A stretch of DNA of 64,000 bases from NCBI RefSeq assembly GCF_964355755.1, contig NC_092677.1:766101-830100 (forward strand), given 5' to 3'. Of the stretch, positions 1 through 64,000 are shown piece by piece. The DNA comes from Antedon mediterranea. Lineage: Eukaryota; Animalia; Echinodermata. The translations under genes and the position numbers were made by a program. A model generated the notes under the pieces. It did no database searches and had not been told where the DNA came from. It saw only the letters and a program-made list of their open reading frames with translations. How positions within the stretch are numbered: position 1 is the stretch's first letter; every line of letters starts with the position of its first letter.

Positions 1-1479
1 ATCATTGTGACTATAAACACATTTGTGTCATCTGCATACATAATCATGTCTACATGGTTATATGCTAGACTAATATCATTAATGAATATAAGAAATAATA
101 ATGGACCCAATATGGATCCCTTAGGAACTCCAATGTTTACTGTCATTTACTAGACGAAGTAATAACAATAAATGTGTATTGTAGTCTTTTTTAAGATAGT
201 TTGAGAACCAGTTAAGCGGAACTCCTCTTAGGCCTATACCATAAAATCTTAACTTATCTAATAATATATCATGATCGATTGTATCAAACGCTTTTGATAA
301 ATCAAGGAAAACTCCTAGTGTGAACTCTTTATTCTCAATAGCGTTTGTGATTTTTTAAATCGATTGTATTAAAGCATGACTAGTTGAATGGTGTTGTCTA
401 AACCCATATTGTGTTTTACGTTATATTTTGAGAGGTAACAAATCGTTTGATCATACACAATCCTCTCAAATATTTTGGAAAAAAAGGGTAAAATGGAAAT
501 AGGCCGATAATTATTTATATCTGAGATGTCACCATTCTTAAATACCGGGATAACTTTAGCAATTTTTATATCAGCCGGGACACAGCCCGATGATAATGAC
601 GTATTAATAATATGCAATAAAGGTTTTAAAATAAACGGGGAAGCAGATTTTATGAGTTGGACACTTATACCATCATGGCCAGGAAAAGTATTCTTTGTGT
701 TTTTAATACAGTGGTTAAGTTCATGTTCAGTAACAGGTTTAAAAAACATGAAGAGGTAAAATTTCCCTTTAAGAAAGTTCTGTGGGTGATTTGATAATTT
801 TGACATTCATGCCTAAATTTATTATTTAGTTTTTCTCCAATATTAATAAAAAAGGAGTTGAATGCACTAGCTTTCTCATCATTATCAAAGAAAGTCTCAG
901 TACCCAATTTTATTTTTGTAGGCAAATTGGTAGTGTTTTTCCTACCCATTATATCATTTGGGATTGTTCACGTTTTTTTAATAATCTTGCTTATTTTGTT
1001 CAAACTGGACCATATAATATTCTTTTTCCCGATTTCTAATAGTAGTGGTTAACTTGTTTCTAAAATGTATGTACGTGCTTTTATTAGTAGTGGTGTTATT
1101 TTGTTTGTACTTTTTATATAATTTATGTTTTTGAGAGATAGCTCTGGCAATTTCAGCTGTGATCCAAGGAGATTTTAACTTGTTCGCCTTATTTCTAATT
1201 CGTTTTAAAGGGAAACAATTATCAATTGCTTTATTTGTAAAATTTTGATAAGCAACATTCGCATTATTTGAGAATAGCACATCATTCCACTGATTGCTTT
1301 GTAATTCTTGCAAAAAATACTCCGTTTGTTGAGGAGAGTATTGTCGTTTATATACAAATCGTGGATATTGCTTATTATGTTTTTCCAAAGTATCTACACA
1401 GAATATTGGGAAGTGATCAGAAATATCAGTAATTAGTATTCCACTTTTAAGGGACGTAGTAAAAGAATCAATGTTGCAA
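1..1479 (-). pseudogene. Decayed non-LTR retrotransposon ORF2 fragment (APE C-terminus, linker, reverse transcriptase; CR1/L2-group-like)
   Basis: Minus-strand motifs in order: SGILITDISDHFPIF (APE end, ~1400-1450), [67 protein letters not shown] (~28-39). Broken by frameshifts (ORFs 978-1388, 665-949, 369-806). Interrupted at 1479/1480 by the Helentron nest. Confidence 0.92.
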
Positions 1480-1824
1480 CTAGATTTAATTCGTCACTAT
1501 GACGAATTATAGGTTATATGCATTGATTTAAATAAAGATAATTGATTTTTAAAAGATATTTTGATTCATTGATTTTCTCAGATTCTTTAATTATTTATAA
1601 TATAAGATAGGACCTTGCTAACGCGAATACAATAGCCGGTATCACAATCCGATCAAAGATCCCTCTGCGTATAATGTCATAAACCACATTTGCTGTTACA
1701 TAATAATAAAGACATAAGTTATTTTTTATCTAGATTTCATTATAAATCATGTGTATAATATATACACTAAGAAATAAATTTGAACAAACAATACGGATAA
1801 TAAAAAAAAAATCTTATTTCGTTT

Positions 1825-1897
1825 CCCAAAAGGTGAGGCTCGATCTCGGTACCTTGAGTGCCATAGACACGAGCACACACCACCGAGCCATACACAG
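1825..1897 (-). ncRNA. tRNA-derived segment with Pol III A/B-box-like motifs in family-A bodies (all 11 A copies)
   Basis: Minus-strand consensus TGTGTA-TGGCTCGGTGG-TGTGTGCTCGTGTCTATGGCACTCAAGGTACC-GAGATCGAGTCTC-ACCTTGGG, followed ~12 nt later by a long T run. Acceptor stem does not pair, so not a functional tRNA. Confidence 0.5.
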
Positions 1898-2895
1898 CTG
1901 ACTAAAAATTGTAGAAAAATTCCTCCGTGTATTTACTATGCAGTAACCACTTTGGTGCAGATAGATTATTACATACCGCAATGAATTATAATTTTTTACT
2001 ATGATGACATCTCTAAAAATGTACAAAAATGATGCACTGTCAAACTATATACTTTTAACTTTAATATATGAACTTTTGAAGGAAGAAAGTTAATGTTAAG
2101 TTTGTTATTTTGGCCTAAGAAAATGTCATGATTTGTTTGATTGTCGAAATGAATTTTTTTTAATTTAATATGCAATTAATTATGGCTTAATCAACTTTTG
2201 TTCCCTTAGTTTAATAATTAATCATACATAAGATACATACACTTCAAGAAAATGAAATAAAAAATATGTGTTCCCGAGCATTCTGACGATCTATATTAAT
2301 TTTAAAATTTAGCATATTTTCACCATTTTGTTAACTTACACGTGCGTAGCCTGTCACTTTTGACGTGCTCGTATAAGGCAATTACGCGTTGAAAAGTGAA
2401 TAAAATATGATGATATTATTAAAGAAAGGTTGTACAACCGAAATTGGACAAAAAGAGTGCGCATTAACGTATAACGCGCAGTGCGCGTGCAAAAATCTGC
2501 GCACTCATGGCAATTTTTTAAACGCTTAAAATTGCCTGAAACGTACTCTAATTTCCTCGAAAATAAATTTTGACAATTTTGAACATTTTAAGCGCGCGTA
2601 CGCAAGCGTTATATGCGCTACGCACGTAATTGTATTGCCATATGATGAAATATGACCTGAAATTTATGAGTACCAAATTTTGTTTAATTGTGATTCATGC
2701 TTGTGAAGATATGATTACAAACGTGATTTCGTAAAATCGCGCGTAGACCGCGTAATTTTTGATTACGCATCGTGAAAATATAACCACATCGATTCCTGTC
2801 CATAAGGAATATACTCTGAAAAATTGACTTAGATAGATGAAACTGATATCAAGATAATTCACGGACAAAATAGTGCTAAGGAAAGAATAAATAAA

Positions 2896-4299
2896 CTAGA
2901 TTTAATTCGTCACTATGACGAATTATAGGTTATATGCATTGATTTAAATAAAGATAATTGATTTTTAAAAGATATATTGATTGATTGATTTTCTCAGAAT
3001 CTTTAATTATTTATAATATATGATAGGACCTTGCTAACGCGAACACCATAGCCGGTATCACAATCCGATCAAAGATCCATATGCGTATAATGTCATAAAC
3101 CACATTTGTTGTTACATAATAATAAAGACATAAGTTAATTTTTATCTAGATTTCATTGTAAATCATGTGTATAATCTATACACTAAGAAATAAATTTGAA
3201 CAAACAATACGGATAATAAAAAAAAATCTTATTTCGTTTCCCAAGGTGAGACTCGATCTCGGTACCTTGAATGCCATAGACACGAGCACAGACCACCGAG
3301 CCGTACACAACTGACTAAAAGTTGTAGAAAAATTCCTTCGTGTATTTACTATGCAGTAACCACTTTGATGCAAATAGATTATTACATACCGAAATGAATT
3401 ATAATTTTTTACTATGATGACATCTTTAAAATGTATACAAATGATGCACTGTCAAACTACATACTTTTAACTTTAATATATGAATTTTTGAAGGAAGAAA
3501 GTTAATGTTAAGTTTGTTATTTTGGCCTAAGAAAATGTCATAATTTGTTTGATTGTCGAAATTATTTTTTTTAAATTTAATATGCAATTAATGATGACTT
3601 AATCAACTTTTGTTCTCTTTATTTGATAATAAATCATACATATGATACATACACTTCAAGAAAATGAAATAAAAAATAGGTGTTCCCCTGCATTCTGACG
3701 ATATATATTAATTTTAAAATTTAGCATATTTTCACCATTTTGTTAACTTATACGTGCGTAGCCAGTCACTTTTGACGTGCTCGTATAACGCAATTTCGAG
3801 TTGAAACCTGAATCAAATATGATGATATTATTAAAGAAAGATTGTAAAACAGAAATCGGGCAAAAAGAGTGCGCATTAACGTTTAACGCGCAGTGCGCGT
3901 GCAAAAATCTGCGCACTCATGGCATTTTTTTAAACGCTTAAAATTGCCTGAAACGTACTCTAATTTCATCGAAAATAAATTTTGACAATTTTGAACATTT
4001 TAAGCGCGCGTACGCAAGCGTTATATGCGCTACGCACGTAATTTTATTGCCATATGATGAAATATGACCTGAAATTTATGAGTACCAAATTTTGTTTAAT
4101 TGTGATTCATGCTTGTGAAGATATGATTACAAACGTGATTTCGTAAAATCGCGCGTAGACCGCGTAATTTTTGATTACGCATCGTGAAAATATAACCACA
4201 TCGATTCCTGGCCATGAGGAATATACTCTGAAAACTTGACTTAGCTAGATTAAACTGATGCCAAGATAATGCACGGACAAAATAGTGCTAAGGAAAGAA

Positions 4300-4334
<35 letters not shown>

Positions 4335-4382
4335 AGATTTTGACAGAATCAAGAGGTTATATGCATATCATGCATATAACCT
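2896..4382 (-). mobile_element. Complete family-A non-autonomous Helentron (A2)
   Basis: CTAG at 2896, hairpin, subTIR AGGTTATATGCAT; (TAAA)n tract 4298-4335; head 4336-4382 ending in palindrome AGGTTATATGCAT-atc-ATGCATATAACCT. Confidence 0.88.
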
Positions 4383-7222
4383 AACTAGATTTAATTCGTC
4401 ACTATGACGAATTATAGGTTATATGCATTGATAATTAAAATAAAGATAATTTATTTTTAAAAGATATTTTGATTCATTGATTTTCTCAGATTCTTTAAAT
4501 AATATATAATATATGATAGGACCTTGCTAACGCGAATACAATAGCCGGTATCACAATCCGATCAAAGATCCCTCTGCGTATAATGTCATAAACCACATTT
4601 GCTGTTACATAATAATAAAGACATAAGTTATTTGTTATCTAGATTTCATTATAAATCATGTGTATAATATATACACTAAGAAATAAATTTGAACAAACAA
4701 TACGGATAATAAAAAAAAAATTTATTTCGTTTCCCAAGGTGAGACTCGATCTCGGTACCTTGAGTGCCATAGACACGAGCACACACCACCGAGCCATACA
4801 CAACTGACTAAAAATTGTAGAAAAATTCCTCCGTGTATTTACTATGCAGTAACCACTTTGGTGCAGATAGATTATTACATACCGCAATGAATTATAATTT
4901 TTTACTATGATGACATCTCTAAAAATGTACAAAAATGATGCACTGTCAAACTATATACTTTTAACTTTAATATATGAACTTTTGAAGGAAGAAAGTTAAT
5001 GTTAAGTTTGTTATTTTGGCCTAAGAAAATGTCATAATTTGTTTGATTGTCGAAATGAATTTTTTTTAATTTAATATGCAATTAATTATGGCTTAATCAA
5101 CTTTTGTTCCCTTAGTTTAATAATAAATCATACATAAGATACATACACTTCAAGAAAATTAAATAAAAAATAATTATGTGTTCCCGAGCATTCTGACGAT
5201 CTATATTAATTTTAAAATTTAGCATATTTTCACCATTTTGTTAACTTACACGTGCGTAGCCTGTCACTTTTGACGTGCTCGTATAAGGCAATTACGCGTT
5301 GAAAAGTGAATAAAATATGATGATATTATTAAAGAAAGGTTGTACAACCGAAATCGGACAAAAAGAGTGCGCATTAACGTATAACGCGCAGTGCGCGTGC
5401 AAAAATCTGCGCACTCATGGCAATTTTTTAAACGCTTAAAATTGCCTGAAACGTACTCTAATTTCATCGAAAATAAATTTTGACAATTTTGAACATTTTA
5501 AGCGCGCGTACGCAAGCGTTATATGCGCTACGCACGTAATTGTATTGCCATATGATGAAATATGACCTGAAATTTATGAGTACCAAATTTTTTTTAATTG
5601 TGATTCATGCTTGTGAAGATATGATTACAAACGTGATTTCGTAAAATCGCGCGTAGACCGCGTAATTTTTGATTACGCATCGTGAAAATATAACCACATC
5701 GATTCCTGGCCATAAGGAATATACTCTGAAAAATTGACTTAGATAGATGAAACTGATATCAAGATAATTCACGGACAAAATAGTGCTAAGGAAAGAATAA
5801 ATAAACTAGATTTAATTCGTCACTATGACGAATTATAGGTTATATGCATTGATAATTAATATAAAGATAATTGATTTTTAAAAGATATTTTGATTCATTG
5901 ATTTTCTCGGATTCTTTAATTATTTATAATATATGATAGGACCTTGCTAACGCGAATACAATAGCCGGTATCACAATCCGATCAAAGATCCCTCTGCGTA
6001 TAATGTCATAAACCACATTTGCTGTTACATAATAATAAAGACATAAGTTATTTTTTATCTAGATTTCATTATAAATCATGTGTATAATATATACACTAAG
6101 AAATAAATTTGAACAAACAATACGGTTAATAAAAAAAAAATCTTATTTCGTTTCCCAAGGTGAGACTCGATCTCGGTACCTGGAGTGCCATAGACACGAG
6201 CACACACCACCGAGCCATACACAACTGACTAAAAATTGTAGAAAAACTTCCTCCGTGTATTTACTATGCAGTAACCACTTTGATGCAGATAGATTATTAC
6301 ATACCGCAATGAATTATAATTTTTTACTATGATGACATCTCTAAAAATGTACAAAAATGATGCACTGTCAAACTATATACTTTTAACTTTAATATATGAA
6401 CTTTTGAAGGATGAAAGTTAATGTTAAGTTTGTTATTTTGGCCTAAGAAAATGTCATAATTTGTTTGATTGTCGAAAATATTTTTTTTAATTTAATATGC
6501 AATTAATCATGGCTTAATCAACTTTTGTTCCCTTAGTTTAATAATAAATCATACATAAGATACATACACTTCAAGAAAATGAAATAAAAAATATGTGTTC
6601 CCGAGCATTCTGACGATCTATATTAATTTTAAAATTTAGCATATTTTCACCATTTTGTTAACTTACACGTGCGTAGCCTGTCACTTTTGACGTGCTCGTA
6701 TAAGGCAATTACGCGTTGAAAAGTGAATAAAATATGATGATATTATTAAAGAAAGGTTGTACAACCGAAATCGGACAAAAAGAGTGCGCATTAACGTATA
6801 ACGCGCAGTGCGCGTGCAAAAATCTGCGCACTCATGGCAATTTTTTAAACGCTTAAAATTGCCTGAAACGTACTCTAATTTCATCGAAAATAAATTTTGA
6901 CAATTTTGAACATTTTAAGCGCGCGTACGCAAGCGTTATATGCGCTACGCACGTAACTGTATTGCCATATGATGAAATATGACCTGAAATTTATGAGTAC
7001 CAAATTTTGTTTAATTGTGATTCATGCTTGTGAAGATATGATTACAAACGTGATTTCGTAAAATCGCGCGTAGACCGCGTAATTTTTGATTACGCATCGT
7101 GAAAATATAACCACATCGATTCCTGGCCATAAGGAATATACTCTGAAAAATTGACTTAGATAGATGAAACTGATATCAAGATAATTCACGGACAAAATAG
7201 TGCTAAGGAAAGAATAAATAAA

Positions 7223-8851
7223 CTAGAACTTAAACTCGTCACTTGAGGACGAGTTTGGTTATCCGCCAGCAACAAAGCGTATCTTGCGTATTCAAGTACT
7301 TCCAAGTTATGACTTTTCCAAAAAAAGTAGGCTATTCAAAATTAAAACTGCCCTCTCAGTGTAATAACCAACTAAACCCTTTTAAATAATTGTTTTCCCC
7401 TAACGGGACTCGAACCCGGTACCTCTGATACCAAAGTCGGTTGCATTACACATCGAGCCATATGACCACCTGCTGACGAAAATCCGAAGAAAGAGTCCTG
7501 GTTCATTCGGTATGTCGTGAACCCCCTCGATGCAAGTTGATTATTACATATCAAACTTAAATCATAAATTTTACTATGATGAAATCTTCAAAAATTTTAA
7601 ACGCTGATATTTTATGAAAGTACATACTTTCAAGTTTTATATATTAACATGTAAAGAAAAAAGATAAATGTTATGTTTATTGTTTTGCTCTTTGAATATG
7701 TTTATGTTTGTTTGATGATAATTATTTCAAACATTACATTTAATATGCAAATAATGTAGGCATCAAACACTTTTTAACATTCAAGACTATAATAAATTAG
7801 ACCTATGATTAATACACTGCAAGAAAATAAAATAAAAAATGGGGGTAACCTTGCATTCTGATGAACTGTTTCATTTTTAAAAGTAGACATATTTAGGAAC
7901 ATTTTCATAATTTTTTGACGTTTTCGTGCGCAACCTGTCGTGTTTAACGTGCTCGTAGAACGCCATTTCAAGTTGAAAAGTGAATAAAATAACGTAAAAT
8001 TGTTAACCGAAGATTTAAAAACACAAATCGTGTAAAAGAAATGTTTATACGTGTTCCCTGCGCCATGCGCGCGTAAAAATGTGCGCACCAGTGGCAATTT
8101 TTTAAACGCCTAAAATGACCTGAATCGTGCTCTAATTTAATCAAAAATTGATTTGAAGCATTTTAAAATTTCAAACGCCATTTACGCGCGCACTTTCTAA
8201 TGTTACAAATTGCGGTAGCGTTAAAAAAGTTAACTATTGATGTGAAGCAAACGTGGCTGAAAATGACGTTAATAAATATTCATTTGTGTCGAAGTTATAA
8301 CCAATTTAAGATTTTCAGAAAATCACGCGTAACTTACGCTACGCGGCTCTGACATTGTCAAAAAGCTTGGCTGGACAACTTCAGTAAAATGTCTAAATGC
8401 TGAACAAGTTACAACATATTATGTTTACACGTTGAAGAGAAACAGCGTGCACAAAATAAGAAGAGTAAAATATTTCAAACGCAATTTACGCGAAAACTTT
8501 CTAATCTCCAAAAATTTGTTAAACATTCCAAAAGTTAGCCATTGATGTGAAGAAAACGTGGCTGAAAATTTTGTTAAAAAATATTTATCGGTTTCGAAGT
8601 TATGACCGATTTAAGATTTTCAGAAAATCGCGCGTAACTTACGCTACGCGGATCTGACATTGTCAAAAAGCTTGGCAGTACATCTACAGTTAAATGTCTA
8701 TATGTTGATGAAGTTACAACATGTTATGTTAACACGTTAAAGAGAAAACGCGTGCACAAAATCCGAGAAAGAAAGAAGAATAATAAAAAAAAAAAAAAAA
8801 AAAAAAAGTAACACTACAATAACAAAGGTTATCCGCTTGAGGCGGATAACC
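7223..8851 (-). mobile_element. Complete family-B non-autonomous Helentron (B1)
   Basis: CTAG 7223, hairpin AAACTCGTC-acttgag-GACGAGTTT, subTIR GGTTATCCGC; internal ~300-bp direct duplication (~8160-8455, ~8470-8760); GAAA/poly-A tract; head 8808-8851 with GGTTATCCGC-ttgag-GCGGATAACC. Confidence 0.88.
7397..7467 (-). ncRNA. tRNA-derived segment with A/B boxes in family-B bodies (also ~19706, ~21258, ~22815)
   Basis: Minus strand GGTCATA-TGGCTCGATGTG-TAATGCAACCGACTTTGGTATCAGAGGTAC-CGGGTTCGAGTCCCG; canonical T-arm/B-box GGTTCGAGTCC. Confidence 0.6.
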
Positions 8852-11800
8852 AACTAGATTTAATTCGTCACTATGACGAATTATAGGTTATATGCATTGA
8901 TTTAAATAAAGATAATTGATTTTTAAAAGATATATTGATTGATTGATTTTCTCAGAATCTTTAATTATTTATAATATATGATAGGACCTTGCTAACGCGA
9001 ATAGCATAACCGGTATCACAATCCGATCAAAGATCCCTCTGCGTATAATGTCATAAACCGCATTTGTTGTTACATAATAATAAAGACATAAAGTAACTTT
9101 TTATCTAGATTTCATTATAAATCATGTGTATAATCTATACACTAAGAAATAAATTTGAACAATACGGATAATAAAAAAAAAATCTTATTTCGTTTCCCAA
9201 GGTGAGACTCGAACTCGGTACCTTGAATGCCATTGACACGAGCACAGACCATCGAGCCATACACAACTGACTAAAAGTTGGAGAAAAATTCCTCCGTGTA
9301 TTTACTATGCAGTAACCACTTTGGTGCAGATAGATTATTACATACCGCAATGAATTATAATGTTTTACTATGATGACATCTTTAAAAATTTAAAAAAATG
9401 ATGCACTGTCAAACTATATACTTTTAACTTTAATATATGAACTTCTTAAGGAAGAAAGTTAACGTTAAGTTTGTTATTTTGGCCTAAGAAAATGTTATAA
9501 TTTGTTTGATTGTCGAAATTAATTTTGTTAAATTTAATATGCCATTAATGATGACTTAATCAACTTTTGTTCTTCTAATTTCATAATAAATCATACATAT
9601 GATACATACACTTCAAGAAAATTAAATAAAAAATAGGTGTTCCCGAGCATTCTAACGATATATATTAATTTTAAAATTTAGCATATTTTCACCATTTTGT
9701 TAACTTACACGTGCGTAGCCCGTCACTTTTGACGTGCTCGTATAACGCTGTTTCGCGTTGAAAAGTGAATAAAATATGATGATATTATTAAAGAAAGGTT
9801 ATACAACAGTAATCGGACACAAACAGTGCGCATTAACGTTTGACGCGCAGTACGCGTGCAAAAATCTGCGCACTCATGGCAATTTTTTAAACGCTTAAAA
9901 TTGCCTGAAACGTACTCTAATTTCATCGAAAATAAATTCTGACAATTTTCAACATTTTAAGCGCGCGTACGCATGCGTTATATGCGCTACGCACGTAATT
10001 GTATTTCCATATGATGAAATATGACCTGAAATTTATGAGTACCAAATTTTGTTTAAAAGTGATTCATGTTTGTGAAGATATGATTACAAACGTGATTTCG
10101 TTAAATCGCGCGTAGACCGCGTAATTTTTGATTGCGCATCGTGAAAACATAACCACATCGATTCCTGGCCATAAGGAATATACTCTGAAAAATTGACTTA
10201 GATAGATGAAACTGATGCCAAGATAATTCACGGACAAATAGTGCTAAGGAAAGAATAAATAAACTAGATTTAATTCGTCACTATGACGAATTATAGGTTA
10301 TATGCATTGATTTAAATAAAGATAATTGATTTTTAAAAGATATATTGATTGATTGATTTTCTCAGAATCTTTAATTATTTATAATATATGATAGGACCTT
10401 GCTAACGCGAACACCATAGCCGGTATCACAATCCGATCAAAGATCCCTCTGCGTATAATGTCATAAACCGCATTTGTTGTTACATAATAAAAAAGACATA
10501 AAGTAACTTTTTATCTAGATTTCATTATAAATCATGTGTATAATCTATACACTAAGAAATAAATTTGAACAATACGGATAATAAAAAAAAAATCTTATTT
10601 CGTTTCCCAAGGTGAGACTCGAACTCGGTACCTTGAATGCCATTGACACGAGCACAGACCATCGAGCCATACACAACTGACTAAAACTTGGAGAAAAATT
10701 CCTCGGTGTATTTACTATGCAGTAACCACTTTGGTGCAGATAGATTATTACATACCGCAATGAATTATAATGTTTTACTATGATGACATCTTTAAAAATT
10801 TAAAAAAATGATGCACTGTCAAACTATATACTTTTAACTTTAATATATGAACTTCTTAAGGAAGAAAGTTAACGTTAAGTTTGTTATTTTGGCCTAAGAA
10901 AATGTTATAATTTGTTTGATTGTCGAAATTAATTTTGTTGAATTTAATATGCCATTAATGATGACTTAATCAACTTTTGTTCTTCTAATTTCATTATAAA
11001 TCATACATATGATACATACACTTCAAGAAAATTAAATAAAAAATAGGTGTTCCCGAGCATTCTAACGATATATATTAATTTTAAAATTTAGCATATTTTC
11101 ACCATTTTGTTAACTTACACGTGCGTAGCCCGTCACTTTTGACGTGCTCGTATAACGCTGTTTCGCGTTGAAAAGTGAATAAAATATGATGATATTATTA
11201 AAGAAAGGTTATACAACAGTAATCAGACACAAACAGTGCGCATTAACGTTTGACGCGCAGTGCGCGTGCAAAAATCTGCGCACTCATGGCAATTTTTTAA
11301 ACGCTTAAAATTGCCTGAAACGTACTCTAATTTCATCGAAAATAAATTCTGACAATTTTCAACATTTTAAGCGCGCGTACGCAAGCGTTATATGCGCTAC
11401 GCACGTAATTTTATTGCCATATGATGAAATATGACCTGAAATTTATGAGTACCAAATTTTGTTTAATTGTGATTCATGCTTGTGAAGATATGATTACAAA
11501 CGTGATTTCGTAAAATCGCGCGTAGACCGCGTAATTTTTGATTACGCATCGTGAAAATATAACCACATCGATTCCTGGCCATAAGGAATATACTCTGAAA
11601 ACTTGACTTAGCTAGATGAAACTGATGCCAAGATAATGCACGGACAAAATAGTGCTAAGGAAAGAATAAATAAACTAGATTTAATTCGTCACTATGACGA
11701 ATTATAGGTTATATGCATTGATAATTAAAATAAAGATAATTGATTTTTAAAAGATATTTTGATTCATTGATTTTCTCAGATTCTTTAATTATTTATAATA

Positions 11801-14516
11801 TATGATAGGACCTTGCTAACGCGAATACAATAGCCGGTATCACAATCCGATCAAAGATCCCTCTGCGTATAATGTCATAAACCACATTTGCTGTTACATA
11901 ATAATAAAGACATAAGTTATTTTTTATCTAGATTTCATTATAAATCATGTGTATAATATATACACTAAGAAATAAATTTGAACAAACAATACGGTTAATA
12001 AAAAAAAAATCTTATTTCGTTTCCCAAGGTGAGACTCGATCTCGGTACCTTGAGTGCCATAGACACGAGCACACACAACCGAGCCATACACAACTGACTA
12101 AAAATTGTAGAAAAATTCCTCCGTGTATTTACTATGCAGTAACCACTTTGATGCAGATAGATTATTACATACCGCAATGAATTATAATTTTTTACTATGA
12201 TGACATCTCTAAAAATGTACAAAAATGATGCACTGTCAAACTATATACTTTTAACTTTAATATATGAACTTTTGAAGGATGAAAGTTAATGTTAAGTTTG
12301 TTATTTTGGCCTAAGAAAATGTCATAATTTGTTTGATTGTCGAAAATATTTTTTTTAATTTAATATGCAATTAATCATGGCTTAATCAACTTTTGTTCCC
12401 TTAGTTTAATAATAAATCATACATAAGATACATACACTTCAAGAAAATGAAATAAAAAATATGTGTTCCCGAGCATTCTGACGATCTATATTAATTTTAA
12501 AATTTAGCATATTTTCACCATTTTGTTAACTTACACGTGCGTAGCCTGTCACTTTTGACGTGCTCGTATAAGGCAATTACGCGTTGAAAAGTGAATAAAA
12601 TATGATGATATTATTAAAGAAAGGTTGTACAACCGAAATCGGACAAAAAGAGTGCGCATTAACGTATAACGCGCAGTGCGCGTGCAAAAATCTGCGCACT
12701 CATGGCAATTTTTTAAACGCTTAAAATTGCCTGAAACGTACTCTAATTTCATCGAAAATAAATTTTGACAATTTTGAACATTTTAAGCGCGCGTACGCAA
12801 GCGTTATATGCGCTACGCACGTAACTGTATTGCCATATGATGAAATATGACCTGAAATTTATGAGTACCAAATTTTGTTTAATTGTGATTCATGCTTGTG
12901 AAGATATGATTACAAACGTGATTTCGTAAAATTGCGCGTAGACCGCGTAATTTTTGATTACGCATCGTGAAAATATAACCACATCGATTCCTGGCCATAA
13001 GGAATATACTCTGAAAAATTGACTTAGATAGATGAAACTGATATCAAGATAATTCACGGACAAAATAGTGCTAAGGAAAGAATAAATAAACTAGATTTAA
13101 TTCGTCACTATGACAAATTATAGGTTATATGCATTGATTTAAATAAAGATAATTGATTTTTAAAAGATATATTGATTGATTGATTTTCTCAGAATCTTTA
13201 ATTATTTATAATATATGATAGGACCTTGCTAACGCGAACACCTTAGCCGGTATCACAATCCGATCAAAGATCCATATGCGTATAATGTCATAAACCACAT
13301 TTGTTGTTACATAATAATAAAGACATAAGTTACTTTTTATCTATATTTCATTATAAATCATGTGTATAATCTATACACTAAGAAATAAATTTGAACAAAC
13401 AATACGGATAATAAAAAAAAAATCTTATTTCGTTTCCCAAGGTGAGACTCGATCTCGGTACCTTGAATGCCATAGACACGAGCACAGACCATCGAGCCAT
13501 ACACAACTGACTAAAAGTTGTAGAAAAATTCCTTCGTGTATTTACTATGCAGTAACCACTTTGGTGCAAATAGATTATTACATACCGCAATGAATTATAA
13601 TTTTTTACTATGATGACATCTTTAAAAATGTAAACAAATGATGCACTGTCAAACTATATACTTTTAACTTTAATATATGAACTTCTTAAGAAAGAAAGTT
13701 AATGTTAAGTTTGTTATTTCGGCCTAAGAAAATGTCATAATTTGTTTGATTGTCGAAATTAATTTTTGTAAATTTAATATGCCATTAATGATGACTTAAT
13801 CAAATTTTGTTCTCTTAATTTTATAATAAATCATACATATGATACATACACTTCAAGAAAATGAAATAAAAAATAGCTGTTCCCGAGCATTCTAACGATA
13901 TATATTAATTTTAAAATTTAGCATATTTTCACCATTTTGTTAACTTACACGTGCGTAGCCTGTCACTTTTGACGTGCTCGTATAACGCTGTTTCGCGTTG
14001 AAAAGTGAATAAAATATGATGATATTATTAAAGAAAGGTTATACAACAGTAATCGGACAAAAACAGTGCGCATTAACGTTTGACGCGCAGTGCACGTGCA
14101 AAAATCTGCGCACTCATGGCAATTTTTTAAACGCTTAAAATTGCCTGAAACGTACTCTAATTTCATCGAAAATAAATTCTGACAATTTTCAACATTTTAA
14201 GCGCGCGTACGCATGCGTTATATGCGCTACGCACGTAATTGTATTGCCATATGATGAAATATGACCTGAAATTTATGAGTACCAAATTTTGTTTAAAAGT
14301 GATTCATGCTTGTGAAGATATGATTACAAACGTGATTTCGTTAAATCGCGCGTAGACCGCGTAATGTTTGATTGCGCACCCTGAAAACATAACCACATCG
14401 ATTCCTGGCCATAAGGAATATACTCTGAAAAATTGACTTAGATAGATGAAACTGATATCAAGATAATTCACGGACAAAATAGTGCTAAGGAAAGAATAAA
14501 TAAATAAATAAATAAA

Positions 14517-14691
14517 GATTTTGACAGAATCAAGAGGTTATATGCATGATAATGCATATAACCTAATAAATAAATAAAGATTTTGACAGAATCAAGAGGT
14601 TATATGCATGATAATGCATATAACCTAATAAATAAATAAATAAAGATTTTGACAGAATCAAGAGGTTATATGCATATCATGCATATAACCT
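14517..14691 (-). repeat. Stack of three family-A 5' heads
   Basis: GATTTTGACAGAATCAAGAGGTTATATGCAT-loop-ATGCATATAACCT at 14517, 14579 and 14645, separated by (TAAA)n; loops gata, gata, atc. Confidence 0.95.
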
Positions 14692-16107
14692 AATAAACTA
14701 GATTTAATTCGTCACTATGACGAATTATAGGTTATATGCATTGATTTAAATAAAGATAATTGATTTTTAAAAGATATTTTGATTCATTGATTTTCTCAGA
14801 TTCTTTAATTATTTATAATATATGATAGGACCTTGCTAACGCGAATACAATAGCCGGTATCACAATCCGATCAAAGATCCCTCTGCGTATAATGTCATAA
14901 ACCACATTTGCTGTTACATAATAATAAAGACATAAGTTATTTTTTATCTAGATTTCATTATAAATCATGTGTATAATATATACACTAAGAAATAAATTTG
15001 AACAAACAATACGGATAAAAAAAAAAAAATCTTATTTCGTTTCCCAAGGTGAGACTCGATCTCGGTACCTTGAGTGCCATAGACACGAGCACACACCACC
15101 GAGCCATACACAACTGACTAAAAATTGTAGAAAAATTCCTCCGTGTATTTACTATGCAGTAACCACTTTGGTGCAGATAGATTATTACATACCGCAATGA
15201 ATTATAATTTTTTACTATGATGACATCTCTAAAAATGTACAACAATGATGCACTGTCAAACTATATACTTTTAACTTTAATATAAGAACTTTTGAAGGAA
15301 GAAAGTTAATGTTAAGTTTGTTATTTTGGCCTAAGAAAATGTCATAATTTGTTTGATTGTCGAAATGAATTTTTTTTAATTTAATATGCAATTAATTATG
15401 GCTTAATCAACTTTTGTTCCCTTAGTTTAATAATAAATCATACATAAGATACATACACTTCAAGAAAATGAAATAAAAAATATGTGTTCCCGAGCATTCT
15501 GACGATCTATATTAATTTTAAAATTTAGCATATTTTCACCATTTTGTTAACTTACACGTGCGTAGCCTGTCACTTTTGACGTGCTCGTATAAGGCAATTT
15601 CGCGTTGAAAAGTGAATAAAATATGATGATATTATTAAAGAAAGGTTGTACAACCGAAATCGGACAAAAAGAGTGCGCATTAACGTATAACGCGCAGTGC
15701 GCGTGCAGAAATCTGCGCACTCATGGCAATTTTTTAAACGCTTAAAATTGCCTGAAACGTACTCTAATTTCATCGAAAATAAATTTTGACAATTTTGAAC
15801 ATTTTAAGCGCGGGTACGCAAGCGTTATATGCGCTACGCACGTAAGTGTATTGCCATGTGATGAAATATGACCTGAAATTTATGAGTACCAAATTTTGTT
15901 TAATTGTGATTCATGCTTGTGAAGATATGATTACAAACGTGATTTCGTAAAATCGCGCGTAGACCGCGTAATTTTTGATTACGCATCGTGAAAATATAAC
16001 CACATCGATTCCTGGCCATAAGGAATACACTCTGAAAAATTGACTTAGATAGATGAAACTGATGCCAAGATAATTCACGGACAAAATAGTGCTAAGGAAA
16101 GAATAAA

Positions 16108-17702
16108 CTAGACATGAAACTCGTCACTTTGACGAGTTAGTTATCCGCACAACGACAAACGCCACGTGCACGTCATACGTTAGAATATTGCACACAGATA
16201 AAGATTATGGCATTATGACAAGAACTGAAGAATATGATATGCTGTTAGTGCTGAATTCTGTCAATTTTGTGTCATATAGTATATACATGCAAACAGTATA
16301 ATCTGTATACATATTACATACAGTGTAGAATAGGTGAAATTACGAGACCCGCCATTTATTCAAATTTTTAACATGGCGACGGTATCAAAATGAAACACTT
16401 AAATATCAATTTCAGAAGGAAATTATCTCAGAAACAACATATTAACGTGTAGAAGAAATTTGAATACGTAAAATATAGATGCGCACCCTTTTAAATGTGA
16501 TGAACTATTACGCAAAATATGAAAATACGACTTTTTTTATTCAACTGGCCATATGATGACGTCACAACATCCGATTGGCAAAATGTTTACATGAATTCGT
16601 ATCTACAATCCAATAGCTTCCAGAAAACGTTTTAATCGTGATTATCACATTTTATTCTTACGAGCTATTACAGATTAAAATTTACTGTAAAGATGAAATT
16701 AATGACCAATGTAATTTAAATTTTTAGGCATGATGACGTTAAAAAAATTAAAAAATTTTTAATTCATGCAAAAGATAGTTGATTGACCTAGAATATATTA
16801 AAATCGGGGTGAAAATGGACAACGAATAAGTGGAGATGCGCTCTATTAAATGTGATGAGCTATGACGAAAGAGACAAAAATCCTATATTTTATATTCGCG
16901 TGGCCTTACGATGACGTCACAATGTCCGGTTAGCCATATTAATGCATGATTCGATATCTACAACTTATCAACTTCCAGAATATGTAATTTAAAAAAAGTT
17001 CTCCATGTAGTTTAGAATCTATGACTGTTTAAAAATAGGCATAATTTTGACGAATTTTTGAACTTTTTCACCAGAAACGCGTGCAAATTATTTAATTCGA
17101 CGTGCTCGTATGACGTAATTTAAGTCGAAATTGTTTAAAAGTTGGTAACATTACTATAAAAGGCTGAAAAAACATAAATCACGCGAAAAAAATATGTTTT
17201 TAACGCTACGCGTGTACCGCGTGCGTAAAAAGTTTCGCGCGCGTGGGAATTTTTGACATGCTCAAAATGACATGAAACGCATAGAAAGTTGATTAGAAGT
17301 TGATTTTTCGCATTCTAAAATTTTAAACGCGCGTGCGCGCGTAACTTTTTGTGAAACATGCTATTTTTAATCCATAGAAAGTTAGCGCTTGATGTGACTT
17401 AAATTTTCACAAAGTGTCAAAACAAAATTATGTTTCGTTTTTAGTCTATGATCAATCATTGAAATTCATAAAATCGCGCATAAGTCACGTTGCCCAACTC
17501 TGACGTCATTCAAAAATAGGAGGTGCACAAGTTCACGTAAATGTCGATATGTTGACAAAGTTACGATATGTTCTGTTTACACGTTTTAGAGAAACGCGAC
17601 GCACAAAAATGACAGAAGGAAAGAAGTATAATACAGAAAAAAAAAAAAAATATGATGAAACAGGACGATTACAAGGAGTTATCCGCTACTAAGCGGATAA
17701 CT
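16108..17702 (-). mobile_element. Complete family-C non-autonomous Helentron (C1) nested in A9
   Basis: CTAG 16108, hairpin AACTCGTCActtTGACGAGTT, subTIR AGTTATCCGC; head palindrome AGTTATCCGCT-acta-AGCGGATAACT ending 17702; followed by the displaced A head 17721-17766. Confidence 0.88.
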
Positions 17703-17776
17703 AATAAAGAAATAAATAAAGATTTTGACAGAATCAAGAGGTTATATGCATGAATGCATATAACCTAATAAATAAA

Positions 17777-19353
17777 CTAGACATGAAACTCGTCACTTTG
17801 ACGAGTTAGTTATCCGCACGACAAACGCCACGAGCACGTCATGCGTTGGAATATTGCACACAGAAAAAGATTATGGCATTATGACCTGAAGAAGAATATG
17901 ATTATGTTATTATTGCTGAATTCTGTTATTTTGTGTCATAGTATACACAGTATAATCTGTATACATCACATACAGTGTAGAATAGGTGAAATTACGGGAC
18001 CCGCTATTTATTCCAATTTTTAACATGTTGACGGTTTCAAAATGAAACCCGAAGGTAGCAATTTCGGAAGGAAATTATCTCAGCAACAACATATTAGCAT
18101 GTAGAAGAAATTTGAATACGTGAAATATTGATGCGCGCTCTTTTAAATGTAATGAATTATAATGCAAAAGATGAAAATACGACTTTTTTTATTTAACTGG
18201 CCATATGATGACTTCACAACATCCGATTGGCAAAATGTTCACATGATTTCGTATCTACAATTCAATAGCTTCCAGAAAACGTTTTAATCGTGATTATCAC
18301 ATTTCATTCTTATGAGCTATAACAGATTAAAATTTACTGTAAAGATGAAATTTATGCAACATGTAATTTAAATTTTTAGGCATGATGACGTCATAAAAAT
18401 TAAAATATTTTTAACTCATGCGAAAGACAGTTGATTGACCTAGACAATATCAAAATCGGGGTGAAAATGGAAAACGGATAAGTGTAGATGCGCTCTATTA
18501 AATGTGATGAGCTATGACGAAAGATACAAAAATCCTAAATTTTGTATTCGCGTGGCCATACAGTGACGTCACAATGTCCGGTTAGCCATATTAATGCATG
18601 ATCCGATATTTACAACTCATCAACTTCCAGAATATGCAATAAAAATAACTTTCACCGTTTGGTTTAGAAACTACGACTGTTTAAAAAAAGGTATAATTTT
18701 GACAAATTTTGACAAATTTTTGAACTTTTTCATAAAAAACGCACATAAATTATCCAATTCAACGTGCCCGTATGACGTGATTTTAAGTCGAAAATGTTTA
18801 GAAATTGGTAAAATTACTAAAAAAGGGTGGAAAAACATAAATCACGGGAAAAAAAATGTTTTCAACGCTACGTGTGCACCGCACGCGTAAAAAAATGCGC
18901 ACGCATGGGAATTTTTGACATGCTCAAAATGACATGAAACGTGTAGAAAGTTGATTAGAAATTGATTTTTCTCAATTTGAAATTTTAAACGCGCATGCGC
19001 GCGTAACTTCGTGTGAAACATGCCATTTTTTTACCACAGTCAGTTAGCGCAAGATATAAATTAAACTTTTGTTAAGTTTAAATTTAAATTGTTATATGGT
19101 TTTCGATCTATATTAAATACGAGAAATTCGTAAAAACGCGCGTAAGTCATGTTGCGCAACTCTGTCGTCATTCACAATAGGAGGTGCACTATTTCACGTG
19201 AATGCCCACATGTTGACAAAGTTATAAAATGTTATGTTTACACGTTTTTGAGTTACGCGAGACACAAAATTGACAGAAAGAAAGAATAATACAGAAAAAA
19301 AAAAAGATGATTTCATACAGTTACAAGGAGTTATCCGCTGAATGCGGATAACT
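17777..19353 (-). mobile_element. Complete family-C non-autonomous Helentron (C2)
   Basis: Same termini as C1; head AGTTATCCGC-tgaat-GCGGATAACT ending 19353. Confidence 0.88.
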
Positions 19354-19375
19354 AATAAATAAATAAATAAATAAA

Positions 19376-19530
19376 GATTTTGACAGAATCAAGAGGTTAT
19401 ATGCATATCATGCATATAACCTAATAAAGATTTTGACAGAATCAAGAGGTTATATGCATGATAATGCATATAACCTAATAAAGATTTTGACAGAATCAAG
19501 AGGTTATATGCATGATAATGCATATAACCT
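19376..19530 (-). repeat. Stack of three family-A 5' heads
   Basis: Heads at 19376, 19429 and 19483; loops atc, gata, gata. Confidence 0.95.
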
Positions 19531-19532
19531 AA

Positions 19533-22500
19533 CTAGATCTTAAACTCGTCACTTGAGGACGAGTTTGGTTATCCGCCCGCAACAAAACGTATCTTGCGCA
19601 TTCAAGTACTTTTCAGTTGTGACTTTTCCAAAAAAAGTAGCCTATTCAAAATTAAAACTGCCCTTTAAGTGTAATAACCAAACAAATCCTTTTATTTAAT
19701 TGTTTTCCCGTAATGAGATTTGAACCCGGTACCTCTGATACCAAAGTCGGTTGCACTACACATCGAGTCATATGAGCACCTGCTGAAGAAAATCCGAAGA
19801 AAGAGTCCTCGTTCATTCGGTATGTCGTGAATCCCCTCGATGCAAGTTGATTATTACATATCAAACTTATATCATAAATTTTACTATGATGAAATGTTCA
19901 CAAATTTTAAACAGTGACATATTAGCAAAGTGCATACTTTCAAGTTTTATATATCAACATGTAAAGAAAAAAGATAAACGTTATGTTTATTGTTTTGCTC
20001 TTTGAATATGTTATTGTTTGTTTGATGATAAAAATTTCGAAAATTATATTTAATATGCAAATAATGTAGCCATCAAACACGTTTTAACATTCAACACTAT
20101 AATAAATCAGATCTACGATTCATAGACTGTAAAAAAATAAAATAAAAAATGGGGGTAACCGTGCATTCTGATGAACTGTATCACTTTTAAAAGTAGACAT
20201 ATTTTGCAACATTTTCACAATTTGTTGACGTTTTCGTGCGCAACCAGTCATGTTTAACGTGCTCGTAGAACGCCATTTCAAGTTGAAAAGTGAATAAAAT
20301 AACGTAAAATTGTTAACCTAAGTTTGAAAAAGACAATTTATGTAAAAGAAAAGCTCATACGCGTTCCCTGCGCCGTGCGCGCGTAAAAATGTTCGCACCA
20401 GTGGAAATTTTTAAACCCTTAAAATGACCTGAAACGTGCTCTAATTTAATCAGAAATTGATTTGAAGCATTTTAAAATTTTAAACGCCGTTTACGCACGC
20501 ACTTTCTAATGTTACAAAATTCGGTAGGGATAAAAAAGTTAACAATTAATGTAAAGCAAACGTGGCTGAAAATTACGTTAAAAAATATTTATCTGTTTCA
20601 AAGTTATGATCAATTTAAGATTTTCAGAAAATCGCGCGTAACTTACGATACGCGCATCATACAGCGTCCAAAAGCTTGACTGCACATCTTCAGTTAAAAG
20701 TCTATATGTTGACCAAGTTACAACATGTTATGTTCACGCGTTGCAGAGAAACGGCGTGTACAAATTTGGAGCATTTTAAAATTTCAAACGCAATTTACGC
20801 GCAAACTTTCTAGTCTCCAAAAATGTGCTAAAGATTGAAAAAGTTAGCCATTGATGTGAGGAAAACGTGGCTGCAAGTTACGTTAAAAAATATTTATCGG
20901 TTTCGAAGTTATGTTCAATTTAATATTTTCAGAAAATTGCGCGTAACTTACGCTACGCGGATCTGACAGAGTCCAAAAGCTTGGCTGCACATCTTCAGTT
21001 AAATTTCTAAATGTTTACCAAGTTACAACATGTTATGTTAACACGTTGCAGAGAAACGTCGCGTACAAAAAGTGGCGGAAAGAAAGAAGAATAACTAGAT
21101 CTGAACTCGTCACTTGAGGACGAGTTTGGTTATCCGCCCGCAACAAAACGTATCTTGCGCATTCAAGTACTTTTCAGTTGTGACTTTTCCAAAAAGTAGC
21201 CTATTCAAAATTAAAATTGCCCTTTCAGTGTAATAACCAAACAAATCCTTTTATTTCTCCGTGATGAGATTTGAACCCGGTACCTCTGATACCAAAGTCG
21301 GTTGCACTAAACATCGAACCATATGAGCACCTGCTGAAGAAAATCCGAAGAAAGAGTCCTCGTTCATTCGGTATGTCGTGAATCCCCTCGATGCAAGTTG
21401 ATTATTACATATCAAACTTAAATCATAAATTTTACGATGATGAAATCTTCACAAATTTTAAACAGTGACATTTAGCAAAGTGCATACTTTCAAGTTTTAT
21501 ATATCAACATGTAAAGAAAAAAGATAAACGTTATGTTTATTGTTTTGCTCTTTGAAAATGTTATTGTTTGTTTGATGATAAAAATTTCGAAAATTATATT
21601 TAATATGCAAATAATGTAGCCATCAAACACGTTTTAACATTCAACACTATAATAAATCAGATCTACAATTCATAGGCTGTAATAAAATAAAATAAAAAAT
21701 GGGGGTAACCTTGCATTCTGATGAACTGTATCACTTTTAAAAGTAGACATATTTTGCAACATTTTCACAATTTGTTGACGTTTTCGTGCGCAACCAGTCA
21801 TGTTTAACGTGCTCGTAGAACGCCATTTCAAGTTGAAAAGTGAATAAAATAACGTAAAATTGTTAACCTAAGTTTGAAAAACACAATTTATGTAAAAGAA
21901 AAGCTCATACGCGTTCCCTGCGCCATGCGCGCGTAAAAATGTGCGCTCCAGTGGCAATTTTTAAACCCTTAAAATGACCTGAAACGTGCTCTAATTTAAT
22001 CAGAAATTGATTTGAAGCATTTTAAAATTTCAAACGCCGTTTACGCACGCACTTTCTAATGTTACAAAATTCGGTAGGGATAAAAAAGTTAACAATTAAT
22101 GTAAAGCAAACGTGGCTGAAAATTACGTTAAAAAATATTTATCTGTTTCAAAGTTATGATCAATTTAAGATTTTCAGAAAATCGCGCGTAACTTACAATA
22201 CGCGCATCATACAGCGTCCAAAAGCTTGGCTGCACATCTTCAGTTAAATGTCTATATGTTGACCAAGTTACAACATGTTATGTTCACGCGTTGCAGAGAA
22301 ACAGCGTGTACAAATTTGGACCATTTTAAAATTTCAAACGCAATTTACGCGCAAACTTTCTAGTCTCCAAAAATGTGCTAAAGATTGAAAAAGTTAGCCA
22401 TTGATGTGAAGAAAACGTGGCTGCAAGTTACGTTAAAAAATATTTATCGGTTTCGAAGTTATGATCAATTTAAGATTTTCAGAAAATTGCGCGTAACTTA

Positions 22501-24209
22501 CGCTACGCGGATCTGACAGCGTCCAAAAGCTTGGCTGCACATCTTCAGTTAAATTTCTAAATGTTTACCAAGTTACAACATGTTATGTTAACACGTTGCA
22601 GAGAAACGTCGCGTACAAAAAGTGGCGGAAAGAAAGAAGAACTAGATCTGAACTCGTCACTTGAGGACGAGTTTGGTTATCCGCCCGCAACAAAACATAT
22701 CTTGAGCATTCAAGTACTTTTCAGTTTTTGGCTTTTCCAAAAAAGTAGCCTATTCGAAATTAAAACTGCCTTTTCAGTGTAACAACCAAATAAATCCTTA
22801 TATTTAATTGTTTTCCCGTGACGGGACTCGATCCCGGTACCTCTGATACCAAAGTCGGTTGCACTACACATCGAGTCATATGAGCACCTGCCGAAGATAA
22901 TCCGAAGAAAGATTACTCGTTCGTTCGGTATGTCGTGAACTCCCTCGATGCAAGTTGATTATTACATATCGAACTAAATCATAATTTTTACTATGATGAA
23001 ATCTTCATAAATTTTAAACAGTGACATATTATGAAAGAGCATACTTTCAAGTTTTATATATTAACATGTGAAGAAAAAATATAACAGTTATGTCTATTGT
23101 TTTGCTCTTTGAAAATGTTATCGTTTGTTTGATGATAACAATTTCCAAAATTATATTTAATATGCAAATAGTGTAGCCAGCAAACACGTTTTAACATTAA
23201 AAATTATTATAAATCAGATCTATGATTCATAAACTGCAAGAAATAAAAATAAAAAATAGGGGTAACCTTGCATTCTGATGAACTGTATCGTTTTTAAAAG
23301 TAGACATATTTTGCAACATTTTCACAATTTTTTGACGTTTTTCTGCGCAACCAGTCATGTTTAACGTGCTCGTAGAACGCCATTTCAAGTTGAATAGTGA
23401 ATAAAATAACGTAAAATTGTTAACCAAAGATGTAAAAACATAAATCGTGTAAAAGAAATGCTCATACGCGTTCCCTGCGCCGTGCGCGCGTAAAAATGTG
23501 CGCACCAGTGGCAATTTTTTAAACGCTTAAAATGACCTGAATCGTGCTCTAATTTAATCAGAAATTAATTTCAAGCATTTTAAAACTTCAAACGTCGTTT
23601 ACGCGCTTTTTCGAATGTTACAAAATTCGTTAGGGTTAAAAAAGTTAACAATTGATGTGAAGCAAACGTGGCTGAAAATTACGTTAAAAAATATTTATCT
23701 GTTTCAAAGTTATGATCAATTTAAGATTTTCAGAAAATCGCGCGTAACTTACGATAAGCGCCTCTGACAGCGTCCAAAAGCTTGGCTGCACAATTTCAGT
23801 TAGATGTCAAAATGTTGACCAAGTTACAACATGTTATGTTAACGCGTTGCAGAGAAACAGCGTGTACAAATTTGGAGAATTTTTAAATTTCAAACGCAAT
23901 TTACGCGAAAATTTTCTAGTCTCCAAAAATTTGGTAGAGATCGAAAAAGTTAGCCATTGATGTGAAGAAAACGTGGCTGAAAACTTCGTTAAAAAATATT
24001 TATCGGTTTTGAAGTTATGACCGATTTAAGATTTTCAGAAAATCGCGCGTAACTTACGCTACGCGTATCTGACAGCGTCCAAAAGCTTGGCTGCACAACT
24101 TCAGTTAAATGTCTAAATGTTGACCAAGTTACAACGTGTTATGTTAACACGTTGAAGAGAAACGTCGCGAACAAAAGTGGCGGAAAGAAAGAAGAATAAT
24201 AAAAAAAAA
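19533..24209 (-). mobile_element. Three nested family-B bodies (B2-B4)
   Basis: CTAG-hairpin-GGTTATCCGC at 19533, 21095 and 22642; ~1.55-kb bodies homologous to B1. Confidence 0.88.
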
Positions 24210-27050
24210 CTAGATTTAATTCGTCACTATGACGAATTATAGGTTATATGCATTGATAATTAAAATAAAGATAATTTATTTTTAAAAGATATTTTGATTC
24301 ATTGATTTTCTCAGATTCTTTAAATAATATATAATATATGATAGGACCTTGCTAACGCGAATACAATAGCCGGTATCACAATCCGATCAAAGATCCCTCT
24401 GCGTATAATGTCATAAACCACATTTGCTGTTACATAATAATAAAGACATAAGTTATTTTTTATCTAGATTTCATTATAAATCATGTGTATAATATATACA
24501 CTAAGAAATAAATTTGAACAAACAATACGGATAATAAAAAAAAAAATTTATTTCGTTTTCCAAGGTGAGACTCGATCTCGGTACCTTGAGTGCCATAGAC
24601 ACGAGCACACACCACCGAGCCATACACAACTGACTAAAAATTGTAGAAAAATTCCTCCGTGTATTTACTATGCAGTAACCACTTTGGTGCAGATAGATTA
24701 TTACATACCGCAATGAATTATAATTTTTTACTATGATGACATCTCTAAAAATGTACAAAAATGATGCACTGTCAAACTATATACTTTTAACTTTAATATA
24801 TGAACTTTTGAAGGAAGAAAGTTAATGTTAAGTTTGTTATTTTGGCCTAAGAAAATGTCATAATTTGTTTGATTGTCGAAATGAATTTTTTTTAATTTAA
24901 TATGCAATTAATTATGGCTTAATCAACTTTTGTTCCCTTAGTTTAATAATAAATCATACATAAGATACATACACTTCAAGAAAATTAAATAAAAAATATG
25001 TGTTCCCGAGCATTCTGACGATCTATATTAATTTTAAAATTTAGCATATTTTCACCATTTTGTTAACTTACACGTGCGTAGCCTGTCACTTTTGACGTGC
25101 TCGTATAAGGCAATTACGCGTTGAAAAGTGAATAAAATATGATGATATTATTAAAGAAAGGTTGTACAACCGAAATCGGACAAAAAGAGTGCGCATTAAC
25201 GTATAACGCGCAGTGCGCGTGCAAAAATCTGCGCACTCATGGCAATTTTTTAAACGCTTAAAATTGCCTGAAACGTACTCTAATTTCATCGAAAATAAAT
25301 TTTGACAATTTTGAACATTTTAAGCGCGCGTACGCAAGCGTTATATGCGCTACGCACGTAATTGTATTGCCATATGATGAAATATGACCTGAAATTTATG
25401 AGTACCAAATTTTGTTTAATTGTGATTCATGCTTGTGAAGATATGATTACAAACGTGATTTCGTAAAATCGCGCGTAGACCGCGTAATTTTTGATTACGC
25501 ATCGTGAAAATATAACCACATCGATTCCTGGCCATAAGGAATAATACTCTGAAAAATTGACTTAGATAGATGAAACTGATATCAAGATAATTCACGGACA
25601 AAATAGTGCTAAGGAAAGAATAAATAAACTAGATTTAATTCGTCACTATGACGAATTATAGGTTATATGCATTGATAATTAAAATAAAGATAATTTATTT
25701 TTAAAAGATATTTTGATTCATTGATTTTCTCAGATTCTTTAAATAATATATAATATATGATAGGACCTTGCTAACGCGAATACAATAGCCGGTATCACAA
25801 TCCGATCAAAGATCCCTCTGCGTATAATGTCATAAACCACATTTGCTGTTACATAATAATAAAGACATAAGTTATTTTTTATCTAGATTTCATTATAAAT
25901 CATGTGTATAATATATACACTAAGAAATAAATTTGAACAAACAATACGGATAATAAAAAAAAAAATTTATTTCGTTTCCCAAGGTGAGACTCGATCTCGG
26001 TACCTTGAGTGCCATAGACACGAGCACACACCACCGAGCCATACACAACTGACTAAAAATTGTAGAAAAATTCCTCCGTGTATTTACTATGCAGTAACCA
26101 CTTTGGTGCAGATAGATTATTACATACCGCAATGAATTATAATTTTTTACTATGATGACATCTCTAAAAATGTACAAAAATGATGCACTGTCAAACTATA
26201 TACTTTTAACTTTAATATATGAACTTTTGAAGGAAGAAAGTTAATGTTAAGTTTGTTATTTTGGCCTAAGAAAATGTCATAATTTGTTTGATTGTCGAAA
26301 TGAATTTTTTTAAATTTAATATGCAATTAATTATGGCTTAATCAACTTTTGTTCCCTTAGTTTAATAATAAATCATACATAAGATACATACACTTCAAGA
26401 AAATGAAATAAAAAATATGTGTTCCCGAGCATTCTGACGATCTATATTAATTTTAAAATTTAGCATATTTTCACCATTTTGTTAACTTACACGTGCGTAG
26501 CCTGTCACTTTTGACGTGCTCGTATAAGGCAATTACGCGTTGAAAAGTGAATAAAATATGATGATATTATTAAAGAAAGGTTGTACAACCGAAATCGGAC
26601 AAAAAGAGTGCGCATTAACGTATAACGCGCAGTGCGCGTGCAAAAATCTGCACACTCATGGCAATTTTTTAAACGCTTAAAATTGCCTGAAACGTACTCT
26701 AATTTCATCGAAAATAAATTTTGACAATTTTGAACATTTTAAGCGCGCGTACGCAAGCGTTATATGCGCTACGCACGTAATTGTATTGCCATATGATGAA
26801 ATATGACCTGAAATTTATGAGTACCAAATTTTGTTTAATTGTGATTCATGCTTGTGAAGATATGATTACAAACGTGATTTCGTAAAATCGCGCGTAGACC
26901 GCGTAATTTTTGATTACGCATCGTGAAAATATAACCACATCGATTCCTGGCCATAAGGAATATACTCTGAAAAATTGACTTAGATAGATGAAACTGATAT
27001 CAAGATAATTCACGGACAAAATAGTGCTAAGGAAAGAATAAATAAATAAA

Positions 27051-27248
27051 GATTTTGACAGAATCAAGAGGTTATATGCATGATAATGCATATAACCTAA
27101 TAAAGATTTTGACAGAATCAAGAGGTTATATGCATGATAATGCATATAACCTAAAAAGAAACACTACAATAACAAAGGTTATCCGCTTGAGGCGGATAAC
27201 CAATAATATAAAAAAAGAAACACTACAATTCCAAGGGCTTATCCGCTA
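27051..27248 (-). repeat. Mixed head stack A, A, B, B(truncated)
   Basis: A heads at 27051 and 27105; B head 27158-27201; a second B-type head from 27218 breaks off at ...CTTATCCGCT and fuses to internal D-body sequence. Confidence 0.92.
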
Positions 27249-29492
27249 CATACAGTGCAGAATAGGTGAAAATAAGGGACCCAAGTTATTGACGCTTTTG
27301 GACATGATGACGTCATCACAATTTAAAAAATGGTAGATCATGCGAAAGATAATTGATTGACCTAGACAATATAACAAAATGGGAGGAAATAGAATACGGA
27401 TAAGTGGAGATGCGCTCTATTAAATTTGATGAGCTATGCGAAAGTGACAAAAATCCTATATTTTATATTCGAGTGGCCATACGATGATGTCACAATGTCC
27501 GGTTAGCCATATCGATGCATGATTTGATATCTAAAACTCATCTACTTCGAGAATCTGAAATTTTAAAAATGTTCACCACGGAGTTTAGAATCTATGATTT
27601 TTTAAAGAAAGGCATAATTTTCACGAATTTTTGAACTTTTTCATCAAAAACACGCGCAAATTGTTCAATTCGACGTGCTCGTGTGACGTGATTTTATGTC
27701 GAAATTGATTAAAAATTGATAAATCTACTAGAAAAGGCTGAAAAAACAAAAATCAAGCAAAAAAAGGATGTTTTTGCGCTACGTGCGCACGCGCGCGTAC
27801 AAAATTTGCGCACGCGTGGGAAATTTTGAAATGCTCAAAATGACATGAAACGCGTAGAAAGTTGATTAGAAATGAATTTTGCGCATTTTAAAATTTTGAC
27901 CGCGCGTGCGCGCGTAACTTTATGTAAAACATGCCATTTTTAATCCATAGAAAGTTTGCGCATGATATGACTTAAATTTTCACCAAGTTTCAATACAAAA
28001 TGACTTTTGGTTTTTAATCTATGATCAATCATTGAAATTCATAAAATCGCGCGTAACTTACGCTGCGCAACTCCGAAATCGCCGAAAAGCTTGGCTGCAC
28101 ATCTACAGTTATAGGTCAATCTTATGACAAAGTTATGCAATCTTATGTTAGCAAGAATTAGAGATACGCTGCGAACAAAATTCGGGGAAAGAAAGAAGAA
28201 TAAAGAAGATGAAAACTAGATTTGAACTCGTCACTACGGACGAGTTAGGTTATCCGCAGAGCAAAAGCCACGTGCACGTCACACGTTAGAATATTGCGCG
28301 CAGAAAAACATTATGCCATTGAAAAAATGTTAGTGCGCTGTCTATTTTACGTCACGTCTAAGTACGTATACACGGTATACACTATATATTGTATACGTAC
28401 TACATACAGTCAAGAATATGTGAAAATAAGTGGCCCAAGTTATTGACGCTTTTGGACATGATGAAGTCATCACAATTTTAGAAACGGTATATCATGCGAA
28501 AGATAATTGATTGATCTAGACAATACAAAAAAATGGGGGGAAATGGAATTCGGATAAGTGGAGATGCGCTCTATTAAATGTGATGAGCTATGACGAAAGA
28601 GACAAAAATCCTATATTTTATATTTGGGTGGCCATACGATGACGTCACAATGACCGATTAGCCATATCAATGAATGATTCGAGAAATACAACTCATCTAC
28701 TTCCAGAATATGTAATTTGAAAAAAGTTCACAACGTAGTTTAGAATTTATGACTGTTTAAAAAAAGGTCTAATTTTGACGATTTTTTGAAGTTTTTCATC
28801 AAAAACACGCGCAAATTATCCAATTCTACGTGCTCGTGTGACGTGATTTTAAGTCGAAATTGATTGAAAATTTATAAATTTACTAGAAAAGGCTGAAAAA
28901 ACAAAAATCAAGTAAAAAAAAGATGTTTTTGCGCTACGTGCGCACGCGCACGTAAAAAATTTGCGCACGCGTGGGAATTTTTGAAATGCTCAAAATGACA
29001 TGAAACGCATAGAAAGTTGATTAGAAATTGATTTTTCACATTTTGAAATTTTAAACGCGCGTGCGCGCGTAACTTTCTATGAAATATGCCATTTTTCATC
29101 CATAGAAAGTTTGCGCTTGATATGACTTAAATGTTCACCAAGTGTCATTACAAAATGACTTTTGGTTTTCAGTCTATGTTAAATACGCGAAATTCATAAA
29201 ATCGCGCGTAGCTTACGCTGCGCGACTCTAAAGAAAAAAAACGAGCTGTCCTGCACTTCTACAGATAGAGGTAAATCTTCTGACAAAGTTATACGATGTA
29301 ATGTTGATCAGAATTTGAGATACACGTGACACAAAATTTTGGGAAAGAAAGAAGAATAACATAGAAAAAAAAAAAAAAAAAAAAAAAAAAAAGATCCTGA
29401 CAATAACAAGAGGTTATCCGCCAAGTGCGGATAACCAAAAAAGATATTTACAATAACAAGGGTTATCCGCAACTACTAAGTTGCGGATAACC
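27249..29492 (-). mobile_element. Truncated D body (D0) containing complete D1 (28216-29436), then a second head (29443-29492)
   Basis: D1: CTAG 28216, hairpin AACTCGTC-actacg-GACGAGTT, head GATCCTGACAATAACAAGAGGTTATCCGC-caagt-GCGGATAACC. Outer head GGTTATCCGCAAC-tactaa-GTTGCGGATAACC. Confidence 0.85.
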
Positions 29493-29588
29493 AGACAACA
29501 ATCAGGTGGTGGTTCGAAACGTTTACGAAATAACAAAGGTCGTTTTGTCTAAACTAAGAAGATTGATAACAAAAAAGCACAAGGTAAT

Positions 29589-32500
29589 GTGAATTTAAAG
29601 AATGATTGCGATACTATGAAAGATATAAAGAACATGGGTAATAATGACAATTCTGAAACGAAAACTGACGAGGATTTTAAAATGGAATGTACTGTAGAAA
29701 ACGACAACACAGCGACTGACGATGCGAAAGCACAAAATAATAGCAAAATGAATGACAGAAGTAGAATAATTGATAGTAATGGTACAGATCATAAAAATCA
29801 AACATGTGCAAGTTGTGAATTTGAGGAAAATGAAGTATTGATAATTGATGACGGATGCAAAAAAGCAGTGACTGAAAAAATTAGGTCCCATACTAAACCT
29901 AAATGTGACCAACATAATATCGATGTGGATATTGAAGTTTTAACAACAATTAATTTTTCGGAAGAATTGATAATCGATGATGTACCAAAACAAAAAAATA
30001 CACGAAAAAGGCAGAAAATACAATCAATAAATGAATTACAAGTATATAATAGTAATGAGAATATAACTGTAGCACAGGGTAATTTTAATCAAGGGAATTA
30101 TAGATTTGGCTTTGCAAGTGGTAAACAGTGTGTTGCAAATAGTCTTGTAGCTATTCTTTATTCTACAAAGAGGAATGGAAATGAATTTTACACCAAAGAC
30201 CTTGATACAATATTGACTCTTGGAAACGAGTTGTACCGTTACATTCAGAAAGATTCCACTATGCACGAGGACCTTTTAATGATTTCTGAACTGCCGAAAG
30301 AATTGGATATCTTGGATAACACATTTGTAATATCTCCCAAAGAATCAGTTTTTGGCATAATAGATGGGAATCTCGAATTTATGGCTGAATATGGAGCCTT
30401 GTCATTAAACCAAGCTCTTGAACAAGAATTACATCAACATGATGCATTTTTTATGAATTTCAACAGAAGCACATTTTCTATTATCAAACGTGTAAATGGA
30501 TTTCTTATATTTGATCCACATGCAAGAGATCGATTTGGTTGTGTTAGTGAACATGGAAAGAGTATTTTAATTTACAATCCATCTTGGCAAGGTGTGTACG
30601 ATTATTGTATAAGATTAGCAAGGTCAATGAACTGTAATTTACATGAAACCGAGTTTGAACTGACTGGTGTAAATATTGAAAATAAGTCTATGATGTTATG
30701 TTCCGCTTCTGTGCTCGATGATAATTGTGAACAAAGAAACTTGGGAAACGTCGACGTTGATGAACCTAGTACGTCTTATCAGTATAAATGTAGTACAAGA
30801 TTACCAGACAAGAATATTGATTCTAACGTTAAAGGCAAAAAACATAATAAAGAAGGTCATGTCTCATCAAGTAATGGATGGCAAAGTGATAGTGATATTG
30901 AAATTGTTAATGTTCAGTATGCAGAAAGACCTGACGAGAATTTTAAATTTATTCCTACCTCAGAAGCACAAAAGAAAAACATGTGTAATAAATTAGGCAT
31001 TCATTGTGAACATACCGATATGAATTGTGGTATTAACAGAGCTAGTCAGATTGGACATCCTCTTCAAATTACAAATATTACAGGTGATGGTAATTGTTTT
31101 TATCGTGCAATTTCATACATTATTTCTGGTACTGAAGATAATCATTTACTTTTAAGAAGAGCAATTACTAATCATTTATTGGAAACTGATGACTTATTTA
31201 TTAATACATTTAGTCACGAATATAGATCAGTTAAGGAATATGTGTTTAAAAAAAGAGAAATGGATAATGGAACGTGGGCATCCAATACTGAAATAAGTGC
31301 AATGGCAAACTTGCTTAATACAGATATTTATTCATTTAATGATCAACTTTTGACGTGGCAATTGTTTTCTGCTAAAAAGCCGGGAAGAATAGATGATGTT
31401 ACAACTGACAATGGTATATATATTTTGTACACCATGAATGTGCATTTTAATGTAGTGGAATCTGTCAATGTTAGTCAAAATAATGTTCAGGAAACCACAG
31501 GAAAAGTTGATATGAACGTGACATCCCACAATAAACTGTCAAATACAGAGGCGAATTTTTCTGTAAAGAATTCTACAACAAAGAAACGAAAGCAAACGCG
31601 AAATGAAACTTGTGACACATTTGAAGATATAGAACCAAAACACAAACAGAGTAAAACTGTTGAAAGACCTTGTTCAGAAAGCAGAGTAAAAATATTGAGC
31701 AGAAAACGAAAACAATCTTATAGAATTAGAAAAGAAAGTGCTAAGAATCGACAGAGAATTAAACGGGAAAGAGAAGAAAAAAATAATTCAGAAGAAACAA
31801 ATGAAATCGGAAACAAATATCAAAGTGATCCTGTATACAGAGAAAAAAAGAAACTTAAAGTAAAAGAGGCACAAAAAATGAAATATTGTGATGATGATGA
31901 TTATAAATTCCAAAAAAGTAAAGATAACAGAAAAAGACAATACAAAATGTATAGATGTGATCCTGAATATAATGTTAAGGTACGAAATAAAGCTAGACAT
32001 AACTACAACATTAATTTGCATTACCGAACAACCAAAAAAGCCACCAATTTGTTAAATTATAAATTTAATGAAAAGTATAGGCAAAATTTGAAAGAAACAA
32101 AGAAAAATAGATACAACAATGATACAATATTTAGACATAAAACTAGACAAAACAATAATCAAAGAAATAAAGAAAAGTATCACAATGATCTAACATTTCA
32201 ACAAAACTTGAAGCAAAAATTAGCAGAGAAGTATTGTAATAATTCCAAATTCAGAGAAAATGTTACCCAAAAATTGGCAGAGAAGTATCGAAGTAATTTG
32301 AAATTTCGTCAAAACTGTAAGCAGAAATTGGCAGATAAGTATCGGAATAATTTAAAATTTCGACAAAACTGCAAGCAGAAATTGGCAGAGAAGTATCGGA
32401 ATAATTTGAAATTTCGACAAAACTGTAAGCAGAAATTGGCAGAGAAGTATCGGAGTAATTTTAAATTTAGACAAAACTGTAAGCAGAAATTGGTAGAAAA

Positions 32501-34532
32501 GTATCGGAGTAATTTGAAATTTAGACAAAACTGTAAAGACAAATTGGCAGAGAAGTATCGGAGTAATTTGAAATTTAGACAAAACTGTAAACAAAAATTG
32601 GCTGAGAAATATCGAGGTAATTTAAAATTTCGTCAAAGGTGTAAGCAAAGATTTACAGAAAAGTATCATGGTGATGAAGGGTTCCGAAACAAAATCATGA
32701 ATAAAAATATGAAGAATCGGAAAAAAATCAAAACAGAAAACACTAATTTTGAGATTGTTTTAGAAAACTTTAGGAGAACAGTTTCTCGTGGTCCTGAATA
32801 TGTTTGTTGTGTATGCTTTAAATTGTTATTCAAAGATCAAGTTATGAAGTGCATCAAAGCTAAATACAAAAATAAGGCTTGTATAAATGAAAAGTATTTG
32901 CATCTTTGCAATAATGAATGTAATAAACCTTGTCAATTTGTCGAATCACCAAGATGTCGTTTATGGATTTGTTTCACATGCCACAGGAAAATGTTAAACG
33001 GGAAAGTTCCTGCAGAAGCCAATTCAAACAATTTACAACTACATGATATTCCTCCTGAGCTCAGGTGTTTAAATAATTTAGAGCAGCATTTGATTGGATT
33101 AAACATTCCTTTTATGAAATTAATGAATTTACCTAAAGGTGGACAGCATGGAATACATGGACCTGTTGTATGTGTACCTTCAAATACTATTGAAACTGTT
33201 AAAATGCTGCCTAGACCACAGGTTGATGATCAATTAATATCCGTAAAATTGAAGCGAAAGTTGTCTTACAAAGGTTATTACAAATATAAATTTGTTAACA
33301 CTGCCAATGTTATTCAAGCTCTTAAATATTTACAAGATCATAACAAGTGCTATTTTGATATAGCTATTAATGAAGAATGGCACAATTATTTATCTGAAGA
33401 TTACATCGAAAGTGAAACTACTAATAAAGATGAAAACAATGAAGAAGAAGAAAAAGAAGAAGAAGTAGAAGATCGATTATGTGGTGTTACCTTTGATACA
33501 AGTCTTCAACCTGTTGACAGGCGACAGAATTTGGTTGATGAATATTTTAATGACATAATTTGTTGTGCACCATGTGAAAATAATAGTCCTATTGCATTGT
33601 TAAGTAATAAAAGCAATGAAGCAAAATCATTTCCAGTGTTATTTCCAACAGGACAACCAACATTCCATGATACGAGAGATGTTAAAATAACACTTGGACG
33701 ATATTTTCACAATAGATTAATGCATATAGATAACAGGTTTGCACAAAATACAGAATTCATATTTTATGCTCAATCTTTATATGAACTTCAACAAATTTTA
33801 TCAAGTATTTCCATTGCATTGCGAAAAGTGTCAAGTAAAAAAGATGATTTTAGCAAAGTTACTGTATCCGATTTAAAAAATGTTACCAAAATTCAGGAGA
33901 TTTTAAAATCTGATAGGGGTTATAAATTTCTAAAACAAATTCTTGGAACTCCACCGTACTGGCAAGCTACACAAAAAGATATAATAGCAATGGTTAGACA
34001 GATTGGAAAACCAACATTCTTTCTTTCATTCTCAAGTGCTGATTTCCGTTGGAAAGAAATAATGACGACATTGCTTAGTCAGTCTGGAGACCAAAGAAAC
34101 ATTGAAGAATTAGAATGGGCAGATAAATGTAATTTGTTGAAATCAAATCCAGTGACTGTTGCCAGAATGTTTGATAAACGCTTTCATACTTTTTTGAAAA
34201 ATGTAATTTTGTCTGAAGCACAGCCTATTGGTAAAGTCGTAGATTATTTTTACCGAATTGAATTTCAAATGAGAGGAAGTCCACATGTTCATATGTTAGT
34301 ATGGGTTGAAAATGCTCCTGTTTTTGGTACAGATAAAGATAACGAAGTTATTAATTTTGTCGATAAATATATTTCTTGTGCTGTGCCATGTGAAACTGTA
34401 GATCCTGAACTGAATGAAATTGTTAAAAGTGTGCAAATTCACAGTAAAAGACATTCTAAATCATGTAAAAAAAGGGAACAAATTGCAGATTTAACTTTCC
34501 CAGACAACCTTCTGGAAATACATTTGTTATGA
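29589..34532 (+). CDS. Helentron RepHel polyprotein, N-terminal part (herpes-tegument-like Cys protease/DUB, OTU, 18-aa repeats, Zn finger, HUH Rep motifs 1-2)
   Basis: QGNFNQG..GKQCVANSL..FDPHAR (~30075-30680); ITGDGNCFYRAIS..GTWAS..HFNVV (~31075-31460); CCVC..CFTCH (~32805-32985); GTPPYW, PTFFLSFS, NPVTVARMF, YRIEFQMRGSPHVHMLVW (~34250-34305). Track start is GTG; first ATG is at 29616. The true frame continues into the next ORF via a frameshift at 34467-34473. Confidence 0.93.
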   Translation: MNLKNDCDTMKDIKNMGNNDNSETKTDEDFKMECTVENDNTATDDAKAQNNSKMNDRSRIIDSNGTDHKNQTCASCEFEENEVLIIDDGCKKAVTEKIRSHTKPKCDQHNIDVDIEVLTTINFSEELIIDDVPKQKNTRKRQKIQSINELQVYNSNENITVAQGNFNQGNYRFGFASGKQCVANSLVAILYSTKRNGNEFYTKDLDTILTLGNELYRYIQKDSTMHEDLLMISELPKELDILDNTFVISPKESVFGIIDGNLEFMAEYGALSLNQALEQELHQHDAFFMNFNRSTFSIIKRVNGFLIFDPHARDRFGCVSEHGKSILIYNPSWQGVYDYCIRLARSMNCNLHETEFELTGVNIENKSMMLCSASVLDDNCEQRNLGNVDVDEPSTSYQYKCSTRLPDKNIDSNVKGKKHNKEGHVSSSNGWQSDSDIEIVNVQYAERPDENFKFIPTSEAQKKNMCNKLGIHCEHTDMNCGINRASQIGHPLQITNITGDGNCFYRAISYIISGTEDNHLLLRRAITNHLLETDDLFINTFSHEYRSVKEYVFKKREMDNGTWASNTEISAMANLLNTDIYSFNDQLLTWQLFSAKKPGRIDDVTTDNGIYILYTMNVHFNVVESVNVSQNNVQETTGKVDMNVTSHNKLSNTEANFSVKNSTTKKRKQTRNETCDTFEDIEPKHKQSKTVERPCSESRVKILSRKRKQSYRIRKESAKNRQRIKREREEKNNSEETNEIGNKYQSDPVYREKKKLKVKEAQKMKYCDDDDYKFQKSKDNRKRQYKMYRCDPEYNVKVRNKARHNYNINLHYRTTKKATNLLNYKFNEKYRQNLKETKKNRYNNDTIFRHKTRQNNNQRNKEKYHNDLTFQQNLKQKLAEKYCNNSKFRENVTQKLAEKYRSNLKFRQNCKQKLADKYRNNLKFRQNCKQKLAEKYRNNLKFRQNCKQKLAEKYRSNFKFRQNCKQKLVEKYRSNLKFRQNCKDKLAEKYRSNLKFRQNCKQKLAEKYRGNLKFRQRCKQRFTEKYHGDEGFRNKIMNKNMKNRKKIKTENTNFEIVLENFRRTVSRGPEYVCCVCFKLLFKDQVMKCIKAKYKNKACINEKYLHLCNNECNKPCQFVESPRCRLWICFTCHRKMLNGKVPAEANSNNLQLHDIPPELRCLNNLEQHLIGLNIPFMKLMNLPKGGQHGIHGPVVCVPSNTIETVKMLPRPQVDDQLISVKLKRKLSYKGYYKYKFVNTANVIQALKYLQDHNKCYFDIAINEEWHNYLSEDYIESETTNKDENNEEEEKEEEVEDRLCGVTFDTSLQPVDRRQNLVDEYFNDIICCAPCENNSPIALLSNKSNEAKSFPVLFPTGQPTFHDTRDVKITLGRYFHNRLMHIDNRFAQNTEFIFYAQSLYELQQILSSISIALRKVSSKKDDFSKVTVSDLKNVTKIQEILKSDRGYKFLKQILGTPPYWQATQKDIIAMVRQIGKPTFFLSFSSADFRWKEIMTTLLSQSGDQRNIEELEWADKCNLLKSNPVTVARMFDKRFHTFLKNVILSEAQPIGKVVDYFYRIEFQMRGSPHVHMLVWVENAPVFGTDKDNEVINFVDKYISCAVPCETVDPELNEIVKSVQIHSKRHSKSCKKREQIADLTFPDNLLEIHLL
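32200..32670 (+). repeat. Coding tandem repeat (QKLAEKYRSNLKFRQNCK-type, ~8 copies)
   Basis: Repeating AAATTGGCAGAGAAGTATCGGAGTAATTTGAAATTT..CAAAACTGTAAGCAG, translated as in-frame 18-aa basic repeats. Confidence 0.93.
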
Positions 34533-37500
34533 GACCTACAATTGTGGATAAAGACAATGATGATAATGATGACAATAAACAAGCAACGGAGCTGTTAACC
34601 TCAGTAAAAGATGCTGTGACTAATGAAGAAACATATAAAAATGCAATAGAACTTTTCCAAAGTTTAGGTATTACACAGAGTGCATTTGAGAAAGCAAATA
34701 ATTGTGTAGCTACTGAGGAAAAAATTGTTATAAAGAGAAACCCTCAAGATGTGTGGGTAAATCAATATAATCCTTCCTTATTGAGAGCATGGAATGCTAA
34801 TATGGATATTCAATATATTACAAATGTATATGCCTGTATAATTTACATTATAGGATATATGTCAAAATCTGAACGTGAAATGGGTTTACTGTTAAATCAT
34901 GCAGCATCAGAAGTAAAAGAAGGCAATGAAGATGCTAGGCAATCTTTGAGAAAACTTGGTAATGTTTATATGAATAATCGAGAAGTGTCTGCACAAGAAA
35001 GTATTTATCGTGTTTGCAGTTTAAGATTAAAAGAATGTTCAAGGAAAGTTGAATTTATCCCAGTAGGACCTAATCCTGTCAGAATGAGTTTACCACTAAG
35101 TGTAATTAAAAACAAAGAAGATGATGATGTAAGTGCATGGTTGCCAAATAAGATCGACAAATATAAAGCTCGACTTAATAGTTTTGAATTTAATAAAATG
35201 TGCCTTGCAAAATTTTGTTCGGAATATAGAATATTGAGTTCATCAGAAATGAAAGGAAACAAACAAAAAAAGAATGTATTTAAGTTAAAAAAACAGTTGG
35301 GATTCATCCAAAAAAGAACACGAACTAGTAATGCTATAGTAAGATACCCTCGATTTCCAATGGATACAGCACCTGAGAAATATTTTTTGAGTATACTTCA
35401 GTTATTTCTACCATTTCGAAAAGATGAACAGTTAAAACCTCCAAATTTTGAAACGTACGAACAATTTCATGAGGAAGGATGTGTGAAATTATGTGACTGT
35501 CAATTACAAACGGTAAAGTCAATAGTTCATGGAAACATGGAACAATATGAAAAAAGTGCTGATGATGTTGAAGAAGCACAGGAATGTTTATCAAAATTTG
35601 GACCACAAGAAGATGCATGGAGCCTATTATGTCCAGAAAGTGAAAAAGAAAGGTTAGACAACCCAAAGCCTAATGTAGAGGTTGATGATGAAGAAGATGA
35701 ATTTTTCATTCCAGATTTTGGAATTCAAAAAAATCATACATCTAAAGTAGAGTCTAATTCATCTAATATTCCAAGACCAGAATTGAACAAAATGATTCGA
35801 TCTTTAAATGAAAAACAACAACATATATTTTATAAGACAAGACAATGGTGTTTAGACAAAGCTAATGGTAAAAAACCTGAAACATTTTACACTTTCATAA
35901 CTGGTGGCGCTGGTACAGGAAAAAGTCATTTGGTAAACTGTATTTATAATGAAGCGACACGTATTCTTGGAAAAATTATGGAAAATCCCGATGATTTGTC
36001 AATATTGAAATTAGCTCCTACAGGAATCGCAGCATATAATATTAAAGGCCAAACAATTCATAGCGCTTTGTCTATCCCGATTAATATTTCACTTCCGTAT
36101 CAACCACTTGGAGAAGAAAAAATAAGTGCACTTCGTAATCAGTTGCGTCAGTTGCAAATTGTTATTATAGATGAAATATCAATGGTAAATCAAAGGTTAT
36201 TTTGGTATATCCACGGACGATTAAGGCAAATAAAACAAGTACGCAACGATAGTCCATTTGGTAACATTTCAGTAATTGCTGTTGGTGATTTTTATCAGTT
36301 ACCCCCAGTGATGGGCAGTTCGTTATATAAAGACACATTGGAAAGCTCACTGTGGTTAGATAACTTTAAGCAAGTACAGTTAGACCAAATCATGAGACAA
36401 AAAGAAGATAAAGAATTTGCTTTATTGTTAAACAAATTGCGTACAAAAAAAAAACATGATTGTTTGTCTGATAACGATCTTTTTGTTTTAAAATCATGTG
36501 AAACAGGTGAAGAATGTGAAGATGCTGTTCATATTTACCCACGCAATAAACAAGTTGATGAATGGAATAAAAAAATGTTGCACAAAATCTGTACAGATAT
36601 TGTATGCATTGAAGCAGAAGATAGTGTAGTAAACGCCAAGAAACAGAGCAAAATCTGTGACAAACCTCGGAATTCACGTCAAACTAGTTTACTAAATTAT
36701 TTGTGGATTGCACTTAATGCCAGAGTGATGTTGATTAAAAATGTAGATGTTAAAAAAGGCTTAACGAATGGATGTATGGGACATGTTTATGAAATAGTTA
36801 AACCCAATAATAACACCAAACCAGTATCTATTAAAGTAAAGTTTGATAATAATAGCATCGGTGTTCAGGCAATTGAAATGTTTAAAGAATCTATGGGGAA
36901 TAAATATAGTCGAAAACAATTTCCTCTCAAATTAGCATATGCATGCACAGTTCATAAAGTCCAAGGATTGACAATGAATAAAGCAGTAGTTTGCCTTAAC
37001 AGTACCTTTGCACCTGGACAAGCATACGTAGCCCTCAGTCGTGTTACTTCAATATCTGGACTTACTATTGAACATCTTAATCCTAATCTGATTTATTGTG
37101 ATCCAATCATAAAGAAATGCTTAAATAATATGGATTCATATGTACAATGTGAAAAAGAAGGTCATGATTCGGATTCTAAATTTTCAATAATGTTACATAA
37201 CATTCAAGGACTTAAACAGCATTTTGCTGATCTTCAGTGCAATGATTTGTTTATGAATTCTAGTATCATATGTCTGACTGAAACGTGGTTGAATAAAGAT
37301 GACGATGTTTTTGAAGTAAATATTGAGCCGTATAAATTGTATCACCAAACAAGGTATGATTCGTATTCTAATAGAAATGATCTGAGTTCTAAAATGAAAA
37401 ATCAGGCTCATGGCGGCGTTGCAGTGTATACCAAAAACAAGTTTTCAAGCAGATTAAACATACCTAATTATGATATAGAAGTAGTTTCATTTTTAATAAC

Positions 37501-37834
37501 AAGTCCAATTTCAGTTTCCGTGTCAGTAATTTATCGACCCCCAAGCTATGATATTAATCAATTCTGTCAAAATTTTAGAAACTATTTGGAAGAGTTACAA
37601 AAAGTGAGTACAAAATGTATTGTAATGGGTGATTTTAACGAAAATCTTTTCAAACAATCTTCCAGAGTGAATAAATTAATGTCAGAGAATGAATACCGAC
37701 AACATGTTACATGTTCCACCACTGAAAACAATACATTGATTGATCATGTTTATAGCAAAGGTCTTGATTCAGTACAGGCTGAAGTAATTCCAATTTATTA
37801 TAGCTATCATGAAGCCATTCAAATTAAATTTTAA
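34529..37834 (+). CDS. Helentron RepHel polyprotein, C-terminal part (Rep motif 3, PIF1-family helicase, AP-like endonuclease)
   Basis: NMDIQY..YIIGYMSK (Y2 catalytic tyrosines), REVSAQE; helicase GGAGTGKS, LAPTGIAA, DEISM, GDFYQLPPV, QIMRQ, AYACTVHKVQGLT, QAYVALSRV; endonuclease HNIQGL, LTETW, YRPP, GDFN, LIDHVY, YSYH. Confidence 0.95.
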   Translation: MRPTIVDKDNDDNDDNKQATELLTSVKDAVTNEETYKNAIELFQSLGITQSAFEKANNCVATEEKIVIKRNPQDVWVNQYNPSLLRAWNANMDIQYITNVYACIIYIIGYMSKSEREMGLLLNHAASEVKEGNEDARQSLRKLGNVYMNNREVSAQESIYRVCSLRLKECSRKVEFIPVGPNPVRMSLPLSVIKNKEDDDVSAWLPNKIDKYKARLNSFEFNKMCLAKFCSEYRILSSSEMKGNKQKKNVFKLKKQLGFIQKRTRTSNAIVRYPRFPMDTAPEKYFLSILQLFLPFRKDEQLKPPNFETYEQFHEEGCVKLCDCQLQTVKSIVHGNMEQYEKSADDVEEAQECLSKFGPQEDAWSLLCPESEKERLDNPKPNVEVDDEEDEFFIPDFGIQKNHTSKVESNSSNIPRPELNKMIRSLNEKQQHIFYKTRQWCLDKANGKKPETFYTFITGGAGTGKSHLVNCIYNEATRILGKIMENPDDLSILKLAPTGIAAYNIKGQTIHSALSIPINISLPYQPLGEEKISALRNQLRQLQIVIIDEISMVNQRLFWYIHGRLRQIKQVRNDSPFGNISVIAVGDFYQLPPVMGSSLYKDTLESSLWLDNFKQVQLDQIMRQKEDKEFALLLNKLRTKKKHDCLSDNDLFVLKSCETGEECEDAVHIYPRNKQVDEWNKKMLHKICTDIVCIEAEDSVVNAKKQSKICDKPRNSRQTSLLNYLWIALNARVMLIKNVDVKKGLTNGCMGHVYEIVKPNNNTKPVSIKVKFDNNSIGVQAIEMFKESMGNKYSRKQFPLKLAYACTVHKVQGLTMNKAVVCLNSTFAPGQAYVALSRVTSISGLTIEHLNPNLIYCDPIIKKCLNNMDSYVQCEKEGHDSDSKFSIMLHNIQGLKQHFADLQCNDLFMNSSIICLTETWLNKDDDVFEVNIEPYKLYHQTRYDSYSNRNDLSSKMKNQAHGGVAVYTKNKFSSRLNIPNYDIEVVSFLITSPISVSVSVIYRPPSYDINQFCQNFRNYLEELQKVSTKCIVMGDFNENLFKQSSRVNKLMSENEYRQHVTCSTTENNTLIDHVYSKGLDSVQAEVIPIYYSYHEAIQIKF

Positions 37835-37964
37835 TTGCAGCAATACCTTTTAAGTATTTGAATTATATTTCTGTAAAAACTTTTTAGGAATTGAAAAAAG
37901 AACTGGATACAAATAAAAAAAAACAAAAAACAATTTGATAAAAACAAGCTGAAAATCATTATGA

Positions 37965-39130
37965 CTCTCTATGCCCAAGAGGCAGCGAGTAATCAGTAAC
38001 TTCAACCCATGTCATTCTCCTGTATAGGAAAAACAATATCTGGTGTCTAAACACATTTCAATCTTGTTTTTATGTGAGTTATATTATTATAGATATTGTT
38101 CTGAATTTGAATATGCAATGTTGCAATCTCTGTGCACATAATAATCGTTCAATATCTACCAGTATTCAAGTAATGTTAAAAATAAAAAGTAACATTTCAC
38201 AGAAGAAGAAAATACGTTTTGTTTTATACCATTACCTATACTTCATTAGGTCTATACATAATTTCAGTTGTAAATTTTTTTTTTTATATTATTTTTTTTA
38301 TCTATCCAGGTCCACATGAAATTACTAATACAGTAATTTACTCATTTGGAAGAATAATCAATTTATTATCTATGCAAGAGGGGCAGCGAATAATCTGTAA
38401 CTTCAACCCATGTCATTCTCCTGTATAGGAAAAACAATATCTGGTGTCTAAACACATTTTAATTTTGTTTTTATTTCAGTTATATTATTATAAATATTGT
38501 TCTGAATTTGAATATTCTGTGCACATAATAATCTTTCAATATCTACCGGTATTCAAGTAATGTTAAAAATAAAAAGTTGCATTTTACAAAAGAAAAAAAT
38601 ACGTTTTGTTTTATACGATTACCAATACTTCATTAGGTCTATACATAATTTCAGTTTTATAATTGTTTTTTATATTATTTTTTCTATCTATCCAGGTCCA
38701 CATGAAATTATTAATACAGTAATTTACTCATTTGGAAGAATAATCAGTTCATTATCTATGCAACAGGAGCAGCGAATAATCTGTAACTTCAACCCATGTC
38801 ATTCTCCTGTATAGGAGAAACAATATCTGGTGAGTAAACACATTTTAATCTTGTTTTTATGTTAGTTATATTATTATAGATATTGTTTTGAATTTGAATA
38901 TGCAATGTTGCAATCTCTGCACATAATAATCTTTCAATATTTACCGGTATTCAAATAATGTTAAAAATAAAAAGTTATATTTCACAGAAGAAGAAAATAC
39001 GTTTTGTTTTATACGATTACCAATACTTCAGTAGGTATATACATAATTTCAGTTGCATAGTGGTTTTTTATTTTATTTTTTCTATCTATTCAGATTCACA
39101 GTAATTTACTCATTTGCAAGAATAATCAAG
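37965..39130 (+). repeat. ~390-400 bp tandem repeat (about 3 copies) downstream of the RepHel stop
   Basis: TAACTTCAACCCATGTCATTCTCCTGTATAGG recurs at ~37998, ~38398 and ~38785 with colinear flanks. Confidence 0.92.
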
Positions 39131-42100
39131 TTATTTTGTTTTGGTTTTTAGGTGTTTAATAGAATGGTTTCATCTCTTCAACTATAATAGGATCCGAATA
39201 TTTAGGCAGTCATCAATGGAGTCATTCGCTCTTTCATAGCAATTGTCTAAACGCGGCAAATGATTAAATTATTAATTATATTAATGATTGTTAAAAAATA
39301 AGAATCTTCTATAAATAGATTAATAAATATGCGTTTAATTAATCCACAACTAACAAATTAACATGTATATCATGTAGGTAATGTAATGTAAAATTACTGA
39401 TCACCAAATAAACTACTGTAGTATAAACAGCCTACTATAATTTTGAAAATTGTGTACAATTTGCATTAACCAATGAAAACTTTTATAAATGCATACATTT
39501 TATACTTATTATTTGTTTAAAATAAAATATTATTTTTAACAGTTATGGTGTGATGATATTAGTTTTATTAGAACTATTATATCTATTGGAGCAAGTTTCA
39601 CTGTAACTTAAACTCCATTAGATCAAAACACTGAATAATAATAACAATTTATTGTCTCCTCTGCTCTGTAATTCTGTAACTGGTTGTACTGTAGAGTACA
39701 TTATGGTGTATAGCAGAGCTGAAATCACAGGAACAATATTGTTTGATGTTATAAAGAAAACATAAAGGCATGTCCATTTTTGAAAAGTAATTCATCTCAA
39801 CGAGAACATAACAAATTTAATTTAAAAAGAAAATTTGCCACTACGACCTGAGATACGTAATATGTTGAAGTGATGAATTATGACAAAAATACATGAAAAT
39901 CCTACCTTTCTAAATACCTTTCCAATTACTGGCCATAGCATCATCTCATAGCATGACCCATAGAATGACTTCACAGCATCCAATAGGACAATTTTGTCTG
40001 AGCTGCAACATGTTTACATTTTCAGGAAATTCAGGCACATAAAAGTGAGAGGCGCGGTCATTTAAAACCGATGAACTTTTACTGAATTGTGTCTATTTTG
40101 AGTCATACGTCTAGATATACAGTGAAGCACAGAAACAATTACGAGACCCATATTTTATTCACATTTTTTAAATGATGACATCATAAAAATGAAACATGAA
40201 AAAAATTTAAAAGCATAGTTACCTAAAAAATTATCTAAATAATTACATTCTAAAAAGGTAAAGAATTTTGGCCACGTAAAATTAACATGCGCGTTTTTTT
40301 AAACACGACAAACTTTTACGAGAAATGAAAATCCGACTTTTTTTAATTCAACTGGCCATATGAAGACAAAAAGACATCAGATAGAAAAATATGAATATGA
40401 ATCTATATCTAAAATTCATTAGCTCGTCAATCTTATGACAAATTGATACAATCTTATGTTGACCAGAATTAGAGATACGCTGCGAACAAAATTCGTGGAA
40501 AGAAAGAAGAAAATATAAAAAAAAAGATTTGAACTCCTCACTATGAACGAGTTAGGTTATCCACCGCGTAAATGCTACGTGCACATCATACGTTAGAATA
40601 TTGCGCACAGAAAAACGATTATGCCATTGAAAAAAATGTTAGTGCGCTCTCTATTTTGTGTCACGTCAAAATATATACAGTATACACTATATACTGTATA
40701 CGTACTACATACAGTTCAGGATAGGTGAAAATAAGTGACCAAAGTTATTGACGCTTTTAAACATGATGACGTCATCACAATTTTAAAATTTGTAAATTAT
40801 GCGAAAGGTAATTGATTGAGTTAGGCAATATAAAAAAATGGGGGGAAATGGAATATGGATAAGTGGAAATACGCTCTATTAAATGTGACGAGCTATGACG
40901 AAAGAGACAAAAATCCTATATTTCATATTCGAGTGGCCAAACAATGACGTCAGAACGTCCGGTTAGCCATATTAATGCATGATTCGATATCTACAACTCA
41001 TCAACTTCCAGAATATGTAATTTTAAAAAAGTTCACCACGTAGTTTACAATCTATGACTGTTTGAAAAAAGGCATAATTTTGACGAATTTTTGAACTTTT
41101 TTATCAAAAACGCGCGCAAATTGTTCAATTCTACGTGCTCGTATGACGTGATTTTAAGTCGAAATTGATTGAAAATTGTTAAATTTACTAGAAAAAACTG
41201 AAAAACCAAAAATCAAGCAAAAAAGAGATGTTTTTGCGCTACGTGCGCACGCGCGCGTAAAAAATTGCGCACGCCTGGGAATTTTTTAAATGCTCAAAAT
41301 GACCTGAAACGCGTAGAAAGTTGATTAGAAATTGAATTTTCGCATTTTAAAATTTTAAACGCGCGTGCGCGCGTACCTTTCTGTGAAACATGACATTTTT
41401 AATCCATAGCAAGTTTGCCCTTGGTATAACTTAAATTTTCAAGAAGTTTCAATAAAAAATTACTTTTGGCTTTCAATATATGATCAATCATTGAAATTCA
41501 TAAAATCGCGCGTAACTTACGCTGCGCAACTCCAAAATTGTCGAAAAGCTTGGCTGCACATCTACAGCTATAGGTGAATCTTATGACAAATTTATACAAT
41601 CTTATGTTGGCCAGAAGATAGAGATACCCTGCGAACAAAATTCGGGGAAAGAAAGAAGAATAACATAGACTAGATTTGAACTCGTCACTACGGACGAGTT
41701 AGGTTATCCGCAGCGCAAAGGCCACGCGCACGTCATACGTTAAAATATTGCGCGCAGAAAAATGATTAAGTCATTGAAACAATTTCAGTGCGCTCTCTAT
41801 TTTTCGTCACGTCTGAGTATATACGGTATACACTATATACTGTATACGTACTACATACAGTGCAGAATAGGTGAAAATAAGTGACCAAAGTTATTGACGC
41901 TTTTGACCATGATGACGTCATCACAATTTTGAAAATGGTGAATCGTCCGAAAGATAATTGATAGAGCTAGACAACATATAAAAATGGGGGGAAATGGAAT
42001 ACAAATAAGTGGAGATGCGCTATATTAAATGTGACGAGCTACGAGGAAAGAGACAAAAATCATTTATTTTATATTCGAGTGGTCATACGATGACGTCACA

Positions 42101-45100
42101 ATGTCCGGTTAGCCATATTGATGCATGATTTGATATCTGCAACTAATCTACTACCAGAATATGTAATTATAAAAAAGTTCACCACGTAGTTTAGAATCTA
42201 TGACTGTTTAAAATAAGGCATAATTTTGACAAATTTTTGAACTTTTTCATCAAAAATGCGCGTAAATTGTTTAATTCTACGTGCTCGTATGACGTGATTT
42301 TAAGTCGAAATTGTTTGAAAGTTGGTAAATTTTCTAAAAAAGACAGGAAAAACAAAAATCAAGCAAAAAAATGATGTTTTTGCGCTACGTGCGCACGTGC
42401 GCGTAAAAAAATTGCGCACGGGTGGGAATTTTTGAAATGCTCAAAATGACATGAAACGCGTAGAAAGTTGATTAGAAATTGATTTTTCGCATTTTTAAAT
42501 TTTAAACGCGCGTGCGCGCGTAACTTTCTGTGAAACATGGCATTTTCTCTCCATAGAAAGTTAGCGCATGATATAAATTAAACTTTTGCCAAGTTTCAAT
42601 TTAAATGGTTTAATAGTTTTCGATCTAAATTAAATACGCGAAATTCATAAAATCGCGCGTAACTTACGCTGCGCAACTCGAACGGTACCGAAAACCTTAT
42701 TACGACATATTCAGATAGAGATCAATCTTCTGATAAAGTTACAAAATGTTATGTTGAGAAGATTTAGAGATATACGCGCAACAAAATTCTGGGAAAGAAA
42801 GAAGAATAAGAAAGAAAAAAAAAAAAAAAAAAAAAAAAACTAGATTTGAACTCGTCACTTCGGACGAGTTAGGTTATCCGCAGCGCAAAGGCCACGCGCA
42901 CGTCATACGTTAGAATATTGCGCGCAGAAAAACGATTATGCCATTGAAAAAATGTTAGTGCGCTCTCTATTTTGCGTCACGTCAAAGTATATACGGTATA
43001 CACTATATTCTGTATACGTACTACATACAGTGCAGAATAGGTGAAAATAAGGGACCCAAGTTATTGACGCTTTTGGACATGATGACGTCATCACAATTTC
43101 AAAAATGGTAGATTATGCGAAAGATAATTGATTGGCCTAGACAATATATGAAAATGGGGGGAAATGGAATACGGATAAGTGGAGATGCGCTCTATTAAAT
43201 GTGATGAGCTATGCGAAAGAGACAAAAATCCTATATTTTATATTCGAGTGGCCATACGATGACGTCATAATATTCGGTTAGCCATATCAATGCAAGATTC
43301 GATAAATACAACCCATCTACTTCCAGAATATGTAATTTTAAAAAAGTTCACCACGTAGTTTAGAATTTACGACTGTTTTAAGAAAGGCATAATTTTCACA
43401 AATTTTTGAACTTTTTCATGAAAAACGCACGCAAATTGTCCAATTCTACGTGCTCGTATGACGTGATTTTAAGGCAAAATTGATTGAAAATTTGTAAATT
43501 TACTATAAAAGGCTGAAAAAACAAAAATCAAGCAAAAAAATGATGTTTTTGTGCTACGTGCGCACGTGCGCGTAAAAAAATTGCGCACGCATGGGAATTT
43601 TTTTAATGCTAAAAATGACATGAAACGCGTAGAAAGTTGATTAGAAATTGATTTTTCGCATTTTGAAATTTTAAACGCGCGTGCGCGCGTAATTTTTTTG
43701 AAACATGCCATTTTTAATCCATAGAAAGTTTGCCCTTGATATAACTTAAATTTTCACTAAGGGTCAATACAAAATGACTTTTAGTTTTTAATCTATGATC
43801 AATCATTGAAATTCATAAAATCGCGCGTAACTTACGCTGCGCAACTCGGACGTGACCGAAAACCTTATTACGACATCTTCAGATAGAGGTCAATCTTCTG
43901 CTAAAGTTATATAATGTTATGTTTAGAAGATTTAGAGATACACTAGCAACAAAATTCTGGGAAAGAAAGAAGAACATAGAAAAAAAAACTAGATTTGAAC
44001 TCGTCACTACGGACGAGTTAGGTTATCCGCAGCGCAAAAGCCACGTGCACGTCATACGTTAGAATATTGCGTGCAGAAAAACGATTATGCCACTGAAAAA
44101 AATGTTAGTGCGCCCTCTATTTTGTGTCACGTCTAAGTATATACGGTATACACTATATACTGTATACGTACTACATACAGTGCAGAATAGGTGAAAATAA
44201 GTGACCAAAGTTATTGACGCTTTTGGACATGATGACGTCATAACAATTTTAAAAATGGTGAATAAATCGAAAGATAATTGATTGACCTAGACAATATATA
44301 AAAATGGGGGGAAATGGAATACGGATAAGTGGAGATGCGCTCAATTAAATGTGATGAGCTATGACGAAAGAGACAAAAATCCTATATTTGATATTCGTGT
44401 GGCCATACGATGACGTCACAATGTCCGATTAGCCAAATCGATGATTGATTTGATATCTACAACTCATCTACATTCAGAATGTGTAATTTAAAAAAAGTTC
44501 ACCACGTAGTTTAGAATCTATGACTGTTTAAAAAAAGGCATAATTTTGACAAATTTTTGAACTTTTTCATCAAAAATGCGCGTAAATTGTTTAATTCTAC
44601 GTGCTCGTATGACGTGATTTTAAGTTGAAATTGTTTGAAAGTTGGTAAATTTACTAAAAAAGACAGGAAAAACAAAAATCAAGCAAAAAAAATGATGTTT
44701 TTGCGCTACGTGCGCACGCGCGCGTAAAAAAATTGCGCACGCGTGGGAATTTTTGAAATGCTCAAAATGACATGAAACGCGTAGAAAGTTGATTAGAAAT
44801 TGATTTTTCGCATTTTTAAATTTTAAACACGCGTGCGCGCGTAACTTTTTGTCAAACATGCAATTTTTAATCCATAGAAACTTTGCGCATTATATGACTT
44901 AAATTTTCACCAAGTTTCAATACAAAAAAACTTTTAGTTTTTATTCTATGATCAATCATTGAAATACATAAAATCGGGCGTAACTTACGCTGCGCAACTC
45001 GGACGCGACTGAAAACCTTATTACGACATCTTCAGATAGAGGTCAATCTTCTGATAAAGTTATACAATGTTATGTTAAGAAGATTTAGAGATACACTAGC

Positions 45101-45154
45101 AACAAAATTTGTGGAAAGAAAGAAGAAAATAGAAAAAAAAAGAGAAAAAGAAAA

Positions 45155-48100
45155 CTAGACATGTAACTCGTCACTTTGACGAGTTTGGTTATCCGCCGCG
45201 CAAGTGGTGCAACATTAACATTAAGGGGATAGGTTGAGGACAAAAGGAAGTGTTCACGTTGGCATTATGATCTGAACTGAAGAATATGATATGTTGTTAT
45301 TGCTGAATTTTATTATTTAAATTCATATATAGTATACACAGTATATTCTGTATCCATATCACATACAGTGACATACAGTGTAGAATAGGTGAAATTACGG
45401 GACCTGCTATTTATTGCAATTTTTAACATGTTGACGGTTTTAAAATAAAACGCGAAGGTAGCAATTCCGAAAGGAAATTATATCAGCAACAACGTATTAG
45501 CGTGTAGAAGAAATTTGAATACGTGAAATATTGATGCGCGCTCTTTTAAATGTAATGAATTATGACGCAAAAGATGAAAATACGACCTTTTTTATTTAAC
45601 TGGCCATATGATGACGTCACAACATCCGATTGGCAACATTTTTACATAATTTCGTATCTACAATCCAATAGCTTCCAGAAAAAGTTTTAATCGTGATTAT
45701 CACATTTTATTCTTACGAGCTATAACAGATTAAAATTTACTGTAAAGATGAAATTGATGCCACACGTGATTTAAATTTTTAGGCATGATGACGTCAAAAA
45801 AATTAAAATATTTTTAACTCATGCGAAAGATAGTTGATTGACCTAGACAATATCAAAATCAGGGTGAAAATGGAAAACGAATAAGTGGAGATGCGCTCTA
45901 TTCAATGTGATGAGTTATGACGAAAGATACAAAAATCCTAAATTTTATATTCGCGTGGCCATACGATGACGTCACAATGTCCGGTTAGCCATATTAATAC
46001 CTGATCCGATATCTACAACTCATCTACTTCCAGAATATGTCATTCACAAAAAGTTGACCGTCTAGTTTAGAAATTACGACTGTTTAAAAAAAGGCATATT
46101 TTAAACGAATTTTTTAACCTTTTCATAAAAAACGCGCGCAAATTGTCCAATTTGACGTGCTCGTATGACGTATCTTTAAGTCGAAATTGTTTAAAATTTG
46201 GTAAAATTGCTAGAAAACATAAATCACGCGAAAAAAATACGTTTTCAATGCTACGTGCGCACCGCACACGTAAAAATGTGCGCACGCGTGGGAATTTTTG
46301 ACATGCTTAAAACGACATGAAACGCGTAGAAAGTTGATTATAAATTAATTTTGCGCATTTTGAAATTTTAAATACGCGTGCGCGCGTAACTTTGTGTAAA
46401 ACACGCAATTTTTTTTCAACAGAAAGTTAGCGCATGATATAAATTAAACTTTTGCAAAGTTTCACTTTAAAATGTTATTTGGTTTTCGACATATGTTAGA
46501 TACGAGAAAATCGTTAAATCGCGCGTACGTCACGTTGCGCAATTGTAAACATCATGAAAAGCTTCGCTTGACGACGTTACATAAATGTCAAAATGTTAAC
46601 ATAGTTACCGAAATGTTATGTTTGCGAGTTTTAGAGAAAAGCGTTACACAAAAATCATACAGAAAGAAAGAAGAAGAACTAGACATGTAACTCGTCACTT
46701 TGACGAGTTTGGTTATCCGCCGCGCAAGTGGTGCAACATTAACATTAAGGGGATAGGTTGAGGACAAAAGGAAGTGTTCACGTTGGCATTATGACCTGAA
46801 CTGAAGAATATGATATGTTGTTATTGCTGAATTTTATTGTTTAAATTCATATATAGTATACACAGTATAATCTGTATCCATATCACATACAGTGTAGAAT
46901 AGGTGAAATTACGGGACCCGCTATTTATTGCAATTTTTAACATGTTGACGGTTTTAAAATGAAACGCGAAGTTAGCAATTCCGAAAGGAAATTATCTCAG
47001 CAACAACGTATTAGCGTGTAGAAGAAATTTGAATACGTGAAATATTTATGCGCGCTCTTTTAAATGTAATGAATTATGACGCAAAAGATGAAAATACGAC
47101 CTTTTTTATTTAACTGGCCATATGATGACGTCACAACATCCGATTGGCAACATTTTTACATAATTTCGTATCTACAATCCAATAGCTTCCAGAAAAAGTT
47201 TTAATCGTGATTATCACATTTTATTCTTACGAGCTATAACAGATTAAAATTTACTGTAAAGTTGAAATTGATGCCACACGTGATTTAAATTTTTAGGCAT
47301 GATGACGTCAAAAAAATTAAAATATTTTTAACTCATGCGAAAGATAGTTGATTGACCTAGACAATATCAAAATCGGGGTGAAAATGGAGAACGGATAAGT
47401 GGAGATGCGCTCTATTCAATGTGATGAGCTATGACGAAAGATACAAAAATCCTAAATTTCATATTCGCGTGGCCATACAATGACGTCACAATGTCCGGTT
47501 AGCCATATTAATACCTGATCCGATATCTACAACTCATCTACTTCCAGAATATGTCATCCACAAAAATTTGACCGTCTAGTTTAGAAATTACGACTGTTTA
47601 AAAAAAGGCATATTTTAAACGAATTTTTTAACCTTTTCATAAAAAACGCGCGCAAATTGTCCAATTCGACGTGCTCGTATGACGTATCTTTAAGTCGAAG
47701 TTGTTTAAAATTTGGTAAAATTACTAGAAAAGGCTGGAAAAACATAAATCACGCGAAAAAAATACGTTTTCAATGCTACGTGCGCACCGCACACGTAGAA
47801 ATGTGCGCACGCGTGGGAATTTTTGACATGCTTAAAACGACATGAAACGCGTAGAAAGTTGATTATAAATTAATTTTGCGCATTTTGAAATTTTAAATGC
47901 GCGTGCGCGCGTAACTTTGTGTAAAACACGCAATTTTTTTTCAACAGAAAGTTAGCGCATGATATAAATTAAACTTTTGCAAATTTTCAAGTTGAAATGT
48001 TATATGGTTGTCGAGCTATGTTAAATACGACAAAATCGTTAAATCGCGCGTAAGTCACGTTGCGCAATTGTAAACGTCATGAAAAGCTTCGCTTGACGAC

Positions 48101-49807
48101 GTTACGTAAATGTCAATATGTTAAGATAGTTACCGAAATGTTATGTTTGCAAGTTTTGGAGAAAAGCGTTACACAAAAATCATACAGAAAGAAAGAAGAA
48201 GAACTAGACATGTAACTCGTCACTTTGACGAGTTTGGTTATCCGCCGCGCAAGTGGTGCAACATTAACATTAAGGGGATAGGTTGAGGACAAAAGGAAGT
48301 GTTCACGTTGGCATTATGACCTGAACTGAAGAATATGATATGTTGTTATTGCTGAATTTTATTGTTTAAATTCATATATAGTATACACAGTATAATCTGT
48401 ATCCATATCACATACAGTGTAGAATAGGTGAAATTACGGGACCCGCTATTTATTGCAATTTTTAACATGTTGACGGTTTTAAAATGAAACGGGAAGGTAG
48501 CAATTCCGAAAGGAAATTATCTCAGCAACAACGTATTAGCGTGTAGAAGAAATTTGAATACGTGAAATATTGATGCGCGCTCTTTTAAATGTAATGAATT
48601 ATGACGCAAAAGATGGAAATACGACCTTTTTTATTTAACTGGCCATATGATGACGTCACAACATCCGATTGGCAACATTTTTACATAATTTCGTATCTAC
48701 AATCCAATAGCTTCCAGAAAAAGTTTTAATCGTGATTATCACATTTTATTCTTACGAGCTATAACAGATTAAAATTTACTGTAAAGATGAAATTGATGCC
48801 ACACGTGATTTAAATTTTTAGGCATGATGACGTCAAAAAAATTAAAATATTTTAACTCATGCGAAAGATAGTTGATTGACCTAGACAATATCAAAATCCG
48901 GGTGAAAATGGAAAACGGATAAGTGGAGATGCGCTCTATTCAATGTGATGAGCTATGACGAAAGATACAAAAATCCTAAATTTTATATTCGCGTGGCCAT
49001 ACGATGACGTCACAATGTCCGGTTAGCCATATTAATACCTGATCCGATATCTACAACTCATCTACTTCCAGAATATGCCATCCACAAAAATTTGACCGTC
49101 TAGTTTAGAAATTACGACTGTTTAAAAAAAGGCATATTTTAAACGAATTTGTTAACCTTTTCATAAAAAACGCGCGCAAATTGTCCAATTCGACGTGCTC
49201 GTATGACGTATCTTTAAGTCGAAATTGTTTAAAATTTGGTAAAATTACATGAAAAGGCTGGAAAAACATAAATCACTCGAAAAAAATACCTTTTCAATGC
49301 TACGTGCGCACCGCACACGTAAAAATGTGCGCACGCGTGGGAATTTTTGACATGCTTAAAACGACATGAAACGCGTAGAAAGTTGATTATAAATTAGTTT
49401 CGCGCATTTTGAAATTTCAAATGCGCGTGCGCGCGTAACTTTGTGTAAAACACGCAATTTTTTTTCAACAGAAAGTTAGCGCATGATATAAATTAAACTT
49501 TTGCAAAGTTTCACTTTAAAATGTTATTTGGTTTTCGACATATGTTAAATACGAGAAAATCGTTAAATCGCGCGTACGTCACGTTGCGCAATTGTAAACA
49601 TCATGAAAAGCTTCGCTTGACGACGTTACATAAATGTCAAAATGTTAACATAGTTAACAAAATGTTATGTTTGCAAGTTTCAGAGAAAAGCGTTACACAA
49701 AAATCATACAGAAAGAAAGAAGAAGAATAAAAAGTTGATGATGATGATGATGATGATGATTTCGTACAATCACAAGAGGTTATCCTGCAACTTCGTTGCG
49801 GATAACC
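45155..49807 (-). mobile_element. Family-E trimer (three ~1525-bp bodies, one head) inserted in D5
   Basis: CTAGACATGTAACTCGTCACTTTGACGAGTTTGGTTATCCGCCGCGC three times; (GAT)n tract, then head GGTTATCCtGCAAC-ttc-GTTGCGGATAACC. Confidence 0.87.
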
Positions 49808-51015
49808 AAATAAAAAAAAAAAGATCCTGACAATAACAAGGGGTTATCCGCCAAGTGCGGATAACCAACTAGATTTGAACTCGTCACTACGGACGAGTTA
49901 GGTTATCCGCAGCGCAAAGGCCACGCGCACGTCATACGTTAAAATATTGCGCGCAGAAAAACGATTAAGTCATTGAAACAATTTCAGTGCGCTCTCTATT
50001 TTTCGTCACGTCTGAGTATATACGGTATACACTATATACTGTATACGTACTACATACAGTGCAGAATAGGTGAAAATAAGTGACCAAAGTTATTGACGCT
50101 TTTGAACATGATGACGTCATCACAATTTTGAAAATGGTGAATCGTCCGAAAGATAATTGATAGAGCTAGACAACATAAAAAAATGGGGGGAAATGGAATA
50201 CAAATAAGTGGAGATGCGCTATATTAAATGTGACGAGCTACGAGGAAAGAGACAAAAATCATTTATTTTATATTCGAGTGGTCATACGATGACGTCACAA
50301 TGTCCGGTTAGCCATATTGATGCATGATTTGATATCTGCAACTAATCTACTAACAGAATATGTAATTATAAAAAAGTTCACCACGTAGTTTAGAATCTAT
50401 GATTGTTTAAAAAAAGGCATAATTTTGACAAATTTTTGAACTTTTTCATCAAAAATGCGCGTAAATTGTTTAATTCTACGTGCTCGTATGACGTGATTTT
50501 AAGTCGAAATTGTTTGAAAGTTGGTAAATTTTCTAAAAAAGACAGGAAAAACAAAAATTAAGCAAAAAAATGATGTTTTTGCGCTACGTGCGCACGTGCG
50601 CGTAAAAAAATTGCGCACGCGTGGGAATTTTTGAAATGCTCAAAATGACATGAAACGCGTAGAAAGTTGATTAGAAATTGATTTTTCCCATTTTGAAATT
50701 TTAAACACGCGTGCGCGCGTAACTTTATGTGAAACATGCCATTTTCTCTCCATAGAAAGTTAGCGCATGATATAAATTAAACTTTTGCCAAGTTTCAATT
50801 TAAATGGTTTAATAGTTTTCGATCTAAATTAAATACGCGAAATTCATAAAATCGCGCGTAACTTACGCTGCGCAACTCAAACGGTACCGAAAACCTTATT
50901 ACGACATATTCAGATAGAGATCAATCTTCTGATAAAGTTACAAAATGTTATGTTGAGAAGATTTAGAGATATACGCGCAACAAAATTCTGGGAAAGAAAG
51001 AAGAATAAGAAAGAA

Positions 51016-52234
51016 CTAGATTTGAACTCGTCACTACGGACGAGTTAGGTTATCCGCAGCGCAAAAGCCACGTGCACGTCATACGTTAGAATATTGCGTG
51101 CAGAAAAACGATTATGCCACTGAAAAAAATGTTAGTGCGCCCTCTATTTTGTGTCACGTTTAAGTATATACGGTATACACTATTATACTGTATACGTACT
51201 ACATACAGTGTAGAATAGGTGAAAATAAGTGACCAAAGTTATTGACGCTTTTGGACATGATGACGTCATAACAATTTTAAAAATGGTAAATCAATCGAAA
51301 GATAATTGATTGACCTAGACAATATATAAAAATGGGGGAAAATGGAATACGGATAAGTGGAGATGCGCTCTATTAAATGTGATGAGCAATGACGAAAGAG
51401 ACAAAAATCCTATCTTTGATATTCGTGTGGCCATACGATGACGTCACAATGTCCGGTTAGCCAAATCGATGCATGATTCGATATCTACAACTCATCTACA
51501 TTCAGAATATGTAATTTTAAAAAAGTTCACCACGTAGTTTAGAATCTATGACTGTTTAAAAAAAGGCATAATTTTGACAAATTTTTGAACTTTTTCATAA
51601 AAAATGCGCGTAAATTGTTTAATTCTACGTGCTCGTATGACGTGATTTTAAGTTGAAATTGTTTGAAAGTTGGTAAATTTACTAAAAAAGACAGGAAAAA
51701 CAAAAATCAAGCAAAAAAATGATGTTTTTGCGCTACGTGCGCACGCGCGCGTAAAAAATTGCGCACGCGTTGGAATTTTTGAAATGCTCAAAATGACATG
51801 AAACGCGTAGAAAGTTGATTAGAAATTGATTTTTCGCATTTTGAAATTTCAAACGCGCGTGCGCGCGTAACTTTTTGTGAAGCATGCAATTTTTAATCCA
51901 TAGAAAGTTTGCGCATTATATGACTTAAATTTTCACCAAGTTTCAATACAAACAAACTTTTAGGTTTTATTCTATGATCAATCATTGAAATTCATAAAAT
52001 CGCGCGTAACTTACGCTGCGCAACTCGGACACGACTGAAAACCTTATTACGACATCTTCAGATAGAGGTCAATCTTCTGATAAAGTTATACAATGTTATG
52101 TTAAGAAGATTTAGAGATACACTAGCAACAAAATTTGTGGAAAGAAAGAAGAAAATAGAAAAAAAAAGAGAAAAAGAAAAATAAAAAAAAGATCCTGACA
52201 ATAACAAGGGGTTATCCGCCAAGTGCGGATAACC
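51016..52234 (-). mobile_element. Complete family-D element (D7), near-identical to D5 but without the E insertion
   Basis: Uninterrupted tract GAGAAAAAGAAAAATAAAAAAAA then head GATCCTGAC...GCGGATAACC. Confidence 0.88.
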
Positions 52235-52594
52235 AACTAGATTTGAACTCGTCACTACGGACGAGTTAGGTTATCCGCAGCGCAAAAGCCACGTGCACGT
52301 CATACGTTAGAATATTGCGCGCAGAAAAACGATTATGCCATTGAAAAAAATCTTAGTGCGCTCTCTATTTTGCGTCACGTCAAAGTGTATACGGTATACG
52401 CTATATACTGTATACGTACTACATACAGTTCAGAATAGGTGAAAAGAAGTGACCAAAGTTATTGACGCTTTTGAACATGATGACGTCATAACAATTTTAA
52501 AAATGGTAAATCATGCGAAAGATAATTGATTGACCTAGACAAAATAAAAAAATTGAGGGAAATGGAATACGGATAAGTAGAGATGCGCTGTATT

Positions 52595-52839
52595 TGTTGC
52601 GGACTTCTTTAATTGTGCGAGGAGCTTTCGAATTTGTTGCGGACTTTAATTGTGCTTAGCTCTTCTTTAATTGCGCGTTTTTTCTTTATTTGTGCATTTC
52701 GTTTTATATTTTCACGCTTTCTTTTGTTTATATGCGATTCCTTCTTTAATTGTGTGATTTCTTCTTTAATTGTGTGATTCCTTCCTTAATTGTGTGAATA
52801 TGATTTATATAGTGTGCGTGACAGTTGTGGGCCACCGTA
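52595..52839. repeat. Short-repeat-rich block (CTTCTTTAATTGTGYG motifs) ending GGCCACCGTA; possible end of an unrelated DNA element
   Basis: About 6 copies of TTTAATTG(T/C)G(C/T); abuts the truncation point of D8; no partner end seen in the window. Confidence 0.45.
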
Positions 52840-53356
52840 TAAAACAGAATATAACTGTATTTATGAAATATTCTAAATATGTTATACAGTGTAGGAAAGA
52901 TTAAATTACGAGACTTATTTTTTAATTCAATTTTTAACTTGAAGGAATCATGAAAATGTAATATAAAATAGTAATTTAAATCTAGTATTTTGTGCTGCCA
53001 CCAAGCATAGTTTTTTTTTTCACTTCTGGTCAACATGTATCATGTATGCATCCTCTGTCTGCTGAAAATAGACAATACGGGCATGCGCGAGAGTAGTTCG
53101 GGTTAAGCCACGCCCATTTATGTAAATTACCCACGTTCGTCATGGAAAAAAAAATTGGACGGGGGTAAATGTGATATATTTTATGTTGTGATTGGGTATT
53201 TAGTTATTTGGTAATGACTGAACATGCGCACTTTTTTTTTTATATTGAGTATTTGATTGGTTAAAATTTTCCATATATGACGTTGTTGCATAAAAGTTAA
53301 GATAGAGTAAAGTAGTTAGTTGGAAAGTCAATGTAAAGTCAAAGTGTTGGGAAAGG

Positions 53357-56300
53357 ATGTCGAAAGTACGGAAGATTTACATAGTCGAAAAATTCGAAAG
53401 GAGGGCATCTTCCAAGGGGCGGAGATCCTTCGCTGTTGGATCAGTATTGGAATGTGGCGATACAGAAGTAAGGAATTGCTTTATCAATGAGACAGAAAGT
53501 GTAGTAGCAGAACGGTTATATAACTTAGAAGTGGGGACAAAGGTTATGATAACCGAAGTGAAACCGAGCCTTGATAATAATTCGTTGAAATTAACAGACA
53601 AATCTAAGGTATGCAATTAATGTATTTTTTATTAAATTATTATTATTATTGTTTATTTAATAGGTCTATGTCTATGTTGATATAAAATAGAATCCGTGCG
53701 TCACTATTGTTCTTAAAAAACTAAAACGGTACTTATATATAATTATGATCCATGATAACAATTATAATACAATGTCATTTAATTAGATTTAGAAACCAGT
53801 TGATAACAATTGAATAATAAATAATAAACAGACGTTATTAACAGAATAGGGAGAAGAAATTGTTTATTATAAATTAATTTACTCATTGATTGTTTATTTA
53901 AATTTTGTCATGAAATTTGCAATTTGTAGCCTAGGCTATTGTTTATAACATTAAAAAAACATTTAAATTGACAAAATTATGATTGAGTATAATTCTTCTG
54001 AGTGTTAGGTCTATGTCATATTGCCAGTATAGGTTAATTGTAAATTCTGCTTTGTAAATACAATTTTCTGTTCAAGTACAAATTGAAGTAAGAAATTACG
54101 AAACTGTGGTAGGTGTACCCTATATATATTTTATTTTAATCAAACTTTTTCTTTTGTGATTTTAAGGTTTTGACAAACATTGCTGATTTTGATGTTAATA
54201 TAGAAGTTGTTCGTAATTTTATCAGACCACCGACAGTGTCAATGTCAACAGCTAGGGGAAGCCCGAAGAAAACGAGGCTATCTTTGAATGGGACAGTAAT
54301 GAAGGTAACATTTTCTTTTGATTTAATCTGGGGTTAGGCTTATAGCACAGTTGTGAAATTATGAGCTAGTTTCGTTTCGTACCTTACTTTTATTTCGACT
54401 CTAAATTTGTTAAGGAAAAGTAACAAATAAATCCTTTAAATTGAGTGATTTTCAGAGGTGTTTTTTGCACATGATTTGTAAATTTCCCTAATTGACATTT
54501 CTATGGAGCGCCAAAAAAGCAACTATAATATAGGGCTAAAAAAAATCAGTGGAATTCGTATGTTTAATACATCTATTGATGAAAATTACGTTCAATTTCA
54601 AAACAATTTAGTCAATTTCAATACAACTAAAATGTTACTCTTTATTAACTTTGAAGAATAAAAATCGACAAATTCATAATAATAAGGTGTACTGAGGTTT
54701 ATTTACCTCAGTGATTTAAATAATATACTTTTTAGTCTTAGTCCCGGGCATAGACTAATTAGTTATGCTGATTTAGGGTCGGTTAATGTTTTTTGAAAAC
54801 AGTACATTCTCAGAAGTAACATGTTACAACATTTTTATTGGGAAAAAAAATGGAAATCAAAACGTGTATTTCATAAATAGATGCATAAAAAGTAGACGCA
54901 TTCCACTGAGTTTTAAACCTCTATTATAGTTTCTCTTTTGGTGCTCCATATAAACGAAAATATTGAAGTTTGTGTATACAAAATTCGAAATTTACACGTT
55001 AGTAAAATCATTAAAACATTTTATTTGTTACTTTTTATGTGATTCTTCATACAAGTACTTTGAGCCTCAATTGTAAGGTGTGGTATTTATAATAAGTTAC
55101 TTAACAAGTTTGAAGTCGAAATAAAAACAGGTGCTTAAAGGAACTAGCGACGTTATGAACAGTTATAACTTTCGTACTTTGTTTAGACTTGAGGATGAAT
55201 GAATTTATATTATCATATTAGGATGCTTTATTTAGATACTCATTAATCAGTTTTACTATGCAATATGATGGAATATGATAAATAAACATTTGTTGTTTAT
55301 CATATTAAAGTAATGTATAGATATTCACCAGTAGTATAAATTAATTAAATTATAATTATAAACTATTAGACTATTAGTGTAGGTCTATTATAATTTGAAA
55401 ATTGTTAATTTGGTAATATAATTTTAATAATCAATTACTAGATTAAAAGAAACCCAAAAATATATAATATAGCACCAGTTTTAACATCACATGCCTTTGT
55501 TGTTTTTTTGGTTGGTTTAGGTTGGTGAACTTTACGAAACACCAAAGTATAAAAGAAGATTGTTGACATTAGGCAGTAGCCCAGATAATTGTATCGACGT
55601 AGTTTTGTGGGGGGAGACCGCCTCAAATGTGTCAAGTGATATGAAAAATCAAGAACTAACCCTATCAGCACTAGTAATGGAAGACAAAGAGTTGAGAAGT
55701 ACTCCATCAACAGTGTTGGAGGTATGCATTTTGTTTTATTACTTTTTGGTAAATGAATATGTAACAGTGGTTTTGTTTTTAGAATGAAAACAACATTGAT
55801 ATATTGAATAAATGTATAGAAAGTATTTTAGTGCCAATATCTATCAATAGCTTGGGAAGTCATATTGAAACATTGGAATATTTTGTTAGAAATTATTTAT
55901 AGGTTGTTTGAAAGTAATGTGTGATAGTGTTGTCTTAACTCAAAAAAGGAATAAAAAAACATAATATTTGTATATTGTTTTATATTTAGGTTATTTTTGT
56001 GAGAGATAAATATCAATTAGTTGTGTATATGTTGTAGATAAGGTTATTTTATATGTGTATTAAATCATAACCAATGTTCAATATATTTCATTTGATTTTT
56101 TTGTGCTGTAGGCTGGCGGAGTTAATTCAGTTGATGGTGTAATTGTGGCTGTAGGAGATGAAAGTGATGGGTATGTACTTTTTTGTAATGTTTAAATTGT
56201 TTATATTATATTTGGTGATTGTGATATAATTGACTTTGAAAAAATAATTTTTCCAAAAAAAATTGTGTTCAATATGTCATTTTAATATGAAATAATAGTT

Positions 56301-56700
56301 TAATGAAATTGGTGAAAAAAGTTATTTACCTAAAAATACCATAATTTAAGGCAAAAATAGTCAAAATGGTTGCTTTTGGTTAAGATGTGAAGATTTTGTT
56401 TCTTCTTTTTTTTATGAAAGTGATTACTTTCATTAAAGTCTAATGTTAATAATTTTTTTTTCTAATAATTTTTCATGTATTTGGGGGACAATGCATCTTT
56501 AAAATATTACATTTTATATCTATTTTGATTATTATAATGATTGTTTTGATTGCAGGTATCCTGTTGACATGTACATGGAAAATGACGCTCTACTACACAT
56601 ACCAGAAGATCTACATTTTGATTTCAATTTTAATTTGCCATGTCGTGTGAATTATTCTGCTAATAGTTTTGGGTGTATTACCGATATTCAATTTTTGTAA
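53357..56700 (+). CDS. Five-exon gene, 264 aa, RPA70-like OB-fold ssDNA-binding protein (probable Helitron accessory gene)
   Basis: Exons 53357-53608, 54167-54304, 55521-55721, 56112-56170, 56556-56700; all GT-AG, phases 0,0,0,2, open from ATG to TAA. Exon 3 VGELYETPKYKRRLLTLGSSPDNCIDVVLWGETA resembles the RPA1 DBD-B pattern KR.l.L.D......tLWGe.A. Gene structure is well supported; the fold call is by motif recognition only. Confidence 0.75.
54346..55165. mobile_element. Old palindromic (foldback/MITE-like) element in intron 2
   Basis: GCTAGTTTCG..TTTTATTTCGACTCTAAATTTGTTAAG (~54365-54415) is inverted at ~55100-55148; TATGGAGCGCCAAAA..AACTATAATA (~54502) is inverted at ~54923-54951. The left arm is also present in the paralog (~63710-64000). 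Confidence 0.75.
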
Positions 56701-56914
56701 GGTAACAGTTGTTTGCAAGTTTGTTTTAATGTGTTTTTATTTTATATATTTGTTGAAAAGTAAATTTAATGAGTTTGTACTTAAAATCATTAAATTTACT
56801 TTTATTATTTATTAATATACTGAATTAACATTGATTATTTAATAGACATATATGATAATCTTATCTACAAAATATACAATGCTAATTAATATTTTTTTAA
56901 AGTAATAAAGGAAA

Positions 56915-57365
56915 TACATACCTCCAACACTGTTGAAGGGTAGTTCTTAACTCCTTTTCTTCCATTATAAGTGCTGATATTGTTAATTTGATTTGTCATA
57001 GCACCCGACACACCCAAGGTTGCTTCCCCCCCCCCTTCCACCATATAACTACGTCGATACAATTAAGTAGGCTAATGCCTAATGTCAACACTTTTTTTTT
57101 ATTTTGGTGTTTCATAAGGTACACATTAATTGCGTACCTTAGATTTGTTTGTCAACCTCAATGAATTATTATCAAGAGTTGGTTTTAAGTTCGGTTATCA
57201 TAACCTTACTTCCCACTTCTAACATGAATAATTGTTTTGCTACTACAACTTCTGTCTCATTTATATAGCAATTTTTTACTTTGGTATTATTACTTTAAGT
57301 TATTGAACCAACACTGAATATCTCCACTTTTTGAAGATTCCCTCTGTTCAAATTTCTCAATTATA
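56915..57365 (-). pseudogene. Inverted, internally deleted copy of the RPA-like gene (exon 1, ~20 nt of intron 1, then exon 3 with donor)
   Basis: Reverse complement matches ..GATAATAATTCATTGAGGTTGACAAACAAATCTAAG|GTACGCAATTAATG, then ..GAAACACCAAA..TTGACATTAGGC..TCAACAGTGTTGGAG|GTATG; frameshifted. Confidence 0.85.
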
Positions 57366-57499
57366 ATTTTATCAATTTAAATGTTTAAAAAACAATATAT
57401 TATAAACCAACTAACCTACAAAGTTTAATAAACACTGGATATTAAAAACTTGAAATCTGAAATGTCTTTCAGCGCAAATTTTTAAGTAATCAATTTCAG

Positions 57500-60400
57500 T
57501 AAATTTTTTTTTTTAAATGCTGTATTTTGTTTCTAAATGAGGTAAATGATTAATGTAAATTTAATAATTTTGTATTTATAATCAGTGTAATTTGCTGCTA
57601 ATTTAGATAACTGTAAATTTTTTATTATAATCTTTGTATTTTGTTGTTAATTAAAATAATTTAAAATTAGTGTAAATGAGTTAAATGAATAATATAAATA
57701 TATTATTTTTGTATTATATAAATTTATTAAATTATAAATGAAAAAATTTAAATTTATATTAATTATTTATATTCATTAACAATAAATTACACTAACTATA
57801 AATACAACATGTAGGCTTCATGAAATATTTATTAGCAGCAAATTAGACTGATTATAAACATAAAAACATTAAATTAACATTAATGATTTAACTCATTTAG
57901 CAACAAGTCACTGATTTTGAGTAGAAAATCATTAAATTTACATTAATTATTTATTTAAACTAGTACCAAACTCAACTGATTATAAATACAAAATAATATC
58001 AATATGTTAAAGGGTGGTCTTACCATAGAGATATTATGTATAGTGAACTATAATATCTCTATGGTCTTATCTGTTATCTCTTTAATTTTGTTTACATTTT
58101 ATTTAGCCTTGAACATTACCAAAACAACCACACAATTTGGTAAAAAACAGAAATTATGCATTATAACATCCCCTGAAATTACCTGTTTTTGTTTGACATC
58201 ATGTTGCCTTTACATGGAAATCAAGATAAATTTAATAATTTTGTATTTATAATCAGTGTAATTTGCTGCTAATTTAGATAAACAATTTAAATTTTGTATT
58301 ATAATCTTTGTACTTTGTTATTAATTAAGATAATTTAAAATAAGTGTAAATTGTTGGTAAATGAGTTAAATAATGATGTAAATATAATAATTTTGTATTT
58401 ATACAAATTTATTAAATTATAAATACACTAATTATAATACAAAAAAACAAAACTGATTATAAATACAAAATAACATCAATTGAAGGGTGGTCTTTTCTGT
58501 TTAATTTAGTTTATATTTTATTTAGCCTTAAACATTACCAAAACAACCACACAATTTGGTGAAAAAAACCCAGAAATTATGCATTAAAAAATCCCTTAAA
58601 TTAGCTGTTTTTGTTTGACATCATGCTGCCATTATGTGGAAATCAATGTAAATTTAATAATTCTGTATTTATAATCAGTGTAATTTGCTGATAATTAAGA
58701 TTAACAATGTAAATTTTGTATTATAATATTTGTAGTTTGTTGTTAAGATAATTAAAAATCATTGTAAATTTGGGTTAAATGAAAAATATAAATACAACAA
58801 ATATTCAAAATAAACTGATTATAAATATAAAATAATATCAATATGTTGAAGGGTGGTCTTATCTGTTTAATTTAGTTTACAATTTATTTAGCCTTAAATG
58901 TTATGCGAAAACCAACCGGATTTTTGGGTACATAAACAAATTGTTATGTATCCATCTCCATGATATAAGCAGAAATAATTAATTTTGTTTGTTTGTTTTT
59001 TTACTGAATTCAATAAAAACTCCATACAAATTCTACAAGCTCAACTGTTGTAATTTGCTGCTAATTAAGAAAAATGATTAATGTAATTTTGATAATTTTG
59101 TATTTATAATCAGTGTAATTTGTTGCTAATAAATATTTATTGTAAATTTTGTATTTATAATTAGTGTAATTTATTGCTAATTAGTATAAATAAATAATGT
59201 AAATTTGAATATTTTTAATTATTAATCTAAATATATAATGATTTTGTATTTATAATCAATGTTTTTTTTTTTTGCTAATTACAGTAGATTGATTAAATGT
59301 AAATTGAAATCATGTTGTTTAATCAGTGTAACTTGCTGCTAATTAAGATAAATAATGTAAATGTTGTATTTAATCAGTGTAATTTTTTTTGGTAAATAGT
59401 TAAATGATTAAAGTATGATGTGAATTTGTTTATTTTTTGTACTTTGTTGTTAATTAAGATAATTGAAATCAGTGGTAAATGAGTTAAATGAATAATATAA
59501 ATGTAAATATAATAATGTTGTATTTATAATCAGTGTAATTTGTTGCTAATTAAGATAAATAATTAATTTAATCATGTTTGCACAAGATAACTATTAAATG
59601 TCATTATGATATGATTTAATTGTTTTAGTCATTTTTTTGATTTTATTTCATTTTATGTAAGCCGCTAGTCTTTACACAGTTATGGGGAAAATGGTAAAAT
59701 CAGCATTGTGGTCATATGATGTTACAAGAGTTTTGCAAAATCAGCACATCGTGGGGCGCGTCAAACTGTTCGTTAATAGGCTTGTTTTATGGTAAAACCT
59801 TTTAACTACCCGATAAGCTAACAATTTCAAGTTTTGCTAAATAGTGTAAAACCAGGTGGGTATAATAAACTAATAGCTAAAGGGTCAGTATCAATCTTAC
59901 CAACGTCGAGAAAAGCCGACAATGGAAAATGTCGTCTAGTCACAAATGTCGAGAAAGACCTTTCATTTGGTAGAAACATTATTCAGTTACTGTAAATGGA
60001 AAAAAGTTTTAACATGCACTTTGGTGAATGAGATATAAAAGTGTTTTTATTTTGAATAGTTGTGTTCTCTATACTGCTTATAACATAAATATGTAATATT
60101 TAGATTGAAAACAAAAAAAATATATATTGAAAAAAAAAAAGAAAATTGAAAAAAAAGAAAAATTGTTTTGGGGCATTTTTTTTTTATATAACCATGAATC
60201 TAAAAAAAAAAAATTAAAATGTAGCTTATTCAATAAGAACCATTTTTTCATATACTAACAGAAAGTGGTTTAAATTGTCAACAAAGGGAACTGTTTTTAA
60301 AAACGTGAAAAAATAATTAAAATAAAAAAGAATGCGTTTTAATGTGAATTGTGCTTAAAAAGAATCCGGTATGATAAGGCCGTGCTATTTATGTTATATT

Positions 60401-61260
60401 TTATGCCTAATAATTATCTAAATAGATTCGCGTATACACTCATCATGTTTGTTTATTTTTATGTAACGATTGTTTTTTTTTATTCAAGTCATAGTGTGTC
60501 AAATTTTACTTTTACAAAAGTGCCCAAACTGTTGGAAAGTTGTGCATCCGTATGCATCATATTTTTAAAATGAGAATGACAGTCTTCAACTTTCGATAAA
60601 CAATAAATTATATTGTTATAGCGACACTTATATTAGCAACGTACAGACTTTTCTCTGAGCGGCGTGGCAAAAAAATGTTTGACATTCCATTCTCTATGAA
60701 ATCAACACGTGTACTTCTCTTCCCAATAAACTGAACAGCGATAAAGTTCATTAACTGGCGGTGAATAAAAGGTAACTGATATGCCGATCAAATAACATGT
60801 GGGGTTGTTTTGGTATTGTTTAAGCATGGACGTATAATTTAGATATAGGTCCAAGGTTTAAGGCTAAATAAAATGTAAATTAAATTAAACAGAAAACAGA
60901 TAAGACCATCCTTTAACATATTTATATTATTTTGTATTCATAATCAGTTTAGTTTGGTGCTAGTTATAATAAATAATTAATGTAAATTTAATGATTTTGT
61001 TCTTAACATCAGTGTAATTTGTTGCTAAATGGGTTAAATGATTAATGTAAAGTTAATGTTTGTATATTTACATGTATAATCAGTGTAATTTGCTACTAAT
61101 AAATAATTAAATTTTGTATTATAATTAGTGTAATTTATTGGTAATGAAGATAAACAATGTAAATTTGAATAATGTTCGTATTTATAATTAGTGTAATTTA
61201 TTGATAATTTAAATTAATTATTAATGTCAATTTAATGATTTTTTATTTATAATCTGTAAT
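57500..61260. repeat. Very AT-rich degenerate repeats in both orientations (TTTTGTATTTATAATCAGTGTAATTTGYTGCTAAT motif), with a non-repetitive core ~59600-60850
   Basis: Motif recurs more than 10 times; block ~57800-58120 is inverted relative to ~60855-61100; ~400-bp higher-order units at ~58000-58900. Confidence 0.8.
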
Positions 61261-61267
61261 TTTTTGC

Positions 61268-64000
61268 AAATTACGAGACCCCTTTTTTAATCTAATTTTT
61301 AATTTGAAGGCATGATCAAAATGTAATATAAAAATAGCAATTTAAATCTAGTATTTTGTGCTGCCACTTAGCATAGTTTTTTTTTTCACTGCTCGTTACC
61401 ATATCGGGTAAATGTGATATACTTTACGTTGTGATTGGACATTTAGTTACTATTTTTGGTAATGACTGAACATGCGCACTTTATTGTTATATTGATCATT
61501 TGATTGGTTAAAAAATGTCCATCAATGACGCTCATGCGCAAAAGTTGCGGTATAGTAGTACGTAAACTAGTTAGTTAGTTGGATCAGAAAGTCAATGTGA
61601 AGCCAAGGTGTATGGATTGTCGAGAGAGGGATGTCGAAAATACGTAAATAATTGTATAGGCCTAGGCTAGGCCTAGTCGAAAAATTTGAACGGAGGGAAT
61701 CTTCCAAGAAGGTGCGGAGATCCTCGGTGTTGGTTCAGTGTTCGAATGTGGTGATACCAAAGTAAAGTATTGCTATATAAATGAGATAGCATGCAGAACG
61801 ATTATTCATGTTAGAAGTGGGAAGAAGAGTTATTTTATGATAACCGAAGTTAAACGAAGTCTTGATAAACATTCGTTGAGGTTGACAAATCTAAGGTATG
61901 GAATTATTATTAATATTAATGTATATTTTTTGTTATTATAGGCCTATTTGTTTATTTAATTTACAAAAGTGCCATTTATTTGTTATTAGGCCTAGCTAGG
62001 TCTGTCACACCAAAATCAGTCCGGGCCAAAATCGGTCCGGCGGACCAGTTTTGGCTGCCAAAATCAGTCCGGGGGACCATTTATGGCTGCCAAAACCTGT
62101 CCGGCCGGACTAATTTTGGCCGCCAAAACTGGTCCGGCCTGGATAAAATCGGTCCGGGCAGTAGGACTGCTTTTGGCCGCCAAATATGGTCCGATCTTGC
62201 AAATATATGGTGCGCAAAATGAGTCATAATGTATATATTATTTTAAAAGGCCATGATTAGTCATTATAATTTATATTGAAAACTACGGGGTTTTATTTGT
62301 TATTTTAATATTATAAATTAAGCCTGTTTTTTTATCATCATTATTACTATTAGTAGTAACTCATCAATAATTAGTACTAATTTTTAGGTTTTTTGTGTAC
62401 AATTAATTCTCTGTCTGTTTTTAATCCATTTTGTTCTTTTGTTTTTTTAACATCTTCGTTTCCCCATGATGTTAAAAACAATTTAATAATTTATTACTAA
62501 TTTATGGTTAATCAATCAATATCAATTCAGTACAATCATTATAAAACAATTATCCAATATTGATTAGGCTGAGGAAGGAAAAAGGCCTCAATCATAAAAT
62601 AATAAAATCTGGCTGGCAATATCAGCGTCTCATACCCGTTCATGTGACTGTGTGGCAGGCTGAAATATGAGTGAACACCTAAGTCATGTTTTTAGATAAA
62701 ATACATTTATTTATAGTATTTATCCGACAAGATAACTTACTTATATATCTCATGGGATATTTTTCTAGCCATAAACAACTTAAAACAGCATCATAGGCCT
62801 AGTAATTCAATTAAAATCGACAGAAGAAAAACCCGGACCGATTTTGGCAGTGGCGGACTGCTTTTGCCCACAACTTTAGAGCCAAAACTGGTCCGGCCGG
62901 ACCGATTTTGGCCCCGGACCATATTTGTTTGTCGTGACACCTTCTAGCTAGGCTACGTCTAGGCCTATGTATGTTAATATAAAATAAAATCAGTTAAAAA
63001 ACTAAGACGGTAGGCCTACCTAAATACTTAACCATGTTAACAATTATAATAGTGTAATACAATGTCATTTAATAAGATGTAGAAACCAGTTGATATATAT
63101 AAATAATTGAATAATAAACAGACGTTGTTAAAGGAATAGGGAGGAGTAATTGTTTTTTGAGGGGAAGGACATTTCAGTCTTGAAATTTCTAATATCCGGT
63201 GTTTATTTAAACTTTGTCATCATGGAATTTGCAATTTGTAGGCTAGTTGGAGGCCATATGGTAGGCCTAGGCCTATCTATATATAACATTGAAATAACAT
63301 TTAAATTGATAATATTATAATTGAAGTATAATTGTTATGCCATATTGCCAGTATAATTGTAAATTCTGAGTTGTATGATTTTTTTTTTTAATAAATAAAA
63401 TTTTCTGATGTTTGTTCATCAAATACAAATTGAAGTAAGAAATGACCAACCTGTGGAGTGTGGTGGTGTAAGCCTAGACCGCCTATATACATATTTTGTT
63501 TTAATGATTATTTTTCTTTTGTGTTAATAGGTTTTTACAAATATTGCTGATTTTAATGTCAATATGGAAGTTGTTCGTAATTTTGTCAGACTATCGACGG
63601 TGTCAATGTCAACAGCTAGGGGAAGCCCGAAGAAAACAGGGCTATCTTTGAATGGGACATTATAGAAGGTAATATTTTCTTTTGATTTAATCTAGGCCTA
63701 GGCTTATGTAGCACAGTTAGTTTAATGAACGGTGCTAGTTTCGTTTTGTACCTGAATTTTATTTCGACTCCAAATTTGTTAAGAAACTTTTTCCTGAATA
63801 CCACACCTTCGAATTAGACCTCATATATACTTTTACGATGTAGAGTTACAGAAAAAGTAACAAATAAATCCTTTAAATTGATGAATTTACGACGTGTTTC
63901 TTGCACATGATTTGTCAATTTTGCATATTGACGTTTTTATGGAGCGCCAAAAGAGCCACTATAATAGAAGGCTAAAAGTCAGTGAAATGTACGTGTATAG
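61268..64000 (+). pseudogene. Second direct copy of the RPA-like gene (upstream region, exon 1 61631-61895, exon 2 63531-63668), disabled; runs off the window
   Basis: Colinear with 52900-54560 including introns; exon 1 has indels and an AGGCCTAGGCTAGGCCT insertion; exon 2 has an in-frame TAG (ACA TTA TAG AAG). Confidence 0.88.
62000..62943. mobile_element. Non-autonomous TIR element (MITE, possibly Mutator-like) in intron 1 of the pseudogene
   Basis: TIRs TGTCAC..GTCCGGGCCAAAATCGGTCCGG(C)CGGACCAGTTTTGGC at 62003 and inverted ending GTGACA at 62939; flanked by the direct repeat CTAGCTAG(G); absent from the intact paralog's intron 1. Confidence 0.85.

Follow-up and report, generated by a model that had tools for sequence, protein, structure and literature searches.

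The window, a 64,000-nucleotide stretch of the Antedon mediterranea genome, contains two stacks of repeated elements with a Helentron coding region between them (Table 1). The main stack (positions 1,480-27,247) is 26 kb of DNA that resembles a satellite and consists of 17 bodies and 15 heads from three HINE/Helentron-type families. All of its elements lie on the minus strand, and no opposite-strand elements were found with the three start patterns tried. No open reading frame of at least 150 amino acids occurs inside either array. To the left is a sequence that, judged by its motifs, is presumably a decayed LINE; Pfam gave no match for 981-1493, and a motif scan detected no 5' continuation of the LINE in the window.

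Table 1. Features of the window; brackets enclose the contents of a host element.
Feature	Positions	Strand	Remarks
Presumed decayed LINE (endonuclease C-terminus, RT-like remnants), target of A1, interrupted at TT	1-1477	-	from translation
A1 body and left tract, outermost element	1480-2895	-	head not found
A2, complete solo element	2896-4382	-	head 4336-4382
A3, encloses A4 with all its contents	4385-19530	-	body 4385-5795, head 19483-19530
A4, encloses B1 and A5	5806-19476	-	head 19429-19476
B1, complete solo element	7223-8851	-	
A5, encloses A6, A9 and C2 at three distinct repeat units of the A5 tract	8854-19422	-	head 19376-19422
A6( A7 11675-14626 ( A8 13091-14564 ))	10264-14691	-	A8 at depth 7
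A9, encloses C1 (16108-17702)	14698-17766	-	
C2, complete solo element	17777-19353	-	
B2 body and left tract	19533-21094	-	head not found
B3( B4 22642-27201 ( A10 24210-27152 ( A11 25629-27098 )))	21095-27247	-	B3 head truncated
Deletion junction, then partial D body (Dp) enclosing D8 (28216-29436)	27248-29492	-	closed by variant D head 29443-29492
Autonomous-type Helentron coding region	29553-37834	+	Herpes_teg_N, OTU, DUF6570, Helitron_like_N, PIF1, endonuclease
Degenerate C/E-like internal sequence joined to D-type end and tract (D0)	39850-40515	-	
Second stack, D1( D2( D3( D4( E1 E2 E3 )E )D D5( D6() D7 truncated	40523-52590	-	

The Helentron coding region is split by one frameshift near 34,470-34,530. 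Pfam matches above the cut-off are Helitron_like_N, DUF6570, PIF1, Exo_endo_phos, OTU and Herpes_teg_N, and 86% of the query aligns at 98% identity with a protein that carries the name of Antedon mediterranea. With Rep, PIF1 helicase, AP endonuclease and DUF6570 encoded in one region, it has the make-up of an autonomous Helentron. No termini were recognised for the coding region itself. Among 17 loci related to this protein, none matches the element bodies, and the nine that were scanned for hairpins lack similar termini.

Complete elements all read TT, subTIR hairpin, T tract, body, subTIR, hairpin, CTAG and T(T). The subTIRs (10-14 bp) are common to head and body. In the complete pairs examined (18 of 18), the 3' copy ends 31-34 bp from the 3' end and the 5' copy begins at the first base after TT, with AG in C pairs and GG in B, D and E pairs. 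The 5' inverted repeat forms a hairpin with the 5' subTIR in each intact head (arms of 8-14 bp), and a stem-loop follows the 3' subTIR, with stems of 8-10 bp at 25 of 27 CTAG starts. The A8 stem is mismatched, and D1 has no CTAG. Behind the 5' subTIR lies a tract that is (TTTA)n in family A and a series of T/pyrimidine runs in B-E. TT flanks the 3' side of 26/27 CTAG ends and the 5' side in 18/18 cases, with no long target duplication, and 26/27 CTAG ends abut the tract or head of a resident element. Given the subTIRs, 5' hairpin, 3' stem-loop, tract, TT insertion and absence of coding capacity, the elements are HINEs, i.e., non-autonomous Helentrons (HLE2). They are not canonical Helitrons (HLE1; 5' TC end, A/T insertion, no subTIRs), with which they share only the CTAG 3' end. 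TRF (periods up to 500) detected no central satellite array in families A, C, D and E.

We tokenised the main stack with patterns for starts (CTAG, hairpin and subTIR) and for heads (subTIR palindromes). The resulting string, A1( A2() A3( A4( B1() A5( A6( A7( A8 ))) A9( C1() ) C2() ))) B2( B3( B4( A10( A11 )A )A )B )B, exactly reproduces that of an earlier, sequence-only reading. Parsed last-in-first-out, it matches all 15 heads to their own family, with no underflow, no surplus head and no misplaced body. The maximum depth of 7, reached at A8, is as that reading had stated; its count of nine A bodies and eight A heads is correct for the part up to 19,530, and its closing order of A, A, B, B is correct for the final group. 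The last B head (27,219-27,247) is cut short, and a short microhomology marks its fusion with the middle of a D body. A1 remains open as claimed, but not alone: B2 is unclosed too, both at a deletion. All 16 inner elements are sited in a resident's 5' tract and none inside a body. Arrays also occur outside the limits first proposed, at 27,249-29,492 and about 40,400-52,590. The latter is unbalanced, since it has three E bodies with one head and the strict parse fails at E2; thus, imbalance does occur nearby.

The earlier proposal to compare bracket balance and family matching with shuffled orders was carried out at this locus. When the 15 heads are shuffled over their slots, the chance of a family match is 1/30,030 (0/200,000 full shuffles passed). 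With the six body-adjacent heads fixed and the other nine permuted, 105/3,780 orders match by family and 3/3,780 by family plus loop variant. First-in-first-out pairing (8/15 heads match) and pairing with the nearest preceding body (9/15) were rejected. The loop class of A heads tracks a head-proximal body variant (alignment columns 1379-1380 of 1417) in 10/10 pairs, 7 of them non-adjacent. This body site was picked after inspection, and the lone head with a 2-base loop was classed as 'not 4'; when any column is allowed to give the split, 1/35 and 3/210 relabellings succeed (corrected P = 3/210).

The tracts carry a second record of the pairing. When a child is excised together with 2 A, the tract returns to its 4-bp register, and this holds for 10/10 children in closed A hosts. 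The tract halves of B3 and B4 are mutual complements in the nested pairing only, and the rejoined halves of the D4 tract equal the tract of solo D6. Reconstituted tracts show a constant net gain of 2 T per insertion. Three-base A/T runs number 4-23 in tracts vs 138-192 in bodies, and about 2.5-11% of a host's T-runs lie in its tract. The ends pair as nested brackets, and the array was probably built by repeated insertion of whole elements into the 5' T-rich tract of residents. The suggestion that these families repeatedly target the tract of their relatives gains support from the variant concordance, tract complementarity, 2-T rule and 16/16 inner insertions.

Divergence among copies varies widely. 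A3, A10 and A11 differ by 4-6 substitutions (the adjacent A10 and A11 by 4) and A4 and A7 by 5, and neighbouring A copies often come from separate subfamilies (62-76 substitutions). Private substitutions number 1-24 per A copy, and the bodies of A5, A6 and A8 are mosaic. In the second stack, D2 and D5 differ at 14/1,147 columns and D4 and D6 at 27/1,164. Although A3 already encloses nine inner elements, it is 4 substitutions from A10, so about 0.3% divergence could be enough time for a stack to grow.

We propose that a transposase would insert whole elements into the T-rich tract about 50 bases inside the 5' end of a resident, and that the tract, a long T/pyrimidine run, may be preferred as a target over the numerous TT sites in the body. 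T-richness is on one strand only, so each insert takes the orientation of its host. Because each insertion restores the old site and adds a new tract, a growing stack offers ever more targets. Such feedback, probably aided by a local hot spot or by the arrival of ready-made sub-stacks, could lead to deep nests, and deletions between repeats, together with ends that are lost or bypassed, would later blur the pattern. Unless nested copies are in the majority, uniform tract targeting by itself seldom yields a stack of 17 elements (P = 6.5e-4 with one hit per tract), and thus an extra, putative local factor is needed. The earlier view that self-insertion, rather than crossover or concatemers, made the array is supported, except as the sole process, given the three E bodies with one head, the deletion at 27,248 and the mosaic A5, A6 and A8. 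Likewise, the order of insertion is readable from outer to inner, but not among siblings within one tract.

Sub-stacks could have arrived as composite units. If small nests move as units, or if transposition starts at one 5' end and stops at the 3' end of another element, fewer events than elements would be required. This alternative is rather unlikely, but has points in its favour: E1-E2-E3 and one head form a single block in the D4 tract (with the usual 2-A addition), the outcome expected if transposition from an inner head bypasses a 3' end; host pairs that resemble each other recur (D2/D5 and D4/D6); and composite FoHelis arising from self-insertion are proposed in the text of Chellapan et al. 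(PMC5148889). The main stack shows no such imbalance, and building the units would still need tract-targeted self-insertion. Composite transposition extends the preferred explanation more than it displaces it.

It is less probable that a transposase tethered at the 5' subTIR hairpin of a resident targets the nearest TT to the left or right of it. Five of the 27 CTAG ends, including cross-family cases, are spaced from another element's head by TT alone, and the remaining inner insertions are in the tract beside a head. However, in 7/8 A hosts the first child lies 10 bases into the tract, counted from the body, and its distance to the head is variable, and the TT-only spacers follow from re-use of the regenerated site, making tethering unnecessary.

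An ordinary satellite, in which unequal exchange or rolling-circle concatemers multiplied bodies and heads independently and the balance arose by chance, is very improbable. Head runs are indeed tandem repeats (period 54-62), some bodies are near-identical, three are mosaic, and the A10/A11 adjacency is what local duplication would give. Yet neighbours often belong to other subfamilies or families and distant copies differ by 4-6 substitutions, the reverse of the homogenised head-to-tail monomers of classical satellite DNA. A concatemer predicts head-body-head-body rather than nests, and single-template rolling-circle concatemers are ruled out at the joints where a B head meets an A end or an A head meets a B end. 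An ordinary satellite would leave variant concordance and tract complementarity unexplained, and a toy model in which blocks of tokens duplicate in tandem produced a comparable multi-family string in only 60, 4 and 1 of 100,000 runs. Integration of circles via homologous crossover was rejected by reasoning: its expected products are tandem or head-swapped copies, with no tract that runs straight into the CTAG end of another element. No record spans the stack, but an assembly artefact from collapsed or shuffled repeats is scarcely credible given the private substitutions of each A copy. Nothing in assembly would be expected to create closures that match by family and variant across 15 kb, or tract halves that stay in register.

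Read-derived contigs of runs X6 and X7 contain a variant A-tract-to-A-end junction that has no counterpart in the window, at about 36 (X6) and 33 (X7) times the estimated single-copy depth; such junctions thus recur elsewhere. The joined form of the A9 tract, without C1, is also present in contigs. Opening junctions in contigs fit nests and headless tandem arrays alike. Among the contigs listed, none spans the stack or even the 3.1-kb stretch that was compared. Runs X1-X5 have small shares (0.06-0.18), with related ends at low depth in X1 and X2. Viral contigs and metagenome contigs were scanned for element ends with exact patterns, and each set gave 0 loci.

Insertion into tracts would be a further route to satellite-like arrays, beside unequal exchange, rolling-circle concatemers and double insertion at one site. 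Its signature is checkable (ends that pair, tracts that are split and a constant gain of 2 bases), so that a single genome, even with no active element, suffices to test Helentron target choice and end definition. More tentatively, feather-star Helentrons may carry a self-propagating landing site, the family's best target being present in each copy just behind the 5' hairpin, and so form, by recursion instead of unequal exchange, bracket-balanced satellite-like blocks of tens of kilobases genome-wide that are movable as units and hold a dated nested record of Helentron activity. If so, stacks would also yield the exact termini of each Helentron family. Repeat annotators will label such stacks as satellites or fragments. 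The finding is a structural one on selfish DNA, and host function is not implied.

The elements resemble HINE/DINE-1 as described in the main texts of Thomas et al. (2014; PMC4067079), Yang and Barbash (2008; PMC2374699) and the oyster Cg_HINE account (PMC7492417) in having a 5' subTIR with an inverted repeat, a microsatellite behind it, a 3' subTIR 31-34 bp from the end and then a stem-loop, as well as TT flanks, T-rich targets and two extra T that can be read as element or duplication. Where those texts report clustering and tandem arrays, the elements here form ordered nests in their own 5' tract. They also differ in the CTAG end, a Helitron1/proto-Helentron-like feature, and in the lack of a TRF-detected central satellite in A, C, D and E.

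A parallel in these texts is FoHeli of Fusarium oxysporum (Chellapan et al., 2016), where Helitron2-type elements insert near the 5' end of relatives and leave short repeated, multiple 5' termini. The cases described there with two or more short termini are few and were inferred from partial copies, without a balanced multi-family stack or a defined tract target. Rice and maize MITE multimers (Jiang & Wessler, 2001, as reviewed in PMC5172404) are likewise nests of non-autonomous DNA elements from independent events, with high self- and cross-family insertion. MITEs, however, are cut-and-paste elements with terminal repeats, and the review describes dimers and multimers, giving no depth and no satellite-like arrays. 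Tandem Helitron arrays from rolling-circle amplification (Xiong et al., 2016, as reviewed in PMC12628747) and TE dimers from double insertion (McGurk & Barbash, 2018; PMC5932611) are also transposon-derived satellite precursors in which site preference gives adjacent copies, but as presented there they are head-to-tail or end-truncated, whereas here ends pair across up to 15 kb of several families. Alu insertions beside or into Alu (PMC3783187) similarly leave a re-usable target site and are often scored in the same orientation; they arise by retrotransposition with the L1 endonuclease, and that account does not describe deep ordered stacks. The main texts of this literature describe no nests as deep and as site-specific as these; ones that go deeper may be listed in the HINE tables (PMC4067079) or in the multiple-termini table (PMC5148889). 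Measured against these texts, self-insertion is already known from Fusarium Helitron2 and rice MITE multimers, and what appears to be new is the depth and site specificity of the nests.

We identified two repeat blocks in the window, made of HINE/Helentron-type units. A complete unit, on the minus strand, opens with TT and a hairpin-forming subTIR, continues with ~20 bases of unique sequence, the T-rich tract and a body of 1.1-1.55 kb, and closes with another subTIR and a stem-loop behind it, then CTAG and T(T). This plan is shared with the HINE and DINE-1 elements described in PMC4067079, PMC2374699 and PMC7492417. Alignment separates five families, A to E, that are distant relatives of one another (identity in the aligned parts is 69% for copies A1 and B1, 83% for C1 and E1, and about 81% for C1 and D3). 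No reading frame of at least 150 aa was found within either array.

Features of the window and their positions
Feature	Position	Strand
Repeat block 1	about 1.5-29.5 kb	
First stack	1,480-27,247	minus
Helentron coding region	29553-37834	plus
54-bp repeat	32,195-32,667	
386-bp repeat (TRF)	37982-39100	
Repeat block 2	40.4-52.6 kb	
D and E elements (second stack)	40400-52590	
Gene remnant, first copy	53340-56700	
AT-rich degenerate tandem repeats, periods 22-63 bp (TRF)	57500-59600 and 60900-61260	
Gene remnant, second copy	about 61500-63700	
Small element within second gene-remnant copy	62010-62930	

The first stack contains 17 bodies (11 A, 4 B and 2 C) and 15 heads, the ~50-bp 5' hairpin ends. 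The sequence-only reading had described it as nested, family-matched brackets to a depth of 7, and this was borne out: last-in-first-out parsing pairs 15/15 heads by family, with a maximum depth of 7. Other pairing rules were rejected (family match in only 8/15 or 9/15). Six heads lie directly behind their own body and match trivially. When the remaining nine were permuted, the shuffled-order comparison that had been proposed, run here at the first stack, family matched in 105 of 3,780 orders and family plus loop variant in 3 of 3,780. A1, previously taken as the sole open element, is indeed unclosed, as is B2. The final head is truncated and joined at a short microhomology to the middle of a D body, and a deletion at this point likely took away the two missing heads. 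A motif scan for the continuation of the LINE interrupted by A1 did not find it.

Three loop forms occur among the A heads, and the A bodies vary at a two-base site ~40 bases from the tract. Loop form and body variant are concordant in all ten nested A pairs, over spans of up to 15 kb, with the two-base site picked after inspection and a lone 2-base loop grouped with the 3-base loops. If any alignment column is allowed as the split, 1/35 relabellings succeed for the seven non-adjacent pairs and 3/210 for all ten. Two of the loop forms (heads 4336-27152) resemble reverse complements that are one base apart, which suggests that the loop may have inverted inside the palindrome.

Removal of an inserted element (child) plus two A returns the host tract to its 4-base register for 10/10 children of A hosts whose head was found. 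The left tract of B3 ends early, and the missing part is found in the piece behind the B4 head; the left tract of B4 already holds that part, and its right piece is without it. The joined halves of the D4 tract equal the tract of solo D6, A-run length aside. Within the first stack, the 16 inner elements all sit in tracts (chance ~5e-16, tract share set at 11%), and 26 of the 27 CTAG ends in the whole window adjoin a resident's tract or head. Three-base A/T runs number 138-192 in bodies versus 4-23 in tracts. In 7/8 A hosts, a distance of 10 bases separates the first child from the body side of the tract, and thus sequence preference is favoured over tethering at the head.

The elements have paired ends and TT flanks, insert only in tracts and share a single orientation. 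We consider nesting by self-insertion, as first proposed, very probably the best explanation of the stack, given the variant concordance, tract register and tract-only insertion. The insertion sites described for HINE and DINE-1 elements are TT within T-rich DNA (PMC4067079, PMC2374699), and those of some Helitron2 elements lie after TTTT (PMC3627910). The tract would be the preferred target, its strand bias would set the orientation of the insert, and each insertion would preserve the old site and supply a new one. Because the site is regenerated after every insertion, the claim of a readable insertion order does not extend to siblings within one tract. For tandem insertion with block duplication, a toy model (crude, and indicative only) gave a multi-family string comparable to the observed one in ≤60/100,000 runs. 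For growth by self-insertion, uniform targeting would reach 17 elements with a probability of 6.5e-4, even at a rate of one hit for each tract; therefore a hot spot or retention at the locus, or else composite moves, were likely needed. A3, which encloses nine elements, differs from A10 by 4 substitutions, suggesting that growth may have been fast, unless conversion homogenised the copies.

Some features depart from pure nesting. A10 and A11 adjoin and are 4 substitutions apart, and A5, A6 and A8 are mosaic bodies. The second stack includes three E bodies (31-40 differences) with one E head, as one block in the D4 tract, representing either collapsed heads or an inserted read-through composite. 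Its D and E elements are all on the same strand, mostly unclosed, and cut off at about 52,590; D2/D5 and D4/D6 are close pairs.

Read-derived contigs (sets X6 and X7) were compared with 14,690-17,800, covering 15/139 joints and 12/109 insert rows, which is no census; among the pieces listed, none spans this interval. Four runs of one sample hold more than half of the sampled words; they are possibly the window's own source and so not independent. Among the joints listed is an A tract to A CTAG end junction with a tract longer than any in the window. Its depth is 11,192 in X6 and 2,044 in X7, or ~36 and ~33 units at single-copy depths estimated by eye (about 313 and 62); another junction variant occurs at ~5 units. 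Summed depths suggest a family A total within a loose range of roughly 700-3,300 units. A joined form without C1, at ~1.5 units, may be an allele or paralogue.

Between the blocks, and antiparallel to the HINE stacks on either side, is the near-intact coding region of an autonomous-type Helentron. It is broken by a single frameshift, encodes an OTU domain and a deubiquitinase-like domain (Herpes_teg_N), and has a 54-bp in-frame repeat (8.8 copies) inside the ORF. Its closest database protein, named for Antedon mediterranea, is 98% identical, which points to an Antedon feather star, or a near relative of one, as the likely host. The termini of this Helentron were looked for and not found. Downstream of the ORF, a 386-bp repeat (three copies) is possibly the central repeat of the Helentron. 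One exon of the intron-split gene remnant has a weak RPA OB-fold match (E 0.017, below cut-off), and the remnant may be a Helitron-associated RPA-like gene. The small element inserted in its second copy, noted by eye and by TRF, has internal repeats of ~32 bp and apparently inverted ends.

Related arrangements have been reported. Fusarium Helitron2 elements show self-insertion with repeated 5' termini (PMC5148889), Paramecium Helitrons target telomeric repeats in a fixed orientation (PMC13085455), and HLE2 features are given in PMC11417382. Reviews describe nested, shuffled oyster Helitron loci and plant tandem arrays from rolling-circle activity (PMC12628747), and MITE self-insertion (PMC5172404); TE dimers are also described (PMC5932611). 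In the open literature searched, Repbase and subscription papers aside, we found no account of a Helentron stack that combines such depth with balanced ends and tract targeting. The novelty is in the arrangement: the parts are ordinary, and their combination is unusually deep, ordered and testable.

What the first reader, a model, noticed from the sequence alone, without database searches (positions are those of the whole stretch)
4255..27152. A body SNP predicts the head loop variant under last-in-first-out pairing across up to 14 kb
Seen: bodies ending ACTGATGCCAAG (A2, A5, A6) pair with heads whose loop is 'atc' (4336, 19376, 14645). Bodies ending ACTGATATCAAG (A3, A4, A7, A8, A10, A11) pair with 'gata' loops (19483, 19429, 14579, 14517, 27105, 27051). 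A9 (GATGCC) pairs with a unique 'ga' loop (17721). Loop orders gata-gata-atc and atc-gata-gata mirror the body orders. This is independent internal evidence that separated heads and bodies were once contiguous.
Basis: seen in the sequence. Interest (0 to 1): 0.8.

Follow-up and report, generated by a model that had tools for sequence, protein, structure and literature searches.

The report
Nested Helentron-type transposons, heads matched to bodies
The separated "heads" and "bodies" are the two parts of small non-coding rolling-circle transposons (Helentron-type) that were likely split when later copies landed in a short TAAA repeat each copy carries behind its end hairpin; the marker match between heads and bodies is there but is only modest extra support for this ordinary kind of transposon nesting.

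Summary
There are 11 family-A bodies carrying ACTGAT(AT/GC)CAAG and 10 heads that are identical except for the hairpin loop (gata x6, atc x3, ga x1). Last-in-first-out pairing puts AT with gata (6 of 6) and GC with atc or ga (4 of 4).

Statistically this is modest. The chance of a perfect match is 1/210 with free pairing, 1/30 if a head must lie downstream of its body, and 1/20 for the 7 pairs that are really separated. First-in-first-out pairing still scores 8 of 10. The body order AT AT GC GC AT AT is its own mirror image. The 'ga' loop is most simply a gata derivative, so A9 is arguably an exception.

The interpretation (heads and bodies once contiguous) is nevertheless well supported by stronger evidence:
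- All 17 head closings in 1480-29491 match the family on top of the stack across four families.
- The joined flanks restore the (TAAA)n tract.
- 7 of 8 interrupted A copies are cut after exactly two TAAA units.

The elements have the anatomy of HINE/DINE-1-like non-autonomous Helentrons. An autonomous Helentron gene set lies at 29553-37834. This is a new member of a known kind. The test on solo copies could not be run because no genome is held.

The parts
1480..2895 (-). A1 body (SNP AT at 2848-2849); cut after 2 TAAA units; no head in the window
2896..4384 (-). A2, uninterrupted copy: SNP GC, (TAAA)9, head with loop atc (hairpin 4356-4380)
4385..5805 (-). A3 body (AT), cut after 2 TAAA units; its head is 19479-19532
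19479..19532 (-). A3 head, loop gata (hairpin 19503-19528), 1 TAAA unit
5806..7222 (-). A4 body (AT), cut after 2 units by B1; head 19425-19478
19425..19478 (-). A4 head, loop gata (hairpin 19449-19474), 1 unit
7223..8853 (-). B1, uninterrupted copy of a second family (hairpin GTTATCCGC-ttgag-GCGGATAAC at 8828-8850), sitting in A4's tract
8854..10263 (-). A5 body (GC), cut after 2 units; its tract holds three insertions (A6 stack, A9, D2) separated by TAAA (14694-14697) and TAAATAAA (17769-17776); head 19356-19424
19356..19424 (-). A5 head, loop atc (hairpin 19396-19420), 5 units
10264..11674 (-). A6 body (GC); head 14629-14693
14629..14693 (-). A6 head, loop atc (hairpin 14665-14689), 4 units
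11675..13090 (-). A7 body (AT); head 14567-14628
14567..14628 (-). A7 head, loop gata (hairpin 14599-14624), 3 units
13091..14566 (-). A8, uninterrupted copy: SNP AT, (TAAA)5, loop gata (hairpin 14537-14562)
14698..16107 (-). A9 body (GC on an alpha-subfamily body), cut after 1 unit by D1; head 17705-17768
17705..17768 (-). A9 head, loop ga (hairpin 17741-17764)
16108..17704 (-). D1, uninterrupted copy of a third family inside A9
17777..19355 (-). D2, uninterrupted copy of the third family inside A5's tract
24210..25628 (-). A10 body (AT), inside B4; head 27101-27154
27101..27154 (-). A10 head, loop gata (hairpin 27125-27150), 1 unit
25629..27100 (-). A11, uninterrupted copy: SNP AT, (TAAA)3, loop gata (hairpin 27071-27096)
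19533..24209 (-). B2, B3, B4 bodies (starts 19533, 21095, 22642); B4 head at 27155-27203, B3 half-head at about 27204-27252 fused to a truncated E copy
29553..37834 (+). Autonomous Helentron coding region in two overlapping frames: OTU, DUF6570, Helitron_like_N (Rep); then PIF1 helicase and Exo_endo_phos endonuclease
40525..52594 (-). Second stack (E2-E5, F1-F3, E6-E8), same orientation; only one F head (about 49760-49818) for three F bodies

Best explanation
Family A is a non-coding Helentron-type (HINE / DINE-1-like) rolling-circle transposon, and its separated heads and bodies were likely made by later copies landing, all in one orientation, in the (TAAA)n tract that each copy carries about 20 bases inside its end hairpin.

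**Anatomy, shown by the sequence.** Read on the minus strand, each copy has these parts in order:
- about 20 further bases, then (TTTA)n;
- about 1.4 kb of body;
- the 13-mer ATGCATATAACCT again, a 10-bp stem-loop, and AAATCTAG.

**How the pattern arises, inferred.** A newcomer cuts the resident between its body and its 54-base hairpin end. Repeated hits therefore give body-body-body...head-head-head, which closes last-in-first-out. Every insert brings a fresh tract, so the stack can keep growing. The strand-asymmetric T-rich target would explain why all 27 element starts face the same way.

**Why the SNP tracks the loop.** The SNP lies 85-108 bases from the loop in intact copies. Both markers were inherited together from the source copy. 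This end block is a haplotype of its own that cuts across the body subfamilies: A8 is a beta body with AT/gata, and A9 is an alpha body with GC/ga.
For: **Anatomy**
- 27 starts of the form CTAGA + stem-loop + GGTTATxxxx lie on the + strand and none on the minus strand.
- The hairpin ends are listed.
- All three loop variants fold as 12-13 bp DNA hairpins (z-scores -6 to -8), and the other end forms a 10-bp stem-loop.
- The layout matches the published HINE anatomy: 5' subTIR + complementary IR + microsatellite, then 3' subTIR + palindrome, T-rich/TT targets and no target duplication (PMC4067079 and PMC7492417, passages read).
- A 3'-CTAG end with a stem-loop, and a microsatellite behind the 5' repeat, are also reported for lepidopteran elements (PMC4344730, passages).

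**Nesting**
- 17 of 17 closings match the family on top of the stack.
- The ten LIFO pairs agree on SNP and loop.
- The tract is restored in phase. 7 of 8 interrupted A copies are cut after exactly 2 units, and A3, A4 and A10 sum to 3 units like intact A11.
- A5's tract holds three separate inserts at unit boundaries.
- All 13 insertions into A hosts in the parse lie in this tract or at a sibling's end. Intact A11 meanwhile offers 213 AA dinucleotides, four other AAATAAA sites and an unused run of 11 A.

**Subfamilies**
- Adjacent copies are of different subfamilies, while distant ones are near-identical.

**Partner**
- A Helentron gene set (Rep, DUF6570, PIF1 helicase, endonuclease, OTU) lies in the same window.

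**Copy number**
- More than 10,000 contig pieces of one run lie on a single A copy.
Against: - The SNP-loop statistic alone is weak: 1/20 to 1/30 under positional constraints, and FIFO pairing gives 8 of 10.
- A9 pairs GC with a loop that is most simply derived from gata.
- The stack rule is not universal in the window. In the second stack three F bodies (96-97% alike) share a single F head, and several E copies stay open.
- A1 and B2 have no heads, and at about 27250 a half hairpin is fused to a truncated E copy. Later deletions, or movement of composites, must therefore be invoked.
- The exact cut (A^T or T^T) cannot be fixed, because two bases are ambiguous at the junction.
- The autonomous copy shows neither terminus. 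It is therefore not shown to be the partner of family A, and its gene reads opposite to the conventional terminal orientation.
- No intact solo copies from elsewhere in the genome could be examined.
Confidence: 0.88

Rival explanations
1. Partial rolling-circle amplification or unequal crossing-over made the arrays. On this view the bodies were tandemly duplicated as 1.41-kb units and the 54-62 base heads were duplicated separately by slippage, so heads and bodies were never paired one to one.
For: - Tandem, truncated Helitron arrays, and over-amplified 5' ends from partial rolling-circle replication, are described in plants (Xiong et al. 2016). I saw this only as cited in passages of PMC7348941 and PMC5148889.
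- The body-body junction is identical in 7 of 8 cases.
- Tandem Repeats Finder reports the heads as 54-62 base tandem repeats.
- Three F bodies share one head.
Against: - Head counts equal the number of open bodies in every A cluster, and four families interleave with 17 of 17 correct closings.
- Adjacent bodies differ by about 5%, while copies 20 kb apart are 99.7% alike.
- Heads within one cluster differ in loop in the order LIFO predicts.
- Microsatellite pieces of varying length lie between sibling inserts.
Confidence: 0.04
2. Part of the stack arrived ready-made. Composite units, with several bodies on one head or several heads on one body, would have been mobilised from a nest elsewhere by end-bypass or by starting at an outer 5' end. 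Some neighbours here would then not have been split in situ.
For: - The F1-F2-F3 run with a single head is what starting at the innermost 5' end and bypassing two 3' ends would give (my inference).
- Multiple 5' termini arising from self-insertion followed by re-mobilisation are proposed for Fusarium Helitron2-like elements (PMC5148889, passages).
Against: - In the A stack, heads and bodies balance and pair by marker, so no composite is needed there.
- No second copy of any composite junction context could be examined.
Confidence: 0.2
3. The SNP-loop agreement is coincidence, or local homogenisation between neighbouring repeats. It would then carry no information on pairing.
For: - There are only two common haplotypes and ten pairs.
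- The constrained probability is 1/20 to 1/30, and FIFO pairing gives 8 of 10.
- The body order is palindromic.
Against: - The three uninterrupted copies already show GC-atc (A2) and AT-gata (A8, A11) in physical linkage.
- Only the two SNP columns, out of 169 variable ones, track the loops, and they are among the variable sites nearest the head.
- The nearer site, column 1390 (G in A2 and A6 only), nests inside the atc class.
Confidence: 0.06
4. The array is an assembly artefact of a very high-copy repeat.
For: - The family is hugely repeated in the read contigs.
- Several copies here are 99.6-99.7% identical.
Against: - A mis-join would not be expected to give a bracket-balanced, family-matched structure with in-phase microsatellite restoration.
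- Short-read contigs show a head preceded by the end of another head (loose ends ATGCATATAACCT before 27041 and 27045). These may come from the same sample as the assembly, so they are not independent.
Confidence: 0.03

Closest known systems
HINE / DINE-1-like non-autonomous Helentrons (Thomas, Vadnagara & Pritham 2014, PMC4067079; oyster Cg_HINE, PMC7492417; passages read)
   Same: - 5' subterminal repeat two bases from the terminus, with its complement close by.
- A microsatellite just inside that repeat.
- A 3' copy of the repeat followed by a stem-loop about 8 bases from the end.
- T-rich target, no target duplication, no coding capacity, very high copy number.
- A Helentron gene set with endonuclease and OTU domains in the same window.
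   Different: - Family A has no central tandem-repeat array.
- The passages I read do not describe landing in the element's own microsatellite at a near-fixed unit, or deep same-orientation stacks.
- The autonomous gene here reads opposite to the conventional terminal orientation. That is reported as the minority case (Helentron-Da-40 in PMC4067079; 'HLE2-reverse' in PMC11417382).
Self-insertion and multiple 5' termini in Fusarium Helitron2-like elements (Chellapan et al. 2016, PMC5148889; passages read)
   Same: - Insertion of one copy near the 5' end of another is proposed as the origin of short (<200 bp) repeated 5' termini and of nested or composite elements.
- It is also proposed as a route to reversed ORF orientation.
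   Different: - The Fusarium cases involve few copies and no microsatellite target.
- There the idea is a hypothesis drawn from duplicated termini. Here the hosts' bodies and heads are both present and can be paired.
Paramecium chromosome-end Helitrons that insert into one strand of telomeric repeats (PMC13085455; passages read)
   Same: Strand-specific insertion into a short tandem repeat fixes the orientation and builds same-orientation arrays with repeat blocks left between copies.
   Different: - The target there is the host telomere repeat, not a repeat carried by the element.
- It is a different Helitron clade.
Lepidopteran Helitron-like elements that disrupt (GAAA)n microsatellites (Coates et al. 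2010)
   Same: A microsatellite serves as the landing site for DINE-1-like elements.
   Different: I saw only the title, in the reference lists of PMC4067079 and PMC4344730. I could not check its details.

Membership tests
HINE (non-autonomous Helentron, HLE2 group) | 11-15 base subterminal inverted repeats: the 5' one 2-4 bases from the terminus, the 3' one 38-60 bases from the other terminus | tested here: met
   On the minus strand the element reads TT-AGGTTATATGCAT at the 5' end. ATGCATATAACCT lies about 35-48 bases from the CTAG end. Criteria are from PMC4067079 passages.
HINE (non-autonomous Helentron, HLE2 group) | Complementary inverted repeat (or palindromic subTIR) next to the 5' subTIR | tested here: met
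   The 13-base repeat and its complement are separated by 2-4 bases. They fold as a 12-13 bp hairpin in all three variants.
HINE (non-autonomous Helentron, HLE2 group) | Stem-loop (palindrome) 8-35 bases from the 3' terminus, after the 3' subTIR | tested here: met
   AATTCGTCA-tag-TGACGAATT is followed by AAATCTAG, giving a 10-bp stem.
HINE (non-autonomous Helentron, HLE2 group) | Short variable microsatellite inside the 5' region | tested here: met
   (TAAA)3 to (TAAA)10 on the + strand, with variable length between copies.
HINE (non-autonomous Helentron, HLE2 group) | Insertion in T-rich sequence at TT, without target-site duplication | tested here: inconclusive
   - No duplication: the joined flanks restore the tract exactly.
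- The cut can be written A^T, or T^T on the element's sense strand, because two bases are ambiguous at the junction.
HINE (non-autonomous Helentron, HLE2 group) | Termini shared with an autonomous Helentron (Rep + helicase + endonuclease) | tested here: inconclusive
   - A Helentron gene set is present at 29553-37834.
- Its copy shows neither terminus. It shares with the E family a pre-hairpin tract (81% over 100 bases).
- A roughly 120-base block (41251-41370, in the E-like copy just downstream) is about 74% alike in the A copies.
HINE (non-autonomous Helentron, HLE2 group) | No coding capacity | tested here: met
   No open frame of 150 aa or more overlaps an A copy. The one partial exception is 978-1493 (-), which only touches A1's first 14 bases.
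Canonical Helitron (HLE1) | 5' TC, 3' CTRR with a nearby hairpin, no terminal inverted repeats, A^T target | tested here: not met
   - The 3' CTAG and hairpin are present.
- The 5' end is TTAGG, not TC.
- Clear subterminal inverted repeats exist.
- The window's transposase carries DUF6570, which the HELIANO authors give as an HLE2 marker (PMC11417382 passage).

The most novel reading that the evidence does not exclude
The tract behind the 5' hairpin is a dedicated landing pad rather than just another T-rich spot. The Helentron machinery would recognise a resident copy's end (the hairpin plus the polypyrimidine/TTTA tract) and cut at a measured position, two units from the body side in 7 of 8 A hosts. 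These elements would then home into their own kind, build one-way stacks that record insertion order, and could seed satellite-like arrays.
Probability: 0.35. Interest if true: 0.55.

Novelty: new member of a known kind. Interest (0 to 1): 0.28.

Why it matters
The result has three practical uses.

- **Annotation.** It shows how to read such loci. What looks like a 1.4-kb satellite with odd clusters of 54-base repeats is a dated stack of complete transposons. Repeat annotators would otherwise report headless fragments and orphan termini.
- **Mechanism.** Within-family markers that pair across 14 kb give a simple internal check for nesting as opposed to rolling-circle amplification, a distinction debated for Helitron arrays.
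- **Target choice.** If the near-fixed cut position reflects recognition of the element's own end, it would be a testable case of target choice by a Helentron transposase/endonuclease. I found no biochemical study of this in my searches.

The SNP-loop match itself is a small confirmatory detail.

Tried and rejected
  - No whole genome is held for this window.
  - Exact scans for the 31-base head core found 0 matches in metagenome contigs and 0 in genome contigs.
  - Runs holding the family were found and their contigs laid twice. The contigs are mostly 60-250 bases and none of the listed pieces spans both the SNP and the loop, so linkage could not be read.
  - The calls did show loop-length variants (2 bases or 1 base left out at 27082-27083) in several contigs of one sample. 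No GC variant at 26999-27000 was listed. That position is only 12 bases from the end of the laid stretch, so this says nothing.
- **tRNA-like stretch in the A body.** The stretch around 4725-4800 looked tRNA-like by eye. ARAGORN found no tRNA in the window, and Rfam found nothing at gathering score or at E<=1 in 4600-4900. I dropped it.
- **Canonical Helitron reading.** This was my first guess, from the hairpin + CTAG end and an A^T junction. I rejected it because of the subterminal inverted repeats, the TTAGG 5' end and the HLE2-type gene set.
- **Finding the termini of the autonomous copy.** There is no start or hairpin token between 29492 and 40524. Its left end abuts the head of a truncated E copy.
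- **ORF 978-1493 (-).** It has no Pfam match.
- **Earlier scan notes for this genome.** There are none.

Full report
**What is there**

The window is about 30% G+C. From 1480 to about 52600 it is packed with elements that all face the same way. On the + strand there are 27 starts of the form CTAGA, then a 9-10 bp stem-loop, then GGTTAT(ATGCAT or CCGC). None lies on the minus strand. About 20 ends carry a hairpin GTTATxxxx-loop-xxxxATAAC followed by C(T/C)AA or TAA.

Family A has 11 bodies of about 1.41 kb and 10 heads. The ten heads are identical over GATTTTGACAGAATCAAGAGGTTATATGCAT-loop-ATGCATATAACCTAA. They differ only in the loop: GATA six times, ATC three times, GA once. The body motif ACTGATRYCAAG occurs 11 times, with AT seven times and GC four times. 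All coordinates in the finding are correct.

**What the elements are**

Read on the minus strand, an A copy has these parts in order:
- TT, then the 13-mer AGGTTATATGCAT, a 2-4 base spacer and the complementary 13-mer;
- about 20 bases, then (TTTA)n;
- the body;
- ATGCATATAACCT again, AT, a 10-bp stem-loop, and AAATCTAG.

Both end structures fold as single-stranded DNA, and all three spacer variants give a 12-13 bp hairpin. This is the published anatomy of HINEs, the non-autonomous partners of Helentrons: 5' subTIR with a complementary repeat and a microsatellite, 3' subTIR followed by a palindrome, T-rich targets, and no target duplication (PMC4067079 and PMC7492417, passages).

The window also holds a Helentron gene set on the + strand. 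Frame 29553-34532 carries OTU, DUF6570 and Helitron_like_N. Frame 34469-37834 carries PIF1 helicase and Exo_endo_phos. A language-model look-alike search agrees with PIF1/Helitron-type eukaryotic proteins. This copy shows no terminus of its own, and its frames overlap at 34469-34532.

If it belongs with the pre-hairpin tract at 40426-40524 (81% like the E family), its gene reads opposite to the conventional terminal orientation. That arrangement is reported as a minority form (PMC4067079 passage; 'HLE2-reverse', PMC11417382 passage). This step is inferred.

**Nesting**

I treated starts as openings and hairpin ends as closings. Start and end types were assigned to families from the uninterrupted copies (A2, A8, A11, B1, D1, D2, E1). 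On that basis the stretch 1480-29491 parses as:

A1[ A2 ][ A3[ A4[ B1 ][ A5[ A6[ A7[ A8 ]]][ A9[ D1 ]][ D2 ]]]]][ B2[ B3[ B4[ A10[ A11 ]]][ E0[ E1 ]]..

All 17 closings match the family on top of the stack. A1 and B2 stay open. The head labels could be ordered in 4,084,080 ways, and 1 of 500,000 random orders matched fully. Two of the 17 closings rest on judgement: the half hairpin at about 27238 counted as B3's head, and the variant hairpin at 29462 counted as the head of truncated E0.

Each interrupted A body ends ...GGAAAGAA(TAAA)2|CTAG in 7 of 8 cases, and after one unit in A9. Each separated head begins with the remaining units. The joined flanks therefore restore an in-phase tract with no duplicated bases.

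A3, A4 and A10 each sum to three units. That is the length in intact A11, to which A3 and A10 are 99.6-99.7% identical and A4 98.8%. A5's tract holds three separate inserts at unit boundaries, with TAAA and TAAATAAA left between them.

In the parse, 13 insertions went into A hosts. All lie in this tract or exactly at a sibling's end. Intact A11, by contrast, offers 213 AA dinucleotides, four other AAATAAA sites and an unused run of 11 A.

Adjacent bodies are often from different subfamilies (94.8-94.9%), and distant ones are near-identical (99.6-99.7%). Local tandem duplication does not fit this.

**The finding itself**

Under LIFO pairing the ten pairs are GC-atc (A2, A5, A6), GC-ga (A9) and AT-gata (A3, A4, A7, A8, A10, A11). 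The support this gives is real but modest:
- Free pairing gives perfect agreement with probability 1/210.
- Requiring each head to lie downstream of its body gives 1/30.
- A2, A8 and A11 are physically contiguous with their heads. For the seven separated pairs the figures are 1/35 and 1/20.
- FIFO pairing scores 8 of 10.
- The order AT AT GC GC AT AT is palindromic, so the 'mirror' argument adds little.

Only the two adjacent SNP columns split the copies like the loops, and three distinct 4:6 patterns exist, which gives 3/210.

The SNP is among the variable sites closest to the head. The still closer site (column 1390, G in A2 and A6 only) nests within the atc class.

The main subfamily split (A2, A5, A6, A8 against the rest; 18 columns) does not track the loops. 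A8 is a beta body with AT/gata, and A9 is an alpha body with GC/ga. The last roughly 40 bases of the body plus the head thus form their own haplotype block, which is what physical contiguity predicts.

There is one caveat. 'ga' is most simply gata minus two bases, so A9 may be a GC copy with a gata-lineage head. In that case the rule holds for 9 of 10 pairs.

**Limits and exceptions**

- In the second stack (40525-52594) three F bodies, 96-97% alike, share one F head. Several E copies remain open.
- A1 and B2 lack heads.
- At about 27250 a half hairpin is fused to a 5'-truncated E copy across the shared letters CTAC.
- Loss of tandem heads, or mobilisation of composites by end-bypass, would explain these exceptions. 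A related idea is proposed for Fusarium elements with multiple 5' termini (PMC5148889 passages). Neither explanation is shown here.
- The exact cut can be written A^T, or T^T on the sense strand. Both fit because two bases are ambiguous.

**Test on solo copies**

This test was not possible. No genome is held, and exact scans of two collections found nothing. Contigs of runs that hold the family are too short to span both the SNP and the loop. They do show that the family is extremely abundant (more than 10,000 pieces in one run). They also show that loop-length variants occur in several contigs. All four runs come from one sample, which may be the assembly's source.

**Comparison and novelty**

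- Self-insertion near the 5' end, with resulting multiple 5' termini, has been proposed for Helitron2-like elements in Fusarium (PMC5148889).
- Strand-specific repeat targeting that fixes orientation is proposed for Paramecium Helitrons (PMC13085455).
- Microsatellite disruption by lepidopteran elements is known to me by title only.
- The rival model, rolling-circle amplification of truncated Helitrons, is cited in PMC7348941.
- My searches found no paper describing HINE stacks built in the element's own microsatellite. That covers only the library those searches cover.
- Earlier notes of this scan report the same kind of stack in several other genomes. Those are unchecked leads, not support.

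I rate this a new member of a known kind. The SNP-loop pairing is a neat but minor internal confirmation.

Noticed in passing
29553-37834 (+): A near-complete autonomous Helentron coding region: OTU, DUF6570 and Rep in one frame, then PIF1 helicase and endonuclease in a second. The two frames overlap at 34469-34532, which could be a frameshift or an intron. Neither terminus of this copy is visible, and its left edge abuts the head of a truncated E copy at 29491.
   Followed up: partly
45155-49818: Three F-family bodies (96-97% alike) are cut at the same point (...gaagaagaa|CTAG) but share only one F head, which carries a (GAT)8 tract. The stack rule fails here. Possible causes are a composite moved by end-bypass or loss of tandem heads.
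   Followed up: partly
27204-27260: A half hairpin (CTTATCCGCTAC) is fused directly to the interior of an E-family copy across the shared letters CTAC. This is a deletion or template-switch junction inside the nest.
   Followed up: partly
37968-39135: A 386-base tandem repeat of 2.8 copies (89% matches) lies downstream of the Helentron genes. It resembles the central repeats described in HINEs and Helentrons.
   Followed up: no
32171-32667: A 54-base (18-codon) tandem repeat of 8.8 copies lies inside the first Helentron frame. It encodes repeated KFRQNCKQKLAEKYRSNL units.
   Followed up: no
alignment of A copies (columns 1343-1398; e.g. 26960-27030 in A11): The last roughly 40 bases of the body plus the head form a haplotype block that cuts across the three body subfamilies (A8 and A9 are mosaics). 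This suggests recombination or template switching between HINE copies.
   Followed up: partly
62025-62138: A 32-base palindromic tandem repeat (GCCAAAACCGGTCCGGCGGACCAATTTTGGCT, 3.5 copies) lies outside the nests. Its nature is unknown.
   Followed up: no
4725-4800 (and the same place in other A copies): A stretch that looks tRNA-like by eye on the minus strand. ARAGORN and Rfam found nothing there, so it is probably not a tRNA.
   Followed up: yes

What the first reader, a model, noticed from the sequence alone, without database searches (positions are those of the whole stretch)
52840..56700. Hidden intact spliced RPA-like OB-fold gene preceded by Helentron-body sequence
Seen: five GT-AG exons splice into an uninterrupted 264-aa ORF (the ORF track shows only fragments). 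Its upstream region (ACAGAATATAACTGTAT..TACAGTGTAGG..AAATTACGAGAC..TTCAATTTTTAAC, 52843-52940) resembles the C-body module at ~16290-16375 and the segment at ~40115. Established: some Helitrons carry RPA70-like ssDNA-binding genes. Inference: a diverged transposon-encoded SSB of this Helentron family. With RepHel-EN and the nested passengers it would form a three-part system.
Basis: partly seen in the sequence, partly recalled or inferred. Interest (0 to 1): 0.7.

Follow-up and report, generated by a model that had tools for sequence, protein, structure and literature searches.

The report
Spliced ssDNA-binding-type gene beside a Helentron
An intact five-exon gene, in what is likely a feather-star genome, encodes a small protein whose family matches single-stranded-DNA-binding OB-fold proteins and occurs as scattered multiple copies in many marine invertebrates; it is likely a helper gene carried by rolling-circle (Helentron) transposons like the one beside it, but that linkage is inferred, not shown.

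Summary
The gene is real. Five exons (53357-56700, four GT-AG introns) give an open 264-aa frame. A RefSeq protein of Antedon mediterranea matches it at 242/264 without gaps, and one contig of a presumed RNA run joins exons 3-4 exactly. It belongs to an unnamed family (33 clusters) found in echinoderms, a hemichordate, bivalves and a nemertean. The family profile matches solved SSB (E 1e-6) and RPA70 (E 1e-3) OB folds in the middle domain. The N-terminal domain is probably a second OB; the C-terminal domain is unassigned. It is not RPA70: no zinc-finger domain, 264 aa. The family behaves like a mobile gene: near-identical copies on different contigs, many fragments, two decayed copies in this window with pN<pS. 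The upstream similarity to Helentron bodies is real (0/300 shuffles), and two further copies of that module follow the OTU-RepHel-endonuclease gene; without the intervening nest the gene would lie 3.1 kb behind RepHel. But no termini enclose both genes, both nest junctions are truncated, and co-location elsewhere could not be tested. RPA-like Helentron helpers are known; this is likely a divergent, Pfam-invisible variant.

The parts
53357..53608 (+). exon 1 (ATG; residues 1-84; probable first OB domain)
   Evidence: resemblance to domain 2 by hhalign P 2.7e-4; Atlas features SSB-like, lead only
54167..54304 (+). exon 2 (residues 85-130; linker and first strand of the second OB domain)
55521..55721 (+). 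exon 3 (residues 131-197; core of the second OB domain with invariant W160)
   Evidence: Pfam REPA_OB_2 E 0.017, below cut-off; family profile vs PDB
56112..56170 (+). exon 4 (59 nt); exon 3-4 junction joined in one X5 contig
56556..56700 (+). exon 5 with stop; exons 4-5 encode an acidic 67-residue domain of unassigned fold
52843..52980 (+). diverged copy of the internal module of family C/E non-autonomous Helentrons, about 380-510 nt upstream of the ATG
52903..53356 (+). 5' flank and likely promoter, shared with the decayed copy at 61268-61630
52594..52839 (.). fragment of a different repeat ending in a CCRTA terminus (IS3EU-like); cuts off the gene's upstream context
   Evidence: sequence; terminus type from PMC12730594 passage; many contigs pile on it
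56803..57480 (-). decayed, inverted, internally deleted copy (exon 1 joined through a stub of intron 1 to exon 3; stops and frameshifts)
61268..64000 (+). decayed full-structure copy (module, promoter, exon 1, intron 1 with an extra insertion, exon 2, start of intron 2); runs off the window
57500..61270 (.). rearranged AT-rich minisatellite region between the copies
29553..37834 (+). Helentron transposase in two frames (Herpes_teg_N, OTU, DUF6570, Rep; Pif1 helicase, AP endonuclease); one frameshift near 34470
39709..40424 (+). two tandem, decayed copies of the same Helentron internal module behind RepHel
   Evidence: nhmmer E 2.6e-8 and 4e-28
40426..52594 (-). nest 2 of non-autonomous Helentrons (families D, E): 10 hairpin ends, 3 opposite ends; starts with a D tail and stops in a D head
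1479..29492 (-). nest 1 of non-autonomous Helentrons (families A-D): 18 hairpin ends, 16 opposite ends

Best explanation
The window holds an intact five-exon gene for a 264-aa protein of an unnamed marine-invertebrate family with an SSB/RPA-type OB domain, and it is likely an accessory gene of endonuclease-type rolling-circle transposons (Helentrons, HLE2) whose product would coat the single strand displaced during transposition. Shown: the gene structure, the family, the OB match of the middle domain, multiple copies, a Helentron internal module upstream. Inferred: the N-terminal domain is a second OB (like RPA70 domains A+B); conserved aromatic and basic residues (F25, F/Y42, W160, R16, K/R141-143) bind ssDNA; the gene lies inside Helentron ends, either about 3.1 kb behind this RepHel before the nest arrived, or at the start of a long element nested in the array; its product protects the ssDNA made by RepHel from nucleases and from host RPA-based damage sensing, and acts in trans for the many non-autonomous copies.
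For: Gene; intron 1 donor at the same codon in two unrelated metagenome contigs. Fold: A2 profile vs PDB, top 3 of 15 hits are single-domain SSBs (E 1.3-1.4e-6), RPA70 chains 1jmc/1fgu/4gnx at E 1e-3; REPA_OB_2 hits 9 of 28 members, best E 1.6e-8; Atlas model pTM 0.62, TM 0.53-0.54 to three RPA70 clusters among 10 rows; domain 1 resembles domain 2; W160 in 20 of 20 rows that cover it. Mobility: 5 Antedon mediterranea loci on 3 contigs, two of them identical over 136 of 136 residues on different contigs; Lineus 142/142 on different contigs, Crassostrea virginica 241/242, 241/242, 101/101, Saccostrea echinata 139/139, 184/184; paralogues in one genome can be 27% identical (61/222) while two sea-urchin genera share 162/168; two decayed copies in the window with pN 0.145 vs pS 0.293, Fisher p 4e-5. 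Helentron link: same module behind RepHel (twice) and before both plus-strand gene copies; 3108 nt from RepHel stop to ATG if nest 2 and the CCRTA fragment are left out; 7 nest ends unclosed at the gene's position. Precedent: mite Helentron has RepHel-EN followed by an RPA ORF on the same strand, Nematostella Helentron has OTU+EN+RPA (PMC4067079 section 7 and supplement hits); Ssb-like OB almost only in HLE2 (PMC11417382 section 22).
Against: No Helentron end was found in 29501-40399 or 52601-64000, nor a hairpin end on the other strand, so no element boundary encloses the gene. Both junctions of nest 2 are truncated and an IS3EU-like fragment sits directly upstream, so a deletion may have brought unrelated DNA together. 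The module match is about 100-140 nt at 71-76%, and such modules are abundant in this region. One homologue model (P0020, Solemya) is fused to an HTH of a DDE transposase (E 3.7e-7). HELIANO found RPA in HLE2 only in subgroup a and mostly upstream of RepHel, whereas this RepHel has the subgroup-b domains. P0002 alone hits no Pfam family and no PDB OB protein; N- and C-terminal alignments hit no OB structure; none of 28 members hit PF21473. Near-identical oyster loci may be assembly haplotypes. Only 1 of 4 predicted junctions is among the 10 joints of run X5. ssDNA binding is untested; the crinoid members lack an aromatic residue that other members show late in domain 2.
Confidence: 0.6

Rival explanations
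1. The gene is an accessory ssDNA-binding gene of a different mobile element (for example a DDE transposon of the PIF/Harbinger-ISL2EU or IS3EU kind) and lies beside the Helentron nest only because this is a transposon-rich region; the upstream module is an old Helentron fragment that inserted before the local duplications.
For: Multi-copy, dispersed behaviour needs only some carrier; P0020 model fused to HTH_Tnp_4; IS3EU-like ends directly upstream and in intron 2; truncated nest junctions.
Against: The CCRTA end at 52839 closes an element lying to its left, so the gene is outside it; no DDE transposase frame was seen in the six-frame listings of the neighbouring non-array DNA (not searched against families); the fusion is 1 of 18 proteins scanned and may be a gene-model join; a search for DNA transposon + replication protein A + accessory protein + Repbase found 0 papers, whereas rolling-circle elements have both need and precedent.
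Confidence: 0.2
2. The gene is a host (or domesticated) OB-fold gene family of marine invertebrates that expands by ordinary tandem and segmental duplication in repeat-rich DNA and works in host DNA repair or germline processes.
For: Intron positions conserved across phyla; intact frame, likely transcript, purifying selection; local tandem copies; some identical loci may be haplotypes.
Against: Identical copies on different chromosome-scale contigs in Antedon and Lineus; many fragmentary models; tree groups a sea cucumber with a nemertean (96/84) and splits sea-urchin paralogues (not tested against a host-shaped tree); 162/168 identity between two urchin genera against 20-55% typical family identity.
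Confidence: 0.13
3. The gene is Helentron-borne but its OB domains serve mainly for protein binding or as a decoy of host RPA (dampening damage signalling or silencing) rather than for coating the transposon's ssDNA.
For: OB folds also bind proteins (established, recalled); the acidic third domain is unassigned; one late aromatic of domain 2 is missing in crinoid members.
Against: Aromatic and basic positions in both domains are conserved; domains 1 and 2 are basic (pI 9.0, 8.4); best solved matches are ssDNA binders.
Confidence: 0.07

Closest known systems
RPA ORF of Helentrons (Helentron-Mo of the mite Metaseiulus; Nematostella Helentron; PMC4067079, sections 7, 8, 16 and supplement hits seen)
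   Same: Separate gene for an OB-fold ssDNA-binding-type protein, same strand as and (in the mite) behind a RepHel-endonuclease gene; tandem OB domains like RPA70 A and B.
   Different: Mite ORF is intronless, 358 aa, with strong RPA1 domain hits (1e-15, 1e-12); this one has five exons, 264 aa and no Pfam hit. Sea-urchin, fish and lancelet Helentrons were scored RPA-negative in that paper's table. The Nematostella protein could not be compared and may be a relative.
Ssb-like_OB (PF21473) and RPA (PF16900) domains captured by HLE2 elements (HELIANO, PMC11417382, sections 4, 22, 23 and supplement hits seen; figures not visible)
   Same: OB domain in a separate ORF near an HLE2 RepHel; this family's best solved matches are single-domain SSBs, and several members hit PF16900.
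   Different: HELIANO places RPA in subgroup a and upstream of RepHel; this RepHel has subgroup-b domains. 0 of 28 members hit PF21473. HELIANO read unspliced ORFs, so a five-exon gene would mostly be missed (inference).
Plant Helitron RPA (PHRPA) and the rice Mothra mother element (PMC4683698, abstract and passages seen)
   Same: Spliced, fast-evolving, transposon-borne RPA-like gene; can travel in an element without RepHel.
Host RPA70 and crenarchaeal-type single-OB SSB (PDB 1jmc, 1fgu, 4gnx; 1o7i, 2mna; organism of 1o7i recalled as Sulfolobus)
   Same: Middle domain aligns with the SSB OB fold and RPA70 domain B including the LWG motif.
   Different: No N-terminal interaction domain, no zinc-finger C domain (no cysteine column above 5 of 22 rows), multi-copy and fast-evolving.

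Membership tests
OB-fold ssDNA-binding proteins (SSB/RPA type) | OB domain homologous to SSB/RPA DNA-binding domains | tested here: met
   middle domain: profile E 1.3e-6 to SSB, 1.1e-3 to RPA70; REPA_OB_2 in 9 of 28 members; Atlas TM 0.53-0.54
OB-fold ssDNA-binding proteins (SSB/RPA type) | conserved aromatic and basic residues on the binding face | tested here: inconclusive
   W160 20/20, F25 aromatic 13/14, position 42 aromatic 13/19, R142 basic 18/18; their position on a surface was not modelled (own folds failed)
OB-fold ssDNA-binding proteins (SSB/RPA type) | binds ssDNA | not testable with these tools
   needs a binding assay
RPA70 (RPA1) orthologue | four OB domains, about 600 aa, zinc-finger C domain, single conserved copy | tested here: not met
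   264 aa; no conserved cysteines; multi-copy
RPA70 (RPA1) orthologue | tandem DNA-binding domains A and B | tested here: inconclusive
   domain B-like met; domain 1 resembles domain 2 at P 2.7e-4, probability 42%, no PDB hit on its own
Helentron / HLE2 (the neighbouring transposase and passengers) | RepHel with C-terminal AP endonuclease, DUF6570 and the F/Y-x-R...GSPHxH signature | tested here: met
   criteria from PMC4067079 section 7 and PMC11417382 section 23
Helentron / HLE2 (the neighbouring transposase and passengers) | subterminal inverted repeats, inner inverted repeat plus microsatellite at one end, hairpin at the other | tested here: met
   for the non-autonomous copies, read on the minus strand; criteria
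Helentron accessory RPA/SSB gene (this gene) | lies between the ends of a Helentron | tested here: inconclusive
   no end motif in 52601-64000; 7 unclosed ends upstream; window stops inside copy 3
Helentron accessory RPA/SSB gene (this gene) | recurs at a fixed place next to RepHel in several copies or genomes | not testable with these tools
   no genome held; collection scans gave only two 1.1-kb contigs
Helentron accessory RPA/SSB gene (this gene) | dispersed multi-copy family with intact and decayed members under past purifying selection | tested here: met

The most novel reading that the evidence does not exclude
The endonuclease/OTU Helentrons of marine invertebrates, scored as lacking an ssDNA-binding gene, in fact carry an ancient, intron-containing, compact SSB of their own: a family spread over echinoderms, hemichordates, molluscs and nemerteans, moved between species, independent of host RPA70, and missed because it is spliced and below Pfam thresholds.
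Probability: 0.4. Interest if true: 0.62.

Novelty: new variant of a known kind. Interest (0 to 1): 0.42.

Why it matters
RPA-like helpers of Helitrons have long been proposed to bind the displaced strand but, in the papers seen here, remain untested and are called fragmentary and dispensable. An intact, small, three-domain, selected and probably expressed version gives a tractable protein for that test, and would put a function on dozens of 'uncharacterized' gene models in echinoderm and oyster genomes. If the family proves to be standard in subgroup-b Helentrons, the view that these lack an ssDNA-binding gene would be an artefact of unspliced ORF searches. If the link fails, it is still an unnamed mobile OB-fold family.

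Tried and rejected
No whole genome is held, so genome-wide co-location was not run. No RNA holder listed among 5 runs; X5 is RNA only by guess, and parts it does not cover say nothing. Single-sequence AlphaFold2 failed for exon 1 (pLDDT 45) and P0002 (pLDDT 34); Foldseek with that model gave no match at E 0.001 and is meaningless. Word-index searches: exon 1 none of 22 candidates, exon 3 one of 270, P0002 none of 573. PDB by single sequence: 1 chance hit, none for exon 3; PHROGs 0 for 3 proteins; N-terminal alignment 0 hits, C-terminal alignment best E 0.49. Loci scans: P0002 in metagenomes 0 of 66 stretches, in viral contigs 0 of 6; Rep domain in viral contigs 0 of 4; oyster alignment in viral contigs 0 of 129, in metagenomes 2 of 358, both 1.1 kb with no context; three broader alignments were too diverged to scan with. 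The 386-nt repeats behind RepHel are not the Helentron module (within or below shuffle range against 5 families). The third domain does not match domain 1 or 2, so 'three OB folds' is not claimed. The simple chance figure for an open frame was not used, since exon ends were chosen. Copy 2 is not a retrocopy: it keeps intron stubs. Summed contig depth was not used as copy number. Earlier-findings look-ups by sequence and place found nothing. Literature searches found no paper describing this family; subscription papers, Repbase and the figures of PMC11417382 were not visible and may bear on novelty.
Full report
1. Observation. The five exons named in 'parts' join into 264 codons plus a stop, all four introns are GT-AG, and exons are GC-richer than introns. 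The exon choice is supported from outside the window. An exon-3 search returned one protein of 270 candidates, a 136-aa RefSeq model of the feather star Antedon mediterranea; its cluster holds a 264-aa model, P0002, identical to the window's product at 242 of 264 positions without a gap. From this I infer that the window is from an Antedon-like crinoid. In run X5 (contigs; RNA by the tool's guess) one 222-nt contig skips exactly the 390-nt third intron; it differs at 4 listed positions, 3 of them synonymous. The other three predicted junctions are not among the 10 joints listed; one more diverged contig joins exon 2 to exon 5. The exon 3-4 joint is not among the 15 joints shown for the three-run laying, where 16 more were not shown. 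Two metagenome contigs with about 16-18% identity to exon 1 in the alignment have a GT donor at the same codon.

2. The upstream module is real: BLAST E 1.6e-10 to 40116-40211 and 1.2e-5 to family C, 0 of 300 shuffles against C, E and 40000-40530, not significant against A, B, D. It is only 100-140 nt long.

3. What the protein is. P0002 alone hits no Pfam family and no OB structure by sequence; window exon 3 hits REPA_OB_2 weakly (E 0.017). A full HMMER search found 33 clusters at E 0.001 or better among 1.84 billion proteins. I looked up 21 of the 33; 18 have named members, all 'uncharacterized' or 'hypothetical' proteins of crinoids, sea urchins, a sea cucumber, Ptychodera, oysters, Solemya and Lineus. 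A profile of 22 members matches solved single-domain SSBs (E 1.3-1.4e-6) and RPA70 DNA-binding domain B (E 1.1e-3 to 1.5e-3) over profile positions 115-198 (the 28-row profile gave 4e-5 and 0.03). REPA_OB_2 matches 9 of 28 members, best E 1.6e-8. The Atlas holds a model of P0002 (pTM 0.62, pLDDT 0.77) with TM 0.53-0.54 to three RPA70 clusters; its nearest row (TM 0.58) is an unnamed, mostly cnidarian cluster. Residues 1-100 resemble residues 108-198 (hhalign P 2.7e-4, probability 42%), residues 199-264 resemble neither, and alignments centred on the N- or C-terminal part hit no OB structure. W160 is present in 20 of 20 rows that cover it; aromatic residues at 25 and 42 and basic ones at 16, 78, 141-143 are conserved; no cysteine column exceeds 5 of 22 rows. 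The window gene keeps F25, F42 and W160. So: one shown and one probable OB domain plus a small acidic domain; RPA-like in fold, not an RPA70 orthologue. My own folds failed.

4. It behaves like a mobile gene. The window has two more copies, both broken: an inverted, deleted one at 56803-57480 and one with the same introns from 61268 to the window's end. Over four exon comparisons (258 codons, exon 1 used twice) pN is 0.145 and pS 0.293 (Fisher p 4e-5; single ratios 0.32, 0.77, 0.37, 0.54), so their lineages were once under selection. A. mediterranea has at least 5 loci on 3 contigs, Anneissia 4, C. virginica 4, S. echinata 4, Lineus, Ptychodera and S. purpuratus 2 each. Copies on different chromosome-scale contigs are identical in Antedon (136/136) and Lineus (142/142); oyster loci are 99-100% identical, which could partly be haplotype duplication; S. 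purpuratus and L. pictus share 162/168 while two S. purpuratus paralogues share 61/222. In a 30-row tree (4 proteins under 140 aa left out) the gene falls in a crinoid-urchin clade (100/99), and a sea-cucumber protein groups with the nemertean one (96/84); this was not tested against a host-shaped tree.

5. Context. 29553-37834 encodes Herpes_teg_N, OTU, DUF6570, Rep, Pif1 and AP-endonuclease domains with the Helentron Rep signature and one frameshift near 34470; these domains mark HLE2 subgroup b (PMC11417382 section 23). It is flanked by two nests of non-autonomous Helentrons with the ends described for HINEs (PMC4067079, PMC7492417, PMC3627910 passages); RepHel reads opposite to them, for which those papers give precedents. 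Nest 1 is nearly balanced (18 and 16 ends), nest 2 is not (10 and 3), and no end motif lies in 29501-40399 or 52601-64000. A profile of C/E bodies finds the module twice in tandem behind RepHel (39709-40019, 40079-40424), then at 52880-52945 and 61268-61342 before the two plus-strand gene copies. Leaving out nest 2 and the fragment at 52594-52839 puts the ATG 3108 nt behind the RepHel stop. Two readings keep the gene inside Helentron ends: downstream gene of this element, or first gene of a long element that starts at the family-D end at 52236. A third does not: nest 2 begins with a D tail and stops in a D head, and the fragment before the module ends in CCRTA, the IS3EU terminus (PMC12730594 passage), so a deletion may have fused unrelated DNA. 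The window cannot decide, and no other locus with context was obtained. One homologue model is fused to a DDE-transposase HTH (1 of 18 scanned), a hint at another carrier.

6. Mechanism. Established (PMC11417382 section 4): RepHel has HUH endonuclease and helicase activity. Proposed in print, not shown (PMC4067079 section 16): captured RPA proteins bind ssDNA during transposition. Inferred here: two basic OB domains (pI 9.0 and 8.4) coat the displaced strand without needing the host trimer, and the acidic third domain (pI 4.1) handles self-association or partner binding. Confidence 0.6 for the whole; about 0.95 that the gene is real with an SSB-type OB domain, about 0.85 that it is mobile-element-borne.

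7. Comparison and novelty. RPA genes in Helentrons are known: intronless 358-aa ORF behind RepHel-EN in the mite, RPA plus OTU in Nematostella, while sea-urchin, fish and lancelet elements were scored RPA-negative (supplement hits). HELIANO restricts HLE2 RPA to subgroup a, mostly upstream, and lists an Ssb-like OB domain almost only in HLE2; 0 of 28 members here hit that Pfam family. Plant Helitrons carry spliced RPA-like genes, also without RepHel (PMC4683698 passages). Ten literature searches showed no description of this family; PMC11934779 and PMC10045372 were seen as passages only and add context, not evidence. Repbase entries and subscription papers were not visible, and the Nematostella protein could not be compared. 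Earlier AI notes describe similar spliced second genes in fungal Helitrons; these are unchecked leads.

8. Verdict. Observation confirmed; interpretation partly supported. A real, intact, divergent OB-fold gene of a mobile multi-copy family, likely a Helentron ssDNA-binding helper. New variant of a known kind; interest 0.42.

Noticed in passing
window 1479-29492 and 40426-52594: Russian-doll nests of at least five non-autonomous Helentron families: new copies sit in the A-rich microsatellite near one end of older copies, giving runs of bodies followed by runs of ends (18/16 and 10/3 ends).
   Followed up: partly
window 29493-29616: RepHel begins right after the last end of nest 1, and the sequence left of nest 1 is a LINE fragment (369-1478, minus strand); the two flanks do not look like one empty site, so the 5' part of the element seems lost or displaced.
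   Followed up: partly
window about 34470: The only break in the roughly 2,760-codon RepHel-endonuclease frame lies in a run of A; natural or assembly error was not determined.
   Followed up: no
window 37968-39135: About three tandem copies of a 386-nt unit directly behind the RepHel stop; unrelated to the Helentron body module by shuffle test.
   Followed up: partly
window 32138-32667: An 18-residue (54-nt) repeat, about 9 copies, inside the RepHel N-terminal part.
   Followed up: no
window 54365-55154: Intron 2 holds a high-copy inverted-repeat element with TATGG...CCATA-type ends (54498-54954) inside a second pair of inverted arms; the start of it is shared by the decayed copy near 63940.
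   Followed up: partly
window 61990-62940: An insertion of about 950 nt with TGTCAC...GTGACA ends and GC-rich 32-nt repeats in intron 1 of the decayed copy.
   Followed up: no
window 58022-58065: A perfect 16-bp-stem hairpin inserted in one copy of a short repeated motif, apparently with a 6-nt duplication.
   Followed up: no
proteins P0036 and P0037: Family members of Strongylocentrotus purpuratus and Lytechinus pictus are 162/168 identical, a candidate horizontal transfer.
   Followed up: partly
protein P0020 (KAL5019396.1): Solemya model joins an HTH of a DDE transposase to a family member; real fusion, neighbouring carrier or gene-model error is unknown.
   Followed up: no
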